Assembly: GCA_964512695.1 (NCBI GenBank)
Contig: CAZEJU010000002.1
Location: 76,233 to 140,232, forward strand
Source: an uncultured Gammaproteobacteria bacterium
Lineage (GTDB): Bacteria; Patescibacteriota; Microgenomatia; Levybacterales; UBA12049
Length of the DNA stretch: 64,000 nucleotides
Direction: 5' to 3'
The position numbers were made by a program, and so were the translations under genes. This document shows positions 1-64,000 of this stretch, one piece after another (the stretch's first letter is position 1; the number at the start of each line of letters is the position of its first letter). The notes below the pieces were generated by a model. It was given only the letters and a program-made list of their open reading frames with translations, searched no databases and was not told the DNA's origin.

Positions 1-953
1 CACCAGATCCTGAAACGCAGAAAAATAAACCCCCTCTTATGGAAGATCTCTATAAGACACTTATGGGTATGGAAAATCCTGTAGCTAAAAATCTCGGCTA
101 TAGACTGGAAAAGTTTATTAAGGGTTCTGCTTCAGGAATTTTTAATCAACATTCAAACTTCGATTTAAAAAATCCATTAACTATTTTTTCTATCAGAAAC
201 CTTGAGGAAGAACTACGCCCTATCGCAATGCATATTATTCTTGATTTCGTTTGGACGAAAGTGAAGCGTTCTTTAAAACGGCGATTACTTATTCTTGATG
301 AGGCTTGGTATATGATGAAATATCAGGATTCAGCGAGTTTTGTCTATTCTCTTGCAAAGCGCGCCAGAAAATATTATCTAGGACTTACCACGGCCACACA
401 GGATGTTGAAGATTTCTTGAAAAATGAATATGGAAAAGCTGTATTAACCAACTCTTCTGTCCAAATTCTTCTTAAGCAAGGCACAGCTGAGGTCGATATG
501 GTAGGTGAAACATTTTATCTATCTGAAGGAGAACGGGAACTTCTTCTTGCAGCAGACGTCGGAGAAGGTTTATTCTTCGCGGGGAAAAATCATGTGGCTA
601 TGAAGGTAATCGCTGCGCCCTTCGAGTATCAGCTCATAACCTCAAACCCAGAAGAGCTTTTAAAAAGACAGCAAGAAGCACAAATGCAACAAATTAACTC
701 TCTACAGACCTCTACCGTTAGCACGCCACAGCCGGTAACACCGCGTCCAGCTAGTACGCCAACTGTTCAAGCTACGCAAACTCTTCCTTCTACTCAACAG
801 GCCTCACAGCCACAGGTCGTTCAACCAACACCAGCCCAGCAGCCTGCTCCCTCTAAACCCGCAGCGCAAGCACCTTCCCAACAACCTAATCAACCGACAG
901 GAAACCCTGACAACAAGAACGCATCATCTCCCTATGTATCTCCAATACCATAA
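1..953 (+). CDS. 5'-truncated VirB4/TrbE-like type IV secretion ATPase C-terminal region with a Pro/Gln/Thr-rich low-complexity tail
   Basis: The ORF is open to the window edge. It has a 'LLILDEAWYMM' Walker-B/DEAW motif typical of VirB4/TraC ATPases. The tail (about 660-953) is PQ/T-rich. Confidence 0.5.
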   Translation, partial: PDPETQKNKPPLMEDLYKTLMGMENPVAKNLGYRLEKFIKGSASGIFNQHSNFDLKNPLTIFSIRNLEEELRPIAMHIILDFVWTKVKRSLKRRLLILDEAWYMMKYQDSASFVYSLAKRARKYYLGLTTATQDVEDFLKNEYGKAVLTNSSVQILLKQGTAEVDMVGETFYLSEGERELLLAADVGEGLFFAGKNHVAMKVIAAPFEYQLITSNPEELLKRQQEAQMQQINSLQTSTVSTPQPVTPRPASTPTVQATQTLPSTQQASQPQVVQPTPAQQPAPSKPAAQAPSQQPNQPTGNPDNKNASSPYVSPIP

Positions 954-975
954 TTTGCTACTATAGAGGTAGTCT

Positions 976-3900
976 ATGGACGAAAAGAATAAGATACTGA
1001 CATTTGAAGATTACCTCGCGAAGTATCCCGAATTAATGGGAGTACGAACCCTTGAAGAGTTCGATGCACTGTTGGCAGATTTACCGGAAAAGATACCTCA
1101 TGATTTATGGGATATTATAGAACCAACAATCGTTGAAAGGGCTGACATCAGTATTGATCACCCTCAAACGAAAAAAAAGACACCTGAGAGAAAGAAAGCT
1201 CCGTCTCCGTATGCTAACAAAGCTGTTACACATATCTCTGGAACAGTAAAACCCAAATCACTTGAAGAAAATCCAGAATACATTCGCTTACGGAATGATA
1301 GAAAGAGAGAATGGTTTGAAAACCGACCAGGTATTGATGAAGACGCCTTCGTGGCTCGAGCTTATTTTAACAATCTAGAAACAGACTCTAACCATCCAGT
1401 TGATACTCTCTTCCCTTTTAAAAAAGTCCACTCAGATTTTGAGGAAGAGATCCGTAAAGAGTTTTTTCAGCTACATCCTCAGGCTGAAAAGGAACATAAA
1501 GAGTTTGAGAGAACTCACAGATATAATAATCCCATCGAAGACCCGACATATTTGGGTTTTATGCTAACAGCCAAAAAGAGAGCTCGAGAATGGTATGACA
1601 GACAGCTTTCTGAAGGGATTACGCCCTCCCCTACACAACTTGAACATCAGTTCAGTATAGAAAGAGCAAAAGCACTAGCTACCTTTCAGAACGAACATCC
1701 TCTAAAAGCAGATATCTATCAGGAACAATTTGGATCAGTTGAGAAAGCAGTTAGCCAGGCTCGAAAAGAAACGGAGGGGAAAACCTCATCAGAAACGGAA
1801 GCGCCCCAAGAATCAACTACCTACCTTATTATTGATGAAAGCGCACGAAAAGACATGCCGCTTGTTTCATTCTCTCTTCCTTCCACAAAGCTAAGAAAAG
1901 ATCAGGAATACATTCAATTTCGAGAAGCGTTACGCAATGAAAAAATCAGGGTTTGGGAAAGAGATCATCCGGACAAAAAACCGTCCGACAGAGTCTATGA
2001 TGCTAAATTTACCAGTTATTTTGATCGTAATCCAGAAACAGGAGATTTGCCGTTTTATGAAGATGCTGAAAGAATATTTCGTGGTATGCGGCCTGAAAAA
2101 GCTGCTGCTTATGACGCGTTAGAGAGAAGGAGGGTTTATAACGATCCTTTCTCAGACCCTGTTTTTGTTCAGTATCTTAAACAATCGTCAAAAGCAGCCG
2201 AGAATGCTGTAAGAGAGGCTCGCAAAGCGAATCCGAAAATCACGCGTCCTGAAGAAGAAAGAATTTACCTTGTTGAGAGATACCGTTACAGTCTTACTTT
2301 TCATGTTTTGTTTCCTGAGAAAGCTGCTGGTTATGCAAAAGTTCACAGCCCTTTTACAAGCGTAGGCAACTACCGAAAAACCGTTGGAGAGAAAACACGT
2401 CTTTTCTCTTCCTCTTCAACGCAACACAAGGCAACAGGTGAGTCCTATGATGACATTTTTAAATCTGTGACTGGTGGAGCTGTACCGAGTTCACATGCTG
2501 AAAAGCTTCCCTTTTCAAAGCCTCAAATTTCTCCTTCCGAAGAGACTGAGGAATGGGAAGAGGAAGAGGCAAGCGATAATCGTTTATATAATACGAGCGG
2601 TTCTACAAATTATAATGATGCTCGTAGCGAAAGGCCGGATAGAAGAAGAGAACCTCTCTCTAGAAGAGCAAGAGAGGCACAACGATCAATAAATAGAGCC
2701 CGCCAACGAATCCAAAACGCCAAGAAATTAGCTGAGAGAGGGCGAAAGGTCGCTCAGCTAGCACAACGCTTCGAAAAAGCGGCTCAGGTAGCCAGGGTTG
2801 CAGGTACTTTTATAGCAAGTCCTGAGTTCATCGTTGTCGTTATAATTATTTTAGTCATTTTACTGTTTTTCATTATTTTCAGTAGCATGATGAGTTCTAC
2901 CAACATCGAGCAGAGACGAGGCTATATAGATGATAGGACGCTAGCAAGAGTATCTATTCTGAAACAAGGACCAAGTATCGTAACTATACCAAGAAAATTA
3001 GTTCCACTACCAGACGATCCTTTTAACACAGAGCCTGACTGGGATAAGGTTTATGTAACCTATAGAATGAATGTTACGTATCCCGGAATCGCAGAAGATG
3101 TCATTATCGCTGAAGCTGTGCCTGAAGGAACTGAAATAATTACAAATGATGATCCTACTACACCTAGCATTGAAGAAACTACCGAACCGTTTAAGCGTCT
3201 TGATGAAAATGGAGAGGCTGTCAGAAATAACAGAGATACAAGAGTTATAGAGTGGTCGTTAAAAGACTTACAAGATCCGGTACGAGTAGCAACCCCAAAC
3301 CCTTCTCAGCCTGTTAGAAACGTTACAGCATATACCAACCCTCCCTATAATTTCCCCGCTCCTTCAGGCACATCGGACACTACGTATTCAGATGCCGAGC
3401 TTACCCGGTTAAATGAGCTGGGTGGAAGAGTTAGAAAGTATGATTCGTATCTACTCGGAATTGTTAACAGTAATAGCGAGTATACCGATCCTTTCCTTTC
3501 TGTAATTTGGGCAGGCGCGATTGCAAAAACAGGTGGTGATCCATATTACTGGAAATGCGGATCCCGAAGAGTAAACGATGGTTGTTCTTCTGGAGCCTTC
3601 TCGTCTGGAGAGTGGTTAACAGGGCATGCAATGCCCGTGAACAAAGCAACTGACAGTCTTTACAGTGTTTTTGCTGCAGTATATGGTGTTAGCGGCGCAG
3701 AGAATCCTGATCGGGTTAGAGAAATAGGTCAACGTGTTGTAGATTTTTCAGGTAGTTCTCCTCTCGGAGGTATTCAGAACCCTATTACCTTCCCCAGCAA
3801 ACGACTTGGATTACTTATAGATGAAGCAAAAGCTGGCAACTCAGAAGCTCAACAAGCGGTCGCGATATTACTTATGGATCCAGATATCGCAGCGCTTTCA

Positions 3901-4608
3901 CTTGCACGAATGATTGCGCTTGACATATCCCGAAATAATGACTGGGCATCAACGCTGCGTGGTTATGGATATTCTGATATACAAACATATGCAAATAGAT
4001 TGAACGCAATTATTCAAAAATACTCAGGAACTATTGTCGGAAAATTTGATTCTGAAGAAATTGTTGTTACATTTAAAATCCCTTCTGACATGTGGATAGC
4101 GAACACAGCAGTAGGAACTGTCATAGGCGCTCAAAGAACAGATGATCGGAGTCCCTCACAACTGCCTAATGATGAAAACTGCAATGGTTTTTATACGCTA
4201 AACAATAAAATTCATAAAAACTTCGGTGACCCTGGATGTGATTACAAAAGCGATAAAGATAAAGCAAAGCAAGAATTAATCGCGAGATTAGGAGCAGATA
4301 ATCCCGATGTTAATAAATGGGCTCTTGTCGTAATCCCTTGTGAAAGCGGCTATAATGCAAACGCATATGCTTCACATGAAAGTATAGGAACTCCTGATAA
4401 AGGTGGCGCTTGGGGTATGTTTCAAATGGGTAGCTGCATAGACGCTCCAGGATCCGGATGTGATGGAAAAAATGGTCCTTATGATAAGGGTGATGTAAAC
4501 TGGCAGCTGCAAATTCGAAACGCTGTAGAATATAATAGAATTTTAGAGAGAAATCGTCGAAAGTGGCAGTACTGGGCATGTGCTAAACGATATTGGGGAC
4601 AACCATGA
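976..4608 (+). CDS. Giant membrane-anchored protein (one TM near aa 615-640) with a C-terminal SLT-like lytic transglycosylase domain (VirB1-like)
   Basis: 1210-aa ORF. It has a hydrophobic segment 'FIVVVIIILVILLFFIIF'. The C-terminal 'CESGYNANAYAS...GAWGMFQMGS' resembles the SLT ES...GLMQ motif. It lies next to a VirB4-like ATPase. Confidence 0.5.
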   Translation: MDEKNKILTFEDYLAKYPELMGVRTLEEFDALLADLPEKIPHDLWDIIEPTIVERADISIDHPQTKKKTPERKKAPSPYANKAVTHISGTVKPKSLEENPEYIRLRNDRKREWFENRPGIDEDAFVARAYFNNLETDSNHPVDTLFPFKKVHSDFEEEIRKEFFQLHPQAEKEHKEFERTHRYNNPIEDPTYLGFMLTAKKRAREWYDRQLSEGITPSPTQLEHQFSIERAKALATFQNEHPLKADIYQEQFGSVEKAVSQARKETEGKTSSETEAPQESTTYLIIDESARKDMPLVSFSLPSTKLRKDQEYIQFREALRNEKIRVWERDHPDKKPSDRVYDAKFTSYFDRNPETGDLPFYEDAERIFRGMRPEKAAAYDALERRRVYNDPFSDPVFVQYLKQSSKAAENAVREARKANPKITRPEEERIYLVERYRYSLTFHVLFPEKAAGYAKVHSPFTSVGNYRKTVGEKTRLFSSSSTQHKATGESYDDIFKSVTGGAVPSSHAEKLPFSKPQISPSEETEEWEEEEASDNRLYNTSGSTNYNDARSERPDRRREPLSRRAREAQRSINRARQRIQNAKKLAERGRKVAQLAQRFEKAAQVARVAGTFIASPEFIVVVIIILVILLFFIIFSSMMSSTNIEQRRGYIDDRTLARVSILKQGPSIVTIPRKLVPLPDDPFNTEPDWDKVYVTYRMNVTYPGIAEDVIIAEAVPEGTEIITNDDPTTPSIEETTEPFKRLDENGEAVRNNRDTRVIEWSLKDLQDPVRVATPNPSQPVRNVTAYTNPPYNFPAPSGTSDTTYSDAELTRLNELGGRVRKYDSYLLGIVNSNSEYTDPFLSVIWAGAIAKTGGDPYYWKCGSRRVNDGCSSGAFSSGEWLTGHAMPVNKATDSLYSVFAAVYGVSGAENPDRVREIGQRVVDFSGSSPLGGIQNPITFPSKRLGLLIDEAKAGNSEAQQAVAILLMDPDIAALSLARMIALDISRNNDWASTLRGYGYSDIQTYANRLNAIIQKYSGTIVGKFDSEEIVVTFKIPSDMWIANTAVGTVIGAQRTDDRSPSQLPNDENCNGFYTLNNKIHKNFGDPGCDYKSDKDKAKQELIARLGADNPDVNKWALVVIPCESGYNANAYASHESIGTPDKGGAWGMFQMGSCIDAPGSGCDGKNGPYDKGDVNWQLQIRNAVEYNRILERNRRKWQYWACAKRYWGQP

Positions 4609-5156
4609 AAAATCTATTAGAAATATTGTCGGACAAAAGGTTAAAATATATTCTTGTTGGAATTCCATTGTTACTAGTCATCTATGTTTTTCTATTAGGG
4701 TCTAGGCCTCAAAGAAACATTACGAATCGGCCTATTACGCCTACTCCTACTTCAGGAACTTCGGCAATAGTAACTGCGCCTCTTACAAAAGACTATTATG
4801 ATCCTGATGCAATGGATAGATTTATTAACACTATAGAGACACCTGTCCCTTTATCCCGAGCAGACCAGTTAGCCAAACAAAATATCATTAATCAGTTAAA
4901 TAAACAGTCCGGAATCACACAGCGAACCTCCGAATACATAATTGAATATGTTAATAGTTCAGATGTCTTTATGGTAGAGATAACAACTATTGATGTTGCT
5001 TCGGCAAAACAGCAGGTTAAAAATTGGTTCTTAGGCAATGGCTTTAGTAGTGAATCGTTGTGTACCATGCCTGTTATCTTTTATTTGAATTTTGAAATAG
5101 CCAATATTTTTAGAAATGAAGGAAGAACCTTCAGTCCACTTGCAGAGGGATGCTAA
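4605..5156 (+). CDS. Small membrane-anchored hypothetical protein
   Basis: ATG overlaps the upstream stop (ATGA). It has an N-terminal TM 'YILVGIPLLLVIYVFLL'. Confidence 0.4.
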   Translation: MKNLLEILSDKRLKYILVGIPLLLVIYVFLLGSRPQRNITNRPITPTPTSGTSAIVTAPLTKDYYDPDAMDRFINTIETPVPLSRADQLAKQNIINQLNKQSGITQRTSEYIIEYVNSSDVFMVEITTIDVASAKQQVKNWFLGNGFSSESLCTMPVIFYLNFEIANIFRNEGRTFSPLAEGC

Positions 5157-5190
5157 TAATTTTGTCATTTGCTATACTATTTTTACATTT

Positions 5191-5919
5191 ATGAAAAGAC
5201 TTATTTCAGTCTTGTTACTACTCTCTTCTTTTCTACAATACCCTTCTCTCAGCCATGCACAAATATCTGAAAGTAATTGTGTTCTAACGCAGGTAGGAAA
5301 TCCTGCTGCTCCATCTCCAAACTGTGGAAAGAAAAGCACAACGTTAATAACTGAAGCATCAGACTATATCCGTCAAGGGTATGTAAAGTGTGGAAGACCA
5401 AGTGGAGCAACGTATCTCTACGATGGATTAGGAGGCTGCTTAAGAGGTGAACTACAGAGACTTTCTGGAAATAAATATACAGACATACAGCTTCAAGCTT
5501 TTGAAGCTGTAAGAAGAAGCGTTATTGCAAATAATTGTTCACAGTGCATAGGATATGTAAAATCTGTATTAGCGCTTGTTGATGAATCTACTTCTCCTAT
5601 TCCGGGATCGACAAACGCTAACACTGTTATCAACTCGGCTACAAATGGTAATTTTATGTCTGGGAGATATAGGTATACCCTTGTTGGACGTGGTACCGCT
5701 GCAGACATTCAGCCTGGCGATGTAGGAGCAACAAACGAAGGGGTCTGGGGGCATATTTTAATAGTTAAGCAAGTACATAATAATACTCACTTTTACGCAT
5801 ACGAATCTCATTGGCATTTAAGCTGTGGTGTTACTGATAATGTTTTGCATCCAAAAGCTAATCCTCAGACAGGTGCTGAATATTATTTCTACAGGAGACA
5901 AGATACGCCTGCTACATAA
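5191..5919 (+). CDS. Secreted CHAP-domain peptidoglycan hydrolase/amidase
   Basis: Signal peptide 'MKRLISVLLLLSSFLQYPSLSHA'. The Cys motif 'SQCIGYVKS' and His motif 'GHILIVKQV' are typical of CHAP. Confidence 0.55.
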   Translation: MKRLISVLLLLSSFLQYPSLSHAQISESNCVLTQVGNPAAPSPNCGKKSTTLITEASDYIRQGYVKCGRPSGATYLYDGLGGCLRGELQRLSGNKYTDIQLQAFEAVRRSVIANNCSQCIGYVKSVLALVDESTSPIPGSTNANTVINSATNGNFMSGRYRYTLVGRGTAADIQPGDVGATNEGVWGHILIVKQVHNNTHFYAYESHWHLSCGVTDNVLHPKANPQTGAEYYFYRRQDTPAT

Positions 5920-5921
5920 TT

Positions 5922-6644
5922 ATGAACAAATATTTTTTCTTATTAAAACAGAATCGAATTCTTTTCATAGGAGCTTTTATACTCTTCTTTCTCTTATTTT
6001 TTTTCATTGTTTCTTCTTTTACACGTTTTGCTCCTCTACATAATCCTGATGGATCTCTACAAAACAATACGCCCTCGTTAACTCCTACAATTATACAAAC
6101 GCAGAAATCTTTCCGGATTTTAAAAACTAATCCTGCATTAGGCGAAAACAATATTTATCCTGGAGAAATTATTATAACCATAACAACTAATGAACCTGTT
6201 GTTTCCGTCAAGAATATCTCACTCTCATTCTCTCCAGAACTTCCTTCTTCGTCGTATTGGAAGTTCACGAACTTTTTTCCTAGCAAAACTCTTACAGCAC
6301 AGATTTATGGTGGGCTTCAATTAAATACACAATATACTGTAACCATTAAGAATTCTCTGAACCAAGATATATATGATTGGTTTTTCATAACCTCAGGTGA
6401 GACGCCAGAAAATAACACGCAACTTGTAAGAGAATCTGAAGAAGAGGCTAATAAAAAATACTTTCCTTTAATTAAATATGTGCCTTACTCCACAAGTACT
6501 TTCTCTATTGATTATGTCGATGGACTTATTCTCGAAGTCAAGATGAAGGGAACAAATGAAGGAGAAATAAAAAGACAAGTCACAGACTGGATACGTAACA
6601 GAGGAGTTGACCCTTCTACTCATACAATACGATATACAAGATAA
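5922..6644 (+). CDS. Membrane-anchored or secreted hypothetical protein
   Basis: N-terminal TM 'ILFIGAFILFFLLFFFIV'. No recognisable motif. Confidence 0.35.
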   Translation: MNKYFFLLKQNRILFIGAFILFFLLFFFIVSSFTRFAPLHNPDGSLQNNTPSLTPTIIQTQKSFRILKTNPALGENNIYPGEIIITITTNEPVVSVKNISLSFSPELPSSSYWKFTNFFPSKTLTAQIYGGLQLNTQYTVTIKNSLNQDIYDWFFITSGETPENNTQLVRESEEEANKKYFPLIKYVPYSTSTFSIDYVDGLILEVKMKGTNEGEIKRQVTDWIRNRGVDPSTHTIRYTR

Positions 6645-7766
6645 CTATTCATGAAGCCTAATAGGCATAATTAAGTGAAGGTATGATTCATCTTCTGCTA
6701 TTTTAAATACCCCTGGATTTAGAGGTCCGGTCATAGCAAATTCCAATCTATCAGCGTTTACATTACCAAGTAAATCCATAAGATATCGCGCATTAAACGC
6801 TATCTCATTCTCCTCTCCTTTTAATGTCGCTTCAACCGTGACTGTATTTTCTCCAGCTGAAGCTGTTTTAGAAGAAACAATAATACTTTCTTTCTTAAGG
6901 GAAAGAGTAATAATATTCGCGTTATCTCGAGCAAAAATTGAACATATCTTAACAGCTTTTAACATTTCTTCACGATCGAAAAAAGATTGGGCTGAGAAAT
7001 CTCCTGGAATAATCTTTTGATAATTAGGATATGTTGCTTCTATTAGCCTACCTACCAGAATAGTCTCCCCCATATCAAAAAGGACTTGATTACTTGTTTT
7101 AGCTATATACATAATAACCTCCTCTTTTTCTTCTCGTATAGCATGAAGCTCTCTAAATAACCTGGCTGGAATTATCATGGAAATATCATTATTGACAGGT
7201 TGTTCCTGGTCGTTTTTAATGACCGCATGTCTTTTTAAAGAAAGCCTATATCCATCTGTAGCCACTAATAAAAAACCTTCTGTTTCCTGCTTAACTAAAA
7301 GACCTGAAAGCGCTGGCTTCGTAGTATCAGTACTAGCAGCAAAAACAATTGATGAAATATCTTTCCTTAGTTGTTCAGCGTGTAATGTGGCACTTAATAC
7401 TCCTCTTTCTTCATAAAGCTTTGGGAATTCTTCTTTAGGAATCGTTTGGAAAACACTTTTTGTTTTTTTTGATGTAACATGAACGTTTTGATCTGTCGAC
7501 TCTACTGTAATTGTTTCTATGGGTAAAGAGTTTATTAGTTCTGTGAATGTTTTTGCAGGAATAGTTACTACTCCGGGTTCATCAATCGTTGCTTTACAGA
7601 ATGTCTCAATGCCTATTTCTAAATCTGTACTGCTAAGAACAATTTTGTTTTCTTGTGTCTCTAAGAGAAAGTTTTGGAGGACTGGGAGTTGGGTTTTTGA
7701 AGAGATAGCATGATTTATAAACGCAAGCTTTTTTTGTAACTGTTCAGTATTTATATGAATCTTCAT
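6645..7766 (-). CDS. dnaN: DNA polymerase III beta sliding clamp
   Basis: 373 aa. It begins 'MKIHINTEQLQKKLAFINHAISSKTQLPVLQNFLLE' and lies immediately downstream of dnaA. Confidence 0.9.
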   Translation of the reverse strand: MKIHINTEQLQKKLAFINHAISSKTQLPVLQNFLLETQENKIVLSSTDLEIGIETFCKATIDEPGVVTIPAKTFTELINSLPIETITVESTDQNVHVTSKKTKSVFQTIPKEEFPKLYEERGVLSATLHAEQLRKDISSIVFAASTDTTKPALSGLLVKQETEGFLLVATDGYRLSLKRHAVIKNDQEQPVNNDISMIIPARLFRELHAIREEKEEVIMYIAKTSNQVLFDMGETILVGRLIEATYPNYQKIIPGDFSAQSFFDREEMLKAVKICSIFARDNANIITLSLKKESIIVSSKTASAGENTVTVEATLKGEENEIAFNARYLMDLLGNVNADRLEFAMTGPLNPGVFKIAEDESYLHLIMPIRLHE

Positions 7767-7974
7767 ATATTACAATTTGTTGTTGTAGTAGTGTATATGG
7801 AAATGTGGAAAAAATCAACAAGTTTTATCCTGTAAGACTAGTGGCGAGAATCAGAACAGAAATTTTTTGTTGTAATAATATATATATGCGTCATGGCTAA
7901 TCAAATGGGGAATATTCGTTGATAAAAATGTGGATAATATGTGGAAAGCTATATTCTCAACATTCTTAATACTT
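7767..7974. promoter_or_regulatory. Candidate oriC in the dnaA-dnaN spacer, with DnaA boxes and an AT-rich stretch
   Basis: Perfect TGTGGATAA at 7929-7937. Near-boxes are TGTGGAAAG at 7940-7948 and TGTGGAAAA at 7804-7812. An AT-rich run 'gttgtaataatatatatatg' sits around 7871-7890. Confidence 0.55.
7929..7937 (-). promoter_or_regulatory. Consensus DnaA box (TTATCCACA on the minus strand)
   Basis: Exact 9-mer. Confidence 0.6.
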
Positions 7975-9327
7975 TTACACATATAACTGTTGAGTAATCC
8001 TCTCAATATCCTCATTTATTGCAGCCTTGTTTTCCACAAGATGCTCTATTTTCTCCACACCATGCATAATCGTTGTATGGTCTCTCCCTCCAAGCAGGTT
8101 GCCAATCTCAACAAGTGTAAGGGAAAGCTTCGTTTTTAGAAGGTACATGGTAATTTGTCGTGCTTTAACAAGTGAGGCTTCTCTTTTTGGGCCTCTTAAT
8201 TGGGTTGGTTTAATATTATAGTACGTACAAACATTTTTAATAACATCTTCTGCATGAAGATGTGGCTTAGTGTCTCCGACTTCTCTACCCAATGCCTGAG
8301 AGATTACGCTCACAGTAAGAGGAACGTTTTTCGTAGTAGCGATAGTTACTGTGCGTAATAAAAGCCCTTCTAACGTTCTTGCATCTGTTGCTTGTTCTGC
8401 GAGAAACTTTGCCACATCTATAGGTAGATCGATATTATACTTTCTGGCTTTAATGAGCAAAATCGCAGTTTTAAGTTCGAAATCAGGAGCTCCTATATCT
8501 ACTGTGAGGCCACCAGCAAATCGCGATGACAACCTTTTCTCCAGTTTCTTAATCTCTTCAGGTGGGCGGTCAGAAGAAAGAACAATTTGCGCTCCTTGAT
8601 CAATAAGTATATTAAAAGTATGGAATAGCTCTTCTTGTACCCGCTCTTTACCTTCTATAAATTGAATATCATCAATAAGCAGTAATATCGCTGATCTGAA
8701 GCGCTTCTTCATCTTTGCAGTTTCATTTGTACGGATTGCTTCAACCACCTCGTTTGTAAACTCTTCACTCGTTATGTAAATAATCTTTCTGTCTGGCTGT
8801 TTTTGATAAACATCATTTGCAATTGCGTGCATAAGGTGCGTTTTTCCTACTCCCACTGGACCATAAATAAAAAAAGGATTGTAGGAAGTCCCTGGATTTC
8901 CGGCTACAGTTGATGCAGACACAAAAGCTAATTGGTTACTGGAAGATACAGCGAAGTTCTGAAATGTAAAATCCGGCCGTACTCGTGGTAAGTGTCCAAT
9001 AACGAGTGAGGTAGGTTTTTGAACTGGTGCTTGAACAAAAAGAGGTGTATGTTCTTCTTCTATCTCTGTAGCCTGTATGGATTTAACAATAAAGAGAATG
9101 GAACTTTGTAAACCGGTTATGGTATCAATATGGGTTTTTATTCGCTCAGAAAACCTTCTTTGCAACATATCAACAATCATTGGGGAAGGTGCTGCGATGG
9201 TAGCTATCTCGTCGGCAAATGAAATAAGTGACGTTTGTTTAAATAATGTTAAAAAGTTAGCACGAGAAACTTCTTTTTCAATTTCTATTAAAACCTTTTG
9301 CCAAATGTTTTGTGGATCAGCCTCCAT
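7975..9327 (-). CDS. dnaA: Chromosomal replication initiator DnaA
   Basis: Walker A 'GPVGVGKTHLMHAIAN', AAA+ and C-terminal DNA-binding domain. The start is chosen at 'MEADPQNIWQKV' because the longer N-terminal ORF extension is not DnaA-like. Confidence 0.9.
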   Translation of the reverse strand: MEADPQNIWQKVLIEIEKEVSRANFLTLFKQTSLISFADEIATIAAPSPMIVDMLQRRFSERIKTHIDTITGLQSSILFIVKSIQATEIEEEHTPLFVQAPVQKPTSLVIGHLPRVRPDFTFQNFAVSSSNQLAFVSASTVAGNPGTSYNPFFIYGPVGVGKTHLMHAIANDVYQKQPDRKIIYITSEEFTNEVVEAIRTNETAKMKKRFRSAILLLIDDIQFIEGKERVQEELFHTFNILIDQGAQIVLSSDRPPEEIKKLEKRLSSRFAGGLTVDIGAPDFELKTAILLIKARKYNIDLPIDVAKFLAEQATDARTLEGLLLRTVTIATTKNVPLTVSVISQALGREVGDTKPHLHAEDVIKNVCTYYNIKPTQLRGPKREASLVKARQITMYLLKTKLSLTLVEIGNLLGGRDHTTIMHGVEKIEHLVENKAAINEDIERITQQLYV

Positions 9328-9369
9328 ATATAAACCTAGAGATAAAGTCGATACAAAGCAGTGTACTAA

Positions 9370-9378
9370 TGTGGATAA
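9370..9378 (-). promoter_or_regulatory. Consensus DnaA box upstream of dnaA (rpmH/dnaA divergent region)
   Basis: Exact TGTGGATAA. Confidence 0.5.
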
Positions 9379-9490
9379 CTTTTTGTCAAGAAGGAGTTTT
9401 TCTACGAAAGAATAGTCTACCATTTGATGTTTGAAGCTTAACTCGAGTAGGACTTGTGGTTCTCTCCCCTACTTTGCTATACTATACAGA

Positions 9491-9625
9491 TATGGAAAAA
9501 TTTGTTACCCTAAAAAAGGTTCGCCGAAAAAGAAAACATGGCTTTCTTGCTCGTATGGCTTCTCATACTGGTAGAAAGGTAATAAGTCGACGACAAAAAA
9601 CTGGAAGAAAGAGAATAACAGTCTA
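9491..9625 (+). CDS. rpmH: 50S ribosomal protein L34
   Basis: Hand-translated 44 aa '[44 protein letters not shown]'. It is missing from the ORF track because it is under 60 aa. Confidence 0.85.
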
Positions 9626-9636
9626 ACTAATTCTGC

Positions 9637-9966
9637 ATGATACCACGCGAACATCGTCTTCCGGCAAGCGTAGTTTTTCAGAACACATTCAGTGTCTCTT
9701 CTCAATCATTCCTTTTTAAATACGCAAAAAACAATTTGGATGGAAATAGATATGCATTTGTGGTATCCAAAAAAGTTTGTAAAACAGCAGTGGCAAGAAA
9801 TAGGGTGAGAAGAAGAGTTCGAGCCTGGGTAGAGTCTAATATGCCGAACATTAAGCCTGGTTATGATATCTTATTAATTATCAGACAGGACTTATCCAGT
9901 ATTACGTACCAAGACATAAAAGAAGAGTTACAAACGGTTTTTACAAAAGCAAGTTTATTGTTATGA
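9637..9966 (+). CDS. rnpA: Ribonuclease P protein component
   Basis: 109-aa basic protein directly after rpmH, in the conserved rpmH-rnpA-yidD-yidC order. Confidence 0.75.
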   Translation: MIPREHRLPASVVFQNTFSVSSQSFLFKYAKNNLDGNRYAFVVSKKVCKTAVARNRVRRRVRAWVESNMPNIKPGYDILLIIRQDLSSITYQDIKEELQTVFTKASLLL

Positions 9967-10181
9967 AGCACTTCATAATTCTTGTTATAACGTTTTATCA
10001 ATATACTATCTCGCCTTTTATAAAACAAACGCTCGGGGTTAGGGGGATGTGTCGTTATAACCCCTCTTGTTCTGCATATGCGAAGAATTCTATTGAGAAA
10101 TATGGTATTATTAAAGGCAGCTATTTGGCATTACGAAGATTGTTACGTTGTCAGCCGTGGTTTACTGGAAACAACTCTTAG
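9963..10181 (+). CDS. yidD: Membrane protein insertion efficiency factor YidD
   Basis: 'MCRYNPSCSAYAKNSIEKYGIIKGSYLALRRLLRCQPW' is the characteristic YidD motif. Confidence 0.85.
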   Translation: MKHFIILVITFYQYTISPFIKQTLGVRGMCRYNPSCSAYAKNSIEKYGIIKGSYLALRRLLRCQPWFTGNNS

Positions 10182-10214
10182 TGTACTAGCTGCCATAAAA
10201 AATAGTAAATTTGT

Positions 10215-11021
10215 ATGTTTAATACATTAATTACACAACCGCTTACGAATATCCTTATCGCAATTTATCAACTACTAACACTCGTGGGGATTCCTTTTGC
10301 CTTGGGCTTTTCAATAATAGTCTTGACGATTCTCATTAGACTACTCCTTTTTCCTCTTATAGCTTCTCAAACTCGTGCCTCTAAGAAAATGCAACAAATT
10401 CAACCACACATTAACCAGCTCCGGGAAAAACACAAAAATGATCCCAAGAGACTTCAAACGGAAACAATGCAACTTTATAAAGAACATGGTGTGAACCCGG
10501 TGGCGGGTTGTCTTCCTATATTAATTCAACTGCCTATTCTTTGGGGATTATATGGTGTCTTAAATGAAACCGTTAAGCAGACCTCTTTCCAGGTAATAAA
10601 TAAAGCTCTTTATCTAGATTCATTAAAGCTGACTAAGCTGTGGGATACGAAGTTCTTTGGTATTCCTTTAGGGCAATCCCCTTCAGAACTATTCCCAAGT
10701 GTAGGTGTAGGTATCCTGATCGTTCCTGTTCTAACGGGTGTTCTTCAGTATTTCCAATCGAAAATGATGTTTAAACCCTCTCAAGAGCAGCCAAAAGAGA
10801 AAAAATCCACTGGTGAGGATTTTGCAGCAGCAATGCAAACACAATCACTGTATATATTCCCCGTTATGATTGGTTTCTTTGCTCATTCTTTCCCCATAGG
10901 TTTATCTCTCTACTGGAATACTTTCTCAATTTTTGGTATCATACAGCAATTAATGATGGATAAGGAAAGTGCGATACGTGTTCCTTCACCAACCTTATCT
11001 AAGACTAGTAAGAAAAAATAA
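10215..11021 (+). CDS. yidC: Membrane protein insertase YidC (short form)
   Basis: Multi-TM 268-aa protein in the conserved position, with a basic C-terminal tail. Confidence 0.8.
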   Translation: MFNTLITQPLTNILIAIYQLLTLVGIPFALGFSIIVLTILIRLLLFPLIASQTRASKKMQQIQPHINQLREKHKNDPKRLQTETMQLYKEHGVNPVAGCLPILIQLPILWGLYGVLNETVKQTSFQVINKALYLDSLKLTKLWDTKFFGIPLGQSPSELFPSVGVGILIVPVLTGVLQYFQSKMMFKPSQEQPKEKKSTGEDFAAAMQTQSLYIFPVMIGFFAHSFPIGLSLYWNTFSIFGIIQQLMMDKESAIRVPSPTLSKTSKKK

Positions 11022-11025
11022 CTAT

Positions 11026-11499
11026 ATGACAGAACCAATGCAAACAATTACAACAGAAGAGAAAGCAGTTGCCGAAGAAATAACAAAGGAGTTCTTTGCT
11101 AAGCTTGGTGTATCAGTAAATGCAACAGTAAGTATTGTGGATGACTCTTTTGACGTTGCTTTAGAAACCTCAGAAAGTGGTATCCTTATCGGTTACCATG
11201 GAGAAACCCTTGAAAGTCTTCAATTGCTCTTATCATTAGCTGTTAGTAAACGTCTCGGAAGATTTGTAAGGGTTATGATAGATGTGGGAGACTATAGAAA
11301 ACAAAGGACTGTATACCTCGAACAGCTTGCGCAACAAATGAAGGATTCTGTTCTAAGAGAACAACGAGAACGCGTTTTTACCTCTTTAAAATCTTGGGAG
11401 CGAAGAGTTATACACTTGTTATTACAGGATGATCCGCAGGTTATTACTGAATCTCGCGGAGAAGGTCGAGATAGAGTTCTCGTTCTTAAACCTCGTTAA
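11026..11499 (+). CDS. jag: Jag/KhpB R3H RNA-binding protein
   Basis: Follows yidC. It has KH/R3H-like motifs ('GYHGETLESLQ'). The start is trimmed to the ATG at 11026. Confidence 0.7.
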   Translation: MTEPMQTITTEEKAVAEEITKEFFAKLGVSVNATVSIVDDSFDVALETSESGILIGYHGETLESLQLLLSLAVSKRLGRFVRVMIDVGDYRKQRTVYLEQLAQQMKDSVLREQRERVFTSLKSWERRVIHLLLQDDPQVITESRGEGRDRVLVLKPR

Positions 11500-11579
11500 T
11501 TCTTCTCTTGTGCTTCGTGTAAGTATAATCGCTATTTCTTGTTAAACATATCCTTATCTGGTATTGTTTAGCAATCACC

Positions 11580-12974
11580 ATGCAAAGGTTTTACCCTACA
11601 AGTTTGCTCAGTCAATATAGATCAAAAATGTCAATCTCTTTTTTAGAAAGCGCGCTTTTCTTTCTCCTCGTTGTTTTTCTTCCCACACAGTTCGGAAAGC
11701 ATTTTTGGCCGAGTTTTTCGATAGTTGCGGGCTTGCGGATTGATTACCTCTCCCCCACCCTCTATTTTACAGATATTTTACTTGGGATTCTTTTTATAAT
11801 TTTCTTAATGAGACTTTTCTCTCAAAGAAGAATTCTTGAATTATTAAAATCATTATTAAAACAAAAAAAACAAAGCATTATCTACTCAACTATATGCATC
11901 TTTCTGCTCTTAAATATTTATTATTCTAGTAAGCCACAAGCAGGACTATATGGCCTCCTTCGCTTATTGGAATACTTGTTCTTTAGCTATGCAGTTGTAA
12001 GCATGGTAGTACGAAAAAAATCCTTAATACTTTATAAAGGTCTTGCAATTGCAGTCATCTTCCAATCGTTTCTTGCAATAGGACAGTTTTTACACCAGGG
12101 ATCATTAAACGGGTTATTTTATTATGTTGGGGAAAGAACTTTTACGAGCGGTACTCCAGGCATTGCCAATGCTTCTATCGACGGTGCGTTATTGCTAAGA
12201 CCTTATGGAACAATGCCTCATCCGAATGCCCTTGGAGGATTTTTCCTGGTTAGTCTTCTGTTACTTCTTAACGCATATGTACAGGAAAAGAGAAAGATTA
12301 TTATAATTGCGATTCTGGTTAGTTTTCCAGCCTTCTTCTTAACGCTTAGCAGAAGTGCTTTCCTTGCGGGGACAGTTGTCTCAGTAGTTATCCTTTATAA
12401 ACTTGGTAGTGAGAGAAAACTAACAAAAAGACTTCTCAGTAGAGTTAGTCTACTTTTTTGGTTACCTATCTCTCTGAGCTTTGTTTCCCTTCACCAGATA
12501 CTTTTTCCTAGGATTCTGGAGTTTACCTTTCATGGGGAGGATGTACAGCAAAGACTTTCTCTTACTCAAGCAGCATTTGCAATGATAAAAGACAATATAT
12601 TCGTGGGTGTTGGTTTAAAGAACTTTCTTATAGCACTTCCCTATTATCAGTCACAACTGTCAGGACAAATCTTTATACAGCCAGTACACAACATTTATTT
12701 GCTGATAGTTTCGGAGTTAGGGATGTTTTTAAGTATTTTTATACTTTTCCTTTTTCTCACGTTTCTTCAAAGACTAAAGAGAAATAGAGTTTCATCAATA
12801 AACATCGCATTAATTATAGCTGTATTAATAATAGGACTCTTAGATCACTACATCTTGACAACACAACAAGGAGGGTTATTGCTATCGCTAATTATGGGAT
12901 ACTTATATGGCAATAGTACTTTCACAAACCGTGGAGGGAAAAATAATCGAATAAAGACTGTCAGGACAACATAA
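11580..12974 (+). CDS. O-antigen ligase/polymerase-like polytopic membrane protein
   Basis: About 10-12 hydrophobic segments with a Wzy_C-like layout. This is a tentative family call. Confidence 0.4.
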   Translation: MQRFYPTSLLSQYRSKMSISFLESALFFLLVVFLPTQFGKHFWPSFSIVAGLRIDYLSPTLYFTDILLGILFIIFLMRLFSQRRILELLKSLLKQKKQSIIYSTICIFLLLNIYYSSKPQAGLYGLLRLLEYLFFSYAVVSMVVRKKSLILYKGLAIAVIFQSFLAIGQFLHQGSLNGLFYYVGERTFTSGTPGIANASIDGALLLRPYGTMPHPNALGGFFLVSLLLLLNAYVQEKRKIIIIAILVSFPAFFLTLSRSAFLAGTVVSVVILYKLGSERKLTKRLLSRVSLLFWLPISLSFVSLHQILFPRILEFTFHGEDVQQRLSLTQAAFAMIKDNIFVGVGLKNFLIALPYYQSQLSGQIFIQPVHNIYLLIVSELGMFLSIFILFLFLTFLQRLKRNRVSSINIALIIAVLIIGLLDHYILTTQQGGLLLSLIMGYLYGNSTFTNRGGKNNRIKTVRTT

Positions 12975-13159
12975 AATAGATATTTATCTATTTTCACGAG
13001 AGTCAACAGAGATAATTTTGTTTTTAATCAGATTATCTTGTTATCTTAATAAAAACAGCAGTTATTTTTAAAACATTCGAATAAAAAAGGCGAATAATGT
13101 TATGGGATAGCCTTCTTTTCTAATAAATTTCTCCCGTCGGTTTTCGAAATATAGAAAAT

Positions 13160-15823
13160 ATGGTATGCTTACATACAGTTCTGCCTATGCAAACCGAGCC
13201 TTCTATAAATCCAGTTTTATTATACGACCCAAGCGGTCTATACGGAAATATTATTGCTGAGAATCTTCCATCATTAACAACAAGAGTTCTTGTAAGTCCA
13301 AAACCAAGTATTAAGAGCCCGAATCTTTTTTACATCCCACTTAAAAGAAATATACCGACATTACCTGCTTGTATTTACTCAAACCATTTTATTTTTTATG
13401 ATAAACAGAGTAATATACTTCCCCTCTTACCTTTTTTTCTGCAAAAAAAGAGACAGGATAATGCCAGAATTTACCTTTTTATTCCAATCAGAGAAATTTC
13501 AATTCAACTATTAGAAACAATAAGAAATCTTTCCTCAGAAGTCATAGTTGTTGGTATTGGTGATTTCTTTGGGACACTTTCCAATTGGGAGAATCCACTT
13601 ACTGAACTTATTGAACAGGCGAGTCATGGAACTTTGCACCTGACTTCCAGCGGACTTTCTAAACTCTATCCAGTATATGACCGGGATGCAATATCAGTCT
13701 TTACGGACTTAGCTTTTGGACGGTTATCCCTACAACCTCCTACGATTCACGTTATATCCCAACAGCCAGTCACAACTCTTTCTCTTGCAAGGCAGTTACA
13801 CAAGAAAGAGCCTCTTATTGCTATTCGCTTATCTTCCACACACTCTTCTATAAAAGATGCTGTAAATCTACCCTTCTCTTTTCTTTGTAAATCGTTTAAC
13901 TATGGAGAAAAGCTTCCTCATATTGTTCTCTCCATAGAATCATCGAAAAAACAGAAAAAAGAGAAAGCACAAGTAAACAAGCCTTATAACTATCTTTATG
14001 CGGTGATGGCTTCTGTGTGTGTGGGGTTCTTTATCACTCTTATTGTGCCTTTGGTAAGTGCATTAGTAGGAGCAGAATATCTTACACGCGCATATCATAA
14101 TGTTGAGAAAGGGGATTTCCAAAAAGCGTATACTTCTGCTTCTACTGCGAAAACACTCTTTTCTTTTGCTGGTAAGACAATGGCAAGTATAGAGATGTTT
14201 GAAAACTTGGGATTTCAAAAAGGACTAGTCATATTTAAAAAAAGTGTAGTCACAGGGAAAGAAGTTTCGGAATCTTTTTTGGTAGGAATTGATGGCATAC
14301 AGCTGTTACGAAACGTTTTTTCAAAGAAAAGCATTGAACCTCGTCAAGATTTTTTAACAGGATTGCGTTATGTCCGAGAATCCATGACTCAATTAACCTC
14401 ATTACAAGCTGAAGATAAAATTCCAGAAAAGTACAAAAGTAAGTTTGCTGCTTTACAAATAACACAAGACCTTTTTACCGGAACTTTTGATGTATTACCG
14501 GAGGTTCTGGGTATGCAAGAAAAGAAAACGTATTTATTATTATTTCAAAATAATATGGAGCTTCGTCCAGGCGGAGGGTTTGTAGGTTCTTATGGTATTT
14601 TAGAGCTTGATCAAGCTAAGATTACGAACTTTACAATACATGATGTATATGACGCAGATGGACAACTGAAAGAACATATAGAACCACCTTTTCAGCTTAA
14701 GAAATATATGGGAGCAAATCATTGGTTTTTACGAGATAGCAACTTTGATGTTGATTTCCCTAAGAGTGCAGCAGCAGCAGCGCTTTTCTTGAAGTTAGAA
14801 ACAGGAGAGGTTGTAGATGGGGTTATTGCAATAGATACGTTATTTATTAAAAATCTTCTTTCCGAGATAGGTCCACTATATATTCAAGAATACAAGGAAA
14901 CAGTAACAGCTGACAATTTCTTTTTATTAACACAAAAGTATGTTCAGGAAGAATTTTTCCCTGGATCTACTCAGAAGAAAGATTTTCTCCAGGCAGTATA
15001 TACTACCCTTTCACTAAAGCTATTGGATTCTGACAGAACCCCCTATATAGAAATTGCTGATGCAATCGTTAAAAGTGTTGCTCAGAAAAATATTCTTTTC
15101 GCATTTCCGGATAAAGATATCCAAAAGGTTTTTACCTGGAATAATTTATCATCAACTCTTATAGATACTCGAGAAAAAGAAGATGGATATATTTATGATT
15201 TTTTTGGAATTAATGAAGCGAATATAGGAGCGAATAAAGTAAACTATTATCTTGATAGGGCGATTAATCACAGTGTGGCATTAATGGAGTCAGGTGTCGC
15301 TTCAGAGAACGTGGTAATTGAATACTATAATAAAAGTACAGCAGCTGATGCGTTCGGGGGAGATTATAAAACGTATGTCCGCTTTATTCTTCCGTTAGCA
15401 GCAGATTTACAGGCTGTTACAATTGATGGCATACAACAGTCTCTTCTACCAGCCGTTACAGATGTATCATTAATTCCCGACGACCTCGTAATTCTCCCGA
15501 ACGAGGTAGAGGTAGAGAAGTCAGAGCAAGAAGGGAAAAAGATATATGGTTTTTATACTACCGTACCGATGGGAGCTAAGAAAACCATAAAGATTTCGTA
15601 TGACTTCCCTGTAAATATAGGACAGGCTAGCAATACGTATTCTCTTCAGGTTTTTAAACAACCGGGCACGAACGCAGATCCTTATGTTTTTTCTTTACAA
15701 ACTCCAGAGAACTATGACATTCGTTCGGATAACCCCCGAGTTAACATTCAGAATAAAAAAGCAACATATTTTTCAGATTTATCGGAAGACAGAGAGATAA
15801 ACGTAATGATAGTGAAGAAATGA
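13160..15823 (+). CDS. Large hypothetical protein with a DUF4012-like core and a central TM
   Basis: Motif 'LLFQNNMELRPGGGFVGSYGILEL' is recalled as the DUF4012 signature. TM 'YAVMASVCVGFFITLIVPLV'. Confidence 0.35.
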   Translation: MVCLHTVLPMQTEPSINPVLLYDPSGLYGNIIAENLPSLTTRVLVSPKPSIKSPNLFYIPLKRNIPTLPACIYSNHFIFYDKQSNILPLLPFFLQKKRQDNARIYLFIPIREISIQLLETIRNLSSEVIVVGIGDFFGTLSNWENPLTELIEQASHGTLHLTSSGLSKLYPVYDRDAISVFTDLAFGRLSLQPPTIHVISQQPVTTLSLARQLHKKEPLIAIRLSSTHSSIKDAVNLPFSFLCKSFNYGEKLPHIVLSIESSKKQKKEKAQVNKPYNYLYAVMASVCVGFFITLIVPLVSALVGAEYLTRAYHNVEKGDFQKAYTSASTAKTLFSFAGKTMASIEMFENLGFQKGLVIFKKSVVTGKEVSESFLVGIDGIQLLRNVFSKKSIEPRQDFLTGLRYVRESMTQLTSLQAEDKIPEKYKSKFAALQITQDLFTGTFDVLPEVLGMQEKKTYLLLFQNNMELRPGGGFVGSYGILELDQAKITNFTIHDVYDADGQLKEHIEPPFQLKKYMGANHWFLRDSNFDVDFPKSAAAAALFLKLETGEVVDGVIAIDTLFIKNLLSEIGPLYIQEYKETVTADNFFLLTQKYVQEEFFPGSTQKKDFLQAVYTTLSLKLLDSDRTPYIEIADAIVKSVAQKNILFAFPDKDIQKVFTWNNLSSTLIDTREKEDGYIYDFFGINEANIGANKVNYYLDRAINHSVALMESGVASENVVIEYYNKSTAADAFGGDYKTYVRFILPLAADLQAVTIDGIQQSLLPAVTDVSLIPDDLVILPNEVEVEKSEQEGKKIYGFYTTVPMGAKKTIKISYDFPVNIGQASNTYSLQVFKQPGTNADPYVFSLQTPENYDIRSDNPRVNIQNKKATYFSDLSEDREINVMIVKK

Positions 15824-15868
15824 AGCATAAGGGCTGGAACATATCTGCAGAAAACTTATTATGTATTA

Positions 15869-16723
15869 TTAATGGAATATAAGCTCAGAAACGATGTGGT
15901 AAACTTCATAGAATCCCCATCCGGCAATAAGAACGAAGGCTAGCCCTCCTATTATTAATACCCATGGATTTTGTACTGCCAGAACAGTTTTCTTAGGAGA
16001 GATAAAAAGCGCTACATTTAGTATCATATGCCCTAAGAATACTCCGATAGCAAAGCCATAAACATTAATAATGTCAAAAAGCGGAATATAGCCAGCGAAG
16101 TCATCAAGTCCGAGAATAAACGGAATAGATGATGAAAAGATGATGAGACTTTTCCAGGGTAAAGATTTCATATTTGTTAAACTCGCACTGGGTGAAATAA
16201 AGCGAATAAGAGGGGCAAGTGTTTTATTTGAGACATGGAGAACTTTTTTGATAGTTTGTAGTTGCTGTAGTAAAAAATGTGGTATTGCTTTTTCTTTATG
16301 TGTCAATTCCTCAAAGCTTTCCTCAGCCATTTTTAATAAAACAAGAGAAGCTAGAAAAATCATAATGGCCATAAGCAAAGGAACCTCTCTGAAAAAATTC
16401 CAAATAACGAGAATTACCAAAGTTCCGAGAGCATTTCCCCCAGCAGTGCCGAGTTCTATGGCAACTCTGTTTTTCCATCCCGGATTACTTCGCATGAGAT
16501 TGCCTATAAAGATAGCGAAGTCCACAGATGTTTTTAGGTAAATAGTTAACCCAACGAGAATATCTCTTTTCCGAATCTCAAGAACTATTTTTTCTCGGGA
16601 AGGTAAAAGATTTAATCCCACTATAGTAAGATAGAGAAGGGCACAAAACCCGAAAAATGTTATAACTGTCAACACTATGGGTAATACTTGTTCGCGGAAA
16701 AAGCGGCTACTCGTGTTAGTCAT
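15869..16723 (-). CDS. Polytopic membrane protein, unknown family
   Basis: Multiple hydrophobic helices. Confidence 0.4.
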   Translation of the reverse strand: MTNTSSRFFREQVLPIVLTVITFFGFCALLYLTIVGLNLLPSREKIVLEIRKRDILVGLTIYLKTSVDFAIFIGNLMRSNPGWKNRVAIELGTAGGNALGTLVILVIWNFFREVPLLMAIMIFLASLVLLKMAEESFEELTHKEKAIPHFLLQQLQTIKKVLHVSNKTLAPLIRFISPSASLTNMKSLPWKSLIIFSSSIPFILGLDDFAGYIPLFDIINVYGFAIGVFLGHMILNVALFISPKKTVLAVQNPWVLIIGGLAFVLIAGWGFYEVYHIVSELIFH

Positions 16724-17420
16724 TCAAGTGGTCCTTCTTTAGAGTTTTCTGAATATCTTTATAGGTTGCTTGTTCTAATTGCTTTTTAGACATTTTTGGA
16801 GCTCTCTTATGATTTATATATTCTATAATCATTGGAAGTATAGATACCAACACGATTAATATAACTGCATATTCGAAGTTGTTCTTTACTATTGGTAAGC
16901 CTCCAAGGAAGAACCCGAGAACAGTAAGACTTGTTACCCAAATAAATGCTCCAGTAACATTATAGAAGAGAAACGTATTATAGTGCATTTTTCCTACTCC
17001 TGCGACGAACGGAGCAAATGTTCGAACAATTGGTACGAAGCGAGCAAGAATTATCGTCTTTCCCCCATGTTTCTCATAAAACTCACGGGTTTTCTCTAAA
17101 TATTCCTTTTTAAAAACCCGAGAGTTTTCTTTCGCAAAAACCCGTGGACCGATATGATGTCCGACCCAGTAATTAACAGTATCACCGAGAATTGCTGCCA
17201 GCATAAGCGTAATATAAACCATCCAAAAATTCAGTAATCCGCTTCCTGCGAGTGTCCCTGCGACGAATAAGAGGGAGTCTCCAGGTAAAAAAGGAGTAAC
17301 GACGAAACCTGTTTCAGCAAACACTATTAAAAATAAAATAAGGTAAGTAAGCGGACCGAACATCGCAATTATATTTTTCAAATGTTCATCAAAATGCAAG
17401 ATAAGGTCGAATAGATCCAT
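16716..17420 (-). CDS. DedA/VTT-family membrane protein
   Basis: 'PFLPGDSLLFVAG' and 'ARFVPIVRTFAPFVAG' are typical DedA motifs. Confidence 0.65.
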   Translation of the reverse strand: MDLFDLILHFDEHLKNIIAMFGPLTYLILFLIVFAETGFVVTPFLPGDSLLFVAGTLAGSGLLNFWMVYITLMLAAILGDTVNYWVGHHIGPRVFAKENSRVFKKEYLEKTREFYEKHGGKTIILARFVPIVRTFAPFVAGVGKMHYNTFLFYNVTGAFIWVTSLTVLGFFLGGLPIVKNNFEYAVILIVLVSILPMIIEYINHKRAPKMSKKQLEQATYKDIQKTLKKDHLND

Positions 17421-17486
17421 AATATGTGTATTATATTGAATTATTTAGTTTACGTCTATCTGCATTATTATTGTATAATATAAAAC

Positions 17487-18047
17487 ATGAATTATAGACA
17501 GTTATTAGGATACATAAACATTGTCGCAGAAGCACATCAGGAGAAAGAAAATAAGCATGGCAAAGTTTTAAGAAAACTACCGAGTGGAGAAGAAAACCCC
17601 TATTTTCTCCATCCTTTGTGGTGTTCAATTATGATTTTATCTGAACCTAATTTGCAAAAAGATATAAGAGAAAATGGTGCAATCGCATTACTCTTCCATG
17701 ATATTCTAGAAGATACAACTATAGATCTACCTCCGGAAATTCCGGAAATAGTAAAAAAACTCATACTGGATATGACAGTTCCTAAACTTCCTGAGTATAA
17801 TTATAGTAGTTGGGCTTTGGAGAAGCATACAATCTTATATAAACCGGTTGAGCTACAGCTATTAAAACTCTACGATAAAACTGCTTCGTTATATGATTTA
17901 GTTTTGGATAAGAATCGATACAAAGAATGGATGGATATTATTGAGAAACTTGCTGAAAATGTTGAAGAGCATTATGGGAGATTGAATATCGTAGTCCTTG
18001 CCAAGTCTCTTGTAGAAAACCGAAGAAAAAGTTTGGGTATTATTTAA
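17487..18047 (+). CDS. HD-domain phosphohydrolase
   Basis: 'FLHPLW' His followed by the 'LLFHDILEDT' HD motif. Confidence 0.5.
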   Translation: MNYRQLLGYINIVAEAHQEKENKHGKVLRKLPSGEENPYFLHPLWCSIMILSEPNLQKDIRENGAIALLFHDILEDTTIDLPPEIPEIVKKLILDMTVPKLPEYNYSSWALEKHTILYKPVELQLLKLYDKTASLYDLVLDKNRYKEWMDIIEKLAENVEEHYGRLNIVVLAKSLVENRRKSLGII

Positions 18048-18201
18048 AAGCTATGAAAACCCGATAATGGTCTGATGCTTCATTTGCAGCTTTTGACTTA
18101 AGTACATTATATTTCTTTGCATATATGGCGAGAGTTTCTGATACGAATATATAATCGAGGCGTAAAGGAGCTTCATTCACTGCATCCACATTAGCTATAT
18201 C

Positions 18202-19170
18202 TTAAGCCCTTGGTAACATGCGAGCAGCTTGTTGTACTTCTGTTGCATCAGGAAGAATACCGCCTATATGAATATGGGTCGCTTTATATACCGCATTCAT
18301 TGTCGACGCATCAATCCCCCCTTCTAGTTGTGCTTCAGCTGCCAAAATGCGAAGTTTATCAACATCCCACGGTGTTGGCTCAGTAAGTACTCTTTCTCGT
18401 TCGCTCGGTGGTAGATCTATCCTTCGGAAAGCATCAGGTCCTAGGTGATATCCAATCATCATTTTAACTTCGTCCGCAGGAATTTTTCTTCCAGCAACAC
18501 CTCGAATTACTTGTGGATATAAGACTTCTACCTGTGCGTCTCCATAATACCGTTCATAAATGAAAGTAGCAAACTGTTCTGGTGGTTCTGGTGATTCCGT
18601 AATTCGTACGCCTGTCGTATCGTCTTCATAGCGAGGAGGCATATGATCTATATACCATAGTCTTCTTCCGCTATCCTTTGCAAAATTCCCTAATGCAGGA
18701 TCAAGCGAAACTCTTCTACCAGGTCGTCCGTTTTCTCTAACTCGGCGGAACATTTCTAAATAACCTCGAAGATCATCTTTAACGACATCATCAGGATAAC
18801 TTGGATCAGAAAAAAGTTTTCGCAAATCTACCCCTGCAGGCTTAACGGCTTCAGAAAGCATTACTTTTCCTTCGTGTCCGTTTGGTTGAATAATGTGGCC
18901 AATAGTCGGTGCAACTGGGACGCCAAGTTCTGTAGCAATTCTGTCAAATGTGCGCATATGCAATGCTAGCTCATATGCTTGTCGCTGGGATAGCCCATCT
19001 TCTGCCTTTCTGCCAGCGCTCTTGATAAAAACCTGTTCGCTACTTCCGTTTTTTCCTATCTGGCCACGCAGTAGATCTGTGTGAAATCCGGTGTTATCTG
19101 TAACAACACTTAGGCCAGTGAAAGCAGCATGCATATTAATAATTTGTTCAGCATCCATTAGTTTTGCCAT
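18202..19170 (-). CDS. Hypothetical protein, 322 aa, with locally higher GC
   Basis: Long intact ORF with no recognisable motif. Confidence 0.4.
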   Translation of the reverse strand: MAKLMDAEQIINMHAAFTGLSVVTDNTGFHTDLLRGQIGKNGSSEQVFIKSAGRKAEDGLSQRQAYELALHMRTFDRIATELGVPVAPTIGHIIQPNGHEGKVMLSEAVKPAGVDLRKLFSDPSYPDDVVKDDLRGYLEMFRRVRENGRPGRRVSLDPALGNFAKDSGRRLWYIDHMPPRYEDDTTGVRITESPEPPEQFATFIYERYYGDAQVEVLYPQVIRGVAGRKIPADEVKMMIGYHLGPDAFRRIDLPPSERERVLTEPTPWDVDKLRILAAEAQLEGGIDASTMNAVYKATHIHIGGILPDATEVQQAARMLPRA

Positions 19171-19406
19171 ATAGCTTGAATAGTAAACGAATTATCTCAC
19201 GGCTAAATGAGTACACTCTTGACGAGTTTGAAACTTTTTCTTGACATATACCTGACAAATATGACAAAACGAGGCTAGTAAAACTTAACTATTAAGAGGA
19301 ATGTAAGAAGTTTTACCCATATGGAAAATCCACTCTATATAAACGTTAATTTATAGAGTGTCCTTTGAATGCCCAAAGTTACACTTGCTGTTTCTAATCA
19401 ATAAGT

Positions 19407-19415
19407 TGCTATAAT
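19407..19415 (+). promoter_or_regulatory. Extended -10 promoter element (TGcTATAAT) for pgi; the transcript is likely leaderless
   Basis: TATAAT at 19410-19415 is preceded by TGc. The ATG is at 19422. A TTGCTG-like -35 lies at 19385-19390. Confidence 0.35.
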
Positions 19416-19421
19416 ACTTCC

Positions 19422-21038
19422 ATGATTGATTTAATTTTATCTTTAGAATGGCAGGCATTGCAGAAACATTATGAAGAAATAAAAAATTCTCATTTGCGAG
19501 AGGTATTTTCTCAGGATGAAAAACGAGGAGAAACGTTTATCCTACAAGTAGGAGATTGGTATCTGGATTACTCAAAAAATAGAGTTACGAATAAAACGCT
19601 GCAATTGTTACTTCAACTAGCTAACTCAGTTAATCTTAGGCAAGCCATAGATGCTATGTTTTCTGGACAAGCTATTAATACTACTGAAAATCGTCCGGTT
19701 TTACATGTCGCACTTCGAAATCGTTCAAATACTTCCATTATTGTTAATGGTACTGATGTGATGCCAGAGGTAAATAGAGTGCTTGAACAAATGCGAACAT
19801 TTGCACTTAAAGTTCGTTCAGGTGAGTGGAAAGGATATACGGAAAAGAGAATTAAAAATATAGTAAATATCGGTATCGGTGGATCTGACTTAGGACCAGT
19901 AATGGCTTATGAAGCCTTAAAAGCATATAGTGATCGGTCGTTAACTATCAGATTTATTTCTAATATAGACGCAACACATTTTTATGAATCTACCCGGGAT
20001 TTAGCTCCCGAAGAAACTCTCTTTATTATCGCTTCTAAAACATTTACGACAGAAGAAACCATGACAAATGCAGAAACTGCGAGGAAATGGCTTGTAGATG
20101 CACTAGGCAGTCAAGAAGCAGTATCTAGACACTTTATCGCCTTATCTACAAATATGGAGAAAGTAAAGGCTTTTGGGATAGATCCAGAAAACATGTTTGT
20201 TTTTTGGGATTGGGTGGGTGGCAGATATTCTCTCTGTAGCGCGATCGGTTTACCAGTAATGATTGCGATTGGTCCGGAGAATTTTGACAAGATGCTTGAC
20301 GGGTTTCATTCGATGGATCATCATTTCAGAACTGCTTCTTTTGAAAAAAACATGCCAGTTATTCTTGGATTGCTTGGAATATGGTATAACAACTTCTTTG
20401 GAGCGGAAACATATGCGCTGTTACCCTATGATCAGTATCTGCACCGATTCCCGGCTTACTTTCAGCAAGGAGATATGGAGAGTAACGGTAAATCAGTACG
20501 AAAAGACGGGAAGCGAGTGGAATGTCAGACAGGTCCAGTTATCTGGGGAGAACCAGGAACAAACGGTCAGCACGCTTTTTACCAGTTAGTCCATCAAGGT
20601 ACGAAACTTATTCCAGCAGATTTCATTGGGTTTAAAGAACCATCACACCAAATTGGAGATCATCATCAGAAGCTCATGGCGAATTTTCTCGCACAGACAG
20701 AAGCATTAGCTTTTGGGAAAACTGCAGATGAACTTAGGGCAGAAGGTGTAGGGGAAAGTCTTATCTCTCATAAAACATTTGAAGGAAATAGGCCAACGAA
20801 TACGTTGTTAGCTACTAAGCTTACCCCTCACACGTTAGGACAGTTAATAGCATTATATGAACATAAAATTTTCGTTCAGGGAGTTATCTGGGGAATTAAT
20901 TCTTTTGATCAGTGGGGAGTGGAGTTGGGGAAAGTATTAGCAAAAAAAATATTACCAGAGTTAAAAGATGAGAAAACAGAGCTGCACCATGATTCTTCTA
21001 CAAACAACCTCATTAAAAAATGTCGAGAGCTTCAATAA
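19422..21038 (+). CDS. pgi: Glucose-6-phosphate isomerase
   Basis: '[18 protein letters not shown]' and '[14 protein letters not shown]' are PGI signatures. Confidence 0.9.
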
Positions 21039-21089
21039 GATATTAATTTTATTAACTGAAAACTGTTGGAATCTTTTTCAGTATATGTC

Positions 21090-21590
21090 ATAGAGTGGTG
21101 GGGCCACGCCTGTTTAAGGAATGGCCCCATTAGCCGACGGTTTTTAGCCGTCGAGAGTGAGTGTAAAAAGCCTGTGGTCAAATCCGGCTTCTGTGCAGAA
21201 TGACTCTGCATGCCTCTTGACCACCTCGTCCAGCCGGGTGTCTCTGCTCAGCGCAGCTCTGAAGTTACGTGGAATACCCACCAGCGGTGGGCCGGTATGC
21301 TTCCACAGGGTAACCCCTGCAAATTCTACCGTCCAGAGTACTTCGACCAGAAGCCACCCCTCGAGGTCCTGGCCATCGGGCCATTTTGTGGCGCCTCGGC
21401 GGAATTCGACGGGATGACCCAGTCGCTGCTGTGCGTCTCGCTGGATGCTCTGCAGCAACTTCTGCTGGGCCTGTTTGTACAGGCGGTTGTCAACTGTCAT
21501 GACAGACATTCTTAATCTCCTCTGTAAAAGTTCAGCCGCGCGAATGCGGCATGGAGTCACCGGCCCTCGTGCCGGTAACAGAAAAATAGT
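21090..21590. other. GC-rich (about 58-60%) foreign-looking segment with paired hairpins at one end
   Basis: There is an abrupt compositional shift relative to the flanks. Hairpins are GGGGCCA...TGGCCCC (21099-21127) and CGACGG...CCGTCG (21129-21150). Confidence 0.5.
21144..21509 (-). CDS. Hypothetical protein inside the GC-rich segment, with CTG/CGC-rich codon usage
   Basis: ORF beginning 'MSVMTVDNRLYKQAQQKLLQ...' (track ORF 21144-21560). It is followed on its strand by the hairpins. Confidence 0.35.
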   Translation of the reverse strand: MSVMTVDNRLYKQAQQKLLQSIQRDAQQRLGHPVEFRRGATKWPDGQDLEGWLLVEVLWTVEFAGVTLWKHTGPPLVGIPRNFRAALSRDTRLDEVVKRHAESFCTEAGFDHRLFTLTLDG

Positions 21591-21690
21591 ATAGCAAAGA
21601 TAGCCTATAGTGGCAAGTTCTGGCTGTAAATATTGTGGTGATGAATTGGTATTTGATACACAAGTATCATGGTGAAATAGTGGGTTATTT

Positions 21691-23082
21691 TTAGTGTGGC
21701 TGTACTGTATTCTGCAGATACATAGCTTTTAAGTAGGCTATGTGGTTGTTTGTCAGAGATGTTAAGATTGTTCCGCCTGCTGTGAACGCGTGAGTTACGT
21801 CATCTAGTGATCCATATTTTTCGAGTGCGACCCGTCCTTCTCCGCCTCCTACATAGGTTTTAATACCTGCTAGTGTCATCTGTTTTAGTAATGGTATAAA
21901 TTCTTTTGTACCATTCTCGAACAGAGGATCTTCAAATTTTCCAAATACACCATTGTGGAACATGACATATGGTGTTTGAGCGGTCTTGCTTTCTTCTATA
22001 TAGGAACGAATTTTTTCTGCAAAAAGTTTTCGTGTTTCAGGGCCGATATCTAGTTGCGTTCGACCTTCAGGGATAGTTTTACTAGCCTCGCCATTTTCTA
22101 ATATAAAATCGACAGGGAATACGACATCAATATTATTATCTTGGCATATTTGCATAATTTCTTTAGCTTGGTCAAATCGTTTCGGCTCTACATACGCTTC
22201 ACTAGCAGGATCATTCTCAGCAGCCCCTGCAGAAAACTCCACTCCTTCAAGTTCGCTCTTCGCTTTTAGTAACGGCATAGCTAACGCCCCAGCAGTAAAG
22301 ATCAGTTTAAGATTTCCTCTTTCGACCATACCTTCTAAGTCATCCAATTTATCCATTTTTATACCACTCATAACGACGAAGTTTGCGTTTCTAACATTCC
22401 GGATATGTGTCTGCATCTCGTCAGCTATGTAAAATCCGAGAGCTGTTTTTTTCATCAGTAGGGGAATTGCGACTGAAGAAAAATCCACGTTTGATGCTGC
22501 GATAGCCTCGTTAATCTCAACTTGAGTTAGCCGGTCACTTATATCTTTACTCACAGTGTACATTTTTTCACTGATGGCTGGGAATGTTTCTTCTGTCGCT
22601 TTCCACAGCGCTCGTTCCATATCATATTTTCTGGTATTCTCTAAAAGGAAAATACTTTTTGGCTCAGCTGATTTTACTTTCTCTACTACATCATCGGTCA
22701 GTTTATTTTTAGCTTCATCAAGCCATTCAGGAATAAATGTTACAGGAAGGCTAGTATAATCGCTAATTGCTTTAACTATTGGAAGTGCTGTGTTCGTTTT
22801 ATCTCGTCCTACATGGCCGAAAAGAATTGTTTTCCAACCTTTATCGTAGGTGAATTTTATTGTTTGGGCAATGGATTCTATTCGGCTCATATCTTTCACA
22901 GCCCCGTCTTTTACAGGAACATCGATATCAACCCTTATTAACACAGGCGTTCCACTTGGCAATTCAGATAACGAATCAACACGCGGAATAGCGTCGAGTA
23001 ATGTCTCTAAAGGAAGATTGTTTATCTCGGCATCTTGGGCAAAAATTTTGTGGAGAAGGGTATTAAATGATTGAAAATCCAT
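21691..23082 (-). CDS. pgk: Phosphoglycerate kinase (long form)
   Basis: 'VLIRVDIDVPV', 'YVGGGEG' and 'FTAGGTILTSL' are PGK motifs. Confidence 0.8.
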   Translation of the reverse strand: MDFQSFNTLLHKIFAQDAEINNLPLETLLDAIPRVDSLSELPSGTPVLIRVDIDVPVKDGAVKDMSRIESIAQTIKFTYDKGWKTILFGHVGRDKTNTALPIVKAISDYTSLPVTFIPEWLDEAKNKLTDDVVEKVKSAEPKSIFLLENTRKYDMERALWKATEETFPAISEKMYTVSKDISDRLTQVEINEAIAASNVDFSSVAIPLLMKKTALGFYIADEMQTHIRNVRNANFVVMSGIKMDKLDDLEGMVERGNLKLIFTAGALAMPLLKAKSELEGVEFSAGAAENDPASEAYVEPKRFDQAKEIMQICQDNNIDVVFPVDFILENGEASKTIPEGRTQLDIGPETRKLFAEKIRSYIEESKTAQTPYVMFHNGVFGKFEDPLFENGTKEFIPLLKQMTLAGIKTYVGGGEGRVALEKYGSLDDVTHAFTAGGTILTSLTNNHIAYLKAMYLQNTVQPH

Positions 23083-23084
23083 AC

Positions 23085-24449
23085 TTACTCTGTAACGTAT
23101 TGCTTAACAGTATCCATAGTTCCCTCAATTTTCAGTTCGTCATAGATCTTTCCTATATACTCTTCAAGCGCATGAATAATAGGTTTCTTTTCTGCTTCTG
23201 ATAAGTGCCAAAGCTGTTTTTTAAATGGTCCCCATGTCTTTTTTCGTACTTTATAGAGAAATTGATTTTCAGTCCATCCAGTGGCCCATTCATCCTTTAA
23301 TTCTTTCTTCGCCCACTCATACATTTCATCTCTTAAAGCTGCAGGCATTGTGTCGAATACGATGTTCTGAAAACCTGTAGATAGATGAATTTCTGCTGTG
23401 TGCGATTTTACGAAGGTATTAAATACATCCATAGGAAGAGTAGAAGCCCCATGCTGTACTGGCCCTGCCAAATGATATTTTTCTTTCGCAACTTTTCCTA
23501 TTGATTCAAGAACTGAAAAATCAACTGGCATTTTTTGTACTTCCCCTGTAGAGCTGATAACTCCACCATGGCTAGTTCCTGTTTGAACGCTTACCTTACT
23601 TATACCGCTTCCACGAGGAATTTTATTAAGATACTGATGCATAAAAGCTTCAAAATCTTCAACAGTACTATTCTTCTCTCCGATATGCCCGATCTCTCCA
23701 CCTATAACGATAGGAGACGAAGCAGCGTACGGATGGTTATCTCGTTGTAATTGTGTTTCTTTTTCACGAATGAACTTCGTCATCTCAGCAGTTACATACG
23801 CATTCTCATGTTGTTGTGCTGTTAATGAAGGCTTACTTAAATCGACAAGTGTAGATCCATCAATATCGATGTTCCTAAAGCCAGCTTCTAATAAAATCGT
23901 AACCCAGTCTCTTAGTCGCTGTAATTCTTGTTCTTTGTCGGATGAAAATCTTTTTAAGCTAAATTGACAATGATCTCCTTGGATAAAAACAGGACCTTTG
24001 TAATTTTCCCGTAATGCAGCGCCTAAAATAACTGCTGCAAATTCATCTGGATGCTGATCTGTATACTCACTTTCTGTTTTCGCAATTTCAATAATTAATG
24101 CTCCAGCCTTTTTCTTTTGTGCTACCCGAAACATTGCGCGGGCAGTATCATACGCCATCATGCGGATATTCATTGCGGGAACAGTAAAACCAGACACTTT
24201 CTGTTCTCCTAAAGCCTGATAAAGCGGGCGAATAGATGCGGAAGAGGCATCGAGATTTTTCGATAATCCATGAATAATACGGCGAGCTTTCGCTTTTAAA
24301 GAATCATCTGAACCGAAAACTGAAGTATAGACTAGTTTATCAATCATCTCGTGTGTAATTTTATCCGGGTGAGTTATATCGAAGGAGTCGTCATGAAGAG
24401 CAATAGCATGATGAAGTTCTATTTTTAAGTCGTTTAGATTTTTAAACAT
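23085..24449 (-). CDS. Class II fructose/ketose-bisphosphate aldolase family protein
   Basis: 'VPAMNIRMM...FIQGDHCQF' is the class II aldolase zinc-site pattern. The start is trimmed to 'MFKNLNDL'. Confidence 0.65.
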   Translation of the reverse strand: MFKNLNDLKIELHHAIALHDDSFDITHPDKITHEMIDKLVYTSVFGSDDSLKAKARRIIHGLSKNLDASSASIRPLYQALGEQKVSGFTVPAMNIRMMAYDTARAMFRVAQKKKAGALIIEIAKTESEYTDQHPDEFAAVILGAALRENYKGPVFIQGDHCQFSLKRFSSDKEQELQRLRDWVTILLEAGFRNIDIDGSTLVDLSKPSLTAQQHENAYVTAEMTKFIREKETQLQRDNHPYAASSPIVIGGEIGHIGEKNSTVEDFEAFMHQYLNKIPRGSGISKVSVQTGTSHGGVISSTGEVQKMPVDFSVLESIGKVAKEKYHLAGPVQHGASTLPMDVFNTFVKSHTAEIHLSTGFQNIVFDTMPAALRDEMYEWAKKELKDEWATGWTENQFLYKVRKKTWGPFKKQLWHLSEAEKKPIIHALEEYIGKIYDELKIEGTMDTVKQYVTE

Positions 24450-24531
24450 ACCGTCACATATTCTATAAGAATATAGCCTTCTACGCAAGTCATATTTTGA
24501 GATAGAGAGAAAATACGATACAATATCTACC

Positions 24532-25851
24532 ATGATTCCATCAATTATTGAAGCAGAATATCCTTTACGTTTCCGTGAAGAGGACGCGATGCGCCTTGGT
24601 GAATTTCTCCGCCAGCATGAAAGTGTAGATATTATTGGCATGAAGCGTGTCGGTATTAGTAATTTTTTACGGTTTTTCCTAAACCATAGAAATATCGTTC
24701 CTACATATATTAGTAAAGAAGAGAGACATGTATTTATCGCTGTTGACCTAAATGATCTTATCGAACGAGAGATTTTTCCTTTCTGGACATTAACGTTAAA
24801 AAGAATTGTGGACAGTGTCTCTAAAATAGATATGCCTTCTGGCAAAAAAGAAGATATTGAACAGCTATTTCTCAAGACGATTCAAGCCCAAGATCATTTT
24901 CTTACAATTGATAGCGTTCGCAATGTCTTATTAAAGATCATTAATGCGGGTTATTTTCCAACACTTTTCTTTCTTAGGTTTGATCGTATGAGTGAGGTTG
25001 CGACCCCATCTTTTTTTGATAACTTGCAAGGGCTAAAAGATGCAACACATCAAAAGTTATCGTACGTCTTTACTAGCTATAGAAGTCTAGACGAGCTTTC
25101 TCCATCAGTATTTACACCAGCTTCACTTTCTCTTTTTTGCAAAAATATGTACATGAGTCTTGCTCATAGATCAGATATGGAAACTATCTATGAGACATAT
25201 GCATCGCGTTATGGATTAGAACTTCCTGTAGAGTTACAACACTCTGTCCTTAATTTAGTCAGTGGTTATGTTCAATATCTCCAGTTAAGCCTTATTATTC
25301 TTCATGAGAATAAAGATAAATTGCCTCAGAATATGCAAGAATTATTCTCTCTATTAGTTCAGGATGAAAGGATCACTCTTCAATCCGAGGAGTTGTGGGA
25401 TAGTTTACATGAAAAGGAGAGAATTATTCTTCATAAAGTAGCTGTGGGGTTAACTATTGAAGAGGCAGATAGGAAAGAAGCATCTTATCTTTGGGAAACA
25501 GGTTTTCTTATGGAAAAGCAAGAAAAGAATTATGTTTTTAGTCCTTTATTTCAAGAATACCTTGGTCAACAAGTGCAAGTAATGTATCCACAGCAGAATA
25601 GCATTCATTTTAGTCGTAAGGAGCATGCTCTTTTTACTGTTTTAGAAGCAAAGAAGGATCAAATATGCGAACGGGAAGAAATTATAGAAGCGGTATGGCC
25701 GGAATCAAAAGACTTCGGTATTTCTGACTGGGCTATAGATAGACTTATCGCCCGTGTTCGAACAAAATTACGACAGCAAAATAGCCCTTATGAAATACGC
25801 ACAATTAGGACGCGGGGATATCAACTAGTAGACAAACAGGTTTCCTCGTAG
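24532..25851 (+). CDS. Regulator with an N-terminal NTPase-like domain and a C-terminal OmpR/PhoB-type winged helix
   Basis: C-terminal 'ICEREEIIEAVWPE...WAIDRLIARVRTKL...IRTIRTRGYQL' matches Trans_reg_C. It is divergent from the aldolase gene. Confidence 0.55.
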   Translation: MIPSIIEAEYPLRFREEDAMRLGEFLRQHESVDIIGMKRVGISNFLRFFLNHRNIVPTYISKEERHVFIAVDLNDLIEREIFPFWTLTLKRIVDSVSKIDMPSGKKEDIEQLFLKTIQAQDHFLTIDSVRNVLLKIINAGYFPTLFFLRFDRMSEVATPSFFDNLQGLKDATHQKLSYVFTSYRSLDELSPSVFTPASLSLFCKNMYMSLAHRSDMETIYETYASRYGLELPVELQHSVLNLVSGYVQYLQLSLIILHENKDKLPQNMQELFSLLVQDERITLQSEELWDSLHEKERIILHKVAVGLTIEEADRKEASYLWETGFLMEKQEKNYVFSPLFQEYLGQQVQVMYPQQNSIHFSRKEHALFTVLEAKKDQICEREEIIEAVWPESKDFGISDWAIDRLIARVRTKLRQQNSPYEIRTIRTRGYQLVDKQVSS

Positions 25852-25952
25852 TCTGGTTAGGGATAGACGTTTGAGAACTATGAAAGAGCTAGAGGTTTCT
25901 CACGGTTCATTGTAAAAACAACAAACTTACATTAATACAGACATTGGCAATC

Positions 25953-25980
25953 CCCGAGCTTTTCCCGACCTATTCCCGAA
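25953..25980 (+). repeat. Copy A of a 28-nt motif cccgagcttttcccga-NN-tatt-cccgaa, upstream of valS
   Basis: 24/28 identical to the copy at 29053-29080. Confidence 0.5.
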
Positions 25981-25990
25981 CATCTCTTTC

Positions 25991-26020
25991 TTGAACCTAC
26001 TATTCATGCTATGCTACAAT
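25991..26020 (+). promoter_or_regulatory. Sigma70-like promoter TTGAAC-18nt-TACAAT for valS; the ATG at 26028 makes the transcript near-leaderless
   Basis: Hexamers read directly from the sequence. Confidence 0.4.
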
Positions 26021-26027
26021 CAGCCTC

Positions 26028-28316
26028 ATGGATAAAGCATATAACTTTAAAGACGCAGAAGAGAAACTGTATTCTTTCTGGGAAGAAAAGGGATATTTCA
26101 AACCATCCGTCGATAATGCTCAGGATAAGAAACCATTTACAATAGTTCTTCCGCCCCCAAATGCAAGCGGGAAAATGCATACAGGGAATGTTCTTATGAT
26201 TGCGATTGAGGATTTACTTATTCGTTGGCATCGTATGAAAGGCGAGCCTACTTTATGGATTCCCGGCACAGACCATGCAGGGACAGAAACTCAGATAACG
26301 TTTGAAAAAGCATTAAAAAAGCAGGGGAAATCAAGATTCCAATATACGCGTAAGCAACTTTATGATGAGATTTGGAACTTCGTCCAGAATAATAAACATT
26401 TAATTGAGCGTCAAATACGAAGAATGGGTGCCAGTGTCGACTGGAGTCGTTATCGTTTTACTCTTGACGACCAAGTTATTAAGACTGTACATGAAACGTT
26501 TAAAAAAATGGTAAAAGACGATTTAGTATATCGTGGTAACCACATGGTGAATTATTGTACTAAATGCGGTACAACTTATGCAGATGTAGAGTTAAAACAC
26601 GAAGAGAGAACAGATCCACTTTATTATATGAAATATGGCCCTTTTATTCTCGCAACTGTAAGACCAGAGACGAAATTTGGAGACACTGCAGTCGCTGTAA
26701 ACCCGACTGATAAACGATATAAAAAATGGATAGGAAGTGAAATAGAGGTTGAAGGTTTAAATGGGAACTTCAAACTAAACGTTATTGCTGATGAATTTGT
26801 CGATCCGGCTTTCGGAACTGGGGTAGTAAAAGTGACACCAGCTCATGATAAGAATGATTATGAAGCAGGTCTTCGTCATAATCTCGAGGTTCGGCCGGTT
26901 ATTGATTTAAACGGTAAGTTAAATGATAAAGCAGGAAAGTATGCGGGACTCAGCGTCGCAGAAGCTAGAAAACAAGTTGTTGCAGATTTACAGGCAAGGG
27001 GTCTTATGGATCATATTGATGAAAAATATGTTCATACGGTTGCATTATGTAAAGCAGGGCATGAAATTGAGCCAATGGTTTTGCCTAATTGGTTTATAAA
27101 AGTAGACGCTCCTCATAAATCATTTAAAAAGCCTGCATATGAAGCCGTCAAGAATGGGACTATACGAATATATCCTCAATGGAGAGAAATAACCTATTTA
27201 CGCTGGATGGAGGAAATGCGTGATTGGCCGATTTCCCGTCAGAACGTATGGGGAATACAAATTCCTGTATGGTATGAAATAGAAAATGAGAGTCAATTTT
27301 ACGTCTGGTTTACTACCAAAGCAGGTGAATATAAACATGGTGTTTTAGGAGAACTGTTATCTAGCGAAATAACGTTTGAGGAGATTATAGAAGGTTTACA
27401 GCGCGTTACAGCAGTGTCTGGTGTAACTTGGGTCTTTGAAGACGAAAGAGAAGTAGGGAAACGATATTTACCGGAAACAGATACTTTTGATACGTGGTTT
27501 TCCTCTGGGCAATGGCCACTTGTAACGCTCGGATATCCTGATTCTGAAGATTTCAAGTACTTTTATCCTACAACCGTTTTAGAGACAGGCTGGGAAATTA
27601 TTCGTTTATGGGTTTCTCGTATGATTATGTTTGGTTATTACCTTACTGATAAACCGCCATTTGAATATGTTTATCTTCATGGTATTGTCCGCGCACTTGA
27701 TGGAAGAAAGATGAGTAAGAGCTTAGGCAACGTTATAGATCCTGAAGAATATATTAACCAGTACGGCGTAGACTCACTTCGTATGGGTCTTATCTCAGGA
27801 ACAGCTAATGGAAAAGATTTTAATTTTCCAAAAGATCGAGTTATCGCGTATAAACATTTCGCAAATAAAGTTTGGAACATGGGAAGATTCTTACTCTATG
27901 AAAGTGAAAAATCAAAAATCAAAAGTCAAAAGTTGGAAGACATAGAGAAAAGCAGGTTTACGGATGAGGACAATAAAATAATACAAGGTTTGCATAGTCT
28001 TATTAAAGAAGTTGAGGCTAATCTTGAGAAGTTTCGATTTGCTGACGCAGGAGAAGCAATCTACCAGTTTTTATGGCATGAAGTCGCTGATAAGTATATT
28101 GAACAACTTAAAAATAGGGAAGATAAGGATATCGCATTATCAGTTTTATCACATGTTTTTCTAACAAGTTTGAAACTACTTCATCCCTTTATGCCATTCG
28201 TCACAGAAGAAATCTACCAAAAAATGCCAGGCCATGGAGAGTCTATCATGATAGAAAAATGGCCAACCTTAGAGTTGCAAAGTAACAAAGTTTCAAAGCT
28301 GCAGAGAAAAGTCTAA
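26028..28316 (+). CDS. valS: Valyl-tRNA synthetase
   Basis: 'PPPNASGKMHTGN' HIGH-region, 'KMSKSLGN', and editing-domain 'TVRPETKFGDTAVAVNP'. Confidence 0.85.
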   Translation: MDKAYNFKDAEEKLYSFWEEKGYFKPSVDNAQDKKPFTIVLPPPNASGKMHTGNVLMIAIEDLLIRWHRMKGEPTLWIPGTDHAGTETQITFEKALKKQGKSRFQYTRKQLYDEIWNFVQNNKHLIERQIRRMGASVDWSRYRFTLDDQVIKTVHETFKKMVKDDLVYRGNHMVNYCTKCGTTYADVELKHEERTDPLYYMKYGPFILATVRPETKFGDTAVAVNPTDKRYKKWIGSEIEVEGLNGNFKLNVIADEFVDPAFGTGVVKVTPAHDKNDYEAGLRHNLEVRPVIDLNGKLNDKAGKYAGLSVAEARKQVVADLQARGLMDHIDEKYVHTVALCKAGHEIEPMVLPNWFIKVDAPHKSFKKPAYEAVKNGTIRIYPQWREITYLRWMEEMRDWPISRQNVWGIQIPVWYEIENESQFYVWFTTKAGEYKHGVLGELLSSEITFEEIIEGLQRVTAVSGVTWVFEDEREVGKRYLPETDTFDTWFSSGQWPLVTLGYPDSEDFKYFYPTTVLETGWEIIRLWVSRMIMFGYYLTDKPPFEYVYLHGIVRALDGRKMSKSLGNVIDPEEYINQYGVDSLRMGLISGTANGKDFNFPKDRVIAYKHFANKVWNMGRFLLYESEKSKIKSQKLEDIEKSRFTDEDNKIIQGLHSLIKEVEANLEKFRFADAGEAIYQFLWHEVADKYIEQLKNREDKDIALSVLSHVFLTSLKLLHPFMPFVTEEIYQKMPGHGESIMIEKWPTLELQSNKVSKLQRKV

Positions 28317-28360
28317 TAAAAAGTATAGCTCTGTAACTGTGGATCTTTAAATTTTATAAG

Positions 28361-28984
28361 ATGTGGATACCGCAGAAGCCGCCATATGCTAGATTTAAGA
28401 AGAAGAAGTACGCCGATGTACTGCAGACGTTTTCTTTCGTTTATCAACTCGGTGATTCTCCCATACTCCGTCAATCTTCGCAAGAAGTTGGAGATATCAC
28501 GTCAGAAGAATTTAAGGAAAAACTTGCTTATCTTAAACGTTGTCTTTCCCGATATAGGAGACTAACAGGTATGGGAGTTGGAATAGCAGCGGTTCAGGTA
28601 GGTATACCGGAACGTTTTGCTATAATCCATATGCCTACCTTTGATCAACACACGTTTATTATCATTAATCCAAGAATAGTAAAAACATCAGAAAAACAGT
28701 TGCTATATCCTGAAATGTGTATGAGCGCGCATCCTTGTATCGCGCTAGTAAAAAGATCAGCTTGGATTGAGTTTACCTATTATGATATAAAAGGAGAGGA
28801 ACAGTACTGGAACAGGAAATCAGATGATGAAGTTGGAAAACGACTGAATAGAGTATTTCAACACGAAATAGATCATATGGACGGTATTATTAATATTGAT
28901 CGTGTAGAATCTAAAGACATCATTTTTGAGTCAGATCCGCATTTTTATAAGAATGCGAAATTTGTAGAGGATACTGTTGTATGA
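28361..28984 (+). CDS. def: Peptide deformylase with an N-terminal extension
   Basis: 'GVGIAAVQVG', 'CMSAHPC' and 'QHEIDHMDG' are PDF motifs 1-3. Confidence 0.8.
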   Translation: MWIPQKPPYARFKKKKYADVLQTFSFVYQLGDSPILRQSSQEVGDITSEEFKEKLAYLKRCLSRYRRLTGMGVGIAAVQVGIPERFAIIHMPTFDQHTFIIINPRIVKTSEKQLLYPEMCMSAHPCIALVKRSAWIEFTYYDIKGEEQYWNRKSDDEVGKRLNRVFQHEIDHMDGIINIDRVESKDIIFESDPHFYKNAKFVEDTVV

Positions 28985-29421
28985 GACCGTCACTGCCTAA
29001 GAGTTTTTTTCCGAAAGTTACTGTAAAAGCATTTTCTCTAAGAAGAGTGGAATTCCCGAGCTTTTCCCGATTAATTACCGAATCAGTTGCTAGTGTACGG
29101 GCAACAGGGTCTTTTGCTTATGTCATCGTACTGTCTTTAGTCTTATGTCTAGCCATAGGTATAGTTCTAAAAGATATTAGAAAGAATCAGGAACTACTTA
29201 ATGCATTACAAGCGGAAAAAGAAAATCTGCTTAAGGAACGTGTTTATTGGGAAAAAACAGTTACGCGATATAAAGATTATCGAGATGGCTACTATCAACT
29301 CGCGCTTTTGGAATATCAGCTTGGGAACACTGACGCCGCAAGATCTTATGTAGATAAGGCGTTATCAATAGATCCGCAGTTTTACCAGGCGAAGTATTTA
29401 TTACAAACGATAGAGAGGTAA
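28981..29421 (+). CDS. Small membrane-anchored hypothetical protein with a TPR-like C-terminus; the start is uncertain
   Basis: TM 'FAYVIVLSLVLCLAIGIVL'. The 5' part overlaps repeat copy B, so the true start may be downstream or non-ATG. Confidence 0.35.
   Translation: MRPSLPKSFFPKVTVKAFSLRRVEFPSFSRLITESVASVRATGSFAYVIVLSLVLCLAIGIVLKDIRKNQELLNALQAEKENLLKERVYWEKTVTRYKDYRDGYYQLALLEYQLGNTDAARSYVDKALSIDPQFYQAKYLLQTIER
29053..29080 (+). repeat. Copy B of the 28-nt motif
   Basis: See copy A at 25953-25980. Confidence 0.5.
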
Positions 29422-29423
29422 TT

Positions 29424-30092
29424 TTATTTTTCTTCAGGGGCTTCTGCAGCAGCTTCTTCTCCTTCAGTTTCTTTTTTCTCTGTGATAACCTCTGGCATTT
29501 CTATCTCACCTTCTGCAGGTACTGGCTCTTCTTCTTTCATCATTTCACCAATTCTTGCTACAACCTGAGCTGCATCAGTAAGTACGGTTACACCAGAAGG
29601 AACTTTTAAGTCGGCAACGGTGATTTGTTCATCAAGAGCAGCAAGTGTTTCGACATTTACCTCAATAGAATCTGGTAATTCTTCTGGAAGTGCTTCAACT
29701 TCAATTTCAGAGAGAGGGGTAAGAAGCACGCCAACTTTTTCTGCGACAGCTTTAGGTTCGCCAGTGATGGTAACGGGAACCATACTTTTAACTTTTTCTT
29801 TAAGATTTACTTGATAGAAATCTACGTGGAGAGGTGTGCGTGTTCGGAAATTCCATTGTATATTTTTGAAAAGAACAGGTCGTCGTTCACCATCAAGCAT
29901 AACATCGACAAGTCCTGTTTCTCCAACTTCTTTATAAACAGGTTCGAAGTCAGTATATTTAACTTGGATTGCTACTGAGGCAAGAGCCTTGCCATAGATA
30001 TTTGCAGGAAGATAGCCTTCTCTACGAAGTTTTTTTACTTGTTTGCCTAAAACTGTTCGTTTTTGAACTTCTAACTTAGGATGCTGTGCCAT
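29424..30092 (-). CDS. rplY: Ribosomal protein L25 / general stress protein Ctc with an acidic C-terminal tail
   Basis: 'MAQHPKLEVQKRTVLGKQVKKLRREGYLPANIYG' is L25-like. Confidence 0.8.
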   Translation of the reverse strand: MAQHPKLEVQKRTVLGKQVKKLRREGYLPANIYGKALASVAIQVKYTDFEPVYKEVGETGLVDVMLDGERRPVLFKNIQWNFRTRTPLHVDFYQVNLKEKVKSMVPVTITGEPKAVAEKVGVLLTPLSEIEVEALPEELPDSIEVNVETLAALDEQITVADLKVPSGVTVLTDAAQVVARIGEMMKEEEPVPAEGEIEMPEVITEKKETEGEEAAAEAPEEK

Positions 30093-30185
30093 AATGATAT
30101 ATTTTACTGTACTTTCGTATTATACACAAGGGTGAGATAAAAGTCAACGAACTATGGGACGTTTAAGCGTGCTATACTAGTATTT

Positions 30186-30680
30186 ATGAGGATTTTAGGT
30201 GTTGATCCAGGGATTGGGAGAACGGGGTGGGGGGTAATAGAAATTCAACATTCAAAACTCAAAACTCAAAATTTTGGATGCATAGAAACAGAGGTAAATG
30301 GACTTCTAGAACAACGGCTTCAGGCCTTGTATACTCAGTTATGCGCCATAATTAACGATGAGAAGCCAGAGGTGGTAGCAGTAGAAGAATTATTTTTTAA
30401 TACAAATGCGAAGACCGCCCTTATAGTAGGACAGGCGCGTGGTGTAGTCTTACTGGCTGCTGCACAGGCAGGCCTTACATTAGCCATATATACACCTTTA
30501 CAAGTAAAAATGGCGTTAACAGGATACGGAAGAGCAGAGAAAGCACAAATAGGACAAATGGTGAAAGTATTACTTTCGTTGCCATCTATTCCCCGACCAG
30601 ATGATACCGCAGATGCACTCGCGATAGCGATTACTCATGCTTTTTCTCACAAAATACACAGCTCATCCAAGGTTATGTAA
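30186..30680 (+). CDS. ruvC: Holliday junction resolvase RuvC
   Basis: 'MRILGVDPGIGRTGWGVIE'. Confidence 0.85.
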   Translation: MRILGVDPGIGRTGWGVIEIQHSKLKTQNFGCIETEVNGLLEQRLQALYTQLCAIINDEKPEVVAVEELFFNTNAKTALIVGQARGVVLLAAAQAGLTLAIYTPLQVKMALTGYGRAEKAQIGQMVKVLLSLPSIPRPDDTADALAIAITHAFSHKIHSSSKVM

Positions 30681-30733
30681 GAATGTAATCTGTTTGCCAG
30701 TGTTCTTAAAAAATGTTAGAATGAGCTACCTTT

Positions 30734-31306
30734 ATGATAGCTCTGCTCAAAGGAATTGTAGCATTACGTAATGATCCGTATTTAATTATCGATGTTAATG
30801 GGGTAGGTTATAAAATCCTCGCTTCTCAGCATGTCCTTTCCAATACCACAGTGGGTGATTCTCTTAAGGTTTTTACCTATACTCATGTCCGCGAAGATAT
30901 TCTCGATCTTTATGGTTTTTCTGAACCTGAAGACTTGCGACTTTTTGAGCTACTGATAAGTGTTTCTGGAATAGGACCAAAAACAGCAATTGGTGTTTTT
31001 TCAGTAGGTTCGAGAAATGATATTATGAGAGCAATTATGAGCGGTGATGTGCAGTTTTTTACTGCTGTCCCTCGTTTAGGAAAGAAGAACGCTCAAAAAC
31101 TTATTATTGAGCTAAAAGGAAAATTGGGTAGTGGAGAAGATATAGATCTTACTACTGTTGATGGAGTTCGGGATGAGGTGATTACAGCCTTAAAAGCCTT
31201 CGGATTCTCAACACAGGAAGCAGCAACTGCAATGCGAGCCACACAAAAAGATGGAACTACGACAAGTGAGAAGATACGGTTGGCACTAAAGTATTTAGGG
31301 AAATAA
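30734..31306 (+). CDS. ruvA: Holliday junction branch-migration protein RuvA
   Basis: 'MIALLKGIV...IIDVNGVGYKI', 'ISVSGIGPKTA'. Confidence 0.85.
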   Translation: MIALLKGIVALRNDPYLIIDVNGVGYKILASQHVLSNTTVGDSLKVFTYTHVREDILDLYGFSEPEDLRLFELLISVSGIGPKTAIGVFSVGSRNDIMRAIMSGDVQFFTAVPRLGKKNAQKLIIELKGKLGSGEDIDLTTVDGVRDEVITALKAFGFSTQEAATAMRATQKDGTTTSEKIRLALKYLGK

Positions 31307-31419
31307 AAAATTAAATAGTAAATATAAAAAATACAAATAAAATATGTTTAAAGAATAAAGTTGCTGTTATTTTTTAAATATTCACTTTATATTTTACTAT
31401 TACATCTTTGATATTTTAT

Positions 31420-32445
31420 ATGGATAAAAACCAAAAGACAACAGAGCAGCCAAATCCCGAGGAAGAAATATTATTAACTTCAGTCCGTGCGAAAACGTGG
31501 GTTGAATTTCATGGACAGGAAAATATTAAATCAGCATTACAGATAGGGATTCAAGCAGCAAAACAACGTAGTGAAGCTATAGAGCATATCTTATTATATG
31601 GTCCTCCAGGGTTAGGAAAAACGACGCTCTCTCACATTATCGCTAAAGAAATGAGCAGTAATATTCGAGTTACTTCAGGTCCAGCGATTGAACGTGCCGG
31701 AGATCTTGCTTCTATTCTGACAAATTTAGAAAAAGGTGACATTCTCTTTATCGACGAGATTCACAGACTGAATAAAGTTGTCGAAGAAACATTGTACCCA
31801 GCGATGGAAGATTTCGCCTTAGATATTATAATAGGAAAAGGACCTTCTGCGCGAACACTACGGCTTGATTTGCCTCAGTTTACAATTATCGGTGCTACGA
31901 CTAGAATCGGATTATTATCAGCACCGCTACGTGATCGCTTCGGAGTAATACATAGACTTAACTTTTATTCTCCAGAAGAGTTAGGAGTTATTATTAAAAA
32001 TGCTGCAACAAAACTGCAAGTAACTATTGATGAAGATAGTGTGTTAGAGATTGCGAAAAGAGGCCGAGGAACTCCCCGTATTACATTAAAGTTTTTAAAA
32101 CGGGTTCGAGATTATGCACAAGTGAAAGGTGCAGGTTTAATAACAAAGCATATTACAACTGAGGCATTACACATGCTTTCTATAGATCAGTTGGGACTAG
32201 ATGATTTAGATACAAAATACTTAAAAGCAATTATAGAAAAACATAATGGAGGACCTGTAGGTATTGACACAATTGCTTCAACCATTTCAGAAGATATTGG
32301 CACGTTAGAAGAAGTTGTTGAACCGTACTTATTACAAATCGGTTTTATTCAACGCACTCCTCGAGGGAGAGTTGCTACAAAATTTGCATATTTTCATTTG
32401 GGCATACCTTTTGAAGAAGAGACGATACAACAGCGATTACTGTAG
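31420..32445 (+). CDS. ruvB: Holliday junction helicase RuvB
   Basis: '[13 protein letters not shown]', 'DEIHRL'. Confidence 0.9.
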
Positions 32446-32449
32446 CTTT

Positions 32450-33322
32450 CTACTCCTTTTTATCATAAGCCGCAAGAATTGTTGCCGCTAATTTTGCTAT
32501 TTTTTCTTTTACTTCTTTTTCAGAATTGCCTATATCTGATGTCATTACTCCAAGGAAGAAAACTGTCCCATCTTTTTGGATAATGCCTATATCGTGTAAT
32601 CCCCCCGTAGCATCCCCAGTTTTATGATAGACATTTGTGTTAGCTGGCATATTCGCAGGAAGCCTATCTTCTATGTCTGTATCAATCATAAAACCGAAAA
32701 GTTCTTGTGTACGTCCGATGGACGCTATCTCACCTTTATATAGTTTCTTGAATAAAAGATACATATCATAGGGGGAAGTTTTATTATTTTCCATATCTGT
32801 TTGTGTTAAACCCCATTGTTCTATTGTTTTTTGAATAGCAGGCACACCTATCCGTTTTGCTAAAATATGTGCTGCGGTATTATCTGATTGTTGTAAGGAT
32901 AACTTTGCTAAAGTTTTTAATGAGTACACTCCACCTGGTTCCTGATAGCGTAATGTTCCTGTTCCGTAATCTTGAATATCTACTTGTTGAAGCGTAATTT
33001 GTTCATCAAGATCGATTTCCCCCTTTTCCTGTAAATAGTAAAGGACTGCGACGATAGGAACTTTATTAACAGAAGCACCAGTAAAAATTTCTTTATGATT
33101 AATACCGATTGTATCTGTATTCTTGAGATCAGCATAGTAAACTCCGTAATTACCTTTAGCTGATTTTATGAGGTCATGCACCTGTTTTTTTAAGTTGATG
33201 ACGAACATGTTTTTCTGTTCTTTTTCAGTCGTAAAAAGATAGAATCGAGGGAGTTGCGTTAAGTTTCTCCCGATAAGAAGCATAATGATCGTATAAACTA
33301 TGATAGTAAAAACTTTTCTCAT
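32450..33322 (-). CDS. Class A beta-lactamase-like serine hydrolase, signal or TM-anchored
   Basis: SxxK ('ASVNK'), SDN ('QQSDNTA') and KTG ('YHKTGDATG') motifs are in the correct order. Confidence 0.6.
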   Translation of the reverse strand: MRKVFTIIVYTIIMLLIGRNLTQLPRFYLFTTEKEQKNMFVINLKKQVHDLIKSAKGNYGVYYADLKNTDTIGINHKEIFTGASVNKVPIVAVLYYLQEKGEIDLDEQITLQQVDIQDYGTGTLRYQEPGGVYSLKTLAKLSLQQSDNTAAHILAKRIGVPAIQKTIEQWGLTQTDMENNKTSPYDMYLLFKKLYKGEIASIGRTQELFGFMIDTDIEDRLPANMPANTNVYHKTGDATGGLHDIGIIQKDGTVFFLGVMTSDIGNSEKEVKEKIAKLAATILAAYDKKE

Positions 33323-33395
33323 AAATAGCTGATAAGTATTTAGTATAAAGTATCACGTATTATTAATAATACACACGTAATACATACTATTAACA

Positions 33396-34928
33396 TTATA
33401 CTTCTTGTTGGTGGGGACGGTACTGTAATGCTTCAGCAATATGTGTGATTTGAATAGTATCCGCATCCTCAAGGTCAGCAATTGTTCTGCTGAGTTTTAT
33501 AACACGATGATAAGATCTTCCAGAAAGATTTAATTTTAAAACTGCTTGATGAAGAAGCTGTTTGGCTTCTGGTGAAAGAATGCAAAATTCTTTTATGGAT
33601 TTATTTGATAATTCTGCATTGCAGGTTATGGATGTCTTCTCATATCGTTTTGTTTGTTTATTGCGGGCTCTTTGTACTCGTTCGCGAACAATAACTGATG
33701 ATTCGTTGGAAGAATGTAGTTCATCTGCAGTTAGTTTATCTATTTTCACTGCGGGTACATCCAAATGAATATCTATCCTATCTAAAAGTGGACCCGAAAT
33801 TTTTTTTTGATACCTTTGGATCTGTAGATTCGTACATGTACAGCTGTGCAGTTTATCTCCATAAAAACCGCAAGGACAAGGGTTTTGAGCAGCGACTAGC
33901 ATACATTTGGCAGGAAATGTTGTTTTCCCATTCGCCCGGGAGATGGTTACGATACCATCTTCGATTGGTTGTCGTAATCCTTCAAGGATTTGCCTGGGAA
34001 ACTCAGGGAATTCGTCTAAGAAAAGTACACCTCTGTGCGCAAGCGTTATCTCTCCAGGTCGAGGATTACTGCTGCCCCCAATCAGCCCTACTAATGATAT
34101 TGTATGGTGCGGTGAACGAAAAGGGCGGCGGCCAATAATTTTTTGGTCTTTTAATAAACCAGCAACACTATAAATTTTGGTAACCTCGAGTGTTTCTTCA
34201 AATGTTAACTGCGGCATAATTGAAGCAAGCGTTCTAGCCAGGAGGGTTTTTCCAGCTCCAGGTGGACCTTTAAGAAGAATATTATGGCCACCAGCAGCAG
34301 CAACCTCCATAGCTCGTTTTGCTTTTTGTTGGCCTTTAATATCTTTCATATCAAAATCATCCTCATATGAAGATACAAGATCTGAAAAAGATTGTTGAGA
34401 TAGTGGTTGAATGGGTAAATCTTTGTTTAAATGATGGAAAAGTGAAAGAAGGGTTCTAACAGGATATACGGTAACACCATCTAAAATAGCAGCTTCAGAT
34501 GCATTATCTGCAGGTAAAAAAAAGTGTTCTATTCGATTCTGTCTGGCCATGATAACCTGGGGTAAAATGCCATTTCCGGGACGTACTCTTCCATCCAAAG
34601 AAAGTTCGCCACTAAAAAGCATATTGGCAATATTTGCTTTAATCTGGCCAGATGCAAGAAGAATACCAAGTGCAATTGGCAAGTCGTACATAGGACCTTC
34701 TTTCGGAAGATCTGCAGGCGCTAAGTTAACTGTGATCCGTCGAGCAGGAAATTCAGCTCCACTATTTCGTATCGCTGAGCGTACTCGTTCTTTTGATTCT
34801 TCAACAGCTTTATCGGGAAGGCCGACAATAAAAAAGTTGGGGAGACCTTGGGAAGCAATATCAATTTCAACTTCGACAGGAATAGCATCTAATCCGACAA
34901 CCGCTGCAGATAAAACTCTCGCAAGCAT
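33396..34928 (-). CDS. comM: YifB/ComM Mg-chelatase-like AAA+ ATPase
   Basis: N-terminal 'MLARVLSAAVVGLDAIPVEVEIDI', a Lon-like domain, and Walker A 'GPPGAGKT'. Confidence 0.85.
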   Translation of the reverse strand: MLARVLSAAVVGLDAIPVEVEIDIASQGLPNFFIVGLPDKAVEESKERVRSAIRNSGAEFPARRITVNLAPADLPKEGPMYDLPIALGILLASGQIKANIANMLFSGELSLDGRVRPGNGILPQVIMARQNRIEHFFLPADNASEAAILDGVTVYPVRTLLSLFHHLNKDLPIQPLSQQSFSDLVSSYEDDFDMKDIKGQQKAKRAMEVAAAGGHNILLKGPPGAGKTLLARTLASIMPQLTFEETLEVTKIYSVAGLLKDQKIIGRRPFRSPHHTISLVGLIGGSSNPRPGEITLAHRGVLFLDEFPEFPRQILEGLRQPIEDGIVTISRANGKTTFPAKCMLVAAQNPCPCGFYGDKLHSCTCTNLQIQRYQKKISGPLLDRIDIHLDVPAVKIDKLTADELHSSNESSVIVRERVQRARNKQTKRYEKTSITCNAELSNKSIKEFCILSPEAKQLLHQAVLKLNLSGRSYHRVIKLSRTIADLEDADTIQITHIAEALQYRPHQQEV

Positions 34929-34960
34929 ATATTACTTCTATAATAGCATTCAATCTCGTA

Positions 34961-36367
34961 TTAATGTAGGGATGTGTTTGAAGATCTTATTTCTCGAATT
35001 GCTAGATCTGTTAGACGTTCCGCATAGCCGATATATTGTAAAGGAGTTAGGTCTTTAAGCTGTTTTTTTAGGTCTTCTTGTACGGGCAATTGTTCAATCC
35101 ACAGTCTCCAGTCTTTCTCTTGTAGTTTCTTACCTCTTGAAAGTGTCGCGATAAGTGAATACGGATCTTTTATACCATGAACGCGCATAAGAGTCTGTAC
35201 TCCTTCAGTTAAGATAGCCCAGTTTTCGTGAAGATGTTGCTCAATAACTGTGATATTTGGCCTAACCTTTTCTAAACCCCTTAATGTACTTTTTAAAGCA
35301 AGTAAACCATGTCCTAACCCAATCCCGACATTCCGCATGGTTGTACTATCTGATAAATCTCTTTGTAAACGAGATACTCCCAATTTACGAATCATGCCTT
35401 CCCATAAGCTATTCGCAATACTGATATTCCCTTCACTGTTTTCGAAGTCTATTGGATTTACTTTTTGAGGCATTGTAGAAGAGCCAACTTCACCCTTTTT
35501 TATTTCCTGTGAAAACCAATCATCGCTAATGTAGCGCCACATATCCTGATTTAGATCTAAAACTATTGTGTTTATTCTGTGGAATACTTGGAAAGATTCT
35601 ATTAAATCATCGTAGGGATTTATTTGCGTAGTGAAAAGATTGGGTTTCAAACCTAACCTTTTTATAAAGTTCCTAGAAAACAGTATCCAATCGATGTCTG
35701 GTGCTGCAATAACATGCGCGTTAAAGTTTCCTACTGCACCCGTGATTTTTCCAGTAAGTTGGATATGTTCTAACTGTTCTTTCTGTTTATGTAAACGGAT
35801 GGCAATATTAATAAGTTCTTTCCCAAGGGTTGTAGGCACTGCTGCTTGGCCATGTGTTCTCGCTAGAATAGCAAGTATTTTATTTTTTTCTGCCATATCG
35901 ACGAGTGTATTAATAAGTTCAGCTAAAAGAGGTATATATAATGCTGTGGTGGCTCTTTTAAGAAGAAGACGATGTGAAATATTATTAACATCTTCAGAGG
36001 TTAACCCGAAGTGAATCATCTCAACCGTGTCTTTCAAGCTTGTTTGTAAAAGCATTTCCCGAAGGTTTCGTTCAATAGCTTTAATGTCGTGACGGGTTGT
36101 TTTTTCAATCGTTTTTACTTGTTCAATATGTTTAAGAGTCATTTGCGGTCCGAGATTGAGGAGAAATTGTTTTTCTTTCTGTGTAATCTTTCGTAAGAGG
36201 CCGATTTCAGCCAGTGCGATGAGATACTGACATTCAATTTCGGTTCTTATTTTAATCAGTGCCATTTCGGAAACATACGCTGCTAAATCACGCATATCTT
36301 CCCAGTAACGTCCATCAAGCGGTGAAATAGCCGTTAATTCGTTTAGCATGTTACTTTTTTTGTTCAT
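34961..36367 (-). CDS. purB: Adenylosuccinate lyase
   Basis: 'ISPLDGRYW' and 'SSTMPQKVNP' signatures. Confidence 0.85.
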   Translation of the reverse strand: MNKKSNMLNELTAISPLDGRYWEDMRDLAAYVSEMALIKIRTEIECQYLIALAEIGLLRKITQKEKQFLLNLGPQMTLKHIEQVKTIEKTTRHDIKAIERNLREMLLQTSLKDTVEMIHFGLTSEDVNNISHRLLLKRATTALYIPLLAELINTLVDMAEKNKILAILARTHGQAAVPTTLGKELINIAIRLHKQKEQLEHIQLTGKITGAVGNFNAHVIAAPDIDWILFSRNFIKRLGLKPNLFTTQINPYDDLIESFQVFHRINTIVLDLNQDMWRYISDDWFSQEIKKGEVGSSTMPQKVNPIDFENSEGNISIANSLWEGMIRKLGVSRLQRDLSDSTTMRNVGIGLGHGLLALKSTLRGLEKVRPNITVIEQHLHENWAILTEGVQTLMRVHGIKDPYSLIATLSRGKKLQEKDWRLWIEQLPVQEDLKKQLKDLTPLQYIGYAERLTDLAIREIRSSNTSLH

Positions 36368-36560
36368 ACGCTTAAATTTTTTCTCTTCTCGTGCATGACT
36401 CTTACCAACTTCTTACTTGTATTTGGTAAAACGAATCTATGTACGATCCCATAGCGACTTTTTTAATAGCATGGATGGTTATTGTTCCTGTAGGCTTAAC
36501 ACTTCTTATGATAGTGGTCGATTATTTAAATAACAGGAAAGTAAGCTAGTGTACGCCTCC

Positions 36561-38150
36561 TTAAATAAGATATCCCTTAAATGTAGTAATGTGTTTTCTT
36601 TCTGGTCCAGTTGTAGCTGCCACAATAGGGAAGCCAATCCTTTTTTCTAGAAAAGCTAAAAATCGCAAACAATTTTCAGGTAACTCTTCTATCCTGGTCG
36701 CTTTCTGGCATGCTTCTCCGTCCCATCCAGGTAGAGAGATATAGTGAGGTATGACATCTTTTACATATTCTAAGCCAGGTTGATACGGAATGAGATTACC
36801 TTTTTTATCCGTGTAGTGAGTACAAACCTGAATAGTGTCGGTATTCCTCGCGATGTCAGCATGTGTTACTGCCAATGATTCTATTCCTGACATTCTTGCG
36901 TTATATGTAATGAGATTTAGGTCTAAATGATTAATGTCTCGTGGACGTCCTGTTGTGGTTCCATATTCATGTGCTGTCTCTCGAACAAAAGCGGCCCATA
37001 GCTGCTCTTCAGTTGCGTTTTTCGGAAGATCAGCTAGATTCTTTGGTAGCTCTATATGAGTAGGCATGCGGCGAGCGCCAACACTAGATGTATACGGGAT
37101 CTTTATCACACCTATACGGTTGGCGATATTATATATTTGCCAAAAAGCAGTACCTTCTCTAATTCCATAAACTGACGTGTTTGAGGCTGTTACATCAGGT
37201 CGTGTGCCTAGCCATGCATCAAGACCAGCTGCTTGCGCTCCTTCGAAAAGTAATGCAGCAGTTTTATTTGAAGCAATTTCTTGGTGAAGACGATACGTAT
37301 TTATGACCATAGCCCTTTTCTGTAACCAAATACGTACTTTTGCAAGTCTCTCTATAAATGTTTTTTTATCACCCACTTTTCTTATTGTGGCGATGCCAGT
37401 TTTTTTCGTTGTGAAAAAATCTGGAACTTCTACTTCTGCAATTTGTAAGTCAAAGGCAGCAAGTTCTTTACTATATCTATCGTAATGCGCTTCTAGTTTT
37501 TCTTGCCAGTCTTCCTTTATTAAGTCAACTATGTGAAGACCTGTTTTATCATAGTGATGGGCATAACTTGGTCCTATTCCTCTTCCTGTTCCACCTTTCG
37601 ATTTACCTTCTTTCACTTTATTTAACTGTTCCTCTGCGCGTTCAAGATCAGTACACATAATCGCATCTTGCGAGAGAAATAACCGGTTTTTTAAGGTCCC
37701 TACTTTTTCTTCAGCATATAATATTTCAGTTTGTAAATCTTCAGGATGAATAATCATCCCTCTATCCATAATGCCTATCACTTGCTTATAGAAAACACCA
37801 GAAGGAACGACGTGAAGAGCTAGTTTTACTCCTTCTTTCTCAACAGTATGCCCCGCATTATTACCGCCTTGAAATCGAATAAGATAGACTTTCTTAACAC
37901 CTTTTTTCTTTAAAAATGCCGAGATAATATTATCTACTAGCCTGCCTTTTCCTTCATCACCCAACGCTGCTCCGACTATTGCTGCACTATTTGGTCGGGC
38001 AACACTATCATATAGCCGATTTTTTTTACCGCTCCAACCAACAGAAATATTTTTACTTTTATATATACTCTGAAAATCTTTATGTATTTGTTTTTCTAAC
38101 GCAGTAGTTTGCGAAGATAGTTTACGTGATGTTGAAGCTTTCTTTGTCAT
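36561..38150 (-). CDS. purA: Adenylosuccinate synthetase with an N-terminal extension of about 55 aa
   Basis: 'GAALGDEGKGRLVD' and 'QGGNNAGHTV'. Confidence 0.8.
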   Translation of the reverse strand: MTKKASTSRKLSSQTTALEKQIHKDFQSIYKSKNISVGWSGKKNRLYDSVARPNSAAIVGAALGDEGKGRLVDNIISAFLKKKGVKKVYLIRFQGGNNAGHTVEKEGVKLALHVVPSGVFYKQVIGIMDRGMIIHPEDLQTEILYAEEKVGTLKNRLFLSQDAIMCTDLERAEEQLNKVKEGKSKGGTGRGIGPSYAHHYDKTGLHIVDLIKEDWQEKLEAHYDRYSKELAAFDLQIAEVEVPDFFTTKKTGIATIRKVGDKKTFIERLAKVRIWLQKRAMVINTYRLHQEIASNKTAALLFEGAQAAGLDAWLGTRPDVTASNTSVYGIREGTAFWQIYNIANRIGVIKIPYTSSVGARRMPTHIELPKNLADLPKNATEEQLWAAFVRETAHEYGTTTGRPRDINHLDLNLITYNARMSGIESLAVTHADIARNTDTIQVCTHYTDKKGNLIPYQPGLEYVKDVIPHYISLPGWDGEACQKATRIEELPENCLRFLAFLEKRIGFPIVAATTGPERKHITTFKGYLI

Positions 38151-38207
38151 GATGTGAAAGTTGTGAGTTGAGTATACTGCGGAGTTCCATGAAGGTCAAG
38201 GATTATT

Positions 38208-38960
38208 TTATTGAGAAGATATTTCAGTAACGAAAAGATATGCAGTTTCTGCGTATCCCCATATTTTGTATCCTGATACAGCAGCCATTGCTCCGACACT
38301 CGTTTCAATGTCTTTTGCTATATCATGATTACTAGGTACGAGAGCTATCTGTGTTGTGGGTTCTCCACTTGCGTTAAACGCTTCATTTACCGCTTCCCCC
38401 CATACATATAAAGCATAATCATATGCTATATCAGAAGCAGGTCTGTTCATTCTAACAATCCGCCCTGAGAACGAGCGTATGTTTTCTTTCGTCATTGCGC
38501 TTGAAGGTGATAGTTTTTGTATTCTACACTCATCATATTCGAGTACAGAAACCGTCTCTGGAAGAAGTGCTGACCGTTCGAATGTATATTGGGTCTCTAG
38601 GTTAAACGTATTTTGTGTAATATCTTCCCAGCCAGATTTTATTCTCCCTGTTATTTGAACACATTTTCCCAAATACGTGCCATATGTAGGATCAGTTATT
38701 TCGAGGAAATAACCCTGAATAGCCCCATTACCGTAAATATCTTTATTAAAATCCGTTATTTGATAATGAATATATGTTAAGCCAAGGTTTTGTCTCTCAT
38801 TTGTTTGAAGCCCATCTGATCGAATGAAGCCTTGTATAGTAATTTTATTGCTGTCGTTTTGGGGAAGATCACCTCTTAGAAAACTAAATATAAATATTCC
38901 AAATAGTATAAATACTACTATGAGTGTTAAAAGGATTGTCGTACGGGTACGGTTGCTCAT
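38208..38960 (-). CDS. Membrane-anchored hypothetical protein
   Basis: N-terminal TM 'ILLTLIVVFILFGIFIFSFL'. Confidence 0.4.
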   Translation of the reverse strand: MSNRTRTTILLTLIVVFILFGIFIFSFLRGDLPQNDSNKITIQGFIRSDGLQTNERQNLGLTYIHYQITDFNKDIYGNGAIQGYFLEITDPTYGTYLGKCVQITGRIKSGWEDITQNTFNLETQYTFERSALLPETVSVLEYDECRIQKLSPSSAMTKENIRSFSGRIVRMNRPASDIAYDYALYVWGEAVNEAFNASGEPTTQIALVPSNHDIAKDIETSVGAMAAVSGYKIWGYAETAYLFVTEISSQ

Positions 38961-38966
38961 GAATCT

Positions 38967-39476
38967 TTACTTGTTTCCTTGCAAAATCATGTTAATAAAT
39001 TGTGTTTTTGCAACACGATAAGCACTCCGCTCTTTTCCTTCAAACTGTAGTTTTAATTGATTGAATCGTTCGCGTAACGAGGCGTTTTTCTTAAGTTCAT
39101 CTCGTACTTTTGTAAATTCGATATCTTCTTCACCTTCTGCTACCACAAGCTGTATACCTAAAGGAAAATTATATTGTTGAGAGTCAAATCCTGTGTATGT
39201 CTCAGTCGGTGGGTTACCAGGATCAAAACGATAAAGAGAAGTAAGCTTCTCTTTTGCTTCAGCGAATTGTTCTTTTTTAACTCGTACGAGAATATCCAAA
39301 TCACCTTTCGTTAGAAGACCAGGGATGGCTGTACTTCCTACGTGTTGAACATCGCTATATGGAAGCTCTTTTTTTATTTTCATTTTTTCTCTCTCGAAGA
39401 TCCGGTTGAGTAATGTTTGTAATTCGGACGTATTTTGAAAGTGAAGTTGCATGGACCAATTGTACACTAAATGCAT
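38967..39476 (-). CDS. GrpB/UPF0157 nucleotidyltransferase-fold protein
   Basis: 'VQHVGSTAIPGLLTKGDLDILV'. The start may be at MQLHF (39452). Confidence 0.55.
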   Translation of the reverse strand: MHLVYNWSMQLHFQNTSELQTLLNRIFEREKMKIKKELPYSDVQHVGSTAIPGLLTKGDLDILVRVKKEQFAEAKEKLTSLYRFDPGNPPTETYTGFDSQQYNFPLGIQLVVAEGEEDIEFTKVRDELKKNASLRERFNQLKLQFEGKERSAYRVAKTQFINMILQGNK

Positions 39477-39628
39477 ATGAATAGGAATTCGTTATATTGC
39501 ATGATACAATTCGGTTATCCCACAAGGGTACTAGCTTTTGCGGTTTTCCATGAATATATAAAACAGATCAACAGTGAACTGACACGCTGCATGCTGACAA
39601 TTGATAATCGGAAACTGATTACTGGACT

Positions 39629-41401
39629 ATGGATCAAGTCACACAAATTAGAGAGAAGCTCGACATTATAAGTTTTATTTCAGAATATATCCCTGTTAAA
39701 AAAGCAGGCAAGAATTTCCAAGCCCTCTGTCCTTTTCATGGAGAAAAAACTCCGAGCTTTAATATTTCGCCCGAACGGCAGCTCTGGCACTGTTTCGGGT
39801 GTGGGAAAGGTGGAGATATTTACACCTTTCTTATGGAATATGAGCGGCTAGAGTTTCCTGAAGCTTTAAAGATTTTGGCTAAGAAAGCAGGGATAGAACT
39901 AGTATCCACTTCTTATGCCGATACTGTAACATCTTCGAAAAAAGACCTTCTTTATAAGATTAATAGTCTTGCTGCAGAATTTTATCATTATATTCTTATG
40001 CAACATCCTGCAGGTAAACAAGCCTTAGCGTATGTACAGAATCGAGGAATTAACGATAAAGTTATTGGAACATTTAAACTAGGATTTGCGCCTGTTAGCG
40101 GATCATCTCTTTGTCAATATTTATTAAATAAAAAACAATTTAAGAGAGAAGATGTTTTTGATGCTGGGTTAGCTATACAAGGCAGACGTGATGTTATTGA
40201 TTTTTTTAGAGGGCGGCTTATTTTTCCTCTTATTGATCATCACGATAATGTTGTCGGATTTTCTGGCAGGATGATTGATGGTATTCCTGCAACTGGAGGG
40301 AAATATATTAATACACGAGATACACTCGTATATCATAAAAGAGATCAAATCTTCGGTTTACCAGTTACAAAAGACGCTATTCGGAAACAGAATCAGGTGT
40401 TACTTGTAGAAGGAGAGTTTGATGTGATGAGTTGTTTCCAAAATGGCGTTAGTAATGTCGCGGCAGTGAAAGGAACTGCTTTGACAGAGCAACAAGTGCG
40501 ATTATTATCTCGATACACTCAGAAAATAACATTTTGTTTTGATGGTGATGAAGCGGGAAAGGAAGCGATAAAACGAAGTTTATCTATGGTAGCTAAGCGA
40601 GGTATAACCGCAACTGTTGTAGTGATTCCATCGGGAAAGGATCCTGATGAGTCATTGCGAACAAATCCTGTCGAATTTAAAGAGGCAGTAAAACACGATG
40701 AGAATGTCTATGATTATCTATTTAACGAAGTTTTGAAAAAGTATGATAGTTCATCTTCGGAAGGTAAACAAGAAATAGCCGCATCATTTTTACCGTTTGT
40801 AAATGAAATCGAAAATGCGATTGTCCGGGAACATTATATGAGGAAATTAAGTAGTGCTATCCAAATAAGTTATGAAAGTATTAGTAGAGAGTTAGAAAGA
40901 TTGCAGAAGAAACTCCCGCCTGTAACGAAAGAGCCGATAGAACTCCAATCAAAAACGCGAGATGAAAAGATGGAAGAATATCTTTTAGCTCTTATTCTGC
41001 AATCCTCGAAGCCTGTTGAGGCTTTTCATCAAGTATGGCTTGTAATAAGAGAGTTTTTAGAAACTCAGAGAGCATCCCAAAAACTATTTGTGTTTTTACA
41101 GGAAGTCGGAGTAAAGGATAATGAACTTGACGTTAAAACAATTGGAACACGTATACCCAAGGAATTGTCAGAGGCATATAGTATAGCTATACTTTTGCCT
41201 TTGCCAGATTTCGAGAGTGAAGAAAAAAGAAAATTAGAAATGCAAAAAACAGCGTATAAACTCCGGGCACTCTACTTAAAAGAAAAGATACGAAAACTTG
41301 GAGAAGAAATTAAGATAGTAGAAAAAAATGCTTCTGAGGAGGAAAGTATTACCTTAAAACAGACCTATTCCCGTTTAGTGACATTATTAAAAGCTTCGTA
41401 G
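39629..41401 (+). CDS. dnaG: DNA primase
   Basis: CHC2 zinc finger 'CPFHGEKTPSFNISPERQLWHCFGCGKGGD' and TOPRIM 'LVEGEFDVMS'. Confidence 0.9.
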   Translation: MDQVTQIREKLDIISFISEYIPVKKAGKNFQALCPFHGEKTPSFNISPERQLWHCFGCGKGGDIYTFLMEYERLEFPEALKILAKKAGIELVSTSYADTVTSSKKDLLYKINSLAAEFYHYILMQHPAGKQALAYVQNRGINDKVIGTFKLGFAPVSGSSLCQYLLNKKQFKREDVFDAGLAIQGRRDVIDFFRGRLIFPLIDHHDNVVGFSGRMIDGIPATGGKYINTRDTLVYHKRDQIFGLPVTKDAIRKQNQVLLVEGEFDVMSCFQNGVSNVAAVKGTALTEQQVRLLSRYTQKITFCFDGDEAGKEAIKRSLSMVAKRGITATVVVIPSGKDPDESLRTNPVEFKEAVKHDENVYDYLFNEVLKKYDSSSSEGKQEIAASFLPFVNEIENAIVREHYMRKLSSAIQISYESISRELERLQKKLPPVTKEPIELQSKTRDEKMEEYLLALILQSSKPVEAFHQVWLVIREFLETQRASQKLFVFLQEVGVKDNELDVKTIGTRIPKELSEAYSIAILLPLPDFESEEKRKLEMQKTAYKLRALYLKEKIRKLGEEIKIVEKNASEEESITLKQTYSRLVTLLKAS

Positions 41402-41521
41402 CGATGTTTGTTTTACTTTTAAACACTATAAAACCAATATTATGAAAGTTAAGAATAGGGCTTGTAACTTTATGGGATTATGATAGAATCAGAGATACCA
41501 CCATGAAAATGGCGGTAATTT

Positions 41522-42619
41522 TTGTTGTCTATGAGTACAAAAACAAAGTTCCCAACCATTCTAAATGATGTTGTCGTAAGTGCGAAGAAACGTGGTTATA
41601 TAACCCAAGAAGAAATATTGGGTATTTTTTCGCGGCCAGAAGACCATATAGAAGAGCTTGATTCTCTTTATGACAAGCTCATGAAGTCAAATATTGATGT
41701 TTTTGAGTCTGTTGCTCAAGAACGAGAAGATCAGAAATCAATTGAAGATCTTGAAAAAGAACTAGAAGCGTTAACTGTTTTGACAGAAGGTGTTGTTTCA
41801 GATCCTGTCAGGATGTATTTAAAAGAAATTGGTCGTATCCCATTACTCACGTTTGATCAGGAAATAGAACTTGCAAAGAAAGTAGAGAAAGGTGATAAAC
41901 ACGCAAAACAGAAGTTAATTAATTCAAATCTTCGTCTTGTTGTTTCAATTGCAAAAAAATATATTGGTCGTGGCTTGACATTACTTGATCTCATTCAGGA
42001 AGGTAACCAAGGCTTAATTCGTGCAGTTGAGAAATATGACTGGAGAAGAGGATTTAAGTTTTCAACCTATGCTACCTGGTGGATTCGTCAGTCAGTAACT
42101 CGTGCAATTGCTGATCAAGCAAGAACTATCCGTATCCCAGTTCATATGGTCGAGAATATCAATCGATTTCTCCGTACCTCTCGAAAACTCATGCAAGAAC
42201 TTGGCCGTGAGCCAACACCGGAGGAAGTGGCAAAAGTACTCGGTATAGAACCTGAAAAAGCTCTTGAGATTATTAAAATATCTCAAAACCCCGCCAGTCT
42301 GGAATCCCCTGTCGGAGATGAAGAGGATAGCAAACTTGGAGATTTTATTCACGACTCAGCAGCTCCGACACTTTTTGATACAGCTTCAAAAGAGCTTCTT
42401 AAGGAGCAGGTAGATCAAGTATTACAGACACTCTCAGATAGAGAGCGGAGAGTTCTTGAGGAACGCTTTGGGTTAAAAGACGGCAGACCGAAAACGCTTG
42501 AAGAAGTAGGGCGAATGTTTGCTGTTACTCGTGAGCGTATTCGCCAGATTGAAGCTAAAGCCCTCCGGAAACTGAGACACCCTTCTCGAGGTAACAAGCT
42601 AAGAGATTACTTAGGCTAA
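41522..42619 (+). CDS. rpoD: RNA polymerase primary sigma factor
   Basis: Region 2 '[14 protein letters not shown]' and region 4.2 '[30 protein letters not shown]'. Confidence 0.9.
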
Positions 42620-43951
42620 ACTTTTTGTTTGTAGTAATTGTGAAATAGTTATCCAGAGTTGTTCCACACCATCAGGCGAGGTTTCTCTCGTTTCTAGCTT
42701 TCTTTTATAATGTATCATCTTTGTAAACAATCCTTGGCTTTGACACCATACTATAAATGCTGCTGCTTGTTTGGGATTATCAGGCAGGCGGAGTGCCCGC
42801 CAGTTATGAGCTTCTTTTAATAGTTCAGTATTTCTAATAGGTTGTTTAGCTTCAGATAATTGCCAAAGTTTCTCATGTGTGTGTTTGCTTGGCATCATCC
42901 CATGATTTCGTAAGAAGTGAAGGTTATCGTACTCTTGTCTGCCAACTGGATGAGAGAAAAGAAGAATAGCTCCACCTCTTTGTGAAGGAGTAGCAAGTGC
43001 CTTAAACGCTTGTTCGCTTGGTTTCGTTACCTCAAGCGCGATGATGTTTTGTTTATATACTTGCTCGTAATTATCTACAGTTGTCCGATCATGGTTTGAT
43101 ATAGCAATTTTTATATACGGTAGATTTTTTATCTCATTTAAAAAATGTGTCGTATATGGAGCTTCCTTCGAAATTATATGAAACATGAAGGTATCTGAAG
43201 CACTGTGAAGTTCTTTTACTAATGCACTTATATGAGTTGTTCCTACAGCAGCTCCAGAGACTGGAATACATACATGGATAGTTTCTTTTTGTTGCAGTTG
43301 CACTTGACGTAGCCGTTTCTTAAATTCTGATTCCGTTAGTTTTTCTGTTAGAAGTGGACTAATAGGATACGCAATAACTTTAATAGGTACAAGGGGATAG
43401 TTCATGCTTTTAGCATAGGCAAGTAGATTTTCTTTTGTATATTCACTTGGAACGAAAATCGTATCCGCTTCTTCTACATACCATATTGTTTGTGGGCTAT
43501 CATCTGTTACTTGGACTACGAGAATAACATTCATACCTGTCTCTTCTTTAAGCTTTTGTTTGAGTTGGCCTAACTGGTGCGCTAGTGCAGTGTGTGTTGC
43601 TATGAGAAGAAGCGTTTTGGGAACTGTTAATCGTTCGCCCAGAATGGTGATTAGTTGCTGGTAAAGAAGTTTTACATGGGATCGTAAATATATTCTACTA
43701 ACACCCGTAAATACGTGTTCAAGTGGTCCGTTTTGTAACCATTCCATTATTGATCGGGTGAGTGGATGAATACTGACAAAACGGTAAAGATTGCTTATTG
43801 ATGGATCTTGCGCGCCGAGTAGCACATGTGGAACTGTATCAGGTAAGCCATGGTAGAGGGCATCTGTAACTCGCAGATGACCAAGCCCTGTAGGAGAAGT
43901 AGCAAATACAATCATTAGCTCTTTATTCTCAAGCGTAGGATAGGAGTCCAT
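42611..43951 (-). CDS. GT-B glycosyltransferase, MGDG-synthase/UgtP/MurG-like (GT28)
   Basis: N-terminal '[20 protein letters not shown]' resembles the MGDG_synth motif. This is a tentative call. Confidence 0.4.
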
Positions 43952-44114
43952 GTTTTTAGTCTAAAGAAGAATATACGGGGAAATCAAGAAGGAATGAATT
44001 AACAGGAGTAAGAATTTGTTACGTGTAAAGACTCATCGAAAAACTGACTATATCGCTGTGAAGGGGATTTCGTAAACGGAGCTTAAGTATGTCGAATTTT
44101 TTCATGGCATTATT

Positions 44115-44552
44115 CTATATCCAATTTGATTCAGAAAAAATTATGTTTTTTTTGTAGCTTTTTATCGCATCTTTTACATAAGGGAGCATTTTATTAGGGA
44201 GATTATTAATGGGAAACCACTGCATATCATCACATTTATCAGGTTCTGTGATATGCGGCTCTCCTTTCCATGTATCTGCAAGAAGGAAAAAGTCTATATA
44301 TTCGACATCGGACATTCTATGCATCACATGGACAACACGTACATTTTTCTTTTTAATAGTTATCCCGGCTTCTTCTCTCGCTTCCCGTATCATAGCTTGC
44401 GTTACCGTTTCATTTCCATCTAAGTGTCCAGCAATGAGACTGTAGTATCCATCTTTCCATCCGGTATTATATCGACGGATGAAGAGAACATTTTCCTCTT
44501 TAATAAGTAGTAAGTATACTGCAACTCGTAGTGTATGACGAGGCTCGCCCAT
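44115..44552 (-). CDS. Nudix hydrolase
   Basis: Nudix box 'GHLDGNETVTQAMIREAREEAGI'. Confidence 0.75.
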   Translation of the reverse strand: MGEPRHTLRVAVYLLLIKEENVLFIRRYNTGWKDGYYSLIAGHLDGNETVTQAMIREAREEAGITIKKKNVRVVHVMHRMSDVEYIDFFLLADTWKGEPHITEPDKCDDMQWFPINNLPNKMLPYVKDAIKSYKKNIIFSESNWI

Positions 44553-44680
44553 AATTTTTGTTATTATATCAGGTTAGTATCTGTGTCTTGAGCTGTAACA
44601 ACCTACATGCTAAAATACGGAGACAAAATATTCCCCTGTAGTCCGCCAGCTGGCGGACAGGAAGCTGTATAGGAGAGAAT

Positions 44681-44934
44681 ATGTGGACTGTATACGTCTT
44701 ATACAATCAGGCAAATCAAAAGATATATATTGGCGTAAGCGCTAATATCGAACAAAGATTAAAGGAGCATAATGTAAAAATAGCAAATCATTATACGATA
44801 CGGCTAAATTTTAAGGGATTTGGGTGTTAATATATAAAGAAGAAATTAATAATAAAAAAGACGCTTTGGTACGAGAAAAGCAACTTAAAAGTTTTAGAGG
44901 TAGAGAATTTATTAAAAAATACATTCCCCTGTAG
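44681..44934 (+). pseudogene. GIY-YIG (UPF0213) nuclease gene interrupted by a +1/-1 frameshift near 44825-44832, ending inside the tRNA
   Basis: Frame A reads 'MWTVYVLYNQANQKIYIGVSANIEQRLKEHN...'. Frame B reads '...IYKEEINNKKDALVREKQLKSFRGREFIKKYIPL*'. Together they reconstitute a typical about 85-aa GIY-YIG protein. Confidence 0.5.
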
Positions 44935-44996
44935 CTCAACGGTAGAGCAGGAAGCTGTTAACTTCAAGGTTCGTGGTTCGAATCCACGCGGGGGAG
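44925..44996 (+). tRNA. tRNA-Asn (anticodon GTT)
   Basis: Hand-folded cloverleaf. Acceptor TCCCCTG/CGGGGGA, D-arm GCTC-AACGGTA-GAGC, anticodon loop CTGTTAA, T-arm CGTGG-TTCGAAT-CCACG. The 5' end resembles E. coli tRNA-Asn. Confidence 0.75.
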
Positions 44997-46565
44997 CAAG
45001 TTCGTTCTTAATATAACTGCCTGTTGGTCAATTAACTCCTGGACAAGCGGAGAATAGACCGTATTAGCAATCTTTTTGTCGTGTACCTCCAGCTTCTCAA
45101 AGAAAAACCGGAGATAACTTTTTTTCAGAAAATCAGGTGCTTCTTTGTACGCTTTCGGAATATCACGGGTCAGTGCGAGTACTTCTTCCAATAAGTCGAA
45201 ATCAAATTTCCTGCTACTTTCAAGTTTTGCTAGTTCCTTATCTACATTCTTAATTTTTTCCTCAACCTCATCACGCAGTCGGCGATTAGCTTCTCTATTG
45301 AACAAAGCATTTGAAAACACGTCCTCCTCAAGAATTCTTCTCCTCCTTATCAGTCCCGCTCTTTCATTCAAATATCCTTTTCGGACTTTTGACTCCTCCT
45401 TATCTCTGTCATTCAGATACCTTCTCACTTTCGCAGTAAGTGCATCAGTGAAACCTTTTGTGAACTTAATACCTCTGAAATGACTGGCAACTTTGTTTTC
45501 AAGGTCGTCTGCCTCCACATAAGGAGCTTTGCAGGGCTTTCTTTTCTGACAATGATAGTAATGTACTGTATCCCTTTTTTTCGAATGAGCAGGGTGCGGT
45601 TCGGCGGTATATCTGAGACCGCAGTCAGCACAGAAAATAATGCCTCTTAACAGATAGTCATACTTTCTTTCTCTTATGGCGAATCCTCTGTGTTTGGCCA
45701 GTATCACCTGACACAAGTCAAAAAGCGGTTTGGATATCAAGGGTTCATGATTACCCATTCGTTCTCTGTTGTTTGTCTCCTGTTTCATCAGACCGTAATA
45801 GAAAGGATTAGTAAGAATCTGCTGAATAGTGCTGTGAGCTAAGGGTTTTCCGTTGACTGTCGTCAGTCCTTTGGTATACATGAACAGCCCGAGCCTTTTT
45901 ACTGAGTACTTGCCTGTAGCGAATCTTTTGAATACTTCTTTCATGAGTGGTCCGTGAATCGGGTCAACTTCAATGGGTAAGGGTTTTCTCGGAAGGGAAT
46001 CTATGTATTGCTGTCTCTCTGGCGTGCGTTTCTTACCCGCGATTCTACCTTCCTTGTCGATATTCAGATATCCGTAAGTTACACCAGTCGGATACCAGCC
46101 GTTATTCCATCTGGTATCTAAGCCTCGCTTTGTCTTTCTGCCTAAGTCCCGTGAGTAGAATTCATTAATTCCCGCCATGAAAGTGTCCAACAATCTTCCT
46201 TCCGGGCTTTCATCCAACATCGGCTGAACAACGGAAATTAGCCTTGTTCCTGCTTTTTTGAGCTGTTCCTTGATAAGAAAATGGTCTGTGGCATTTCTGG
46301 CGAAACGGTCAGTGTTGTAGACAATTATGGCTCCTACTTTCCTGGTGTCAATTTGTTCAAGCATTTTCAGAAACTCGGGTCGATTGGAGACTGTGGCACT
46401 TTGTCCTTCGTCTTTGAATGTTTCCAATATTTCATACTCTAATTCGTGAGCTTTCTTGGTACATATATCTGTTTGAGCTTCAATGGAGTACCCTTCCTTG
46501 GCTTGTTCCTCCGTACTTACTCTGCAGTAGATGAAACATGTTTTCTGGTCGTTATTCATATTCAT
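44964..46565 (-). mobile_element. Large serine recombinase (integrase) whose last about 11 codons are encoded by the tRNA-Asn 3' half
   Basis: N-terminal resolvase domain 'CFIYCRVSTEEQAKEGYSIEAQ', a recombinase domain, a Cys-rich zinc ribbon 'CADCGLRY...HYYHCQKRKPC', and a coiled-coil. Codon usage is distinct. Confidence 0.75.
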
Positions 46566-46734
46566 AGTCCTATAGCATTATTATAAGCAATTCTGAAAAG
46601 CATTGAAACAAAGTTAAGATAATATACCGTTATTAGAAGATATGGGAAGGTGACTATATAGTTACTGTTAATAGAGTTACTATATAAGTTACATACCGTT
46701 ATTCCTTTGTTGAATATTTCTGTATTACTCATAA

Positions 46735-47082
46735 TCAGAACGGGATATCGTCAGGATTAACTTCTTCGTTGCTTTCTGATTTCTCCTTGTATGCCTCGAA
46801 GATTTTCTTCTCGATAGTTTTCCATAATTCCTCTTCGAAGTAGACTACCTTTGAATAGTTACCTTTCTTACTCCTGTAACAGGGCGGCTCAATCCATATC
46901 GGTTCTCCGAAGTCTTCATGAGGATAATCAGATTTTTTGACGGTGCAACCGCGGATAATTTGACCCGGAAGCTGTATTTCTGCCTGTGCTAACAGCCAGG
47001 CTTTCCTATAGAGTTTGACTTTGACAGTCACATTTTCGATGATGTACTTTCTGACCTGTTCTTCCGTAATATTCATGTTCAT
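46735..47082 (-). CDS. Island hypothetical protein, 115 aa
   Basis: Intact ORF with island-type composition. Confidence 0.35.
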   Translation of the reverse strand: MNMNITEEQVRKYIIENVTVKVKLYRKAWLLAQAEIQLPGQIIRGCTVKKSDYPHEDFGEPIWIEPPCYRSKKGNYSKVVYFEEELWKTIEKKIFEAYKEKSESNEEVNPDDIPF

Positions 47083-47100
47083 AATTAGGTTTGTTGTATT

Positions 47101-47352
47101 TCAATAAGACATTTTTTCTTTTTCCGACTCCGTAAATATGAAATTCTTCAATGTTCTTATCGCTTCAACAAAAGAGAGAGCGTCAACGGTAACTTTGCCG
47201 AGCCAATACTGAGAAACCATTTTTTCGCAGTCTGTATTATTTCTGAAGATGAACCAATAGCTTCTGCCTGATTTGTTGAGTCCTATGAACTCTTTTTTTT
47301 TGGCGTAGAGCATCGAGCTTATATAGAGGTCTTTTGTTAAGTAGTTTTCCAT
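47101..47352 (-). CDS. Island small hypothetical protein, 83 aa
   Basis: Intact ORF. Confidence 0.3.
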   Translation of the reverse strand: MENYLTKDLYISSMLYAKKKEFIGLNKSGRSYWFIFRNNTDCEKMVSQYWLGKVTVDALSFVEAIRTLKNFIFTESEKEKMSY

Positions 47353-47577
47353 AGTTTTTTCATTTTCATCTGTTTATTCTTCTTGTACTGGATAGTTGCT
47401 AGAGCTAAATCAAACCATTGTTCAACAGCTAGCCGGAAATAGTCGTCATTCTTGGGAGTCTGCAGCAATTGGCTTTTCTTAATTTTCATTAAGTCAATTG
47501 TCGGAAAATTAGAGGATTATTCGGAGGGCCCAGCTGGAGTAATTCGATTTGTCCCTCTGTATGAAGTAGAAGTATTC

Positions 47578-48549
47578 TTATTCGCTATCGGGATTTTTAT
47601 TATATCTTTTGAGAAGTTGCTTATATCTGTTGACTGATTTTTTGACTGCGGGTGTTGCTATATCGACATGACTGATTATTCTTTCAGCCTCTTCCTTTTG
47701 TTTCCTTAAATCCTGGTTGAGTGGAACTTTTCTGAGTCTCTTCGAATCCGACATTGCCTTCTTGTACTTATCAAGACCTTCTTCACCCGCAGCTATTAAT
47801 TTGTATCCCGTACCAGATTTATTTTGCCAGTATCTTTTTCTGTCACGAAAGATTTCATCTTTCGTAGATGAGGGAATAGTTCTGTCTACGCCCCAACCGC
47901 TATTTTGAGCCGGAAGTATTTCTTTCCTGTAGGCATTGACTACATCGTCCAAAGTTGCCTCCAGAGGTATGGACATATTGAAGTGTATGAAAAGCGTCGG
48001 CACTCCGTTCTTGTTTTTTTCAAACTCCTGTGAAACTTGTACTCCCGATAAGTCATCAACTGTCACTTTGTTGCATATAATTGCATGAGCCAGAACTCGT
48101 TCCATTCTTTCCGAAGTATGAAGTTGTCGTCTGAGATTGGTAAGCGTCTTTCCGAACTCGTCAGTTATTTTCATTTCCCTTTTTCTCTTTCCGAATGCAT
48201 AAGATATAAGTCTGTTATACAAACCGCTTTCCTTTTGTTGTACATGTTGCTTTGAGTCGGGTATGTCATACCAAATATCCTGAGAAAGAATATCGTATAA
48301 GCCTCCGAAGCGAAGAGAAAACCATAATTTTAATAAGTCAGTTGTATCAGTCTTGGATGCTAAAAAAGACTCAAAATATGATTTGCCTTCTTTGGAATGA
48401 GGACAGTTTCTCGAGGTATCAATATTAAATTGGTATCGTATCTTAAGTAGTATTTTCTGGAAGTCTTCTCTATCAACAGTCAGGGCAATTGCTGCGAACT
48501 TTCTTCTGTTCTTCTCATTTTCTTCAATATCAATATCTACCTTGTTCAT
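47578..48549 (-). CDS. Island hypothetical protein, 323 aa
   Basis: Intact ORF with no motif recognised. Confidence 0.4.
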   Translation of the reverse strand: MNKVDIDIEENEKNRRKFAAIALTVDREDFQKILLKIRYQFNIDTSRNCPHSKEGKSYFESFLASKTDTTDLLKLWFSLRFGGLYDILSQDIWYDIPDSKQHVQQKESGLYNRLISYAFGKRKREMKITDEFGKTLTNLRRQLHTSERMERVLAHAIICNKVTVDDLSGVQVSQEFEKNKNGVPTLFIHFNMSIPLEATLDDVVNAYRKEILPAQNSGWGVDRTIPSSTKDEIFRDRKRYWQNKSGTGYKLIAAGEEGLDKYKKAMSDSKRLRKVPLNQDLRKQKEEAERIISHVDIATPAVKKSVNRYKQLLKRYNKNPDSE

Positions 48550-48580
48550 ACATAATGTTCATATTCAGGCAGAGAATAAG

Positions 48581-49141
48581 TTATTCTATTTGACGGTTTT
48601 CGTCGACTGATTCTAATCTTTCGAATTCTTTGAGCATAATAGCAAGTTCTTCATAAGTCATGCGTTGTAAGGCTCGTCCGAATTGAGTGTTCATTACTGA
48701 AGATATCGACATCGCTGTAACTGTATTGACTGTGTTATTTATAAGTGGTCTCTGGTTGACTACTCCCACTGCTTCACGCTCTTCCTGGAGACCAATTTCT
48801 ACCAATCTTGTTGCCTGCGGTTCGGAAACATCCTTCGTATCTCGTTTTCTCATCGCTTCCAAACCCCTTGCCTGAAGGAAGCGGGCAACTTTGGCTTGTC
48901 TTTTCCTTACTTCAACCTCGCTATCGCTTACCCATTTGACCATTTTGTCTTCAGTTTCCTGTTCAAGCAGCCTTCGATATTCATCTCTTTCAGCTCTCCA
49001 TCCGGTCGTGATTCTGGTGACATTTCCGTTAATCTTGATTTCCTTGCTTTCAAGAAAGGCATTAACGGATTCAATGGTACCGTATTTGTATTCCTGTTTG
49101 AGTGTATTCCAGTCAAATTTAATCGGTGCGTCCATACGCAC
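48581..49141 (-). CDS. Island hypothetical protein, 186 aa, highly charged and coiled-coil-like
   Basis: Intact ORF. Confidence 0.35.
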   Translation of the reverse strand: MRMDAPIKFDWNTLKQEYKYGTIESVNAFLESKEIKINGNVTRITTGWRAERDEYRRLLEQETEDKMVKWVSDSEVEVRKRQAKVARFLQARGLEAMRKRDTKDVSEPQATRLVEIGLQEEREAVGVVNQRPLINNTVNTVTAMSISSVMNTQFGRALQRMTYEELAIMLKEFERLESVDENRQIE

Positions 49142-49207
49142 TCACATTATACCTGAAACAGACCAATAAGAGGCAATGAATAGACGTTTCTTACATGCGT
49201 ACAATCT

Positions 49208-50014
49208 TCAATAATTTTGAGTCCATTTGGTCAGCAGACCGTTCTTGAAGTAGAGGAATAACTTTTGTCCGTTACTTCCGTAGTATGACCAACTTTCAGT
49301 TTCATCAGGAACTAAGAAACCAGATTCTGTTGTCTTTGACTTGTCGTCCGGAATACCCAAAGAATAATTGGCTTCAAATTGATTCATGTTCTGCCAATAG
49401 CGTTGATTGACAATATCTTCTATATGGTCTGCGTATCCTGCGAAAGTCAGGGCCGTTATAGCTTTGACACAATCCTGGGATGTGAGATTCTCTCCCTGTT
49501 TTGTTGTTTCTGGTTTCAGTTCCGCTTTTCCGTCTGCTCCGTCACTTAATTCAAGAACCGTATAGAGTCTTGTAGTGTTTCTGCGTTCATTGCAATAAGC
49601 CTCAGCCATGTCACCTGCCTTTTTGACATTAGCAGCCGTTTCTTTGACGGTTGTAGCGTCTTGCATGGCATTTTTTGATTCAGACTCCTGCTTCGTTTGT
49701 TCTGTCTGAGCTATGGGAGTGGGAGAAGCTGTCTGATTAGAAATTTTCGTACCGACGGTCTTGGCGGAAGGTGGCAGTGTTTCAAAACTGAATATCAATA
49801 CTGCGACAAACAATATAACTCTTATCAAGCCAGGGACTTTGAATGACACACGCTTGTTTATGATTTTCCAGAAAGGAGGGAAGATAATCAGGCCGGAAAA
49901 AATCATCAATAAGGCAGACTTCGGGTAGGCAAAAGTCAGAAGCAGGCCAACAATAAGAATAAGTATCGAAAGCGGCCAAATTATAAGTTTCAGTATTCGT
50001 TCCATACCGTACAT
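49208..50014 (-). CDS. Island membrane protein (two N-terminal TMs plus an extracytoplasmic domain)
   Basis: 'IIWPLSILILIVGLLLTF' and 'LMIFSGLIIFPPF'. Confidence 0.4.
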   Translation of the reverse strand: MYGMERILKLIIWPLSILILIVGLLLTFAYPKSALLMIFSGLIIFPPFWKIINKRVSFKVPGLIRVILFVAVLIFSFETLPPSAKTVGTKISNQTASPTPIAQTEQTKQESESKNAMQDATTVKETAANVKKAGDMAEAYCNERRNTTRLYTVLELSDGADGKAELKPETTKQGENLTSQDCVKAITALTFAGYADHIEDIVNQRYWQNMNQFEANYSLGIPDDKSKTTESGFLVPDETESWSYYGSNGQKLFLYFKNGLLTKWTQNY

Positions 50015-50111
50015 ACATGCGTTATTTTCAGCCTCAAAGCTGTCTGAATCTTAACACATTGTGACTGTGAGTCGCAAGACTCCCAGTCACATTCTTAGTA
50101 CATTTTGGAGT

Positions 50112-50366
50112 ATGGGACGAACTAATAAGTCATTTCCCGTAGACCAAAAAGACAAGGCGGTGTTACAGAAAAAGTTCGGTAAGAGACTCGCTGAAATAAG
50201 AACTGAGAAAGGGATCACTCAGGAAGGGTTGTCGTTTGAAACAGGGGTCGACAGGACGTATATTAGCTATATTGAGCGGGGTGAGCGAAATCCATCACTC
50301 TTCATGCTTTGGAGACTTTCAAAAGCTCTTAAGATCAGGATTAACGAGCTGACGGATTTTCAGTAA
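50112..50366 (+). CDS. XRE-family helix-turn-helix regulator, a possible controller protein
   Basis: 'LAEIRTEKGITQEGLSFETGVDRTYISYIERGERNPSL'. Confidence 0.65.
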   Translation: MGRTNKSFPVDQKDKAVLQKKFGKRLAEIRTEKGITQEGLSFETGVDRTYISYIERGERNPSLFMLWRLSKALKIRINELTDFQ

Positions 50367-50448
50367 CATTCTTCCTTAATTTCATCTTTGTCAGAAGTGT
50401 GTCCTTCTTACGGTATAATTGAGACCGGTAAGGAGTGGAGTTACTCGC

Positions 50449-50868
50449 ATGGATGTTCATACAAAAGAACAAAGAAGCTATAACATGTCACGGGTGAAGT
50501 CGAAAAATACTAAGCCTGAATTATTAATGTTTTTGTTACTCGAAGAGGCCGGATATAAGTTTGAAAAACATTATCCGATTACGGGTAAGCCCGATATCGC
50601 ATTTCCCGAACACAAGGTTGCCGTGTTCATTGATGGAGAATTCTGGCATGGTAAGGATTACAAGCAGATAAGAGATTCCATTCCGCCTTTTTGGGTCAAA
50701 AAAATAGGAGAAAATCTTAAACGGGACGGGAGAAATATGAGAAAGCTAAGAAGTGAAGGCTGGCGTATTCTGCACTTTTGGGATAAGAAAGTGGTCAAAT
50801 ATCCTGAGAGGTCACTCCGAAGAATTACGCGGTTTCTTGAGCGTGTAAGAATCTCTGACGGAAAGTAG
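50449..50868 (+). CDS. vsr: Very-short-patch repair endonuclease
   Basis: 'MDVHTKEQRSYNMSRVKSKNTKPE' and 'VAVFIDGEFWHG'. Confidence 0.8.
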   Translation: MDVHTKEQRSYNMSRVKSKNTKPELLMFLLLEEAGYKFEKHYPITGKPDIAFPEHKVAVFIDGEFWHGKDYKQIRDSIPPFWVKKIGENLKRDGRNMRKLRSEGWRILHFWDKKVVKYPERSLRRITRFLERVRISDGK

Positions 50869-51955
50869 GAACAAGTTTCTTTGTCGTTTTCAATTCATTC
50901 ATCGATTTAAGAAGAGCATCGGCGGCTCTTTTTGCAAGCAAAGGCGGAACTGCGTTTCCTATCTGTTCGGCAATCTGGCCAAAATTGCCTATGAATTTGA
51001 AATCATCAGGAAAAGTCTGAAGTCGTGCAGCTTCACGAAGAGATATTGCTCTGTTTTGTTCCGGGTGTCCGAATCTTCCCTTTGAAATCATCGCACAACC
51101 TCCTGTCATTGTAGGTGATGGTTGGTCCCACCTCATTCTTCCGTATACGTCTTTGTGTCCCTTTGTATTTCGGTGACATTCGAGGACTAACTCATCAGGC
51201 CATGAAGTTCTGTCTCCACCATCGTGAGGGGTCAACATGAGTCTTTTCAGATTGATTTCGGCGAGACTGGCGGAAGCATGCATGGCGTCATCCGGGTGTT
51301 TCTCGCCAGCCTGAATTTTGGGCAAGTCGTTGATGGCTTCTCTTACCGTATTCCAAGCTGGTAAATCATCAGAAGTTGCCGGGTCAATGTTGGTCTTAGA
51401 AGGAAAAGATAGCCTGATATCCGAATTATTAGTGCCCATAAGGACGAGCCTCTTTCTTCTCTGAGGAACGCCGTAATCGGCCGTATTCACAACGTCGTAG
51501 ACTGTCTGATACCCCAGCTCATGAAGTTTCTGCAGTATTTGAAGAAAGAGAGGTTTCCCGATTCCCGTCGCAAGCCCCGGAACGTTTTCAAGAACGAAAG
51601 CAAGCGGCTTAATTTCTTCAACAATTCTCAGGAATTCATATATCAGTTTGTTTCTCGGGTCTGTTAATCTTTGTGAGTTTCTCCTGGCACTCGAAAACCC
51701 CTGACAGGGAGGACAAGCGATGAGAACCACCTGTTTTCCGTTTTTGAATCCTCCCGCTTTCAACAGCTCCTTACCTGACAGATAAGAGATGTCTGACGGG
51801 AATACGGCACAGTCGGGAAAGTTTGCCTTGAATGATTCGGATGCGTTTTTGTCGATATCAACGGCAACTTTGATATCAAAACCAGCTTGCTGAAAGCCTA
51901 ACGCCGAACCTCCGCAACCGGAAAAAAGGTCAATTACACCCAAGTTTCCCTTCAT
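50825..51955 (-). CDS. dcm: DNA (cytosine-5)-methyltransferase
   Basis: Motif I 'DLFSGCGGSALGF', motif IV 'PPCQGFS', motif VI 'ENV'. It is convergent with vsr and overlaps it by 44 nt. Confidence 0.85.
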   Translation of the reverse strand: MKGNLGVIDLFSGCGGSALGFQQAGFDIKVAVDIDKNASESFKANFPDCAVFPSDISYLSGKELLKAGGFKNGKQVVLIACPPCQGFSSARRNSQRLTDPRNKLIYEFLRIVEEIKPLAFVLENVPGLATGIGKPLFLQILQKLHELGYQTVYDVVNTADYGVPQRRKRLVLMGTNNSDIRLSFPSKTNIDPATSDDLPAWNTVREAINDLPKIQAGEKHPDDAMHASASLAEINLKRLMLTPHDGGDRTSWPDELVLECHRNTKGHKDVYGRMRWDQPSPTMTGGCAMISKGRFGHPEQNRAISLREAARLQTFPDDFKFIGNFGQIAEQIGNAVPPLLAKRAADALLKSMNELKTTKKLVPTFRQRFLHAQETA

Positions 51956-52112
51956 GATAATAATATATCATTTTTCGCCCGGTCGCTGTCGGGGTTTTTT
52001 GAAGAGTGTATATACTCATTCATTCCGTGTTATATATTTTATAAGTGTTGACTACAGAATGAAAATATAGTATCCTTTGTTCCAGCAAATCGGTCTAAAT
52101 ACTGAAATTAAT

Positions 52113-52340
52113 ATGAAAACAGGCGAAACAAAAGGTGCGGCTTTCAAAAGGCTCGCTTCCAACAGAACGAATAACGCAATCAGGAACATCAAACTTCTGG
52201 GTAATTTGTCCAACAAACATAATTACTCCTACTCCGAAGAGGACTTCAAACGAATTTTCAACAGCGTCGAACATGAACTTAAACTGGCAAAATCGAAATT
52301 TCTTATCTCGCTGAGTAAGAGTAAGAAATTCAAACTCTGA
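52113..52340 (+). CDS. Small basic hypothetical protein, first gene of the candidate operon
   Basis: ATG at 52113. The track's 52077 start is a TTG. Confidence 0.35.
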   Translation: MKTGETKGAAFKRLASNRTNNAIRNIKLLGNLSNKHNYSYSEEDFKRIFNSVEHELKLAKSKFLISLSKSKKFKL

Positions 52341-52363
52341 AAAGTGGATAATTAATTATTAAA

Positions 52364-53014
52364 ATGAAAATGAAAAAAGATATAACATCACTGAAGCTCA
52401 CAAGACCACAGAAGATTCTCGTAACACTGTATCAACTTTCCGACGGTACTAATAAACAGGTCAGGTTCGAAGATATAGCAGTAGGCGTTTATAAGAACTT
52501 CACTTCCGATTTTCAGCTAAGAGGTTATCCTCAATACCCTGATACGGGTGATATTGTACATAAACCGCTGTATAGCGAATTGAAAAAAGGCGGATATGTA
52601 TTATCCGGCAATAAGTACTTTTCCCTTACTCCGAAAGGAATTGCGTACGCCAAAAGACTGCTCCGCGTTTCAGAGAAAGAAACCGAACCGGGTAAAACCG
52701 CTTCAGTGAAACTTACGGCAGACCAGCAGAAAGAGCTTGACAGATTGAAATCTTCAAAGGCTGTTGAGTTGTTTCTTAACGGCAAGAAAGAGGATATTCT
52801 TGATATAGACTTCTATTCCTATCTGGAAGTTACAGTGAGGACGGGTAAGAATGACTTTCTGGGAAGACTTCGCACGGTAGAAGACGCCATTAATGCTACA
52901 AAAAACAGAAGTGACACGCTGTACAAAAAGCTGAGAGAATGTCACGAGTATCTTCTTGAAAGATTCAGAGGAAACATTGATTTCGTAAGGAACAGCAAAG
53001 GAGGTAAGAGGTAA
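52364..53014 (+). CDS. Putative winged-helix DNA-binding protein, 216 aa
   Basis: 'RPQKILVTLYQLSDGTNKQVRFEDIAV...GGYVLSGNKYFSLTPKGIAYAKRL' is PadR/MarR-like. Its stop overlaps the next start. Confidence 0.4.
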   Translation: MKMKKDITSLKLTRPQKILVTLYQLSDGTNKQVRFEDIAVGVYKNFTSDFQLRGYPQYPDTGDIVHKPLYSELKKGGYVLSGNKYFSLTPKGIAYAKRLLRVSEKETEPGKTASVKLTADQQKELDRLKSSKAVELFLNGKKEDILDIDFYSYLEVTVRTGKNDFLGRLRTVEDAINATKNRSDTLYKKLRECHEYLLERFRGNIDFVRNSKGGKR

Positions 53015-54858
53015 TGGCAACGACAATACAAATGAAAATTAAGGAAGAGCAGAATGTCTATCATGACAACATTCTTGATATTTGGGGTAATGACTTCAAT
53101 TTCAGTCATGAAAAGGGTTTGGCAGAATGGCTTAAGAATTCAGTAGACGCATACCGCAGAGTCGGGGCTGCCGACAAAGACCAATACATTATCTTCCGTT
53201 TCACTGACGGTACTCAGACGACACCTCCAGTTATTGAGTGCATTGATTTCGTGGGAATGGAATTGGTTGATATTGAGAAGGCTTTCAAATGGTGGGGTGA
53301 CCCTGATGCGGCAAAAAGAGGTCAAAAAATTAAGGTATTCGGCGGTCATGGAAACGGCGGAAAGTTCTATATGCGTCAGATGTTTCTGCAATCACATTTT
53401 GTGACATACAGGCAGGGAAAAATTAACGTCTTCGGATTCAATGAAAACAGGAAGTATGGTTTTGCAGAAGGATATAAGGACAAAAAAGTTACACTTGATG
53501 AAGCCCTGAAGATAGCCGGGATAGAAAGGTCAACTATTCCCAATGCGGTTTTGCGTCAACTTGAACACGGAGAGACTGGGTTTACTGTTGTCAAAGGAAT
53601 CAGACCGAAAAAAGTCGTCGGTAGGAGTCTTCCCGTATTCAGAATATGTGACAAGCTGAAGTATCATCCTCAGGCAAGAAGTCCTCTTAAGTTCAGTAAT
53701 GTATCCGTTATCCATAACGGCAAGATAATTGCGAACGGCCTGAGAATGGAAGATATCGAACCGCTTGAAGGTTTTGAAGGACCGTTCTTTTTTGAGATTC
53801 CCGACGAAATAGATTCCATAGCGGACGGAGAAACAGGAAAGAAAGTGAATATGTATGACAAGAGGTATGGGAAAGGCAGTCTGGTATTAAAAACTTCATC
53901 TCTTCCTTTCGGTCGCGGAGGTAGAAAACCTGAGCTGAATTGTATTGATATTGTCGGTGAAATCGGTGTTATTGCTTCATATAACATGCAACAGATAGGC
54001 TTTCTCCGATACTTCCCTCAGGCTCAATATATATATGGAGAGTGCTCATGTCCCATTCTTGAAGACCCGGAATATGATTGTGTTCAGAATGACAGAGAAA
54101 GACTTGTCGATAATGAAAAAACAGCAGCTCTCCTTCAATGGATTGCAAGAAGAATAGATGAAGTGGCAGGCAAGATTGCCGATAATGAAGCGAAGGCGGA
54201 AGAAGCTGAGAATATAAGAGCTACAGACGAGTTTAATCAGATTCTCAATAAGTGGAAGAATCAGTTTATGTCGAAGCTGTTTGCTGAGGTCTTGGGCGGT
54301 ACGGGAAAAGGAGATTCTACCGGTGGTCAGGGTGACGAAGGCTCAGGTGGCGGCACGAAGAAAGAATCAAAAGACAAGGACGGATTAGGCTCAGGAGCCG
54401 GTAAGGGTGGCGGAGAAGGAGATGAGAAGAAGAAAGGTTCAAGAGCACCCCTTGTACTTTTGTCCGGACAGGAAGACCCGGAATTTCCCGGTATGCCTGT
54501 AACTTTTTCTGACAGACATTTCGCTGTGGAACAAAGACAGCAGGATGTAGACAGAGGAATATATTGGATTAATCTTGAAAAGCCGATGGCGAAGAAGATA
54601 ATCGATAAGTACGGAGTTGACTCTCCGAGGTGGAGAAACTATTTATTCCAGAGATATGTTGACATATTTACAAAGGAAACATTGTATCGTCTGGCAAAGA
54701 AGGAAGGAGGCTCTCTTACGCCCGAACAGGCTGACTACGAAATAATGCGTGTGTCATCTCTTGTATATGATAAGGCCACAATCGACCTTGAAGATTTTCT
54801 TCTGAGCGAGAGATACAATTCAGGCAAGAATAATGAAAATGAATCCGAACAATCATGA
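53014..54858 (+). CDS. GHKL/MORC-like ATPase with a Gly/Lys/Asp-rich linker
   Basis: Bergerat N-box 'AEWLKNSVDA' (ExxxNxxDA) and G2-like 'FGGHGNGGKFY'. Low-complexity stretch 'GGTGKGDSTGGQGDEGSGGGTKKESKDKDGLGSGAGKGGGEGD'. Confidence 0.55.
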   Translation: MATTIQMKIKEEQNVYHDNILDIWGNDFNFSHEKGLAEWLKNSVDAYRRVGAADKDQYIIFRFTDGTQTTPPVIECIDFVGMELVDIEKAFKWWGDPDAAKRGQKIKVFGGHGNGGKFYMRQMFLQSHFVTYRQGKINVFGFNENRKYGFAEGYKDKKVTLDEALKIAGIERSTIPNAVLRQLEHGETGFTVVKGIRPKKVVGRSLPVFRICDKLKYHPQARSPLKFSNVSVIHNGKIIANGLRMEDIEPLEGFEGPFFFEIPDEIDSIADGETGKKVNMYDKRYGKGSLVLKTSSLPFGRGGRKPELNCIDIVGEIGVIASYNMQQIGFLRYFPQAQYIYGECSCPILEDPEYDCVQNDRERLVDNEKTAALLQWIARRIDEVAGKIADNEAKAEEAENIRATDEFNQILNKWKNQFMSKLFAEVLGGTGKGDSTGGQGDEGSGGGTKKESKDKDGLGSGAGKGGGEGDEKKKGSRAPLVLLSGQEDPEFPGMPVTFSDRHFAVEQRQQDVDRGIYWINLEKPMAKKIIDKYGVDSPRWRNYLFQRYVDIFTKETLYRLAKKEGGSLTPEQADYEIMRVSSLVYDKATIDLEDFLLSERYNSGKNNENESEQS

Positions 54859-56266
54859 CAATTCCATCCTGCCCGCACAGTTATCACTGCATAACACAAC
54901 TTCGAATACCGGAGCTGTTAATTATTTGTCAGAGAATGAAATATCCCTCCCTCCTTCTCTGAGTAATGACGACTCCATTGAAGTATTGGGTCTACCAATA
55001 AGACTGGAAAACGCTCTCAAAAATTCAGGAAATATCACGACAGTCGGACAGTTAGTTAATACCGCTGACGAAAAGTTGCTGAAGTTGAGGAATCTCGGTC
55101 ATAAGTCCGTCAACTATCTTATGCAGGTGAAATTGAAGATAGATGAAAAGTTCAGTACTCTCCAAAACAGAACACCCACAGAAATAACTGAGCAAAAACA
55201 AGAGGAAAAAATTATTCCTGTCAATCAACTCCTCAATTTGTTGCTCGATAGATGCGGTAGTGAAAGAGTCAAAGAAATAGTCAAAAGACGATACGGCCTT
55301 ATGGACGGAGAAAGACAAACTCTCGAAGAAATCGGTGAGCATTACGGAGTAACTAGAGAAAGAATCAGACAGATTCAAGTTAAGGCATTGAAGAGCATGC
55401 GACATCCGATTACTACAGCCAGGAAACCGATTACGGATATTATGGAAACCATTCTGTTTCGGAATGGCGGAATAATTTCTGCTGAAGAAGCGGACACCAT
55501 AATTCCGGAAGCTTTCAGTGATACGGGTAACGACGGGAGTTCTGTGCTTGATTTACTTTGTGAATTGGGCTGGATTCAGAGCTGCAGAATCGGAGATATA
55601 GCAATATATTCACCGAAATTTGACGGTGTTTCTCTGTGCAAGTTGTCGGAAAAAATCACATTTCTGATTAAGAAACAGGATTTAGGGATTGACATTCCTT
55701 CAATATTCAAAGGTGTCAGTATGTTCAGAAGAATCAGAGACCAACGTTTCAATCCTCAGGACTTCGTTCTCAGATATTGCAGAATCGACCCTCGGATTGA
55801 AGAAATCGGACTTACATCAGCACAACCCGAAGTTTTTTTCAGGTACTATACAGTCGGTCATTTCGCTAAGAAGGGTTGGGTGGTTCTTATGACCAGAGTG
55901 TTGGAACAGGAACAAATGCCGTTACATTTCACTGAAATTGCAGATAAGGTAAATGACCTTCTGGGTAATTCTGAGAGGAGACTGGATGTAAGAAGAGCAC
56001 ATTCGATATTGATTGACGATGAAGCATTCGCTCACAGTGGTATTAACGGGACGTACGGTCTTACATCGTGGGGTTTGAGAAAAGATTCAACTGTCGAACT
56101 GGCAGAAGAGTGTCTGAGAAAAGCGGGGTTCCCGTTACATTGGAAGCAAATATTCAATTATGTGAGCAGGTATAAGAATACAAAACCGGGAAACATTACC
56201 AGTATTCTTGAAAATCATCGCAGATTCAAAAGAGTTGAATCAGGAATTTATTGGCTTAATGACTAG
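54833..56266 (+). CDS. Multi-HTH protein made of RNA-polymerase-subunit-like modules: alpha-CTD-like, sigma70 region-4-like, and two HARE-HTH-like domains
   Basis: 'IRLENALKNSGNITTVGQLVNTADEKLLKLRNLGHKSVNYL' resembles the RpoA CTD. '[41 protein letters not shown]' resembles sigma r4.2. 'PLHFTEIADKV...GTYGLTSW' and 'PLHWKQIFNYV...GIYWL' resemble HARE-HTH. It overlaps the upstream gene by 26 nt. Confidence 0.6.
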   Translation: MKMNPNNHDNSILPAQLSLHNTTSNTGAVNYLSENEISLPPSLSNDDSIEVLGLPIRLENALKNSGNITTVGQLVNTADEKLLKLRNLGHKSVNYLMQVKLKIDEKFSTLQNRTPTEITEQKQEEKIIPVNQLLNLLLDRCGSERVKEIVKRRYGLMDGERQTLEEIGEHYGVTRERIRQIQVKALKSMRHPITTARKPITDIMETILFRNGGIISAEEADTIIPEAFSDTGNDGSSVLDLLCELGWIQSCRIGDIAIYSPKFDGVSLCKLSEKITFLIKKQDLGIDIPSIFKGVSMFRRIRDQRFNPQDFVLRYCRIDPRIEEIGLTSAQPEVFFRYYTVGHFAKKGWVVLMTRVLEQEQMPLHFTEIADKVNDLLGNSERRLDVRRAHSILIDDEAFAHSGINGTYGLTSWGLRKDSTVELAEECLRKAGFPLHWKQIFNYVSRYKNTKPGNITSILENHRRFKRVESGIYWLND

Positions 56267-56274
56267 TGATATAT

Positions 56275-58680
56275 ATGGACATACAGAAAATTAAAATTAA
56301 GAGCGATTATAAATTAGCGGATATCGTTCATGATATTGAAAAAGGAATCTTGAGGATTCCTCAATTCCAGAGAGAGTTTGTGTGGGATAAGCCCCGGGTC
56401 ATCAAACTTCTGGAAAGTATCTATCTTGAATACCCGATTGGGTCTTTTTTCTTCTGGGACGCTCCGCGAAAGTATTACGACTTCTATCGTGATATCGCTG
56501 AGTTGGGTCTTCCCAAGCCCGATAGGTACGAAAAAATTGTTTTCATTCTCGACGGTCAACAGAGGCTTACTTCCCTCTATGTTACGGTCAAAGGGTTGAC
56601 GCTCTACAGTAGGGATTACAAAAAGATTTGTTTTGACCTGGATGAAAAAATATTTGTTGACAGAATACCTGACAATCAGAGATTCGTTTCTGTTTCAGAT
56701 TTACTATCGAATGACCGATTTGATGTCTATGAACGACTTACGGTTGAGCGAAAGAAATCATTCAACGAATGCTATCAGCGATTCAATAATTATCCTTTCT
56801 CAGCGATTGATGTCCGGGACAAGGAACTTGATGAGGTCTGTGACATCTTTGAGCGTATCAACCAGGGAGGACAGAGACTCAATTTGTTTGACCTCATTTC
56901 AGCAAGCACTTGGACTCCCGAGTTTGACTTAAGGTTTGCGGTCAAGAAAGAGAATGACAATCTGAAGACAAAGGGCTTCGGAGATATTGATAATGAAGTC
57001 TTTCTTCAAACACTTTCCCTTATCGCCAAGGGTTCATGTACGAGACCTGTCCAATTACAATTAAGGGCCGAAGACGTTAATAAGTTCTGGCAGGAGACAG
57101 TCAATTCAATGTCTCTGGCAATTGATTATCTGAAGAACAACTTAGGGGTGGTCAATTCGGTGTTCATTCCGTACAGAAGTATGATAGCTGTTGTTGCTTA
57201 CCTGTTCTCTGTCAACAAAGGCAGGAGTCTGAATCACGAGCAGTCAGAGCTATTGTCCCAATGGTTCTGGCAGACTACGTTTTCAGAGCGGTACGGAGCT
57301 TCAATTCTGACGTTAATGACCGAAGACAAAAAATTAATGGACAAAATAGCTTCAGGAACTGATATCAGCGTTAAGTATCCGTTTTCGTTGGATATTGATT
57401 CACTTATTCAGGTGAGAATGTATCGAAAGTCGGCTGTTAAAAACGGCATTCTGTGCCTGTTGGCTAAGAGAAACCCCAGACATTTCAAAAACAATGTCCC
57501 TCTTCTGCTCAAAGACGGATATTATTCAGATTTCAACAATTCAGAGAAACATCATATTTTTCCTAAGGCGATTGTTCAGAAGAAGTTCCCTATGGTCATG
57601 GTACATTCACTCCCAAACTTCTGTTTCATTCCTGCGGAACTTAATAAGGAGATATCAGACAAACAGCCGAGCAAGTATTTTGAAGAGTATTTGAGTATAA
57701 ACCCCGACTTTGAAGATACTCTCAGAACCCACCTGATTAAGTACGATGATTCAATCAGACAGAACGATTTCATGTCTTTTCTGGCTTCAAGAGCGGCGAT
57801 GATTCTTGAGGAAATAACGAGAGCTACCGGTTCAAAAATCAGTCGGGTAGTAGCAGATAACGTTAACAAGGCGATAGATGATACTGAGAAGAAACTGCGT
57901 GACTTCATAGATAAGCAATTATCCTTAAATAATACTGATTATTGGAAAACATCAGTACCGAGCGATGTTGTCGGAATAATGCGTCAGAGAGTCAATCAAT
58001 ATCTGTCCAAAGACCCTTCAAAGATAATCAGCGATTTCAGTTCAAGGGACTTACTCGACTTCTGTGACATTATGGATTATTCAAAAATGGTCATCTCAAA
58101 CTGGAACATATTTTCAACTTTTTTCAGGTCGAAGATTGAAACTGAGAAAAGATTTTTGAATCTGAAAGAGTTCAGAAACGCAGTCAAACATACAAGAGGA
58201 GAGATTGTTCCTTTCATTCAGAAAGAAGGAGAAGCGGCTCTGGAATGGCTATCAATCATTCTTGGTGAAGTCAGAAAAAAGGGAGAGGAAAGAGCTTCAG
58301 TTACAGAGACCGACGAACAAACCATTAACAGGGTTGAATCGGAGTTTGTCAAACATATGGTCAAAGGAATACCTCAATGGATTGAAAACGATTACCCTGA
58401 AGGAACCAGTTCAATAGTGAAGTTGGTGGGCGGTACGGGTTCTGACCATTACATAAAAACAAACAGCAGAACAGCTATCTGGTATTATTTCGCTAAACAA
58501 TGGGTGTTCATGGAGTTGAAGGATGCGACTGTTGAAGAAGCTAAATTGTTGAGGGAAAGGATTTCAAAGCCCGAGTCAATATTAGAAAAGCAAAACGGTG
58601 CCGTCAGATTTCATCTGATGAATGATAATGATTTGAAGGTGGTAACGGACATTATAAGAATCAGAGCTAATAACGGTTGA
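56275..58680 (+). CDS. GmrSD-family-like nuclease: DUF262 (ParB-like) plus DUF1524 (His-Me finger) plus a C-terminal extension with a HEPN-like RNxxxH motif
   Basis: 'IPQFQREFVWD' and 'LDGQQRLTSLYV' are DUF262 motifs. 'SEKHHIFPKAIV' is DUF1524. 'EFRNAVKHTRGE' is an Rx4H motif. ATG at 56275; the track start 56266 is a GTG. Confidence 0.65.
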   Translation: MDIQKIKIKSDYKLADIVHDIEKGILRIPQFQREFVWDKPRVIKLLESIYLEYPIGSFFFWDAPRKYYDFYRDIAELGLPKPDRYEKIVFILDGQQRLTSLYVTVKGLTLYSRDYKKICFDLDEKIFVDRIPDNQRFVSVSDLLSNDRFDVYERLTVERKKSFNECYQRFNNYPFSAIDVRDKELDEVCDIFERINQGGQRLNLFDLISASTWTPEFDLRFAVKKENDNLKTKGFGDIDNEVFLQTLSLIAKGSCTRPVQLQLRAEDVNKFWQETVNSMSLAIDYLKNNLGVVNSVFIPYRSMIAVVAYLFSVNKGRSLNHEQSELLSQWFWQTTFSERYGASILTLMTEDKKLMDKIASGTDISVKYPFSLDIDSLIQVRMYRKSAVKNGILCLLAKRNPRHFKNNVPLLLKDGYYSDFNNSEKHHIFPKAIVQKKFPMVMVHSLPNFCFIPAELNKEISDKQPSKYFEEYLSINPDFEDTLRTHLIKYDDSIRQNDFMSFLASRAAMILEEITRATGSKISRVVADNVNKAIDDTEKKLRDFIDKQLSLNNTDYWKTSVPSDVVGIMRQRVNQYLSKDPSKIISDFSSRDLLDFCDIMDYSKMVISNWNIFSTFFRSKIETEKRFLNLKEFRNAVKHTRGEIVPFIQKEGEAALEWLSIILGEVRKKGEERASVTETDEQTINRVESEFVKHMVKGIPQWIENDYPEGTSSIVKLVGGTGSDHYIKTNSRTAIWYYFAKQWVFMELKDATVEEAKLLRERISKPESILEKQNGAVRFHLMNDNDLKVVTDIIRIRANNG

Positions 58681-58882
58681 AATTACATAAGGTCAAGAGT
58701 GGAGTGTTTTTTAACTGATAGAAGGATATCTCCTGCAAAAATAACAATTAAGACGAGAACAATAAATATACTCAATTTCTTCATATTTACACTGCTATTA
58801 TATTCCTTTTTTATTCGTGTTTACTCGAGAATTCATTGTGTGAAATTGAAAATATTGGTACATTATTATAAGTAATATACTT

Positions 58883-59842
58883 ATGAGTCTTATAACGAAT
58901 ATTTTACTGTACTTAATATCATTTGCAGCAATTTGGTGGGGTGCAGGTCTGATTATTCAATCAGTCGACAAGATTGCCCACAGACTAAAACTTTCTTCTT
59001 TTGCCATTTCATTTTTTGTATTGGGACTACTTACATCTATTCCGGAAACAGCAGTCAGTATCCAAGCTGTATCAGAGCATAATCCTGAAATCTTTGTCGG
59101 TACTTTGTTGGGAGGAGTGTTAGTTATTTTCTGCTTTGTAATTCCTATTTTAGCCATTTTAGGCAAGGGAATTAAAATAAATCATGATTTAGACAAGAAA
59201 ACGTTACTTCTGGCCTTGGCTGTTATGGCAACACCAAGTTTCTTAGTCATAGACCATAGAGTAACTAATCTTGAGGGATTGATAATGCTGGTCGTTTACT
59301 CCGTTCTATTTTATGTAATCCAGAAGAGGCACGGGATATTTGACAGCGAAAAAGCGGAGGTTTTACAGATTAAGGCATATTCATTTCTGGATTTACTGAA
59401 AGTCATCCTTGGTATTGCTGTAGTCTTCGTATCAAGTAGTTATATTGTTGACCAGACAATCATCTTTTCTCAGATATTAAATATTTCGACCTTTTACATA
59501 AGTATTCTGGCACTAAGTTTAGGAACAAATTTGCCTGAGTTATCTCTTGCCGTTAGGGCAATATTGGCAGGCAAGAAAGATATTGCCTTTGGTGACTATC
59601 TGGGTTCAGCTTCAGCAAACACCTTACTTTTTGGCTTTTTTACACTGATTTACGATGGTGAAGTCTTAACAACCAACAGTTTTCTAATAACATTCGGATT
59701 TATAGTGTTTGGATTAGCATTATTTTATTATTTCTCTCAATCTAAAAAGGATATTTCGATTAAGGAGGGTATCGGGCTTCTAGTAGTCTATGTCTTATTC
59801 GTGCTTTATGAACTTAGCAAAGCAACAACATTCCTGAAATAA
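58883..59842 (+). CDS. CaCA-family cation/Ca2+ exchanger membrane protein
   Basis: Two alpha-repeats: 'GLLTSIPETAVSI' and 'LGTNLPELSLAVRA'. Confidence 0.6.
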   Translation: MSLITNILLYLISFAAIWWGAGLIIQSVDKIAHRLKLSSFAISFFVLGLLTSIPETAVSIQAVSEHNPEIFVGTLLGGVLVIFCFVIPILAILGKGIKINHDLDKKTLLLALAVMATPSFLVIDHRVTNLEGLIMLVVYSVLFYVIQKRHGIFDSEKAEVLQIKAYSFLDLLKVILGIAVVFVSSSYIVDQTIIFSQILNISTFYISILALSLGTNLPELSLAVRAILAGKKDIAFGDYLGSASANTLLFGFFTLIYDGEVLTTNSFLITFGFIVFGLALFYYFSQSKKDISIKEGIGLLVVYVLFVLYELSKATTFLK

Positions 59843-60216
59843 GAATCGAAAGATAGTTTCGGGTCTAAGTATGCTTTCTTCCTCTAATCCATTCATTAAA
59901 ACTTAACTCTGATAATAGGTAGAATCTATAATAAAATCCGGCAGCCATTCTGTCTTTCAACTTTGTTTTCTTCACGAACTTCTCGAATGATATCTTCTTA
60001 AGCTGAGACATAAGATAAGTGTACCTTAGGGAGGTTTCCTACAGTACCGATTTCTGTTATTATGTCGATAAGTTTCTTGATGGAATCTTGTATATTAAGG
60101 TGTGAGGGACGGAGCATGATCTTCTTAACTTTAATATTCTAACAAACCGAGTTGGTTAGAGCCTCATGTTGATCCGTGTCACATCATTTTTACTACGAAA
60201 GGTCTATAAATACATT

Positions 60217-60450
60217 ATGAAAATTAATGCAGCATGGCATAGTAAAAACAAAATGAAAATGCCAACCACACTTGCAGATCGAGTTAAATGGCATGAAGAG
60301 CATTTAAAACATTGTCAATGTCGTAAAGATGTACCACCAACTATCTTGGTTGAATTTAGAAAGCAGGGGAAAAATGTTTGTAGCAGAGGGCATTTTTATG
60401 AAGGTAGTGGTCCATGTCCTATTTGCTGGCCAGGATCATTAAAAAAATAA
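60217..60450 (+). CDS. Small Cys/His-rich hypothetical protein
   Basis: 'WHEEHLKHCQCRKD...CSRGHFYEGSGPCPICW'. Confidence 0.3.
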   Translation: MKINAAWHSKNKMKMPTTLADRVKWHEEHLKHCQCRKDVPPTILVEFRKQGKNVCSRGHFYEGSGPCPICWPGSLKK

Positions 60451-60505
60451 CTTTTTATAAAGTAACTTTTCATGGACAGTTCGAACCTCTCATATACTCA
60501 ATCTT

Positions 60506-60847
60506 ATGCATAAAGTCTTTGTACTGCGCGTTATTCATGGTTTGTTTGCCCTTTATTTTCTTTTTTGTCTTGCATATTTATACTATGCCGCATTATTTTC
60601 CGTAATTAACAATTTTTTGCTGATTGCGGTTTTAAGTTTAGCTGTCGAAGGGTTTATCGTATTTGTTCTGAATAAAGGAGATTGCCCGCTTATTCATATC
60701 CAGAGAAAAATTGGGGATAACACGCCGTTTTTTAATCTTTTCTTTCCTGCAAAAATTGCTAACAAAGTAATTCCAATATTGGTTAAGGTAACCTGGATAG
60801 GGATAGTATTGTTAGCAATCCGCTTTGTGATTACCTACATATTTTGA
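60506..60847 (+). CDS. Small polytopic membrane protein
   Basis: Three or four hydrophobic helices. Confidence 0.3.
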   Translation: MHKVFVLRVIHGLFALYFLFCLAYLYYAALFSVINNFLLIAVLSLAVEGFIVFVLNKGDCPLIHIQRKIGDNTPFFNLFFPAKIANKVIPILVKVTWIGIVLLAIRFVITYIF

Positions 60848-61200
60848 TTTATAAAATAAGTTCCAGCTTTCTATTAGGCAGAGTATTTTGCTTTTTTATA
60901 AGGCGACTTGTATATTTGTGTTATAGAGTAATGGAAATAATAATTTCCGATAAGATATATATTTCTTCATCCCATATACCAAAAGCTGGTAGAGGTGTAT
61001 TTTTGCACGGGTGGCAATAAAAAAAGGAGAAATTAGAGAATTGTGCCCAGTTTTTTGTCCTTCCTACATCAGACTACCCACTAATTAAGAAAACCATACT
61101 GAGAAACTACTCCTTGAGCCAGATGTAGTAAGTATCCTCGAGTCAATATTCTTACAGAATTAATGCAATAAAGTTTTTAGAATGTGTTAGAATAAAAAAA

Positions 61201-61701
61201 ATGAGTAGATTAATTACATGTATATGGTTTGCAAATAATAACGGAGAAGAAGCAGTAAAATACTACATAGATACTTTCAATGCAGCTCCTGGAGAACATT
61301 CCGCAATACTCGGGGATATCACAAAAGCACCAAAGGCATCACAAGAAGTTTCAGGTATGCCTGCTGGCTCCGTCATGACAGCTGAATGCGAGCTTGATGG
61401 AACAAGCTTTATGTTTCTTAATGGTGGTGCGATGGAACAATTCAAACTTAATGGGTCTACCTCTTTTATAATTGAGTGCGAAACACAAGAAGAAATTGAT
61501 TTCTTCTGGGAAAAACTCTCAGCAGTTCCTGAAGCTGAACAGTGCGGATGGTGTACAGACAAATTCGGTATAACATGGCAAGTAGTCCCACGTATTTTAG
61601 ATGAAATGATGAGAGATCCTGAAAAAGCAGAGGCGGTAACTGCTGCTTTTATGCCCATGAAGAAACTTGACCTCGAAACAATCCGAAAAGCTGGCGAATA
61701 G
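61201..61701 (+). CDS. PhnB-like / 3-demethylubiquinone-9 3-methyltransferase-domain (VOC superfamily) protein
   Basis: 'ITCIWFANNNGEEAVKYY' and 'GWCTDKFGITWQVVP'. Confidence 0.55.
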   Translation: MSRLITCIWFANNNGEEAVKYYIDTFNAAPGEHSAILGDITKAPKASQEVSGMPAGSVMTAECELDGTSFMFLNGGAMEQFKLNGSTSFIIECETQEEIDFFWEKLSAVPEAEQCGWCTDKFGITWQVVPRILDEMMRDPEKAEAVTAAFMPMKKLDLETIRKAGE

Positions 61702-61750
61702 AATCTGATTCCCTAACTGAAACGATATTTTATACTCACCTTGTACATAT

Positions 61751-62347
61751 ATGAGAAAAATAATTGTTCTCGAATTCATTACTCTGGATGGCGTTATGCA
61801 AGCTCCTGGTGGGCCAGAAGAAGATACTTCAGGAGGTTTTACTTTTGGTGGATGGACTGTCCCTTATTTTGATGATTATACTGGACATGTCATGGCTGAT
61901 CAAATGAAAGAACCTTACAGTCTCCTACTGGGTAGAAAAACATTCGAAATTTTTTCTTCGTATTGGCCACAGCATGCAGATGGCTGGCCAGGAGTGAACG
62001 AATCCACAAAATATGTCGTTTCGAGTACTCTTTCATCATCTGATTGGCACAATTCAGTTTTTCTAAAAGGAGATGCAGTTGAAGAAATTAAGAAGTTAAA
62101 AGCAGGGGAAGGTCCTGATTTAAAAGTGTGGGGTAGTGGGGATTTGGTACAGACACTTCTTAAAAATGATTTGGTGGATGAGCTGAAGCTGAAGATTTTC
62201 CCTATAACGCTCGGCAAAGGAAAACGTTTATTCGGAGACGGAACAATTCCGAGCGCATTTACATTAACAGAATCGGAAACTTCTCCCAGTGGAGTAATAA
62301 TCGTAAACTACAAACGATCCGGAGAAGTTAAAACTGGCTCGTTTTAG
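61751..62347 (+). CDS. RibD C-terminal / dihydrofolate-reductase-like protein
   Basis: '[21 protein letters not shown]', '[11 protein letters not shown]' and '[13 protein letters not shown]'. Confidence 0.6.
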
Positions 62348-62634
62348 TCTTCACTGCTTCAAAATATTCCGTTACTTGGAAAAGAAAAGATGGAAGCACG
62401 AGGAATACAGAAGTTATCCTCGTTCCGATAAGTTATAGTAGACATACATTTGCGCTTCATTTTATATCCGGTTAACGTAGGACCTTTTGCTATAATGCTT
62501 CTATGGCTGATAGCCGCTTTCGCTGAAGATATTATCAGTCATATTTTGTCACCAATGACATTCATAGAAACAAAGAGTACGGAAAAGTAGGTGACGCATA
62601 CACGAGGCGTTTTTAAATATATCTTATGGTATGA

Positions 62635-63939
62635 TTGACTCATATGGGTGAAAGTTCTTCCACCATACAAGCAAATAAAGTACGTTTTGACAGTTTAGGT
62701 TATGGATATCAAGACACTCTCCCTCACCAACGTAGGAAAGAGACTATTCTGGACTTAGTGCGGGAAGCTATTAGACCAAGAGATATTTGGCTAAACCCGA
62801 AAGATCACACACTACGCGTTAGTGAAATTGGTATAGGCAACGGTTTTTTATCAGAAGGGTATAGAAGTATATTTGAAGGTCTCCCCTTCCCGACGAGTAT
62901 CACGGGAGTTGATTTAAACTCTACAATGTTGGCAGATCTACAAAAGAAAGGAATAATTGATATGGGTGTTTTAGCTCTAGCGGAGAAACTTCCCATGGCT
63001 GCTGAATCCCAAGATTTAGTAGTTATGTCAGAAGTATTAGAACATACCCGTACACCTCGATTTCCATTAGAAGAACTATACCGAGTTCTGAAACCTAGGG
63101 GGAAGTTTGTGGGAAGTGTTCCAAATATGGCTCAACTGTGGGATAGAATTGCTATGCTGAGCGGTGATGCCCCTCATCAAGTAGCACGAAAAATTGGAGA
63201 TCCAACTTTTACCCATGAGAGTCATTTTACGGTTAACTTACTGAAAGAAGCATTAAGAAAAGCTGGATTTACAGAAATAGAGATTAAGACCAATCTGGTT
63301 CGTCTATTACGTAAAGATGATGGAACTGCTTTTCCCTTTTTGAGTGAAATTATTAAAAATACTGCACCTGGACTAGGGGACAGGTTAATATGGACCGCAA
63401 GCAAACAAGGATCACCATTATTATCTGAGGGTGGTATTCCTACTTTGTATCTGGTATCTGGATCACCTAGAACTGGTAAATCAACTTTATCTCATACATT
63501 GTCTCAAAAAAAAGATATAGATATCGTGAGTATTACTGATATAAGATCTCAGCAGACGAGTGGTGATCCTAAGTTTGTTCCTCAAGAATTGGAAGAAGCA
63601 TATGTATCTTCGGTTGATATAATAAGAGATCTTTTGCAAAGTGGACAGAGTGCTATTTGGGAAGGCACATTCAGAAGTAGAGAAAGCCGAGAAAAAATAA
63701 AATCTCTAATAAGAAGATGTCCTAGTGGCTATAGAATCATTCCCATTGAGTTGAGAGCGTCAAGTGATATTATAGCTAGACGTGTGGAAGCAACTCAAAA
63801 AGAACATTTAGATAGGGATGTGACACCGCAGAGAGCTGTGCAACTTAGCGAATCCCATCCACAGCTTCCCGGTGCTTTTGTCTATGATACATCAGCAATG
63901 TCGGTTGAAGACATTGTAGGATCAGTGCTGAAGATATAG
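62635..63939 (+). CDS. Fusion protein: class I SAM-dependent methyltransferase plus P-loop kinase/NTPase
   Basis: MTase 'VVMSEVLEHTRTP...LKPRGKFVG'. Walker A 'LVSGSPRTGKSTL'. Confidence 0.55.
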   Translation: MTHMGESSSTIQANKVRFDSLGYGYQDTLPHQRRKETILDLVREAIRPRDIWLNPKDHTLRVSEIGIGNGFLSEGYRSIFEGLPFPTSITGVDLNSTMLADLQKKGIIDMGVLALAEKLPMAAESQDLVVMSEVLEHTRTPRFPLEELYRVLKPRGKFVGSVPNMAQLWDRIAMLSGDAPHQVARKIGDPTFTHESHFTVNLLKEALRKAGFTEIEIKTNLVRLLRKDDGTAFPFLSEIIKNTAPGLGDRLIWTASKQGSPLLSEGGIPTLYLVSGSPRTGKSTLSHTLSQKKDIDIVSITDIRSQQTSGDPKFVPQELEEAYVSSVDIIRDLLQSGQSAIWEGTFRSRESREKIKSLIRRCPSGYRIIPIELRASSDIIARRVEATQKEHLDRDVTPQRAVQLSESHPQLPGAFVYDTSAMSVEDIVGSVLKI

Positions 63940-64000
63940 AATCTCTCTTCTATTCTTCTGTTTTTATATTCTTTTGCAAAAGCATTAATTACTATATACT

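Follow-up and report, generated by a model that had tools for sequence, protein, structure and literature searches.

In the genome of an uncultivated bacterium of about 38% GC, the gene pgi, which encodes glucose-6-phosphate isomerase, and the gene pgk, which encodes a long-form phosphoglycerate kinase (PGK), are convergent, and an island of GC-rich DNA lies between the two. The wider neighbourhood consists of core genes (fba, pgk, pgi, leuS and dnaA). Here, the term "window" refers to the whole stretch of DNA that was analysed, of 64,000 nucleotides, and all the positions are counted from its first letter (Table 1). When GC content is computed in 200-nt windows (mean 0.386, sd 0.045), values of 0.57-0.61 are obtained between 21100 and 21500, i.e., about 5 SD above the mean. 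The drop at the edges of the island is sharp (0.325 at 20900-21099 and 0.395 at 21600-21799), and on both sides GC is back at 33-40% after 100-200 nt. A preliminary description of this DNA had reported an island of about 60% GC with abrupt edges, and these values bear it out. The second-highest GC peak of the window (0.56, at 701-900) corresponds to the low-complexity, Pro/Gln/Thr/Ala-rich tail of a protein.

The island can be delimited as a unit of ~525 bp on the minus strand (21092-21616), with a GC content of 57-61% versus 38.6% for the window. It is single-copy in the 64 kb, both by motif scan with up to three mismatches (<=3) and by covariance model. No integrase, transposase or repeats were found at the borders of the island, nor were terminal inverted or direct repeats found at the ends of the unit. 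The spacer that separates the unit from the pgi stop codon contains an AT-rich inverted repeat, a candidate terminator that may serve either of the convergent transcripts. It is uncertain whether this repeat forms part of the unit; the contig that carries the only other known copy of the unit ends short of the equivalent position.

Table 1. Features in and around the GC-rich unit, in order of position in the window.
Feature	Position	Strand	Details
pgi (glucose-6-phosphate isomerase)	19422-21038	+	NCBIfam PRK00179, 862 bits
AT-rich inverted repeat	21055..21082	.	ACTGAAAA/TTTTCAGT; spacer between pgi stop codon and unit
Conserved 3' tail	21092..21099	-	ACCACUCU; GCCACUCU in L002; the conserved block ends here
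Conserved 3' stem-loop	21100..21128	-	GGGGCCA...UGGCCCC; 29 nt, ~11 bp, 7-nt loop
Hairpin	21135..21153	-	CGACGG-CUAAAAA-CCGUCG; TAA stop codon in loop
CDS, 121-aa orphan protein	21144..21509	-	ATG at 21509; stop included
Shine-Dalgarno sequence	21517..21520	-	GGAG, 7 nt upstream of ATG; read from sequence
5' UTR stem-loop 2	21535..21550	-	GCCGC-AUUCGC-GCGGC; identical in L002
5'-terminal stem-loop 1	21556..21579	-	GUUACCGGC-ACGAGG-GCCGGUGAC; 9-bp stem, 6-nt loop
Sigma-70-type promoter (predicted)	21588..21616	-	TTGCCA (21616-21611), 17-nt spacer, extended -10 TGcTATACT
pgk (long-form phosphoglycerate kinase)	21691-23082	-	Pfam PGK

Related loci are informative about the site. The first one, L002, is a 2.1-kb contig from run SRR13612670, which derives from a different organism and sample. 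Its PGK (P0006) is the closest PGK in the protein database (83% identical; 76% at the DNA level), and a GC-enriched segment (about 50% versus 38%), containing a 120-aa ORF, comes after its pgk on the same strand. Thus, inspection of related genomes does reveal a homologous unit directly downstream of pgk. The two copies differ in GC content: 57% in the window versus 51% in L002. A more distant relative, represented by L003 (GCA_041906785.1) and L004, retains the fba-pgk-pgi synteny and its PGK is 65% identical, but its site is empty: the stop codons of pgk and pgi are 3 bp apart (TAG-tcg-TTA), with no GC island. This arrangement supports the previous suggestion that the segment was inserted between pgi and pgk. 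In L005, L048, L049 and the P0014 contig, pgi is not next to pgk, and they are uninformative for the site. A PGK-anchored search for related loci in genome contigs yielded none. Look-ups of the exact sequences of the window PGK and PGI, and of P0001, gave no record either.

Regarding the authenticity of the junctions, a 2713-bp contig of Logan SRR8893623 is 100% identical to positions 19461-22173 and spans both of them, with the caveat that the same run may also underlie the deposited assembly, so that this match alone is not fully independent. The L002 locus, for its part, constitutes independent comparative evidence against an artefact.

As for the age of the unit, four-fold sites of pgk are 36.9% identical between the window and L002, versus 28.8% expected at random, and hence synonymous sites are close to saturation. 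The simplest history suggested by these comparisons would be a single insertion, after the split from L003/L004 and before the split between the window and L002, followed by vertical descent.

In the window/L002 alignment, homology begins exactly at the -35 element of the predicted promoter, and the spacer that follows the pgk stop codon is unalignable. In a consensus scan, the window promoter scores 10/12 and has the TG of an extended -10; its L002 equivalent is TTGTGA-17-TGcTATACT, versus TTGCCA-17-TGcTATACT in the window. The -10 hexamer lies at 21593-21588, and transcription is predicted to start near 21581. Promoter and 5' UTR are about 80-84% identical between the two loci. Stem-loop 1 begins 1-2 nt after the predicted transcription start and carries a Shine-Dalgarno-like GAGG in its loop. 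In L002 it reads GUUGCCAGC-ACGAGG-GCUGGUGAC, with a loop identical to that of the window, and the two stems differ by one compensatory change (G:C to A:U) and one change of A:U to G:U. For the 5' UTR as a whole, RNAalifold on the window and L002 gives a structure conservation index (SCI) of 0.92 and a z of -6.2 versus column shuffles. The GGAG motif is also found in L002, 6 nt before its ATG, and this conservation of the ribosome-binding site (RBS) supports the 121-aa start. The covariance model found no further copies of the 5' UTR motif. It must be taken into account that all the conservation and covariation described here correspond to one pairwise comparison, between the two known members.

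The minus-strand ORF of 121-138 aa mentioned in the preliminary description is indeed present: the full ORF (21144..21560) comprises 138 aa from a GTG and 121 aa from the ATG. The L002 orthologue is intact, has 120 aa, and is 28-29% identical to and collinear with the window protein (BLASTP pairwise E 0.002). Both ORFs start at the conserved RBS and stop ahead of the conserved 3' hairpin, 6 nt before it in L002 and about 15 nt in the window. The GC content of the three codon positions is 0.66/0.42/0.65 in the window and 0.55/0.36/0.61 in L002, the second position being the lowest in both. At the composition of the ORF, the probability of finding no stop is 0.010 for 121 codons, and 0.0036 for the L002 orthologue. 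Each of the two proteins has four Trp and a near-neutral pI. The long antisense ORFs of the window have no counterpart in L002, and neither a conserved antisense ORF or promoter nor tandem repeats were found at the unit. The reading frame is, then, maintained in both lineages, and we conclude from the comparison that the ORF probably encodes a translated, fast-evolving protein. Concerning its codons, which had been described as Proteobacteria-like for their use of CTG and CGC, the first half of the claim stands (CTG represents 8/15 Leu codons in the window ORF versus about 10% in host genes) and the second is weak (CGC represents 2/11 Arg codons).

The orphan protein has neither a signal peptide nor a transmembrane segment, and there is no conserved H-x-H motif between the two orthologues. 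The AF2 model of the L002 protein (pLDDT 73.5, pTM 0.66) is usable, and that of the window protein is poor (pLDDT 48). The alpha/beta topology predicted for the L002 protein comprises a helix, about five strands, a helix and a strand.

At the 3' end, two hairpins without a U-run had been pointed out, and both are found as described. The hairpin that holds the stop codon of the window in its loop is specific to the window and is not conserved in L002. The hairpin after it is conserved, and takes the form GGGGCCACUUC-CCAAAAA-GGAGUGGCCCC in L002. For this 3' end, RNAalifold on the window and L002 gives an SCI of 0.85 and a z of -11 versus column shuffles. The tail can be written RCCACUCU, and either A-CCA (window) or G-CCA (L002) comes straight after the stem. 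No U-run is found 3' of the hairpins at 21100-21128 and 21135-21153. In other words, of the two parts of a canonical intrinsic terminator, the GC-rich stem-loop is present but the U-run is absent; at the genome level, canonical terminators are barely enriched (19 versus 13.2 +/- 3.0 expected; 8 versus 6.2 +/- 2.7).

The protein could not be assigned to a family in the preliminary description, and the domain, profile and structure searches agree. The main searches were the following: (i) a word-indexed search of 5.8 billion clusters, with a single sequence and then with a two-sequence profile, which returned only the window and L002 proteins; (ii) an exhaustive phmmer search of 1.84 billion representatives (of about 15 billion proteins), which returned the protein itself and two artefacts; (iii) searches of Pfam, NCBIfam, PHROGs and PADLOC, which gave only noise (DUF1315, E 0.07; TetR_C_9, E 0.1; phrog_33647, E 0.024); (iv) a sequence profile search of PDB, with no match; (v) Foldseek versus PDB and BFVD, with nothing credible; and (vi) tblastn versus plasmids and phages, also with nothing credible. 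The two phmmer artefacts (P0003 and P0004) are long repeat proteins whose scores were summed over 4-9 repeats, and they were judged spurious. A tblastn match in a Pseudomonas luteola plasmid (E 0.2) corresponds to a hydrophobic stretch unmatched by the L002 protein and was attributed to chance. Likewise, a weak tblastn match of the window protein in L003, which falls inside the orthologue of the neighbouring 186-aa gene, was treated as a chance match.

No match to the defence and toxin-antitoxin models of PADLOC was found, the unit being a single gene without a partner gene, and Pfam and NCBIfam showed no Y1/HUH transposase or TnpB in it. At the RNA level, Rfam 15 gave no match at E <=1 over 20500-22200, and only noise at E <=10 for sub-regions and L002; ARAGORN and the Rfam tRNA models returned nothing at the unit. 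At the DNA level, motif scans of GTDB representative genomes, JGI metagenomes and IMG/VR, whose matches were inspected by eye for hairpin context, yielded only chance matches in GC-rich genomes. Nucleotide comparison of the segment with E. coli genomes, plasmids and phages showed no similarity. Three strings are proposed for the k-mer recognition of members of the unit: GCACGAGGGCYGGTGAC, GCCGCATTCGCGCGGC and GTGGCCCCRCCACTCT.

Foreign GC is known to decay with time towards the composition of the host, a process termed amelioration. In this locus, the neighbouring synonymous sites are nearly randomised towards AT and, therefore, a foreign GC content should have decayed. Nevertheless, GC3 is 0.65 in the window and 0.61 in L002, versus 0.27-0.32 in host genes (binomial p 2.5e-15 and 1.4e-12, respectively). 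The persistence of a high GC3 in both lineages after such a time requires either selection or separate later replacements.

The folding of the transcript is also exceptional. With respect to dinucleotide shuffles, the sense strand has a fold z of -6.5 (window) and -5.9 (L002), versus -4.6 and -4.0, respectively, for the antisense strand. When only the CDS is compared with synonymous-codon shuffles, in which the protein and codon composition are kept, z is -3.3 (window) and -4.3 (L002); in the same test, 32 host CDS segments have a mean of +0.49 (sd 1.05, minimum -2.1). On the other hand, the interior pairs do not coincide between the two copies (CDS SCI 0.15), and the idea of a long-range or interior RNA structure conserved between them was thus rejected as unsupported, bearing in mind that, with sequences 29% identical, the alignment is not good enough to discard a common fold. 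What is retained in both copies is an overall structuredness rather than one specific fold. Since the antisense strands also reach a z of -4 or lower, the strong folding could be a by-product of composition history or of DNA-level palindromes.

The explanation that we consider probable is that of a native, single-gene transcription unit of ~525 bp, which was inserted between pgk and pgi in an ancestor shared by this bacterium and the one relative known to carry it, and has been vertically inherited since then. The pairwise alignment indicates that the regulatory ends of the unit are under purifying selection. The untranslated hairpins are far better conserved than the protein, which points to selection on the transcript, and we infer that both the transcript and the protein are subject to selection. 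The GC-rich, hairpin-capped mRNA is probably kept by selection for stability. A long-lived mRNA is proposed because of (i) the stem-loop at the 5' end; (ii) the GAGG in its loop; (iii) the GC-rich paired body; and (iv) the 3' stem-loop. According to this proposal, the unit would be transcribed from its own near-consensus extended -10 promoter, and the mRNA would contain, in this order, the 5'-terminal stem-loop, stem-loop 2, the RBS, the 121-aa ORF, the GC-rich stem-loop and RCCACUCU. The 5'-terminal hairpin would protect against 5'-end-dependent decay by RNase E or RNase J; in the GC-rich paired body, few AU-rich sites would be left single-stranded and open to cleavage; and the 3' hairpin would serve either as a barrier to 3' exonucleases or as the element that sets the 3' end.

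The alternative that survives best, and which we nonetheless regard as unlikely, is recent or recurrent acquisition, in which the coding part would have been brought in, or recombined at its flanks, separately in the two lineages and from GC-richer donors. It would account for a GC3 of 0.61-0.65 in a background of 0.30 as un-ameliorated foreign DNA, for a CDS that is 29% identical between flanks that are about 80% identical, for the different GC content of the copies (57% versus 51%), and for the empty site in L003. However, neither protein has a homologue beyond the pair, and the DNA comparisons with plasmids, phages and E. coli gave no match; the motif scans of GTDB representatives, JGI metagenomes and IMG/VR gave only chance matches. 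Besides, the two ORFs remain homologous and collinear, with equal lengths, the borders show no integrase, transposase or repeat, and the excess of folding over synonymous shuffles is left unexplained.

According to a second alternative, which seems to us quite improbable, the unit acts through a structured RNA of ~490 nt, whose GC richness would reflect structural constraint, and the ORF is either incidental or part of a dual-function RNA. GC islands in AT-rich genomes are a feature of non-coding RNAs, and here the fold z is very negative in both orthologues, stronger in the sense than in the antisense strand, and in excess of synonymous shuffles; moreover, the terminal structures are conserved and the RCCA after the 3' stem resembles a tRNA acceptor end. 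Against this possibility, the ORF and its RBS have been maintained in both lineages despite a near-random nucleotide divergence, and there is a codon-position GC periodicity. Unlike in known large structured RNAs, neither the sequence nor the pairing of the interior is conserved (SCI 0.15), and no Rfam match appears even at E 1 to 10. A further reading, to which we grant a still lower probability, posits a dual-purpose transcript of a sort not described before, a hyper-structured, GC-rich RNA of ~490 nt maintained by selection in an AT-rich bacterium, that would combine an orphan protein, an RNA role and a tRNA-acceptor-like 3' minihelix ending in RCCA. The minihelix would then be a substrate of RNase P or the CCA-adding enzyme, or would mimic a tRNA end.

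The unit is very unlikely to be a small mobile element of the non-autonomous kind (MITE-, PATE- or IS200/IS605-like), hairpin-ended and targeted to this intergenic site. The hairpins near both ends, the position between convergent genes and the empty site in a relative would fit such an element, but the unit is single-copy in the 64 kb, with no copy in the other collections scanned, lacks inverted or direct repeats at its ends, and shows neither a HUH/Y1 transposase signature nor a Pfam match; furthermore, its conserved "left end" corresponds to the promoter and 5' UTR. Finally, the abrupt change of composition at both edges had raised the suspicion of an assembly chimera, a contaminant, or an engineered or vector sequence, an idea that can practically be discarded given that another assembly has the same sequence through both junctions, that a homologous unit is found at this position in a different organism and sample, and that comparison of the segment with plasmids, E. 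coli and phages showed no similarity.

The unit is, in consequence, real and native, and the composition anomaly is cleared: it is neither a chimera, nor a contaminant, nor vector DNA. It also provides a clean case in which a foreign-looking GC content is not readable as recent transfer. If the longevity of the mRNA or the tRNA-like 3' end were true, the unit would represent a compact natural module for stable expression, made up of a promoter, a 5' cap-hairpin and a 3' hairpin, from a poorly known bacterial lineage. With two members known, its importance is limited for now, and the maintained GC content and the excess of folding are a modest curiosity.

The unit can be compared with several known systems, none of which is implicated here. 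Dual-function RNAs such as RNAIII/hld, SgrS/SgrT and SR1/SR1P carry peptides of 26-43 aa in small RNAs with defined base-pairing targets. The transcript of the unit resembles them in being unusually structured and, as predicted from its sequence, translated, but it differs in that the ORF fills the transcript. With tRNA-like minihelices, an example of which is the mascRNA processing of MALAT1 (PMC8457004), the unit shares, in both orthologues, a stem of 11 bp starting with GGGG, a 7-nt loop and then A/G-CCA, i.e., the stem, 7-nt loop, discriminator and CCA of such elements. By contrast, the stem has 11 bp and not 12, ARAGORN and Rfam are silent, and the loops UUAAACA (window) and CCAAAAA (L002) lack the T-loop consensus U54-U55-C56-R57-A58.

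Recently transferred genomic islets are characterised by atypical composition, absence from close relatives and homologues in a donor lineage. The unit does show the first trait (GC 0.57 and GC3 0.65 versus 0.38 and 0.27-0.32 in the host), but not the second, as it is present in L002 and absent only from L003/L004, nor the third, with no donor-lineage homologues among the 5.8 billion clusters, the 1.84 billion representatives, plasmids and phages. A recent transfer from a Proteobacteria-like donor, one of the possibilities raised in the preliminary description, is at odds with a unit that predates the split between the window and L002 and has no donor homologue; nor did the comparison with E. 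coli genomes, plasmids and phages lend any support to the engineered insertion considered there.

As far as stabilisers of mRNA are concerned, a 5'-terminal stem-loop reportedly stabilises mRNA (Emory, Bouvet and Belasco, in 1992), and the same is said of a Shine-Dalgarno-like sequence in the 5' UTR (Agaisse and Lereclus, in 1996). Both papers are listed among the references of PMC3997798. The ompA and papA 5' UTRs of E. coli and STAB-SD of Bacillus are known 5'-terminal stabilisers. The stem-loop of the unit is similar in that it starts no more than about 2 nt from the predicted 5' end and has a GAGG in its loop, and it is conserved with a compensatory change. The unit differs from these known cases: it has no sequence relationship with them, its transcription start is a predicted one, and its stabilising effect is a presumed one.

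Morons, reportedly described by Hendrix and colleagues, are autonomous promoter-ORF-terminator units inserted between two genes that lie side by side in related phages. The unit likewise consists of a single ORF with its own promoter, a terminal hairpin and a composition unlike that of its neighbours, and lies between genes that abut in a relative. In contrast to morons, it is found outside a prophage, among core genes, with no PHROG, phage DNA or phage protein match; it is old, being present in two deeply diverged lineages; and its 3' hairpin has no U-run. In any case, an ancient, moron-like single-gene insertion is the best description of its origin. Orphan genes, in turn, have no homologue outside a narrow lineage and encode short, fast-evolving proteins, as the unit does. 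But while orphans in AT-rich genomes are normally host-like in composition, the GC3 of the unit is twice the host value, its fold is exceptionally stable, and conservation is far higher in its untranslated ends than in its protein. The most fitting label for the unit is that of a lineage-restricted orphan gene whose untranslated ends are structured and conserved.

The surroundings of pgi constitute a variable spot in this lineage, because L003, a locus of a more distant relative (GCA_041906785.1) that lacks the GC-rich unit, harbours an AbiEii/DUF6922 pair together with an HTH_32 gene, both absent from the corresponding position in the window. The 54-nt spacer that separates the unit's conserved 3' tail from the pgi stop codon contains an AT-rich inverted repeat, which could be a terminator for either pgi or the unit. 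The related 2.1-kb contig carrying the orthologous unit stops short of the position equivalent to this repeat.

Features of the pgi locus and of its wider context (window coordinates, except for the last row)
Feature	Position	Strand	Details
304-aa protein	39-953	+	contains GC peak 651-900
1210-aa ORF upstream of dnaA	976-4608	+	
dnaA	7975-9423	-	
322-aa ORF adjoining pgi	18202-19170	-	
Inverted repeat	21055-21082		perfect, 8 bp: ACTGAAAA...TTTTCAGT
pgk	21691-23082	-	long form, about 460 aa
Class II fructose-bisphosphate aldolase	23085-24875	-	596-aa ORF as listed, TTG start
Trans_reg_C gene	24532-25851	+	439 aa, divergent from aldolase ORF
AbiEii/DUF6922 pair and HTH_32 gene	L003 15204-17153		between pgi-side neighbours and VTT-domain gene

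Raised GC is also found in other genes of the window. The 322-aa ORF adjoining pgi (GC 0.44; GC1 0.62, GC3 0.27) has no match in Pfam or NCBIfam, and it may be a further lineage-specific gene besides that of the unit, since an unannotated 381-aa ORF occupies the same position in L003. Positions 651-900, which rank second among the GC peaks of the window at up to 56%, encode the Pro/Gln/Thr/Ala-rich low-complexity C-terminal tail of the 304-aa protein, and are unrelated to the GC-rich island. Not one Pfam domain was found in the neighbouring 1210-aa ORF. Since dnaA lies within the window, the replication origin may be close to this region.

Regarding the genes on the pgk side, the aldolase ORF is probably over-extended as listed, to judge by its L003 orthologue (459 aa versus 596 aa) and by its overlap of ~340 bp with the Trans_reg_C gene. 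The closest named relatives of the window PGK (45-62% identity) are scattered over many phyla, including Blastocatellia, Aminicenantes, Zixibacteria and WOR-3, and, in consequence, this protein provides no taxonomic signal.

The proteins encoded at 53014-54858 and 56266-58680 have relatives at least 90% identical (database proteins P0130 and P0132), both encoded on a 41.8-kb contig found in JGI, ENA and Logan data. Public metagenomes therefore include the genome of a closer relative, and this genome might carry the pgk-pgi locus.

Follow-up and report, generated by a model that had tools for sequence, protein, structure and literature searches.

A 15.1-kb island with methylation and candidate anti-phage genes, apparently placed by a large serine recombinase directly after tRNA-Asn in an uncultured CPR bacterium

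A mobile island of 15.1 kb, which carries methylation and candidate anti-phage genes, lies directly after tRNA-Asn in an uncultured CPR (Patescibacteria) bacterium, where a large serine recombinase (LSR) apparently inserted it. The whole stretch of DNA that was analysed is 64 kb long and is referred to here as the window. We consider it probable that positions 44998-60115 are an integrative island moved by its own recombinase, LSR1, and inserted at the extreme 3' end of a CPR (Microgenomates-type) tRNA-Asn gene. An initial annotation had described the tRNA, the recombinase, the compositional shift, the cargo and the lack of a direct repeat. This observation is confirmed as a whole, with only the island end at 58700 being wrong, and the interpretation as an island at tRNA-Asn whose LSR 3' end overlaps the tRNA is supported by comparative data.

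Recombinase, cargo and composition

The tRNA gene, the island and the island genes are listed below.

44925-44997, + strand: tRNA-Asn(GTT) (ARAGORN; Rfam RF00005, 63.6 bits), host gene and B arm of the attachment site
44998-60115: island, 15,118 bp, distal junction 60115/60116
44964-46565, - strand: LSR1, large serine recombinase, 533 aa, intact
46735-47082, - strand: p115, LSR-proximal
47101-47352, - strand: p83, LSR-proximal, weak DUF5659 match
47578-48549, - strand: p323, LSR-proximal
48581-49141, - strand: p186, LSR-proximal
49208-50014, - strand: p268, LSR-proximal membrane protein
50061-50366, + strand: XRE/C-protein-like regulator (Pfam HTH_3; PADLOC Control_protein)
50419-50868, + strand: Vsr very-short-patch endonuclease (Pfam Vsr; PADLOC Vsr)
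50825-51955, - strand: Dcm C5-cytosine methyltransferase (Pfam DNA_methylase; PADLOC MTase_II)
52077-58680, + strand: candidate defence operon of four or five genes (p87, p216, p614, p477, p804)
58883-59842, + strand: Na+/Ca2+ exchanger family membrane protein (Pfam Na_Ca_ex, E=8e-39; GC3 0.33)

The tRNA-Asn(GTT) gene was called once by both ARAGORN and Rfam and is the sole tRNA that ARAGORN finds in the window. The 533-aa recombinase opposite it is made up of Resolvase (PF00239, E=1e-30), Recombinase (PF07508) and Zn_ribbon_recom (PF13408) domains in Pfam and matches the PHROG 95 integrase with E=6e-83. An alignment of 31 sequences shows no variation at its catalytic residues R15 and S17, so LSR1 is a full-length protein rather than a fragment. 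The initial annotation had the LSR reading through the 3' half of the tRNA, and the antisense strand of the tRNA does encode its final 10 codons and the stop (..LLPRVDSNHEP*). The overlap is 34 nt and begins in the anticodon stem, on its 3' strand, and reaches as far as the acceptor end. There are 508 LSR1 homologs at E<1e-20, the majority in CPR MAGs. No LSR of the phage collection is more than 27% identical to LSR1.

The cargo first described from the sequence, an XRE regulator, Vsr/Dcm and a candidate defence operon, was recovered in full by profile searches. The LSR-proximal genes at 46735-50014 matched no Pfam, PHROG or NCBIfam family; homologs of p115 and p83 are found upstream of the LSR in L032 and L038, and XRE, Dcm and Vsr homologs again lie upstream of LSRs in other loci. 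In the operon, p614 matched no family. The p477 protein combines sigma-70 region 4, alpha-CTD and HARE-HTH, of which the sigma-region-4 part alone matches MzaA and PglW. The operon ends with p804, a GmrSD_N/DUF262 protein with a weak HEPN match whose best PADLOC matches are the candidates PDC-M55C and HEC-05. No known defence system matched the operon as a whole in Pfam, PADLOC and NCBIfam searches, and it may be an unclassified anti-phage operon. Neither capsid, replication nor conjugation genes were detected in the island, and no recombination directionality factor was identified there.

Composition along the window bears out the reported excess of C/G-ending codons after the tRNA. From the LSR through 58680, GC3 is 0.36-0.50 across 12 genes, and the island mean, including the exchanger, is 0.42 against 0.30 in the 42 other window ORFs (Mann-Whitney p=4e-7). 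Overall GC is 0.41 for 44998-58700 and 0.38 upstream, and falls to a host-like 0.346 in the last 1.4 kb (58701-60115), which includes the Na/Ca exchanger.

Attachment sites and the distal junction

A search for attL and attR placed a GGAGC core at the tRNA 3' end and again at 60115, each with its arm.

44993-44997: attL core GGAGC (GCTCC on the LSR strand), comprising the final bases of the acceptor stem, the discriminator and one base beyond
44998-45031, - strand: X1 (P'-type) arm of the island, inside the LSR1 coding sequence
59998-60115, - strand: open frame LRPSHLNIQDS...VSA*, spanning the Y1 arm
60090-60115, + strand: attR, Y1 (P-type) arm GTATATTAAG-N11-GGAGC, an inverted copy of the X1 motif with the same core
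60116-60165, + strand: flank U' (ATGATCTTCTTAAC...), either the host B' arm or a relic of an older element's LSR-end arm

The X1 motif GTTATATTAAG (45007-45017, where the + strand reads CTTAATATAAC) codes for a conserved V-I-L-R and lies at a fixed distance of 9 nt from GCTCC in many LSR loci. An identical 34-nt arm runs up to GCTC in the window, L095 and L094, after which the three are unrelated, continuing into the tRNA in the window, a different tRNA in L095 and a Y arm in L094. The crossover would thus fall within GCTC, the last bases of the tRNA gene. A crossover there would account for the absence of a tRNA-derived direct repeat, which had been noted before: no 10-mer or longer of the tRNA 3' half recurs within the window. 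A repeat of the tRNA 3' end is not to be expected, as about 5 nt are common to both junctions.

Each strand of the window has a single copy of TATATTAAG, the - strand at 45007 and the + strand at 60091. Alone this motif is not rare, with 1.2 copies expected per window. The pattern GCTC-N11-14-TAATATA has one window match, as GCTC-N11-TAATATA, against 0.14 expected, and in a set of 96 loci all its occurrences lie at LSR 3' junctions (L027, L033, L038 and L094). In Y1 the inverted TATATTAAG is spaced from the core as it is at the LSR 3' junctions of four related loci. Counting against this assignment, the window Y arm lacks a ..CGTAA(C/G) stretch common to four other Y arms. The flank U' is about 79% similar to the X1 arm with a 1-nt gap, as judged by eye. 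A reconstructed attP would contain ..GTATATTAAGGTGTGAGGGACGGAGCAAGTTCGTTCTTAATATAAC.., and a reconstructed attB ..GGTTCGAATCCACGCGGGGGAGCATGATCTTCTTAAC...

A second sample provides an independent view of the distal end. Its contig, L011 (strain B), is 99.99% identical to the window, with 1 mismatch in 13,850 nt, and departs from it exactly at 60115|60116, after which a second LSR (LSR2) follows. This LSR2 is met at its family's conserved ..RPIWL end, homology to LSR2 relatives ceases exactly at the junction, and the open frame at 59998-60115 is the C-terminal tail of the neighbouring LSR2 in strain B. L012 agrees with the junction of the window. The L011 divergence and the att-like arm move the boundary, which had been put at about 58.7 kb or beyond 64 kb, to 60115/60116, and the length from about 13.7 kb to 15,118 bp. 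The Na/Ca-exchanger gene is therefore an island member despite its host-like composition, and it is co-linear with the island in L011. In the relative L003, the homolog of p166 (window 61201-61701) is 6 kb from that of p446, so 61.2 kb is the latest point at which the host backbone can resume.

It is possible, though unlikely, that the island ends at about 58.7 kb, that the exchanger to 60115 belongs to the host and that 60116 is an unrelated insertion site of the LSR2 element in strain B. The GC of 58701-60115 and the GC3 of the exchanger are both host values, and no other LSR locus has an exchanger homolog. However, the intergenic region 58681-58882 contains neither a GCTC/GAGC core nor an att-like inverted motif, and the sole window match to the Y-arm pattern is at 60091-60115. 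By eye, the Y1 half-site fits the LSR1 X-arm motif at 9/10 positions and that of LSR2 at 8/13. Relatives of LSR2 target tRNA-Asn (L096) and not a site such as 60116; tandem stacking at the same tRNA best explains the presence of LSR2. With the island ending at 60115, strain B would carry a tandem element with its own tRNA-Asn-type LSR directly behind it. Tandem arrays are seen in L094, L038 and L011, and both truncated LSRs and IS insertions are present in arrays of this kind (L094). Counting against the main reading, canonical serine integrases are not known to use attP and attL as a recombining pair.

Related loci and the host tRNA gene

The tRNA-Asn association is family-wide. Twenty-five of the 36 closest metagenomic LSR loci lie at a tRNA-Asn 3' end. 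In 18 the LSR overlaps an intact tRNA-Asn on the opposite strand, and in 7 the gene is split by a group I intron (confirmed for 6 by Rfam RF00028). In two more of the 36, the contig breaks off within a tRNA-like 3' end that includes a T arm. Many homologs have C-termini that are peptides encoded by the tRNA T arm, e.g., ..DSN(H/Q/L)(E/Q)P, and more distant LSRs from sister clades overlap tRNA-Phe, -Arg, -Glu, -Met, -Gln, -Ala and -Ile. L095 holds a close ortholog of the element, with its LSR in the same 90%-identity protein cluster, the order p268(part)-p186-p323-p115-LSR at 82% nucleotide identity, and the identical 34-nt LSR-end arm at a different host's tRNA-Asn. Cargo varies from locus to locus.

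Comparison with related contigs gave the structural difference at the distal junction in L011 but no empty site. Exact-protein look-ups for an empty attB returned occupied or broken contigs only, and the closest available genomes are at most 55% identical at the neighbouring gene and have no tRNA at that position. IMG/VR gave no attP or X-arm match. No circular attP junction or excised circle was found, and no examined contig was circular.

The missing circular form and empty site would also suit a fixed, decaying remnant, in which a domesticated or inactive recombinase sits by the tRNA with old horizontally acquired cargo that is not now mobile. The lack of recognised excision factor, replication, packaging and transfer genes, and the truncated LSRs and IS insertions in arrays such as L094, point the same way. 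We regard this as quite improbable, since the LSR1 frame is full length with three domains and the catalytic Ser/Arg, and an orthologous element sits in another host's tRNA-Asn (L095). In addition, two populations that are almost the same in sequence are distinguished by one entire element, with the breakpoint precisely at the att core, a sign of recent site-specific recombination in this place.

That the tRNA-Asn is instead carried by the mobile element, as in phage-borne tRNAs, is scarcely credible: LSR and tRNA always occur together and overlap, and the window has a single tRNA, but rpoD-dnaG lies 5' of the tRNA across organisms with RpoD 56-85% identical, identical LSR-end arms adjoin different tRNA bodies (window and L095) or non-tRNA DNA (L094), and several tRNA-Asn genes have group I introns, typical of host genes. 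The order dnaG-rpoD-tRNA-Asn is kept beside at least 12 different LSRs, in loci from other CPR genomes; as this order is conserved and L095 joins the same X arm to a different tRNA-Asn body, we assign the tRNA-Asn to the host. It is intact after integration.

Known systems and a proposed mechanism

Large serine recombinases are better known for protein-gene targets than for tRNA genes. The three-domain LSR architecture (Resolvase, Recombinase, zinc ribbon) is shared with Bxb1, phiC31, A118/LI, SPbeta SprA and TP901-1, but characterised enzymes such as Bxb1 and phiC31 insert within protein-coding genes, whereas the island target is a tRNA 3' terminus. Targets in tRNA genes go unmentioned in the main text of Durrant et al. 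2022 (PMC10083194). Serine-integrase prophages resemble the island in that their att sites are short, with a dyad symmetry that is imperfect, and their common core is minimal, so that long direct repeats are lacking; cores down to 3 bp are described (Hatfull 2022, PMC9262239). The island differs from these prophages in that its attP would lie inside the integrase ORF and in having no phage genes.

SCCmec and SCC-type cassettes are moved by the large serine recombinases CcrAB/CcrC, and the Enterococcus cassette chromosome is related. These cassettes are, like the island, LSR-driven, non-replicative and non-conjugative, carry accessory cargo, form tandem or composite arrays at one site, and insert at the extreme 3' terminus of a housekeeping gene that is conserved and is not inactivated. 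They differ in entering the 3' end of a protein gene, rlmH/orfX, in Firmicutes hosts rather than a tRNA gene in CPR, and in carrying resistance genes; the island has a single LSR per element and defence/methylation cargo.

Tyrosine integrases need about 15-40 bp of common core, and the displaced tRNA 3' fragment stays behind as a direct repeat. Their tRNA islands, and tycheposons, resemble the island in that they insert next to a tRNA 3' end, keep the tRNA whole, accrete in tandem and carry defence or adaptive genes, but the island lacks the tRNA 3' direct repeat, and the enzyme family and strand-exchange chemistry differ. In Prochlorococcus, 27 of 937 site-specific elements have a large serine recombinase in place of a tyrosine recombinase (Hackl et al., bioRxiv 10.1101/2020.12.28.424599); islands there mostly adjoin tRNA genes, which may provide a precedent for an LSR element next to a tRNA. 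In the integration-dependent immunity phages BPs and Brujita, attP lies in coding sequence and attB overlaps a tRNA gene (Hatfull 2022, PMC9262239), and integration alters the C-terminus of the attP-encoded protein, as it would in the island. BPs, however, uses a tyrosine integrase and integration strips a degradation tag off its repressor, whereas the island attP would be in the serine integrase's own ORF.

Taken from the junctions, the following mechanism may be proposed. In the circular form of the island, attP would lie inside the 3' end of the LSR1 gene, with GCTC at its centre and, on either side, the half-sites GTTATATTAAG and CTTAATATA(A)C in inverted orientation at a spacing of about 25 nt. 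LSR1 would pair this site with an attB in which the acceptor and T arm of tRNA-Asn form the conserved half, and would exchange strands within GCTC/GGAGC, where the acceptor stem ends and the discriminator and the base after it follow. Since the island supplies an identical GAGC, the tRNA would be rebuilt unchanged and attL and attR left with about 5 nt in common. Integration would also swap the LSR1 tail, from 37 aa gained in the excised circle from the island's far arm (frame 59998-60115) to 9 tRNA-antisense residues (PRVDSNHEP). The element is best called a cryptic integrative defence island, and successive elements of this kind may stack at the same tRNA.

A large serine recombinase at the end of tRNA-Asn

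The window contains a single tRNA, tRNA-Asn(GTT) (ARAGORN; Rfam 63.6 bits), whose antisense strand encodes the last 10 codons and the stop of the large serine recombinase LSR1 (..LLPRVDSNHEP*). The overlap, 34 nt long, extends between the anticodon stem and the acceptor end. The main features of the locus are listed here.

44925-44997, plus strand: tRNA-Asn(GTT)
44964-46565, minus strand: LSR1, a 533-aa ORF on the strand opposite tRNA-Asn
44998-45031: X arm, at the recombinase end of the island
52077-58680: candidate defence operon p87-p216-p614-p477-p804 (ORFs named by length in aa), four or five genes, the last encoding GmrSD_N (DUF262)
60090-60115: Y arm, at the far end of the island

LSR1 carries a Resolvase domain (PF00239, residues 11-156, E=1e-30) together with Recombinase (PF07508, E=2e-13) and Zn_ribbon_recom (PF13408, E=7e-11) domains, and residues 2-503 match the integrase family PHROG 95 (E=6e-83). 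In an alignment of 31 sequences, R15, V16, and S17 are invariant, with Arg15 and Ser17 as the catalytic residues. In this enzyme family a coiled-coil motif within the zinc-ribbon domain governs attP/attB synapsis; in LSR1, residues ~380-460 are heptad-rich in appearance, as judged by eye. Identity to any phage LSR in INPHARED is at most 27%. By sequence-level definition LSR1 is a large serine recombinase, and its domains, its integrase match, and its invariant catalytic pair indicate that it is intact. The initial annotation, which had placed a large serine recombinase opposite tRNA-Asn with its 3' end inside the tRNA, is thereby confirmed, and the concern it raised that the gene might be a fragment does not hold.

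A GIY-YIG nuclease gene lies between a partial 5' copy of tRNA-Asn and the real tRNA (44632-44934). Its ATG is at 44681, its stop codon is made up of tRNA bases 8-10, and there is a frameshift near 44815-44830; the joined frames match PF01541 (E=2e-16). The partial copy (44632-44669) reads TCCCCTGTAG, a palindrome in place of the D arm, and then CAGGAAGCTGT. L093, a Logan contig of a third sample, stops within this copy, at 44639. In another related locus (L026), 21 nt of the tRNA 5' end are duplicated in a similar way, with no gene. Taken together, the gene and the partial copy resemble a small mobile cassette that leaves the tRNA 5' end duplicated.

At E<1e-20, LSR1 has 508 homologs, most of them in CPR MAGs, and many of their C-termini are the tRNA T arm read backwards (..LLPRVDSNHEP, ..LDSNQQP, ..DSNLQP, ..PRPGLEPGT). 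A metagenome scan with the LSR alignment returned 80 loci, the 36 closest of which that include the LSR C-terminus are broken down below. More distant LSRs overlap tRNA-Phe, -Arg, -Glu, -Met, -Gln, -Ala, or -Ile.

Sequence adjoining the LSR end in the 36 loci
18/36: intact tRNA-Asn(GTT) on the opposite strand, overlapped by the LSR stop (overlap 28-133 nt; 28-63 nt in 17/18)
7/36: LSR abutting a tRNA-Asn 3' exon, then a group I intron in the anticodon (six by Rfam RF00028)
5/36: non-tRNA DNA joined to the LSR end
2/36: contig end within a tRNA-like 3' end with a T arm
4/36: other (tRNA-Phe, truncated tRNA remnant, unassigned)

A group I intron (Rfam RF00028, 53-107 bits) interrupts tRNA-Asn in many related CPR genomes. 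The intron site is the anticodon, the 3' exon begins ..TAAC, and the split genes receive no ARAGORN call; LSR elements still occupy their 3' ends. One of these loci, L021, also has an Rfam LOOT RNA (RF03000, 79.8 bits) at 122-233, ~2.5 kb upstream of the LSR.

Group I introns in tRNA-Asn of related loci
L019: 2195-2428
L021: 4316-4514
L041: 12246-12469
L042: 1036-1247
L044: 1776-1979
L053: 1024-1421
L096: ~1048-1200

Probable attachment sites and limits of the island

A 34-nt stretch at the LSR end, TT(G/A)ACCAACAGGCAGTTATATTAAGAACGAACTT-GCTC, is identical in the window and in two related loci, L095 (ENA sample), an orthologous element with 82% nucleotide identity and the same LSR-proximal genes, and L094 (JGI sample), which has a truncated LSR1-like gene. 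Directly after GCTC these three independent junctions diverge, the window into this host's tRNA-Asn, L095 into a tRNA-Asn with a different T stem, and L094 into non-tRNA DNA (GAGGATCGTAAC-GTTAATATAAT). Because the three are identical up to GCTC and divergent after it, comparison places the crossover within or at the LSR-strand GCTC (GAGC when read on the tRNA strand). GAGC takes in the final base of the acceptor stem, the discriminator, and the base after it, and since the island supplies the same bases, integration would restore the tRNA unchanged.

The distal end is marked by L011, a Logan contig of another sample (SRR22388145), which corresponds to window 46266-60115 with one mismatch in 13,850 nt and is unrelated to the window beyond 60115. 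The window version of the junction is borne out by L012, a contig of the same sample type as the window (SRR8893623). Just inside it, on the LSR strand, the window reads GCTCC-GTCCCTCACAC-CTTAATATAC, the same core as at the tRNA end with an inverted copy of the LSR-proximal motif GTTATATTAAG 11 nt further. TATATTAAG occurs once per strand in the 64 kb, at 45007 (-) and 60091 (+), which is not significant alone as 1.2 copies are expected. The pattern GCTC-N11-14-TAATATA is expected 0.14 times in the window and is found once, at the breakpoint between the two samples. Among 96 fetched loci it occurs only at this site (L011, L012) and in L027, L033, L038, and L094, always exactly at the LSR 3' junction. 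A strict inverted-repeat scan (12/16 matches) was too strict, missed the true site, and was replaced by an 11-mer or anchored pattern, and a generic repeat finder over 44.6-60.4 kb gave chance-level pairs only. We conclude from these sequence comparisons that 60115/60116 is attR and that the island is 44998-60115, 15,118 bp. The initial annotation had left the distal boundary uncertain, at ~58.7 kb or beyond 64 kb, and neither position agrees with the L011 divergence and the Y-arm pattern; the search for attL and attR that it proposed located both, with the common core GGAGC.

GGAGC is all that the two junctions share, and the half-sites GTTATATTAAG and CTTAATATAC are 25 nt apart. As is typical of LSR att sites, where the crossover spans 2 bp, they are short, with inverted half-sites, a very short core, and no long direct repeats.

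Reconstructed attachment sites
attP: ..GTATATTAAGGTGTGAGGGACGGAGCAAGTTCGTTCTTAATATAAC.. (half-sites 25 nt apart, symmetry centre in GGAGC)
attB: ..GGTTCGAATCCACGCGGGGGAGCATGATCTTCTTAAC..
Predicted junction k-mer, attP circle: GTGTGAGGGACGGAGCAAGTTCGTTCTTAATATAAC
Predicted junction k-mer, empty attB: GAATCCACGCGGGGGAGCATGATCTTCTTAAC

The earlier observation that no direct repeat of the tRNA 3' end is present in the window stands, as no 10-mer of the tRNA 3' half recurs and no displaced fragment was found elsewhere in it with k-mers of 10-14 nt on both strands. The same search of 20 related loci gave no displaced fragment for the tRNA-Asn group. The missing repeat is explained by serine-integrase exchange, which needs no long common core (Hatfull 2022, PMC9262239). 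Among the 20 loci, tRNA 3' repeats of 15-21 nt ~6 kb away were present only in two distant tRNA-Glu loci. Exact 20- and 21-nt copies of the tRNA-Glu 3' end are found in L083 (4222-4241 and 4402-4422; the observation also covers 10381-10455) and an exact 15-nt copy in L091 (4728-4742), ~6-6.7 kb upstream of the LSR; in this distant LSR clade the common core seems to be longer and to leave repeats of the classical kind.

A crossover in the anticodon loop had been suspected from Logan contig breaks there and from relatives whose tRNA similarity ends at ..GTTA/C. It was rejected, as the "breaks" in relatives are group I introns, and tRNA k-mers common to several organisms are the simplest explanation of the contig ends. 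The right flank (60116-60165; ATGATCTTCTTAAC..; ATGATCTTCTTAACTTTAATATTC) is like the island's own LSR-end arm in degenerate form with a 1-nt gap, and may represent either a B' half-site or what is left of an older element. Two small ORFs beyond it, p94 and p113, belong to no family.

It is possible, though very unlikely, that the island is a fixed remnant, since neither a circle nor an empty site was found. The reconstructed attP and the X arm had no IMG/VR match, terminal overlaps were found in no contig, and a viral-contig scan with the LSR1 protein gave one irrelevant match at 25% identity. Relatives with an empty tRNA-Asn site, a comparison suggested by the initial annotation, were sought, but the collections searched hold no close empty-site reference: the genome-collection scan with p446, a neighbouring 446-aa gene, gave only distant relatives without a nearby tRNA, and exact-protein look-ups of flanking genes gave only occupied or broken contigs. 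However, the LSR is intact, and the samples differ at the att core, both of which speak for an element that is not fixed.

Composition provides the case for an island ending near 58.7 kb, which we regard as unlikely. GC3 is 0.36-0.50 for the genes from LSR1 to 58680, while the last 1.4 kb is host-like, including the last island gene, a Na/Ca exchanger. Yet this 1.4-kb interval contains no att-like site, and the Y arm matches the LSR1 motif. With the end at 60115, the island mean of 0.42 compares with 0.30 for the 42 other window ORFs (p=4e-7), in agreement with the earlier claim of more C/G-ending codons and the GC3 check proposed for it. Elsewhere, window 21100-21580 is a stretch of ~480 bp at 57% GC in a 38% GC genome, with GC-rich hairpins on its flanks. 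It contains a 138-aa ORF (21144-21560, minus strand; GC3 0.62; ~120 aa from the first ATG) without a Pfam match, has no Rfam family, and is possibly a small foreign insertion.

The 5' side of the tRNA carries rpoD in at least 12 loci, with dnaG too in most, as in the window. By this synteny, the tRNA belongs to the host, as part of a conserved block, and what varies is the DNA that bears the recombinase; a tRNA borne by the element is contradicted both by the conserved host synteny and by the L095/L094 comparison. All relatives of p446 come from MAGs that carry the label Levyibacteriota, Roizmanbacteria, or Woesebacteria, or a wrong label, with identities of 55% or less, and from these labels the window is a CPR/Patescibacteria genome of Microgenomates type. 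The dnaG-rpoD-p446 order is kept in only one of the p446 relatives, and all those from the genome-collection scan lack a tRNA at this position.

Cargo and tandem elements

Domain searches confirm the cargo listed by the initial annotation, namely an XRE regulator, Vsr/Dcm, and the candidate defence operon. The XRE-Vsr pair faces Dcm (Dcm, E=2e-71; Vsr, E=3e-25; C-protein-like HTH, E=3e-17, PADLOC Control_protein). No type II restriction enzyme is recognizable beside them, and the p216-p804 operon may supply the nuclease partner for this module. In the operon, p477 comprises sigma-70 region 4, alpha-CTD, and HARE-HTH, and matches only that part of MzaA and PglW. In p804, GmrSD_N is accompanied by a weak match to HEPN; in PADLOC the protein comes closest to the candidates PDC-M55C and HEC-05. 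Nothing matched p216 or p614, the latter including HMM and PDB sequence searches; near the p614 N-terminus, GHKL-ATPase-like motifs (ExxxNSxDA, DxxGM, GxxGxG) are visible by eye. No known system matched the operon as a whole in PADLOC 2.0, NCBIfam, or PDB sequence searches.

The LSR-adjacent ORFs p115, p83 (weak DUF5659 match), p323, p186, and p268 have no family assignment. Part of this LSR-proximal set is conserved in L095, L032, and L038, and p115 and p83 are the only small ORFs that could be candidates for a recombination directionality factor. Enzymes of this family recombine attP with attB in one direction and require such a factor for excision. No capsid, portal, terminase, tail, or lysis gene was found with Pfam and NCBIfam or in a comparison of ten island proteins with PHROGs, which matched only the integrase, a sigma-factor-like stretch, and, weakly, p268 (a family of unknown function and a Sie-like family, both E>1e-3). 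Pfam and NCBIfam domains of relaxases, coupling proteins, and type IV secretion are absent from island ORFs of at least 80 aa, although a divergent relaxase is possible among the five ORFs without a family match, and no replication genes were detected in the island. As phage structural, replication, and conjugation genes were not detected, we call this a cryptic integrative defence island, its defence function being a candidate one.

In the population represented by L011 (strain B), the order is tRNA, island 1, and then a second element. Beyond 60115, L011 encodes the C-terminal 187 residues of a second recombinase, LSR2 (13733-14413, minus strand), whose last 39 codons are the island's far arm (window 59998-60115, minus strand); the rest of its element lies past the contig end. 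The window has no LSR2. LSR2 homologs carry Recombinase and zinc-ribbon domains, and their similarity ends exactly at the junction (..RPIWL), which identifies 59998-60115 as the island's own far arm; the idea that it is the scar of a deleted LSR2 gene was rejected on the same grounds. Homologs beside tRNAs continue ..PGLDSNQEP or ..PREDSNLEP, and an intron-split tRNA-Asn is the site of one LSR2 relative. In a profile comparison LSR2 matches the LSR1 family weakly (E=0.08), and by this measure the two are separate LSR clades.

L094 is a tandem array (9916-20827) in which the truncated LSR1-like gene is followed by a second element ending in a 555-aa LSR and carrying DUF6602, LexA-like, Eco57I/methylase/Alw26I-type R-M (type II), and DUF5659 genes. 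An rve transposase gene lies 3.2 kb upstream of the truncated gene, and a P-type ATPase gene separates the two. In L038, 10.9 kb separate the LSR junction from the Y arm upstream of it, and before this arm comes the C-terminus of another LSR (..QVILKSVLGLL), within 1-607. From the arrays in strain B, L094, and L038, stacking at tRNA-Asn appears to be common. Canonical serine integrases do not recombine attP with attL.

Proposed tail exchange and relation to known systems

The attP lies inside the LSR reading frame and LSR1 would thus have two endings. Integrated LSR1 ends ..ILRTNLL-PRVDSNHEP, and the excised circle would encode ..ILRTNLL-RPSHLNIQDS...VSA, with a 37-aa tail. The arm-encoded tail of ~40 aa is conserved as DRNVNITSQFVRIF.VFEDFRFI.QLREEM.K(V..) in L094 and in the homologous proteins P0017 and P0128; L027 and L033 have related versions. 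The tail is common to two different LSR clades and far more conserved than the recombinases themselves.

Tail across the junction
L094: 10699-10827
L027: 11486-11647
L033: 4262-4375

Protein-level conservation and occurrence in different LSR clades suggest that the tail may be translated and functional. For such a tail exchange, the nearest analogy is the integration-dependent immunity of BPs-type phages (PMC9262239).

A broader reading, tentative and on the whole unlikely, is that a large, CPR-wide serine-integrase clade has moved from protein-gene targets to the last bases of tRNAs, with integration replacing ~37-40 aa of LSR tail by a short tRNA-antisense peptide, an integration-state sensor that would act on integrase stability or directionality, and with repeated capture building defence-island arrays. 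The targets would be tRNA-Asn for the LSR1 subclade and other tRNAs for sister clades, with attP within the integrase frame.

tRNA-linked islands are usually ascribed to a tyrosine integrase, and their limits are set from a repeat of part of the tRNA. Like classical tRNA islands, this one is inserted at a tRNA 3' end and leaves the tRNA intact, but its sole recombinase is a serine recombinase instead of a tyrosine recombinase (Phage_integrase) by the tRNA, and only GGAGC is shared where classical islands have a tRNA 3' repeat (~15 bp or more) at the distal end. Unlike prophages, it has no structural or lysis genes that we could find, and it is only 15 kb. The closest functional analogue of the island is the SCC-type cassette, which is likewise LSR-driven: its target is the very 3' terminus of a conserved gene, it forms tandem stacks, and its cargo is accessory.

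The literature consulted treats serine integrases as targeting protein-coding genes, and those of mycobacteriophages are explicitly said to have no tRNA gene targets (Hatfull 2022, PMC9262239). The main text of a large LSR survey is without mention of tRNA targets (Durrant et al. 2022, PMC10083194), and a survey of islands in reduced CPR genomes does not mention recombinases, integrases, or tRNA genes (PMC12455944). In Prochlorococcus, 27/937 site-specific elements identified carry LSRs and most islands adjoin tRNA genes (Hackl et al., bioRxiv 10.1101/2020.12.28.424599), and an LSR element beside a tRNA may thus have precedent. A limited literature search found no description of the CPR clade, the tRNA-terminus crossover, or the intragenic attP.

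The working rule for tRNA-linked islands would be corrected by a whole serine-integrase clade that targets tRNA 3' ends with ~5 bases shared, and such elements will be overlooked or given wrong limits by island finders based on repeated tRNA fragments. The reconstructed sites are testable attP/attB pairs for divergent LSRs, one attB half being a highly conserved tRNA arm, and may be useful as orthogonal integration tools. The intragenic attP with its C-terminus swap offers a simple hypothesis for directionality control. For CPR/Patescibacteria, the island is a concrete vehicle for horizontal transfer of defence and methylation genes, and, if the broader reading is true, repeated capture at the same tRNA builds defence-island arrays in very small genomes.

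Follow-up and report, generated by a model that had tools for sequence, protein, structure and literature searches.

The C5-cytosine DNA methyltransferase encoded in the window considered here (the whole 64-kb stretch of DNA that was analysed) is, with a probability of about 0.58, the DNA-marking arm of a conserved, unnamed gene cluster that is built around a MORC-like ATPase and serves as a defence resembling restriction-modification (R-M). The locus is best read as a defence system of MORC type that is coupled to methylation and resides on a 14-kb island, a variant of the paraMORC R-M operons predicted in 2008, and the cluster, in which no core nuclease is recognisable, probably acts in an R-M-like manner. 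A block of three genes, encoding a controller protein (C), a very-short-patch repair endonuclease (Vsr) and the Dcm-type methyltransferase, would constitute the modification arm. The other arm would be an operon encoding a small protein (s75), a 216-aa winged-helix protein, the 614-aa ATPase and a 477-aa protein with alpha-CTD, sigma-4 and HARE-HTH domains. In the clade of the window a swappable effector would be attached to this operon, here a DUF262-HEPN protein, and the entire unit appears to be carried by a serine-recombinase island of ~14 kb at a tRNA-Asn gene; the host is probably a member of the Microgenomates (CPR). This reading is based on the C-box with its C protein, the kind of regulation that mobile R-M systems typically use; on synteny, operon structure, co-divergence, exchange of the methylase class and the MORC-like fold; and on the mobile and defence gene context together with the fit to the MORC/paraMORC operons with Dcm and Vsr.

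The methylase gene (50825..51955, minus strand) encodes an intact protein of 376 aa that exceeds the cutoffs of PF00145 (241.7 against 22 bits, E = 1.8e-71) and TIGR00675 (205 against 100.65 bits, E = 2.3e-60). Motifs I (FSGCGG), IV (PPCQGFS), VI (ENV), VIII (QRR), IX and X (GNAVPP) are legible in the translation and, together with these scores, place the protein among the C5 methyltransferases; its closest solved structures are DNMT1 catalytic domains. It is as long as its orthologues in loci L008, L009, L086 and L088, and therefore not a pseudogene. The target of the enzyme was also sought via palindrome avoidance. GATC is the most depleted palindrome of the window (146 observed versus 218 expected), a 64-kb sample being too small to tie such a depletion to this enzyme.

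The Vsr gene (50449..50868, plus strand) encodes 139 aa from an ATG at 50449, which is the likely start; the open reading frame as such (50419-50868) begins at a TTG at 50419. The protein is placed in the Vsr family by its TIGR00632 score (117.8 bits against a curated cutoff of 97.85), by Pfam Vsr (PF03852, 3.4e-25) and by its alignment with E. coli Vsr (1cw0, 5.5e-17), in which the catalytic Asp51 and the intercalating/catalytic residues F67, W68 and H69 are retained. The structural zinc site is absent: the columns of the E. coli ligands C66, H71, C73 and C117 hold E, a gap and K. The ligands are lost in the window clade, and most other family members retain C/C/H. The genes for Vsr and the methylase are convergent and overlap at their 3' ends by 44 nt (50825-50868), an overlap that is found identically in the relatives L008, L009, L086 and L088.

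Upstream of Vsr, an 84-aa XRE/HTH_3 protein (50112 (ATG)..50366, plus strand) matches Pfam HTH_3 (1.6e-16) and the PADLOC model 'Control_protein' (3.2e-17). Immediately upstream of its gene lies a double C-box operator (50063..50088, plus strand; GACTgtgAGTC-gcaa-GACTcccAGTC) of the perfect form GACT-N3-AGTC-N4-GACT-N3-AGTC, in which 16 of 16 symmetric positions agree with the PvuII-type consensus (Mruk et al. 2007, PMC2175313). The two sites, side by side, are the only occurrences of GACTN3AGTC in 64 kb, and the operator is kept in L086 and L087. Judged by its small size, its HTH_3 domain and this operator, the XRE protein is a PvuII-type controller. The gene downstream of it is Vsr rather than a restriction endonuclease gene, and a C-box ahead of the sensor operon was looked for and not found. 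Searches with Pfam, PADLOC and NCBIfam recovered no restriction endonuclease family in any open reading frame between 46.7 and 58.7 kb, and no known family of this kind within ~7 kb; a classical type II R-M system would have a cognate endonuclease gene adjacent to the methylase. A sequence-only reading of the same DNA had described a Dcm-type methyltransferase with clear motifs I, IV and VI, a convergent Vsr gene with a 44-nt overlap, an XRE controller-like gene, and no adjacent classical type II endonuclease; each of these observations holds, the overlap to the exact nucleotide.

The methylase gene and the sensor operon diverge from an intergenic region (51956..52112) with promoter-like hexamers on both strands (TTGACT-17-TATCCT, plus strand, 52048-52076; TTTTCA-18-TAAAAT, minus strand, 52065-52036), which are consensus matches only; scans for promoters and terminators gave counts no higher than chance. 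The first gene of the operon (52113..52340, plus strand) encodes s75, a conserved protein of 75 aa that has no Pfam or PHROG match. In 40 of 80 loci a homologue directly precedes the 216-aa gene, and homologues occur also in a distant subfamily and on the Ensifer plasmid. The C-boxes (50063-50088), the 75-aa gene (52113-52340) and the identities of the 216-aa and 614-aa genes were absent from the sequence-only reading. The 216-aa protein (52364..53014, plus strand) is predicted by AF2 (pLDDT 81) to consist of a winged helix and a helical C-terminal domain, and Foldseek returns weak matches to the winged helices of PadR, MukE/F and ORC. We considered the protein as a nuclease or receiver domain and rejected both assignments, since the AF2 model gives a winged helix with a helical bundle; neither the model nor Foldseek indicates a nuclease fold. 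With its gene adjacent to that of the ATPase in 76 of 80 loci, the 216-aa protein is an obligate partner of the ATPase.

The 614-aa protein (53014..54858, plus strand) is, according to its AF2 model (pLDDT 78) and its Bergerat motifs, a GHKL+S5 ATPase like MORC, Hsp90 and SMCHD1. The best Foldseek matches are Hsp90/TRAP1, MORC2/3/4 and SMCHD1 (1e-10 to 1e-8), and the motifs E38-x3-N42, D78, GGHGNGGK (110-117) and T191 are invariant among 67 sequences. No sequence match was obtained in Pfam (E<=10), NCBIfam, PADLOC, PHROG or, at E<=1, the PDB. The S5 domain is followed by a long helix and, after a disordered linker rich in Gly (429-475), by a C-terminal domain (about 479-600) that is conserved and for which neither the PDB nor Pfam yielded a relative at E<=10 (searched as 474-612). 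Two candidate nuclease sites were rejected on the same 67 sequences: a cryptic beta-beta-alpha His-Me nuclease (R501-H502...N520), in which H502 varies as H/Q/D, and a Cys/acidic cluster (343-361), which is not invariant. An exhaustive HMM search of 1.84 billion representative proteins delimits an ATPase family of 459 clusters at 50% identity and does not extend to generic GHKL proteins. At species level the family is present in at least 187 genomes, from over 10 phyla of which many are CPR, and its hosts are uncultured, with the Ensifer plasmid as the sole exception.

The fourth gene (54833..56266, plus strand) encodes a putative multi-HTH DNA reader or sensor of 477 aa, with Pfam matches to the RNA polymerase alpha-CTD (6.1e-12), sigma-70 region 4 (2.1e-13) and, just under the threshold, HARE-HTH (PF05066, 1.9e-5). 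Among 14 members of its family, alpha-CTD and sigma-4 are detected in all 14 and HARE-HTH in 11 (best 2.7e-9). In 58 of 80 loci a homologue lies close to the ATPase, and in five Solirubrobacterales loci Mrr_N takes its place. Separated by at most 9 nt, the gene of an 804-aa protein follows (56266..58680, plus strand), which combines a DUF262 (GmrSD_N) domain (1.3e-31; BrxU 7p9k, 2e-10), an HHIFPK motif and a C-terminal Swt1-like HEPN domain with the motif RNAVKH (HEPN_Swt1, 8e-5, below the cutoff). The HHIFPK motif was found by eye only, and the homologue in L037 scores 0.036 for GmrSD_C. This GmrSD-like gene is a swappable accessory: it is confined to the window clade and L037 (1 of 80 loci), and in close relatives a trypsin-like protease or a DUF8370/8371 protein fills its slot.

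Gene order was compared among 80 species-level loci, which represent more than 10 phyla and of which 44 have full flanks. The nearly invariant neighbours are the 216-aa and 614-aa homologues; 56 of the 80 loci (33 of the 44 fully flanked ones) have an m5C methylase at a distance of up to 3 kb. Vsr lies within 4 kb in 40 loci and is missing in 16 of the 56 that have the methylase. Verrucomicrobia, Planctomycetes and Actinobacteria show the order reader, winged-helix protein, ATPase, methylase and Vsr, with gaps of 0-12 nt or overlaps. Over all loci the methylase is often co-directional with the 216-aa and 614-aa homologues, with overlapping stop and start codons. The divergence of methylase and ATPase is correlated (Mantel r=0.78, p about 0.001), with occasional methylase swaps (L012, L014) as would be predicted for R-M modules. 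Distant subfamilies of the ATPase/winged-helix pair adjoin N6/N4 methylases (L090, L092, L093, L064 and the Ensifer plasmid) or, in L091, a McrB-like AAA_5 protein, and none of them has Vsr. Since the pair accompanies N6/N4 or m5C methylases and Vsr only the latter, the pair is linked to methylation generally and Vsr to m5C. No m5C methylase is found near the trio in 11 of the 44 fully flanked loci; beside the pair in four inspected Ignavibacteria/Solirubrobacterales loci there is no methylase of any kind, and L064 has an N6/N4 enzyme. The trio can thus occur without a linked mark. In the Ignavibacteria loci that lack a methylase, the gene following that of the ATPase encodes an HNH nuclease. 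Across loci, genes for serine recombinases, Shedu, VapBC-like pairs, HNH and GmrSD-like proteins and trypsin-like proteases are found in or beside the operon; no helicase family is among the recurrent neighbours.

These comparisons bear on how the locus had been interpreted from sequence. The link suspected between the methylase and the downstream operon is supported by their adjacency in 56 of 80 loci and by their co-divergence, so that the enzyme is not orphan-looking, as had been proposed, but a regular member of a multi-gene system. The idea that it is anti-restriction cargo disagrees with synteny in chromosomal, non-mobile contexts and with the lack of homologues in 50,697 phage genomes. 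The convergent layout had been singled out as unusual; it is lineage-specific in CPR bacteria, and the co-directional order known from E. coli occurs in 17 loci, beside which three methylase-Vsr fusions were counted (fusions are listed in L033-L035 and L089). Regarding the GmrSD-like and HARE-HTH neighbours, both are present as described but less clear-cut than had been thought, as the 804-aa protein has no GmrSD_C (DUF1524) match even at E<=10 and the HARE-HTH of the 477-aa protein scores 25.4 bits against the Pfam threshold of 25.9. That the GmrSD-like enzyme reads the mark is not supported, its gene being present in only one of 80 loci besides the window's own clade.

The left edge of the island is marked by a tRNA-Asn (GTT) gene (44925..44997, plus strand; ARAGORN), the probable integration site, which is overlapped on the opposite strand by the 3' end of a gene for a large serine recombinase of 533 aa (44964..46565, minus strand) with NCBIfam matches of the CcrB/XisF type, the mobility gene of the island. 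Homologous recombinases are found beside the same system in L001, L008, L009 and L088. The island spans ~13.8 kb (about 44.96-58.7 kb) and has a GC content of ~0.41, compared to ~0.38 in the flanks. Neither a second tRNA-Asn 3' end nor a convincing direct repeat was found; such a lack of att repeats is expected with a serine recombinase, and the right boundary at ~58.7 kb therefore follows from gene content and GC only. A phage origin was considered and rejected: the island genes have no PHROG match, the ATPase family has no homologue in 50,697 phage genomes (INPHARED), and among 2.9 million viral contigs just 6 match it.

Among the closest known systems are the MORC/paraMORC operons for which Iyer, Abhiman and Aravind 2008 (PMC2292703) predicted an R-M role together with Dcm and Vsr; they share with the present cluster a GHKL+S5 ATPase with intact ATP motifs, a neighbourhood of cytosine methylases and Vsr, lateral mobility and, in some members (paraMORC1), an association with HNH nucleases. 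In contrast to these operons, no SF2 helicase or RE-fold partner was found here, and the cluster has an obligate winged-helix partner, the 75-aa protein, the alpha-CTD/sigma4/HARE-HTH protein and a distinct C-terminal domain. The 614-aa ATPase matches neither HATPase_c_3 nor any other Pfam family at E<=10; judged by these Pfam searches and the PDB sequence search, it is not a sequence-level member of the named families. Clusters of a C5-methylase, an RR-like protein (PF19192), a HEF_HK-HATPase_c_3 protein (PF19191) and Vsr (Bellieny-Rabelo et al. 2021, PMC8011034) likewise combine an m5C methylase, a small partner, a large GHKL protein and Vsr; their small partner is receiver-like and not a winged helix, and PF19192 and PF19191 do not match the 216-aa and 614-aa proteins at E<=10. 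With the C-controlled type II systems PvuII and Esp1396I the locus has in common an HTH_3 controller, a perfect upstream operator and a C operon converging on the methylase; it differs in that Vsr instead of a restriction endonuclease follows C. With E. coli dcm-vsr the locus shares an m5C methylase and a Vsr with conserved D51, F67, W68 and H69, and in the wider family the two genes most often overlap in the same direction. In the window the pair is convergent with a 44-nt overlap, its Vsr lacks the zinc ligands, and it lies inside a larger system.

The 477-aa protein resembles the middle of BREX type 2 PglW and the C-terminus of MZA MzaA in its alpha-CTD-like and sigma-4/winged-helix stretch, and both systems are conceptually similar in being methylation-linked, multi-protein and without an obvious killing step. 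Its scores remain far below the cutoffs (PADLOC PglW, 1.4e-12, 41 versus 990 bits; NCBIfam MzaA, 2e-15, 57 versus 800 bits), and no kinase, PglZ, BrxC, Z1226 or Mza partners were found. The 804-aa protein shares with GmrSD and BrxU the NTPase-like DUF262 N-domain with QREFVW and DGQQR motifs; unlike them, it has an appended HEPN domain, no detected DUF1524, and is a variable accessory rather than a conserved partner of the methylase. The methylase also matches the DruM and DrmMII models, but Druantia II and DISARM were rejected as their partner genes are absent; MADS was rejected as it has no GHKL component. In the papers searched we found no experimental characterisation of prokaryotic methylase-linked MORC-like ATPases.

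As a defence system, the cluster may work as follows. The methylase would mark the sites of the host, and DNA would be scanned by the HTH proteins together with the ATPase; where it is incoming and unmarked, the GHKL dimer would close around it in an ATP-dependent manner. Closure could then block the DNA directly, as in BREX or MORC, or license the attached effector, here the DUF262 protein with its putative His-Me motif and HEPN domain. The role of Vsr would be limited to the repair of T:G mismatches that arise from 5mC deamination, and the C protein would autoregulate the C-Vsr operon after transfer into a new host. Against the defence reading stand the lack of a nuclease conserved in the core, where neither H502 nor the Cys/acidic cluster is invariant, the fully flanked loci without an m5C methylase, and the position of the C gene ahead of Vsr and not of the sensor operon.

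Several other explanations have to be weighed. The core could be a nuclease-free immune or silencing machine, in which an ATP-driven clamp of MORC type, loaded by the winged-helix and HARE-HTH readers, entraps or compacts DNA lacking the mark and does not cleave it; we regard this as unlikely, and it would make the cluster a prokaryotic counterpart, and possibly the source, of eukaryotic silencing by MORC plus DNMT. As an extension of this reading, the arrays of RNA polymerase alpha-CTD, sigma region 4 and DnaA domain IV in the reader subunit might not simply bind DNA but serve as bait for phage proteins that take over the transcription or replication of the host. Little credence is also given to a positive reading of the mark, in which a HARE-HTH/winged-helix/MORC-like complex binds methylated DNA and compacts or silences it, or regulates the island epigenetically. 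This takes literally the earlier suggestion of a self-label read by the adjacent system and parallels eukaryotic MORCs with DNA methylation. It is in line with HARE-HTH and Mrr_N being domains linked to modified-DNA recognition, with the MORC-like fold in a core without a detected nuclease, and with DNMT1 as the best solved relative of the methylase. The exchange of m5C for N6/N4 methylases around a constant winged-helix/ATPase pair is more easily explained if any mark means self; loci without a methylase, the mobile, defence-island-like context and the nuclease and protease effectors in the operon argue against a positive reading as well.

It is rather improbable that Vsr itself is the working nuclease, a nickase that the MORC-like ATPase activates against unmarked DNA, as MutL does with MutH/Vsr, and that the C protein controls as the toxic 'R' component. 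The C gene with its C-boxes sits directly upstream, where a restriction gene usually has it, the C-'R' operon and M face each other as they do in Esp1396I, Vsr is the sole nuclease recurring with the core, an HNH nuclease fills the post-ATPase slot in Ignavibacteria, and the MutL-Vsr analogy has been drawn by Iyer et al. 2008 (PMC2292703). Yet the protein exceeds the curated Vsr cutoff with its catalytic and intercalating residues retained, accompanies m5C methylases and never N6/N4 enzymes, is fused to the methylase in four loci, and is preceded by a C gene in few loci only. E. coli MutL stimulates Vsr, and Dcm and Vsr are frequent companions of the ATPase; both points would suit a self-contained repair kit, in which the ATPase substitutes for MutL and boosts Vsr repair on behalf of a mutagenic Dcm in lineages without MutL. 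We deem this very unlikely, as the pair also occurs with N6/N4 methylases or with none nearby, in both cases without Vsr, as methylase-positive loci without Vsr exist (16 of 56), and as the multi-HTH protein and the attached effectors are left unexplained. That an orphan or anti-restriction methylase of a mobile element, with Vsr and C, came by chance to lie beside an unrelated type IV-like module is highly improbable. The locus is on an integrative island, and the methylase is on the opposite strand and transcribed separately from the downstream operon, as chance neighbours could be; but over 10 phyla show the synteny, some of them in chromosomal contexts or with the genes overlapping in one co-directional operon, the partners co-diverge, and the family is all but missing from phage genomes and viral contigs. 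The synteny statistics contradict chance, and the phylum spread speaks against sampling of a single mobile element.

The locus defines a compact family that has been overlooked by annotation, in which fixed partners (winged-helix protein, small protein and multi-HTH reader) are combined with interchangeable m5C or N4/N6 methylases. For annotation, 'orphan' Dcm-Vsr pairs may turn out to be parts of larger systems when hypothetical genes lie beside them. Cultured Ensifer adhaerens (CTYH.Ch1) has a homologue on a conjugative plasmid (pCTYH.Ch1_3, NZ_CP118613.1, about 54.2-62.6 kb), which opens the question to experiment. Prokaryotic MORC-like ATPases are the proposed ancestors of the eukaryotic MORC silencers. 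If the cluster is a true defence system, it would add a widespread mechanism in lineages beyond the reach of laboratory screens, one that marks self without an obvious paired nuclease.

The controller, Vsr and methylase genes of the window are present as the sequence-only reading had described them, including coordinates, overlap and legible motifs. The XRE gene (C, ATG at 50112, ending at 50366) encodes an 84-aa protein that matches HTH_3 (1.6e-16) as well as the PADLOC 'Control_protein' models (3.2e-17). A double C-box, GACTgtgAGTC-gcaa-GACTcccAGTC (50063-50088), is located 23 nt upstream of its ATG and agrees at 16 of 16 symmetric positions with the PvuII-type consensus GACT-N3-AGTC-N4-GACT-N3-AGTC (Mruk et al. 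2007, PMC2175313). The 64-kb window contains no further GACTN3AGTC site, and the operator is kept in the two closest relatives, the sole difference lying within an N3 spacer. On sequence grounds, the XRE protein is a true restriction-modification (R-M) controller; by analogy with mobile R-M systems, C protein and operator indicate that expression would be timed after transfer.

The gene behind C is, unusually, not a restriction-type nuclease but Vsr (ORF 50419-50868, likely ATG 50449; TIGR00632, 117.8 bits versus a curated cutoff of 97.85), which overlaps the methylase tail to tail by 44 nt (50825-50868). Restriction endonuclease families were not detected within ~7 kb by Pfam, PADLOC or NCBIfam. 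The window Vsr retains D51, F67, W68 and H69; the Zn ligands C66, H71 and C117 are replaced by E, a gap and K in its clade, the C/C/H set being retained in about two thirds of the Vsr proteins from related loci. Vsr passes the curated threshold, keeps the four residues and is found solely alongside m5C enzymes, in some loci as a fusion; it is probably the repair partner that such methylases usually have. The methylase itself (376 aa, 50825-51955, minus strand; PF00145, 1.8e-71) shows legible motifs I, IV, VI, VIII, IX and X. Its best sequence matches among solved structures are eukaryotic DNMT1 catalytic domains (6.6e-40), which outrank 3g7u, M.HaeIII and M.HhaI. We note that GATC is the most depleted C-containing palindrome of the whole window (146 observed versus 218 expected per strand, z ~ -6.9), a pattern that a GATC-specific R-M system of the host might explain, without link to this methylase.

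Downstream of the methylase, a tight operon on the plus strand, with genes overlapping or separated by a few nt, consists of ORFs for proteins of 75 aa (52113-52340), 216 aa (52364-53014), 614 aa (53014-54858), 477 aa (54833-56266) and 804 aa (56266-58680). The 614-aa protein has no match in Pfam (to E<=10), NCBIfam, PADLOC, PHROGs or PDB sequences. Its AlphaFold2 model (pLDDT 78) contains a GHKL+S5 module similar to Hsp90/TRAP1, MORC2/3/4 and SMCHD1 (1e-10 to 1e-8), followed by a helix of 60 residues, a disordered linker rich in Gly, and a C-terminal domain that is conserved and for which no relatives were detectable. Its alignment contains a GGHGNGGK loop that is invariant, together with an E-x3-N-x2-D-A box and a D78/G81 box; across 67 sequences, distant subfamily included, R361 and every ATP-binding residue are unchanged. 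H502 and a Cys/acidic cluster vary, and the system core showed no conserved nuclease site. The 216-aa model (wHTH, pLDDT 81) combines an N-terminal winged helix with a helical domain and weakly resembles the winged helices of PadR, MukE/F and ORC. The 477-aa protein (the reader) contains an RNA polymerase alpha-CTD (6.1e-12), a sigma-70 region 4 (2.1e-13) and a HARE-HTH of borderline score (25.4 bits versus 25.9); of 14 family members, all have the former two and 11 have HARE-HTH. Similarity to the middle of PglW (BREX type 2) is seen along its alpha-CTD/sigma-4 stretch, and to the C-terminus of MzaA in its sigma-4 region. Three features are seen in the 804-aa, GmrSD-like protein: a DUF262 domain like BrxU (7p9k, 2e-10), the motif HHIFPK, and a weakly matching Swt1-like HEPN domain in which RNAVKH occurs; DUF1524 gave no match.

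Homologues of the 614-aa protein number more than 800 at 90% clustering; no name among them is informative, and those that are named are called 'hypothetical protein', the sole exception being P0105, which carries the JGI label 'ssDNA-specific exonuclease RecJ'. A profile search run exhaustively over 1.84 billion representatives returned only 459, so the family is small, self-contained and unannotated. Scanning one genome per species gave 187 loci (handles beginning with L), of which the best 80 (L006-L085) were analysed by searching their six-frame ORFs with the window proteins. These 80 span CPR groups, Acidobacteria, Nitrospirae, Verrucomicrobia, Planctomycetes, Myxococcota, Solirubrobacterales, Ignavibacteria and others. 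A 216-aa homologue adjoins the ATPase in 76 of them, a 477-like protein is no more than 1.5 kb away in 58, Vsr no more than 4 kb away in 40, and the 75-aa protein is found in 40.

The sequence-only reading had regarded the methylase as orphan-looking, had asked whether the adjacent system with a GmrSD-like enzyme and a HARE-HTH protein reads its mark or whether it is anti-restriction cargo, and had stressed the convergent layout. Its suspicion of a link to the downstream genes is borne out: an m5C methylase lies within 3 kb in 56 of the 80 loci (33 of the 44 whose flanks reach 4 kb or more in each direction), and methylase and ATPase identity matrices are correlated (r=0.78, Mantel p ~0.001), with a few clear methylase replacements (L012, L014). 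The methylase is therefore no orphan, being a regular neighbour of the wHTH/ATPase pair and often part of one operon, and the recurrence of this association across many phyla leaves the emphasis on cargo misplaced. A GmrSD-like protein, found in 1 of 80 loci, is not supported as the reader of the mark. Of the close relatives, L086 and L087 are arranged exactly like the window; in L088 and L001 the GmrSD-like slot holds either a DUF8370/8371 protein or the pair of a trypsin-like protease and an unknown protein. The convergent layout likewise deserves less weight, as in many non-CPR phyla the genes run on one strand as reader, wHTH, ATPase, methylase, Vsr, with stop and start codons that overlap. 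Four loci have methylase-Vsr fusion proteins, encoded immediately behind the ATPase gene by single ORFs of 562-599 aa matching both families (L033:11861-13549; L034:11971-13686; L035:11887-13593; L089:9908-11707).

An m5C methylase is absent nearby in 11 of the 44 fully flanked loci. In Ignavibacteria, the reader/wHTH/ATPase trio lies amid housekeeping genes, and four methylase-less loci have a conserved ORF, putatively for an HNH protein, after the ATPase, the slot of methylase-Vsr elsewhere (~244 aa at L073:6640-7380, L078:5011-5745 and L079:11798-12532; 96 aa at L081:11844-12134), with weak HNH matches in the L079 copy (6e-4). L064 carries an N6/N4 methylase alongside. Viral-contig loci L090-L093 hold a distant subfamily (26-34% identity; order [75-aa]-ATPase-wHTH), as does pCTYH.Ch1_3, a conjugative plasmid of cultured Ensifer adhaerens (L095, NZ_CP118613.1 59223-62548). 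On this plasmid, 'hypothetical' genes for 75, 800 and 229 aa are homologues of the 75-aa protein, ATPase and wHTH, with a DNA methylase of the TSPPF type nearby, as well as an AAA ATPase. The subfamily has N6/N4-type methylases as neighbours, with a TSPPF motif in Ensifer, or else a McrB-like AAA_5 gene, and Vsr is never present beside it in these loci. The wHTH/ATPase pair is thus tied to DNA methylation in general, with Vsr following m5C chemistry only.

Other neighbours recur. In 8-9 non-CPR loci a MazE/AbrB-type antitoxin and a PIN-domain toxin (VapBC-like) lie immediately upstream of, and overlap, the reader gene (L073:1755-2380; L076:6787-7185; L023:8298-8921; L038; L046). In five Solirubrobacterales loci a small Mrr_N winged-helix protein (3.5e-15) replaces the reader and precedes the 216-aa gene (L060:8849-9343; L061; L067; L075). 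Shedu-type genes occur within a few kb in four loci, Pfam matching SduA_C in L006:11598-12785 and L053:7009-8139, and clustering assigning L047:3493-4728 and L069:7818-9053 to the family. ParB_N-N6/N4 methylase fusions recur in four other loci (e.g. L006:1924-3258). Parcubacteria readers carry a DnaA C-terminal (domain IV) HTH (~1e-21) beside sigma-4 and alpha-CTD (L044:12077-13153; L056:12052-13329; L057:8098-9954), and are thus a patchwork of modules that bind host promoters and origins.

The C-Vsr-methylase block sits on an island that begins at a tRNA-Asn (44925-44997) and has a GC content of ~0.41 versus ~0.38 outside. A serine recombinase gene (533 aa, 44964-46565) on the opposite strand overlaps the tRNA with the last 34 nt of its 3' end, such that its C-terminal residues (...RVDSNHEP) are tRNA-encoded, which suggests that the tRNA end was rebuilt at integration. 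Genes at 46.7-50.0 kb have no match in Pfam (three longest ORFs searched) or PHROGs. By eye, an ORF left of the tRNA (44115-44552, minus strand) has a Nudix-box-like motif, GHLDGNETVTQAMIREAREEAGI, and a 434-aa ORF near the window end (62635-63939, plus strand) resembles a fusion of a SAM-methyltransferase with a P-loop (GSPRTGKST) domain.

The interpretation that fits best makes the methylase the marking enzyme in an R-M-like system whose other arm would be the MORC-like ATPase with two or three DNA-binding partners. The ATPase may clamp unmarked DNA in an ATP-driven manner, after which the DNA would be blocked directly or an attached effector would be recruited. Laterally mobile R-M operons combining MORC/paraMORC GHKL+S5 ATPases with cytosine methylases and Vsr have been predicted (Iyer, Abhiman and Aravind 2008, PMC2292703), and the window architecture falls inside that class; C5-methylase/RR-like/HEF_HK/Vsr clusters (Bellieny-Rabelo et al. 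2021, PMC8011034) are a parallel. The window system differs in having no sequence match to HATPase_c_3, PF19191 or PF19192, no SF2 helicase or RE-fold partner, a fixed winged-helix partner along with a 75-aa protein, and a reader pieced together from transcription and replication modules. It is not in PADLOC 2.0 and is unrelated to MADS. We therefore rate it as a distinct version of the computationally predicted MORC/paraMORC kind. The family is widespread and unannotated in uncultured lineages, has a cultured entry point in the Ensifer adhaerens plasmid homologue, and connects to the origin of eukaryotic MORC/DNMT silencing.

Follow-up and report, generated by a model that had tools for sequence, protein, structure and literature searches.

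A conserved MORC-like ATPase/Dcm module, probably restriction-modification-like, with an appended type IV restriction gene on a mobile bacterial island

Five consecutive genes at 52113-58680 of the window (the whole 64,000-nucleotide stretch of DNA analysed here) raise the question of whether they form a single defence system and whether such a system is new. A first-pass annotation had proposed that these co-directional genes, here called p1 to p5, are one undescribed unit in which a winged-helix protein, a GHKL ATPase and a protein resembling RNA polymerase modules are combined with a GmrSD-like nuclease. All five open reading frames do lie on the + strand, and their junctions are as tight as described: one base is common to p2 and p3, the overlap of p3 with p4 is 26 nt long, and p5 either abuts the stop of p4 or overlaps it. 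We judge it somewhat more probable than not that the locus is a composite of an unnamed MORC/Dcm-type restriction-modification (R-M)-like module and an appended type IV restriction gene. The relevant features are as follows.

44925-44997, + strand: tRNA-Asn (GTT), found with ARAGORN; integration site and left edge of the island
44964-46565, - strand: large serine recombinase of 533 aa, the island integrase (Pfam Resolvase 1e-30, Recombinase 2e-13, Zn_ribbon_recom 7e-11)
50061-50366, + strand: XRE-family HTH protein, a possible controller (Pfam HTH_3 1.6e-16)
50419-50868, + strand: Vsr-family very-short-patch (T:G mismatch) nicking endonuclease (Pfam Vsr 3.4e-25; PADLOC Vsr 4e-17)
50825-51955, - strand: C5-cytosine DNA methyltransferase, Dcm-type (Pfam DNA_methylase 1.8e-71; PADLOC MTase_II 2e-103)
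52113-52340, + strand: p1, small basic protein, 75 aa from the ATG, pI 10.3
52364-53014, + strand: p2, N-terminal winged-helix domain and all-helical C-terminal domain; obligate partner of p3
53014-54858, + strand: p3, MORC-like GHKL+S5 ATPase
54833-56266, + strand: p4, multi-HTH DNA-binding protein (Pfam; alignment to solved sigma region 4 and RpoA CTD structures)
56266 or 56275 to 58680, + strand: p5, GmrSD/BrxU-like (HEC-05-like) type IV restriction protein with a Swt1-like HEPN domain

The setting supports the view that this is a defence-type locus on a mobile, tRNA-integrated island. The island is about 14 kb long and adjoins the tRNA-Asn gene, whose 3' end is overlapped by the serine recombinase gene, and homologous recombinases occur close to the module in 14 related loci. 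Its codon usage is foreign, as had been stated: GC3 is 0.415 for nine island genes and 0.288 ± 0.029 for 37 genes outside, with no overlap between the two sets (p = 4e-6). The XRE-family HTH gene is retained only in the closest relatives (L081, L082) and lies outside the block that is syntenic with three other relatives (L003, L004, L084).

The identification of p3 as a GHKL ATPase is essentially right. Across 19 sequences with 47-81% identity its ATP-binding motifs are invariant (E38/N42, D78xxG81, G110-G116/K117 and T191) and match GHKL motifs I (ExxxN), II (DxGxG), III (the Gly-rich ATP lid) and IV (the conserved Thr). Its Bergerat fold leads into a transducer domain of the S5 fold, an arrangement shared with MutL, MORC and the ATPase subunits of type II topoisomerases. 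A long helix comes next (residues 368-427), and a disordered, Gly-rich linker (429-475) connects it to a conserved C-terminal domain (480-600), which weakly resembles a zincin-like fold and lacks its catalytic residues. The fold is MORC/SMCHD1/MutL-like, with top matches to MORC and SMCHD1 rather than MutL; the MORC-specific S5 motif GhXhhpXXRhl was not found in the p3 alignment, as read by eye. None of the 120 p3 homologues listed carries a precomputed Pfam domain. Because p3 itself is matched by no Pfam model (E <= 0.01) and a profile of its own recovers only 463 clusters (at 50% identity), p3 represents a separate sequence family.

The N-terminus of p2 is a winged-helix, in agreement with the earlier assignment. 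p1 is present at 36 loci, is kept in the Patescibacteria (CPR) and Nitrospirae versions of the module and has a strongly conserved consensus (FKRLA..RTN...LGN.SN..Y.Y). Searches of PADLOC, Pfam, NCBIfam and PHROGs gave no match for p1, p2 or p3, which bears out the claim that the core belongs to no named system. The resemblance of p4 to RNA polymerase modules is clear, with Pfam matches to RNA_pol_A_CTD (6e-12, residues 46-94) and Sigma70_r4 (2e-13, residues 143-191) and 49% identity to region 4 of the host RpoD. The RpoA CTD residues R..N and NLGxKS are conserved in p4, as is the sigma 4.2 helix TRERIRQI, which is identical to that of the host RpoD; these residues contact DNA. In the C-terminal half, a HARE-HTH match (355-380) falls under the Pfam threshold (25.4 vs 25.9 bits).

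Which of these genes belong together was judged from 80 genome loci with a p3 homologue, spanning about nine phyla, of which 42 are fully flanked (at least 5 kb on both sides). p2 and p3 are adjacent in at least 74 of the 80 loci. Partners recur at the fully flanked loci as follows: p2 at 39, Dcm at 32 (76%), a multi-HTH protein at 29, where p4 analogues have other combinations of the same modules, and Vsr at 21, a count that leaves out the Dcm-Vsr fusions of L028, L029 and L030, two of them fully flanked. Distances of p2 (r = 0.86) and Dcm (r = 0.78) correlate with those of p3 (Mantel p = 0.001), which may partly reflect shared host phylogeny. The usual gene order in most phyla is p4-p2-p3-Dcm-Vsr, with no variable gene downstream. 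The module occurs mostly in uncultured lineages, including Patescibacteria (CPR), Acidobacteriota, Verrucomicrobiota and Planctomycetota, and has 187 confirmed matches among about 186,000 species represented by one genome each. Nucleotide synteny between the window and L003, L004 and L084 extends over 50449-56254; it ends at 56187-56254, short of the p4 stop at 56266.

Dcm and Vsr, which the first-pass annotation had placed merely beside the unit, thus belong to the conserved module, and the pair is the most conserved partner of p2-p3. Dcm and p3 are often coupled in translation, and a 4-nt overlap between the Dcm start and the p3 stop is seen at many loci beyond the Patescibacteria. The catalytic motifs of Dcm are intact in the window (FSGCGG, PPCQGFS, ENV, QRR and GNAVPP), and the enzyme is probably the self-marking component of the module. 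A C5-cytosine methyltransferase, as expected of a type II R-M system, is therefore present; a cognate restriction endonuclease was not found next to it, and Pfam and PADLOC place none of the island proteins in a restriction endonuclease family, the only nucleases being Vsr and the type IV-like p5. The textbook role of Vsr is repair, not restriction. In Ignavibacteria an HNH gene takes the place of Dcm and Vsr, so these versions have no self-mark, and about one quarter of the fully flanked loci have no nearby Dcm, so methylation is perhaps not essential to p2-p3.

The claim that the unit is undescribed needs to be narrowed. Operons of this general kind, in which MORC or paraMORC GHKL ATPases are encoded with Dcm, Vsr or HNH genes, were already predicted by Iyer, Abhiman and Aravind 2008 (PMC2292703), and p1-p4 with Dcm and Vsr are best read as an unnamed variant of these R-M-like systems. 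A GHKL-nuclease fusion, paraMORC3/VcSduA, protects against phage (PMC12137116). Because no nuclease beyond Vsr or HNH was found in the core, the mechanism is one that we infer. What the data show is the make-up of the locus, its conservation, the folds of its proteins and its composite nature, whereas a role in defence and each mechanistic step are inferences. Under this composite reading, the first part of the locus (50419-56266) would be a conserved, horizontally spread R-M-like module of Dcm, usually Vsr, p1, p2, p3 and p4. Host DNA would be marked by Dcm, and DNA would be bound by p4, which is made up of promoter- and origin-recognition modules, and perhaps also by p2. p3 is predicted to dimerise and to close on DNA upon ATP binding, as MORC and MutL do, with DNA that lacks the Dcm mark as its target. 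It may then activate a nickase, either Vsr or, in some lineages, HNH, in the way that MutL stimulates Vsr, or alternatively clamp DNA and block its use; Vsr may simply mend T:G damage caused by the methylase.

A different outcome, which we consider unlikely, is nuclease-free, MORC-based silencing, in which p4 and its analogues would load a p2-p3 clamp onto unmarked DNA and block transcription or replication of the invader. Sigma region 4 would read the -35 element, the alpha-CTD would read UP elements and a DnaA C-terminal domain would read DnaA boxes. If true, this would make the module a bacterial forerunner of the link between MORC proteins and cytosine methylation in eukaryotes. As a decoy variant, the RNA polymerase and DnaA modules of p4 may mimic host targets of phage takeover factors and trigger the ATPase when hit.

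Slightly less probable still is a methylation and repair cassette with no defence role, in which an orphan Dcm marks or protects the element, Vsr corrects T:G mismatches, and a MutL-like p3, helped by p2 and p4, stimulates Vsr in hosts that possibly lack MutL and MutS. Vsr is indeed seen only together with Dcm, no restriction endonuclease was found, and a functional MutL-Vsr interaction in E. coli is cited in PMC2292703. However, Vsr is absent from about one quarter to one third of Dcm-bearing loci, in some loci p2-p3 are accompanied by neither Dcm nor Vsr, or by an HNH nuclease in place of these, and the fold of p3 matches MORC and SMCHD1 over MutL. The company that the module keeps also points away from repair: known or candidate defence genes lie at its 3' end, and MZA, Shedu (at a few loci), OLD and toxin-antitoxin genes are near it in some loci. 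A four-gene apparatus would, moreover, seem large for a 150-aa nickase.

p5 is appended cargo outside the core module. It encodes a recognizable type IV restriction protein, with an N-terminal DUF262 (ParB-like) domain that carries DGQQR (ILDGQQRLTSL in translation), as had been reported, and matches to GmrSD_N/DUF262 (1.3e-31, residues 17-213), HEPN_Swt1 (8e-5), PADLOC HEC-05 (1e-42) and BrxU (PDB 7P9K, 2e-10). Of the second domain assigned to it, DUF1524 with EKHHIFP, only the HNH-like HHIFP motif is seen: EKHHIFP...N...N resembles DHIYP of BrxU and EHICP of HEC-06, whereas Pfam detects nothing in residues 361-545 at E <= 1 and no DUF1524 in the 120 p5 homologues listed. That all five genes are one obligate system, with the GHKL ATPase and the RNA polymerase-module protein sensing or processing DNA and the GmrSD-like nuclease as effector, is very improbable. 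Such a system would fit the translational coupling of p4 and p5, the lack of a terminator-like site between them on the + strand, the preservation of the arrangement in three 94%-identical relatives and a core without an obvious nuclease of its own. Yet p5 is retained only in those relatives; a p5 relative is near a p3 homologue at one of the 80 loci, on the other side there, and is missing at the other 79, so the co-localisation on which the first-pass annotation had staked its unit is not borne out for p5. The break in synteny falls at the p4/p5 junction, and the place of p5 is taken by a PDC-M36A-like gene in a relative with 88% identity. In all four cases sampled, the p5 homologue (49-79% identity) is at the end of a Type I R-M operon and p1-p4 are absent, and GmrSD/BrxU-type enzymes have been reported as stand-alone defence genes. 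p5 was accordingly rejected as the core nuclease on the grounds of synteny and its independent Type I R-M contexts, and the proposed four-part unit with a GmrSD-like nuclease does not hold. In the composite reading, the second part of the locus (56266-58680) would be an independent, modification-dependent GmrSD/BrxU-type gene with an extra HEPN domain, co-transcribed from a variable 3' slot, and p5 would cover phages with hypermodified cytosine that escape a methylation-based system.

The slot after p4 holds GmrSD, a PDC-M36A-like gene, an ABC ATPase, Fic or trypsin-like peptidases at different loci, and in L002 an OLD-type nuclease lies one gene further downstream. GmrSD-like genes embedded in defence systems are a published pattern that p5 matches (bioRxiv 10.1101/2024.01.29.577857), and p5 is an embedded defence gene as described by Payne et al. 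2024: a variable, same-orientation gene that closes a conserved multi-gene system and whose homologues occur in further host systems. The variable slot with its frequent defence genes, the transcription-factor modules of p4 and the GHKL-type kinase and repressor pairs found upstream of immune operons (CapK/CapS-like; PMC13373217) might suggest that p1-p4 regulate the downstream gene, with p2 and p4 as transcription factors and p3 as a signal-sensing enzyme, but there is little chance of this given that most phyla have p4-p2-p3-Dcm-Vsr without such a gene, that p3 is a 600-aa MORC-like GHKL+S5 protein and not a small anti-sigma-type kinase, that CapS is a STAS protein unlike p2, and that Dcm linkage is much tighter than that of any cargo gene.

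p2-p3 and their partners are a discrete, widely transferred module that annotation libraries do not recognise. Validation would add a methylation-linked defence system to the catalogue and provide a tractable bacterial model for the coupling of a MORC-type ATPase to cytosine methylation and sequence-specific adaptors, which is relevant to how MORC-based silencing arose in eukaryotes. In practical terms, genes that overlap tightly at the 3' end of a module like this one can be cargo in their own right.

Among known systems, the closest are the MORC/paraMORC R-M operons. Like the module, they combine a GHKL+S5 ATPase, whose ATP-binding motifs are intact and which has a conserved C-terminal extension of its own, with cytosine methylases, Vsr-superfamily endonucleases, HNH genes in some lineages, and a patchy, laterally mobile distribution. 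The module differs from them in lacking both a superfamily II helicase and a nuclease partner of the restriction fold, and p1, p2 and a multi-HTH protein (alpha-CTD, sigma 4 or DnaA-C) were not found in the passages of PMC2292703 consulted.

The MZA anti-phage system, for which PADLOC and NCBIfam models exist, is similar in that its sigma-70-family protein MzaA has a sigma-70 region-4-like domain, and p4 matches MzaA models over region 4. A MutL-like GHKL ATPase is also part of MZA, and the protective effect of the system against phage has been demonstrated in E. coli. The match of p4 to the NCBIfam MzaA model NF041931 scores 56.7 bits, where the cutoff is 800, with only region 4 aligned, and the PADLOC MzaA match covers 49 residues; since no PADLOC model matches p3, p3 is not an MzaB match. 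A Dcm methylase and Vsr are present here instead, and the module is distinct from MZA because a strong MzaA match lies beside it at two related loci. PglW of type 2 BREX resembles p4 in having an RNA polymerase alpha-CTD-like domain followed by an HTH/winged-helix array, and p4 matches PglW models at about positions 795-980. Type 2 BREX is also a methylation-based exclusion system without an obvious classical restriction nuclease. p4 differs from PglW in lacking a kinase, a NERD nuclease and an inactive STAND domain, and the locus has no other BREX genes.

p5 is like GmrSD, BrxU and HEC-05 in being a single polypeptide with an N-terminal DUF262 domain and an HNH-like motif, HHIFP where BrxU has DHIYP, and like embedded GmrSD genes in lying, in the same orientation, at one end of a methylation-based system; such placements are reported for BREX, Hma and Type I R-M. 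It differs from GmrSD/BrxU in having no Pfam DUF1524 call and about 200 aa more, with the Swt1-like HEPN domain, in which R-x4-H is present, and an additional region towards the C-terminus; an architecture of ParB (DUF262), HNH and Swt1-like HEPN has already been described (PMC3710099). The best structural matches to p3 are eukaryotic MORC and SMCHD1, over about 280-294 residues at 10-14% identity. p3 has neither the CW zinc finger nor the SMC hinge of these proteins, its C-terminal domain is unrelated and it has a dedicated winged-helix partner; it shares with them the long helix after the ATPase module and, through its own module, a link to cytosine methylation.

The ORF listing agrees with the five co-directional genes (p1-p5) described by the first-pass annotation, and the junctions claimed for them hold: the last base of p2 is the first of p3 (TAATG), there is a 26-nt overlap between p3 and p4, and p5 begins where the p4 stop codon ends. 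The Dcm and Vsr genes and p1-p4 are treated here as a core module (50419-56266), with p5 as the gene at its 3' end.

Features of the island (window positions, strand, identity)
44925-44997, tRNA-Asn, start of the island
44964-46565, - strand, large serine recombinase gene, overlapping the tRNA-Asn 3' end
50061-50366, XRE-family HTH gene, upstream of p1-p5
50419-50868, Vsr, upstream of p1-p5
50825-51955, - strand, Dcm-type methylase, directly upstream of p1-p5
52113-52340, + strand, p1, 75 aa counted from ATG (the ORF as listed begins at TTG 52077)
52364-53014, + strand, p2, 216 aa
53014-54858, + strand, p3, 614 aa
54833-56266, + strand, p4, 477 aa
56266-58680, + strand, p5, 804 aa from GTG (next ATG at 56275)

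The genetic context is mobile. A tRNA-bounded island with foreign codon usage had been proposed, and both the tRNA-Asn edge and a GC3 shift bear this out: mean GC3 is 0.415 for the nine long genes that run from the recombinase gene through p5 versus 0.288 +/- 0.029 for 37 other window genes, with zero overlap between the two sets (Mann-Whitney p = 4e-6), and it falls beyond 58680. The island genes are clearly of foreign origin. The tRNA-Asn 3' end encodes, on the opposite strand, the C-terminal codons of the recombinase (44925-46565), so the island seems to bring with it, or restore, a portion of the tRNA gene. Homologues point to a Microgenomates-type Patescibacteria (CPR) host (e.g., Roizmanbacteria, Daviesbacteria, Woesebacteria), whose dnaG (primase, 590 aa) and rpoD (short primary sigma factor, 365 aa) lie just upstream of the island (39629-42619). 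Scans for promoters, terminators and operators near the operon gave no signal above chance. An ORF at 62635-63939 (434 aa), with an apparent N-terminal SAM-dependent methyltransferase-like part and C-terminal P-loop kinase-like part (GSPRTGKST) in translation, has no relation to p1-p5.

Pfam, NCBIfam, PADLOC and PHROGs contain no usable match to p1, p2 or p3, and p3 matched no solved structure by sequence, with only low-complexity noise among PDB sequences. Comparison of an AlphaFold model of p3 (built on 19 relatives, pLDDT 78) with known structures matches it to GHKL+S5 ATPases.

Structural matches of the p3 model (protein, score, length)
MORC3, 18.3, 280
SMCHD1, 16.8, 294
MORC2, 16.3, 294
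MutL, 14.6, 262
Hsp90 and topoisomerase VI-B, about 14, -

All four ATP-binding motifs (E38/N42, D78xxG81, G110-K117, T191) are invariant, so the GHKL/MORC-like assignment of p3 was right. A p3-family profile matches only 463 clusters among 1.84 billion representatives; the family is discrete at the sequence level and does not merge into the wider GHKL continuum. Relatives were found in no phage genome and in six viral contigs among 2.9 million. Among annotated records, a search for named relatives returned one distant 'hypothetical protein', an 800-aa family member on the conjugative Ensifer adhaerens plasmid pCTYH.Ch1_3 (locus L089: 8878-11280), which is flanked by 75-aa and 229-aa genes likewise annotated as hypothetical. 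A subgroup of 740-800 aa (P0395, P0402 and similar family members) has an inserted bacterial Ig-like domain (Big_2) after the long helix and ahead of the C-terminal domain. Proteins matching only the C-terminal domain were sought as a clue to its function; they proved either to be fragments or to have no other domains than Ig-like Big_2. The description of p1 as small and basic is accurate (pI 10.3); profile comparison gave zero relationship between p1 and a Solirubrobacterales RHH+Mrr_N protein, p2, C4 or C6.

RNA-polymerase-like modules had also been seen in p4, and Pfam finds both an RNAP alpha-CTD (6e-12) and sigma-70 region 4 (2e-13). The R..N and NLGxKS positions known from B. subtilis RpoA are preserved in the alpha-CTD, and region 4 shares 49% identity with its counterpart in host RpoD (41522-42619), with helix TRERIRQI unchanged. 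We take these conserved residues to be the DNA-contacting ones, which makes DNA binding by p4 plausible. Sigma region 2 is absent from p4, which is thus not a true sigma factor. Longer relatives have two or three alpha-CTD copies. A HARE-HTH match in the p4 C-terminus falls just under the Pfam threshold and has zero support from PDB sequences.

The neighbourhood of p3 is conserved across distant lineages. One genome per species was scanned, which gave 187 confirmed p3 matches, and 80 loci were kept from many Patescibacteria lineages, Acidobacteriota, Nitrospirae, Verrucomicrobiota, Planctomycetota, Elusimicrobia, Myxococcota/other 'Deltaproteobacteria', Solirubrobacterales and Ignavibacteria. 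ORFs were called in these loci and queried with the five window proteins, and neighbours were clustered. p2 immediately precedes p3 in at least 74 of the 80 loci, and p1 occurs in 36 (Patescibacteria, Nitrospirae). Thirty-four loci encode an adjacent p4-like protein, downstream of p3 or upstream of p2; another 27 have in its position a different multi-HTH protein that combines a DnaA C-terminal domain with sigma region 4 and zinc ribbons and, in some cases, alpha-CTD repeats. Of the remaining neighbour clusters, Dcm methylase (55 loci) and Vsr (34 loci) are the two largest.

Occurrence in the 42 fully flanked loci (at least 5 kb on each side)
p2, 39/42
Dcm, 32/42
multi-HTH protein, 29/42
p1, 22/42
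Vsr, 21/42 (Dcm-Vsr fusions left out)

Dcm-Vsr fusions of 560-570 aa directly follow p3 in three Planctomycetota and Myxococcota loci (L028:11861-13549, L029:11971-13686, L030:11887-13593), with L028 and L030 fully flanked. The order p4-p2-p3-Dcm-Vsr is found in many non-Patescibacteria loci, with a 4-nt overlap between the p3 stop and the Dcm start. In pairwise comparisons, p3 distances track the p2 (r = 0.86), Dcm (0.78) and Vsr (0.59) distances (Mantel p = 0.001 for each), a correlation that may owe something to shared host ancestry. Solirubrobacterales have a protein with SeqA_N-like and Mrr_N domains in place of p1. In Ignavibacteria an HNH nuclease gene after p3 replaces Dcm/Vsr. Its product has a 180-aa N-terminal domain in L068, L073, L074 and L076, where an SRA- or PUA-like reader domain was suspected, searched for and not found. 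A PIN-domain toxin gene and a small AbrB/SpoVT-like gene, resembling a VapBC pair, lie directly upstream of the p4-like gene in six Ignavibacteria loci (L068, L071, L074, L076, L079, L080). Among 130 flanking genes compared with PADLOC, two match MzaA strongly (best 2e-72); they lie a few kb from p2-p3 in L007 (5188-6267) and L016 (5813-7498), adjoining a conserved gene of about 600 aa, which suggests that a true MZA system shares the defence island.

What the analysis establishes for the core is its composition, conservation pattern, folds and mobile setting, together with ATPase and methylase motifs that are intact; by analogy with related systems a mechanism can be proposed. Dcm would mark self DNA, p4 and p2 would bind DNA, and ATP binding would close a p3 dimer on it; p3 might then activate a nickase (Vsr or HNH), in the way that MutL stimulates Vsr, or block use of the DNA. 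The effector is the weak point, since Vsr is not universal and p1-p4 contain no other recognisable nuclease; a nuclease-free exclusion mechanism of a BREX-like or MORC-like kind is a more novel and less probable reading. Dcm is missing from about a quarter of the fully flanked loci and the HNH versions lack a methylase, so the p2-p3-p4 trio may work without a methyl mark in some lineages. That the core is instead a methylation-plus-repair cassette would suit the Vsr-MutL link, but this is unlikely given the loci without Vsr or Dcm, the HNH variants and the defence-gene cargo.

That cargo includes p5. Of the DUF262 and DUF1524 domains assigned to p5, the first stands (GmrSD_N/DUF262 with DGQQR, 1e-31; PADLOC HEC-05 1e-42; BrxU 2e-10), whereas DUF1524 has no Pfam match at E <= 1 in p5, nor does Pfam find it in the p5 homologues listed; there is only an HHIFP motif resembling the nuclease motif (DHIYP/EHICP) that has been described in BrxU and HEC-06 (bioRxiv 10.1101/2024.01.29.577857). 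In addition, p5 contains a Swt1-like HEPN domain that has an R-x4-H motif, and a ParB(DUF262)+HNH+Swt1-like HEPN architecture was listed by Anantharaman et al. 2013 (PMC3710099). The family of about 800 aa is widespread. A p5 relative occurs in 1 of the 80 p3 loci, there on the other side, so the co-localisation proposed as a check fails for p5. p5 is kept in three metagenomic contigs with a 94%-identical p3; in a contig at 88% identity it is replaced by a DUF8370/DUF8371 protein (L084:13286-14707; PADLOC candidate PDC-M36A, 2e-34). Elsewhere the gene just after the multi-HTH gene encodes an ABC ATPase, Fic, trypsin-like peptidases or unrelated products, and in L002 an OLD-type nuclease lies one gene further downstream. 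Nucleotide alignments of L003, L004 and L084 to the window run from about 50449 to 56187-56254, ending at the p4/p5 junction. All four sampled p5 homologues (49-79% identity) occupy the 3' end of a Type I R-M operon, with OLD, Shedu or SMC-like genes next to them and p1-p4 absent. GmrSD-like genes have been reported in this kind of setting, embedded in Hma, BREX and Type I R-M systems (bioRxiv 10.1101/2024.01.29.577857).

From its variable position, the synteny break and the separate R-M contexts, p5 is independent cargo, probably co-transcribed with the core in this window. The claim that p1-p5 form one single system is contradicted by this distribution and is very improbable. Should the post-p4 position be a collecting point for defence genes, PDC-M36A would gain support as one of them. 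A second variable spot lies just beyond p5: in the close relatives L081-L083 (about 80% nucleotide identity), the match to the window breaks off at 58637 and resumes at 59935-60117; in between lie two small genes (82 and 242 aa), where the window instead encodes a 319-aa membrane protein (58883-59842). A regulator module controlling downstream cargo, as for CapK/CapS (PMC13373217), fits the Patescibacteria gene order and that order only, and we reject it as the main reading and give it little credence because the p4-p2-p3-Dcm-Vsr order has no cargo.

The core is thus best regarded as a good candidate new defence system with independent cargo, and it offers a bacterial MORC-methylation model. 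It is unnamed in Pfam, NCBIfam, PADLOC, PHROGs and the literature searched. It is a new family of a kind already known; p5 belongs to a known kind, and the headline combination of p1-p5 is an accident of cargo placement on a theme with precedent. PADLOC and NCBIfam hold a sigma-like MzaA model for the 'MZA anti-phage system', and paraMORC3/VcSduA, a GHKL-nuclease fusion, protects against phage (PMC12137116). The core has its parallel in MORC/paraMORC operons that also encode cytosine methylases, Vsr and HNH products and that Iyer, Abhiman and Aravind 2008 (PMC2292703) predicted to be restriction-modification systems.
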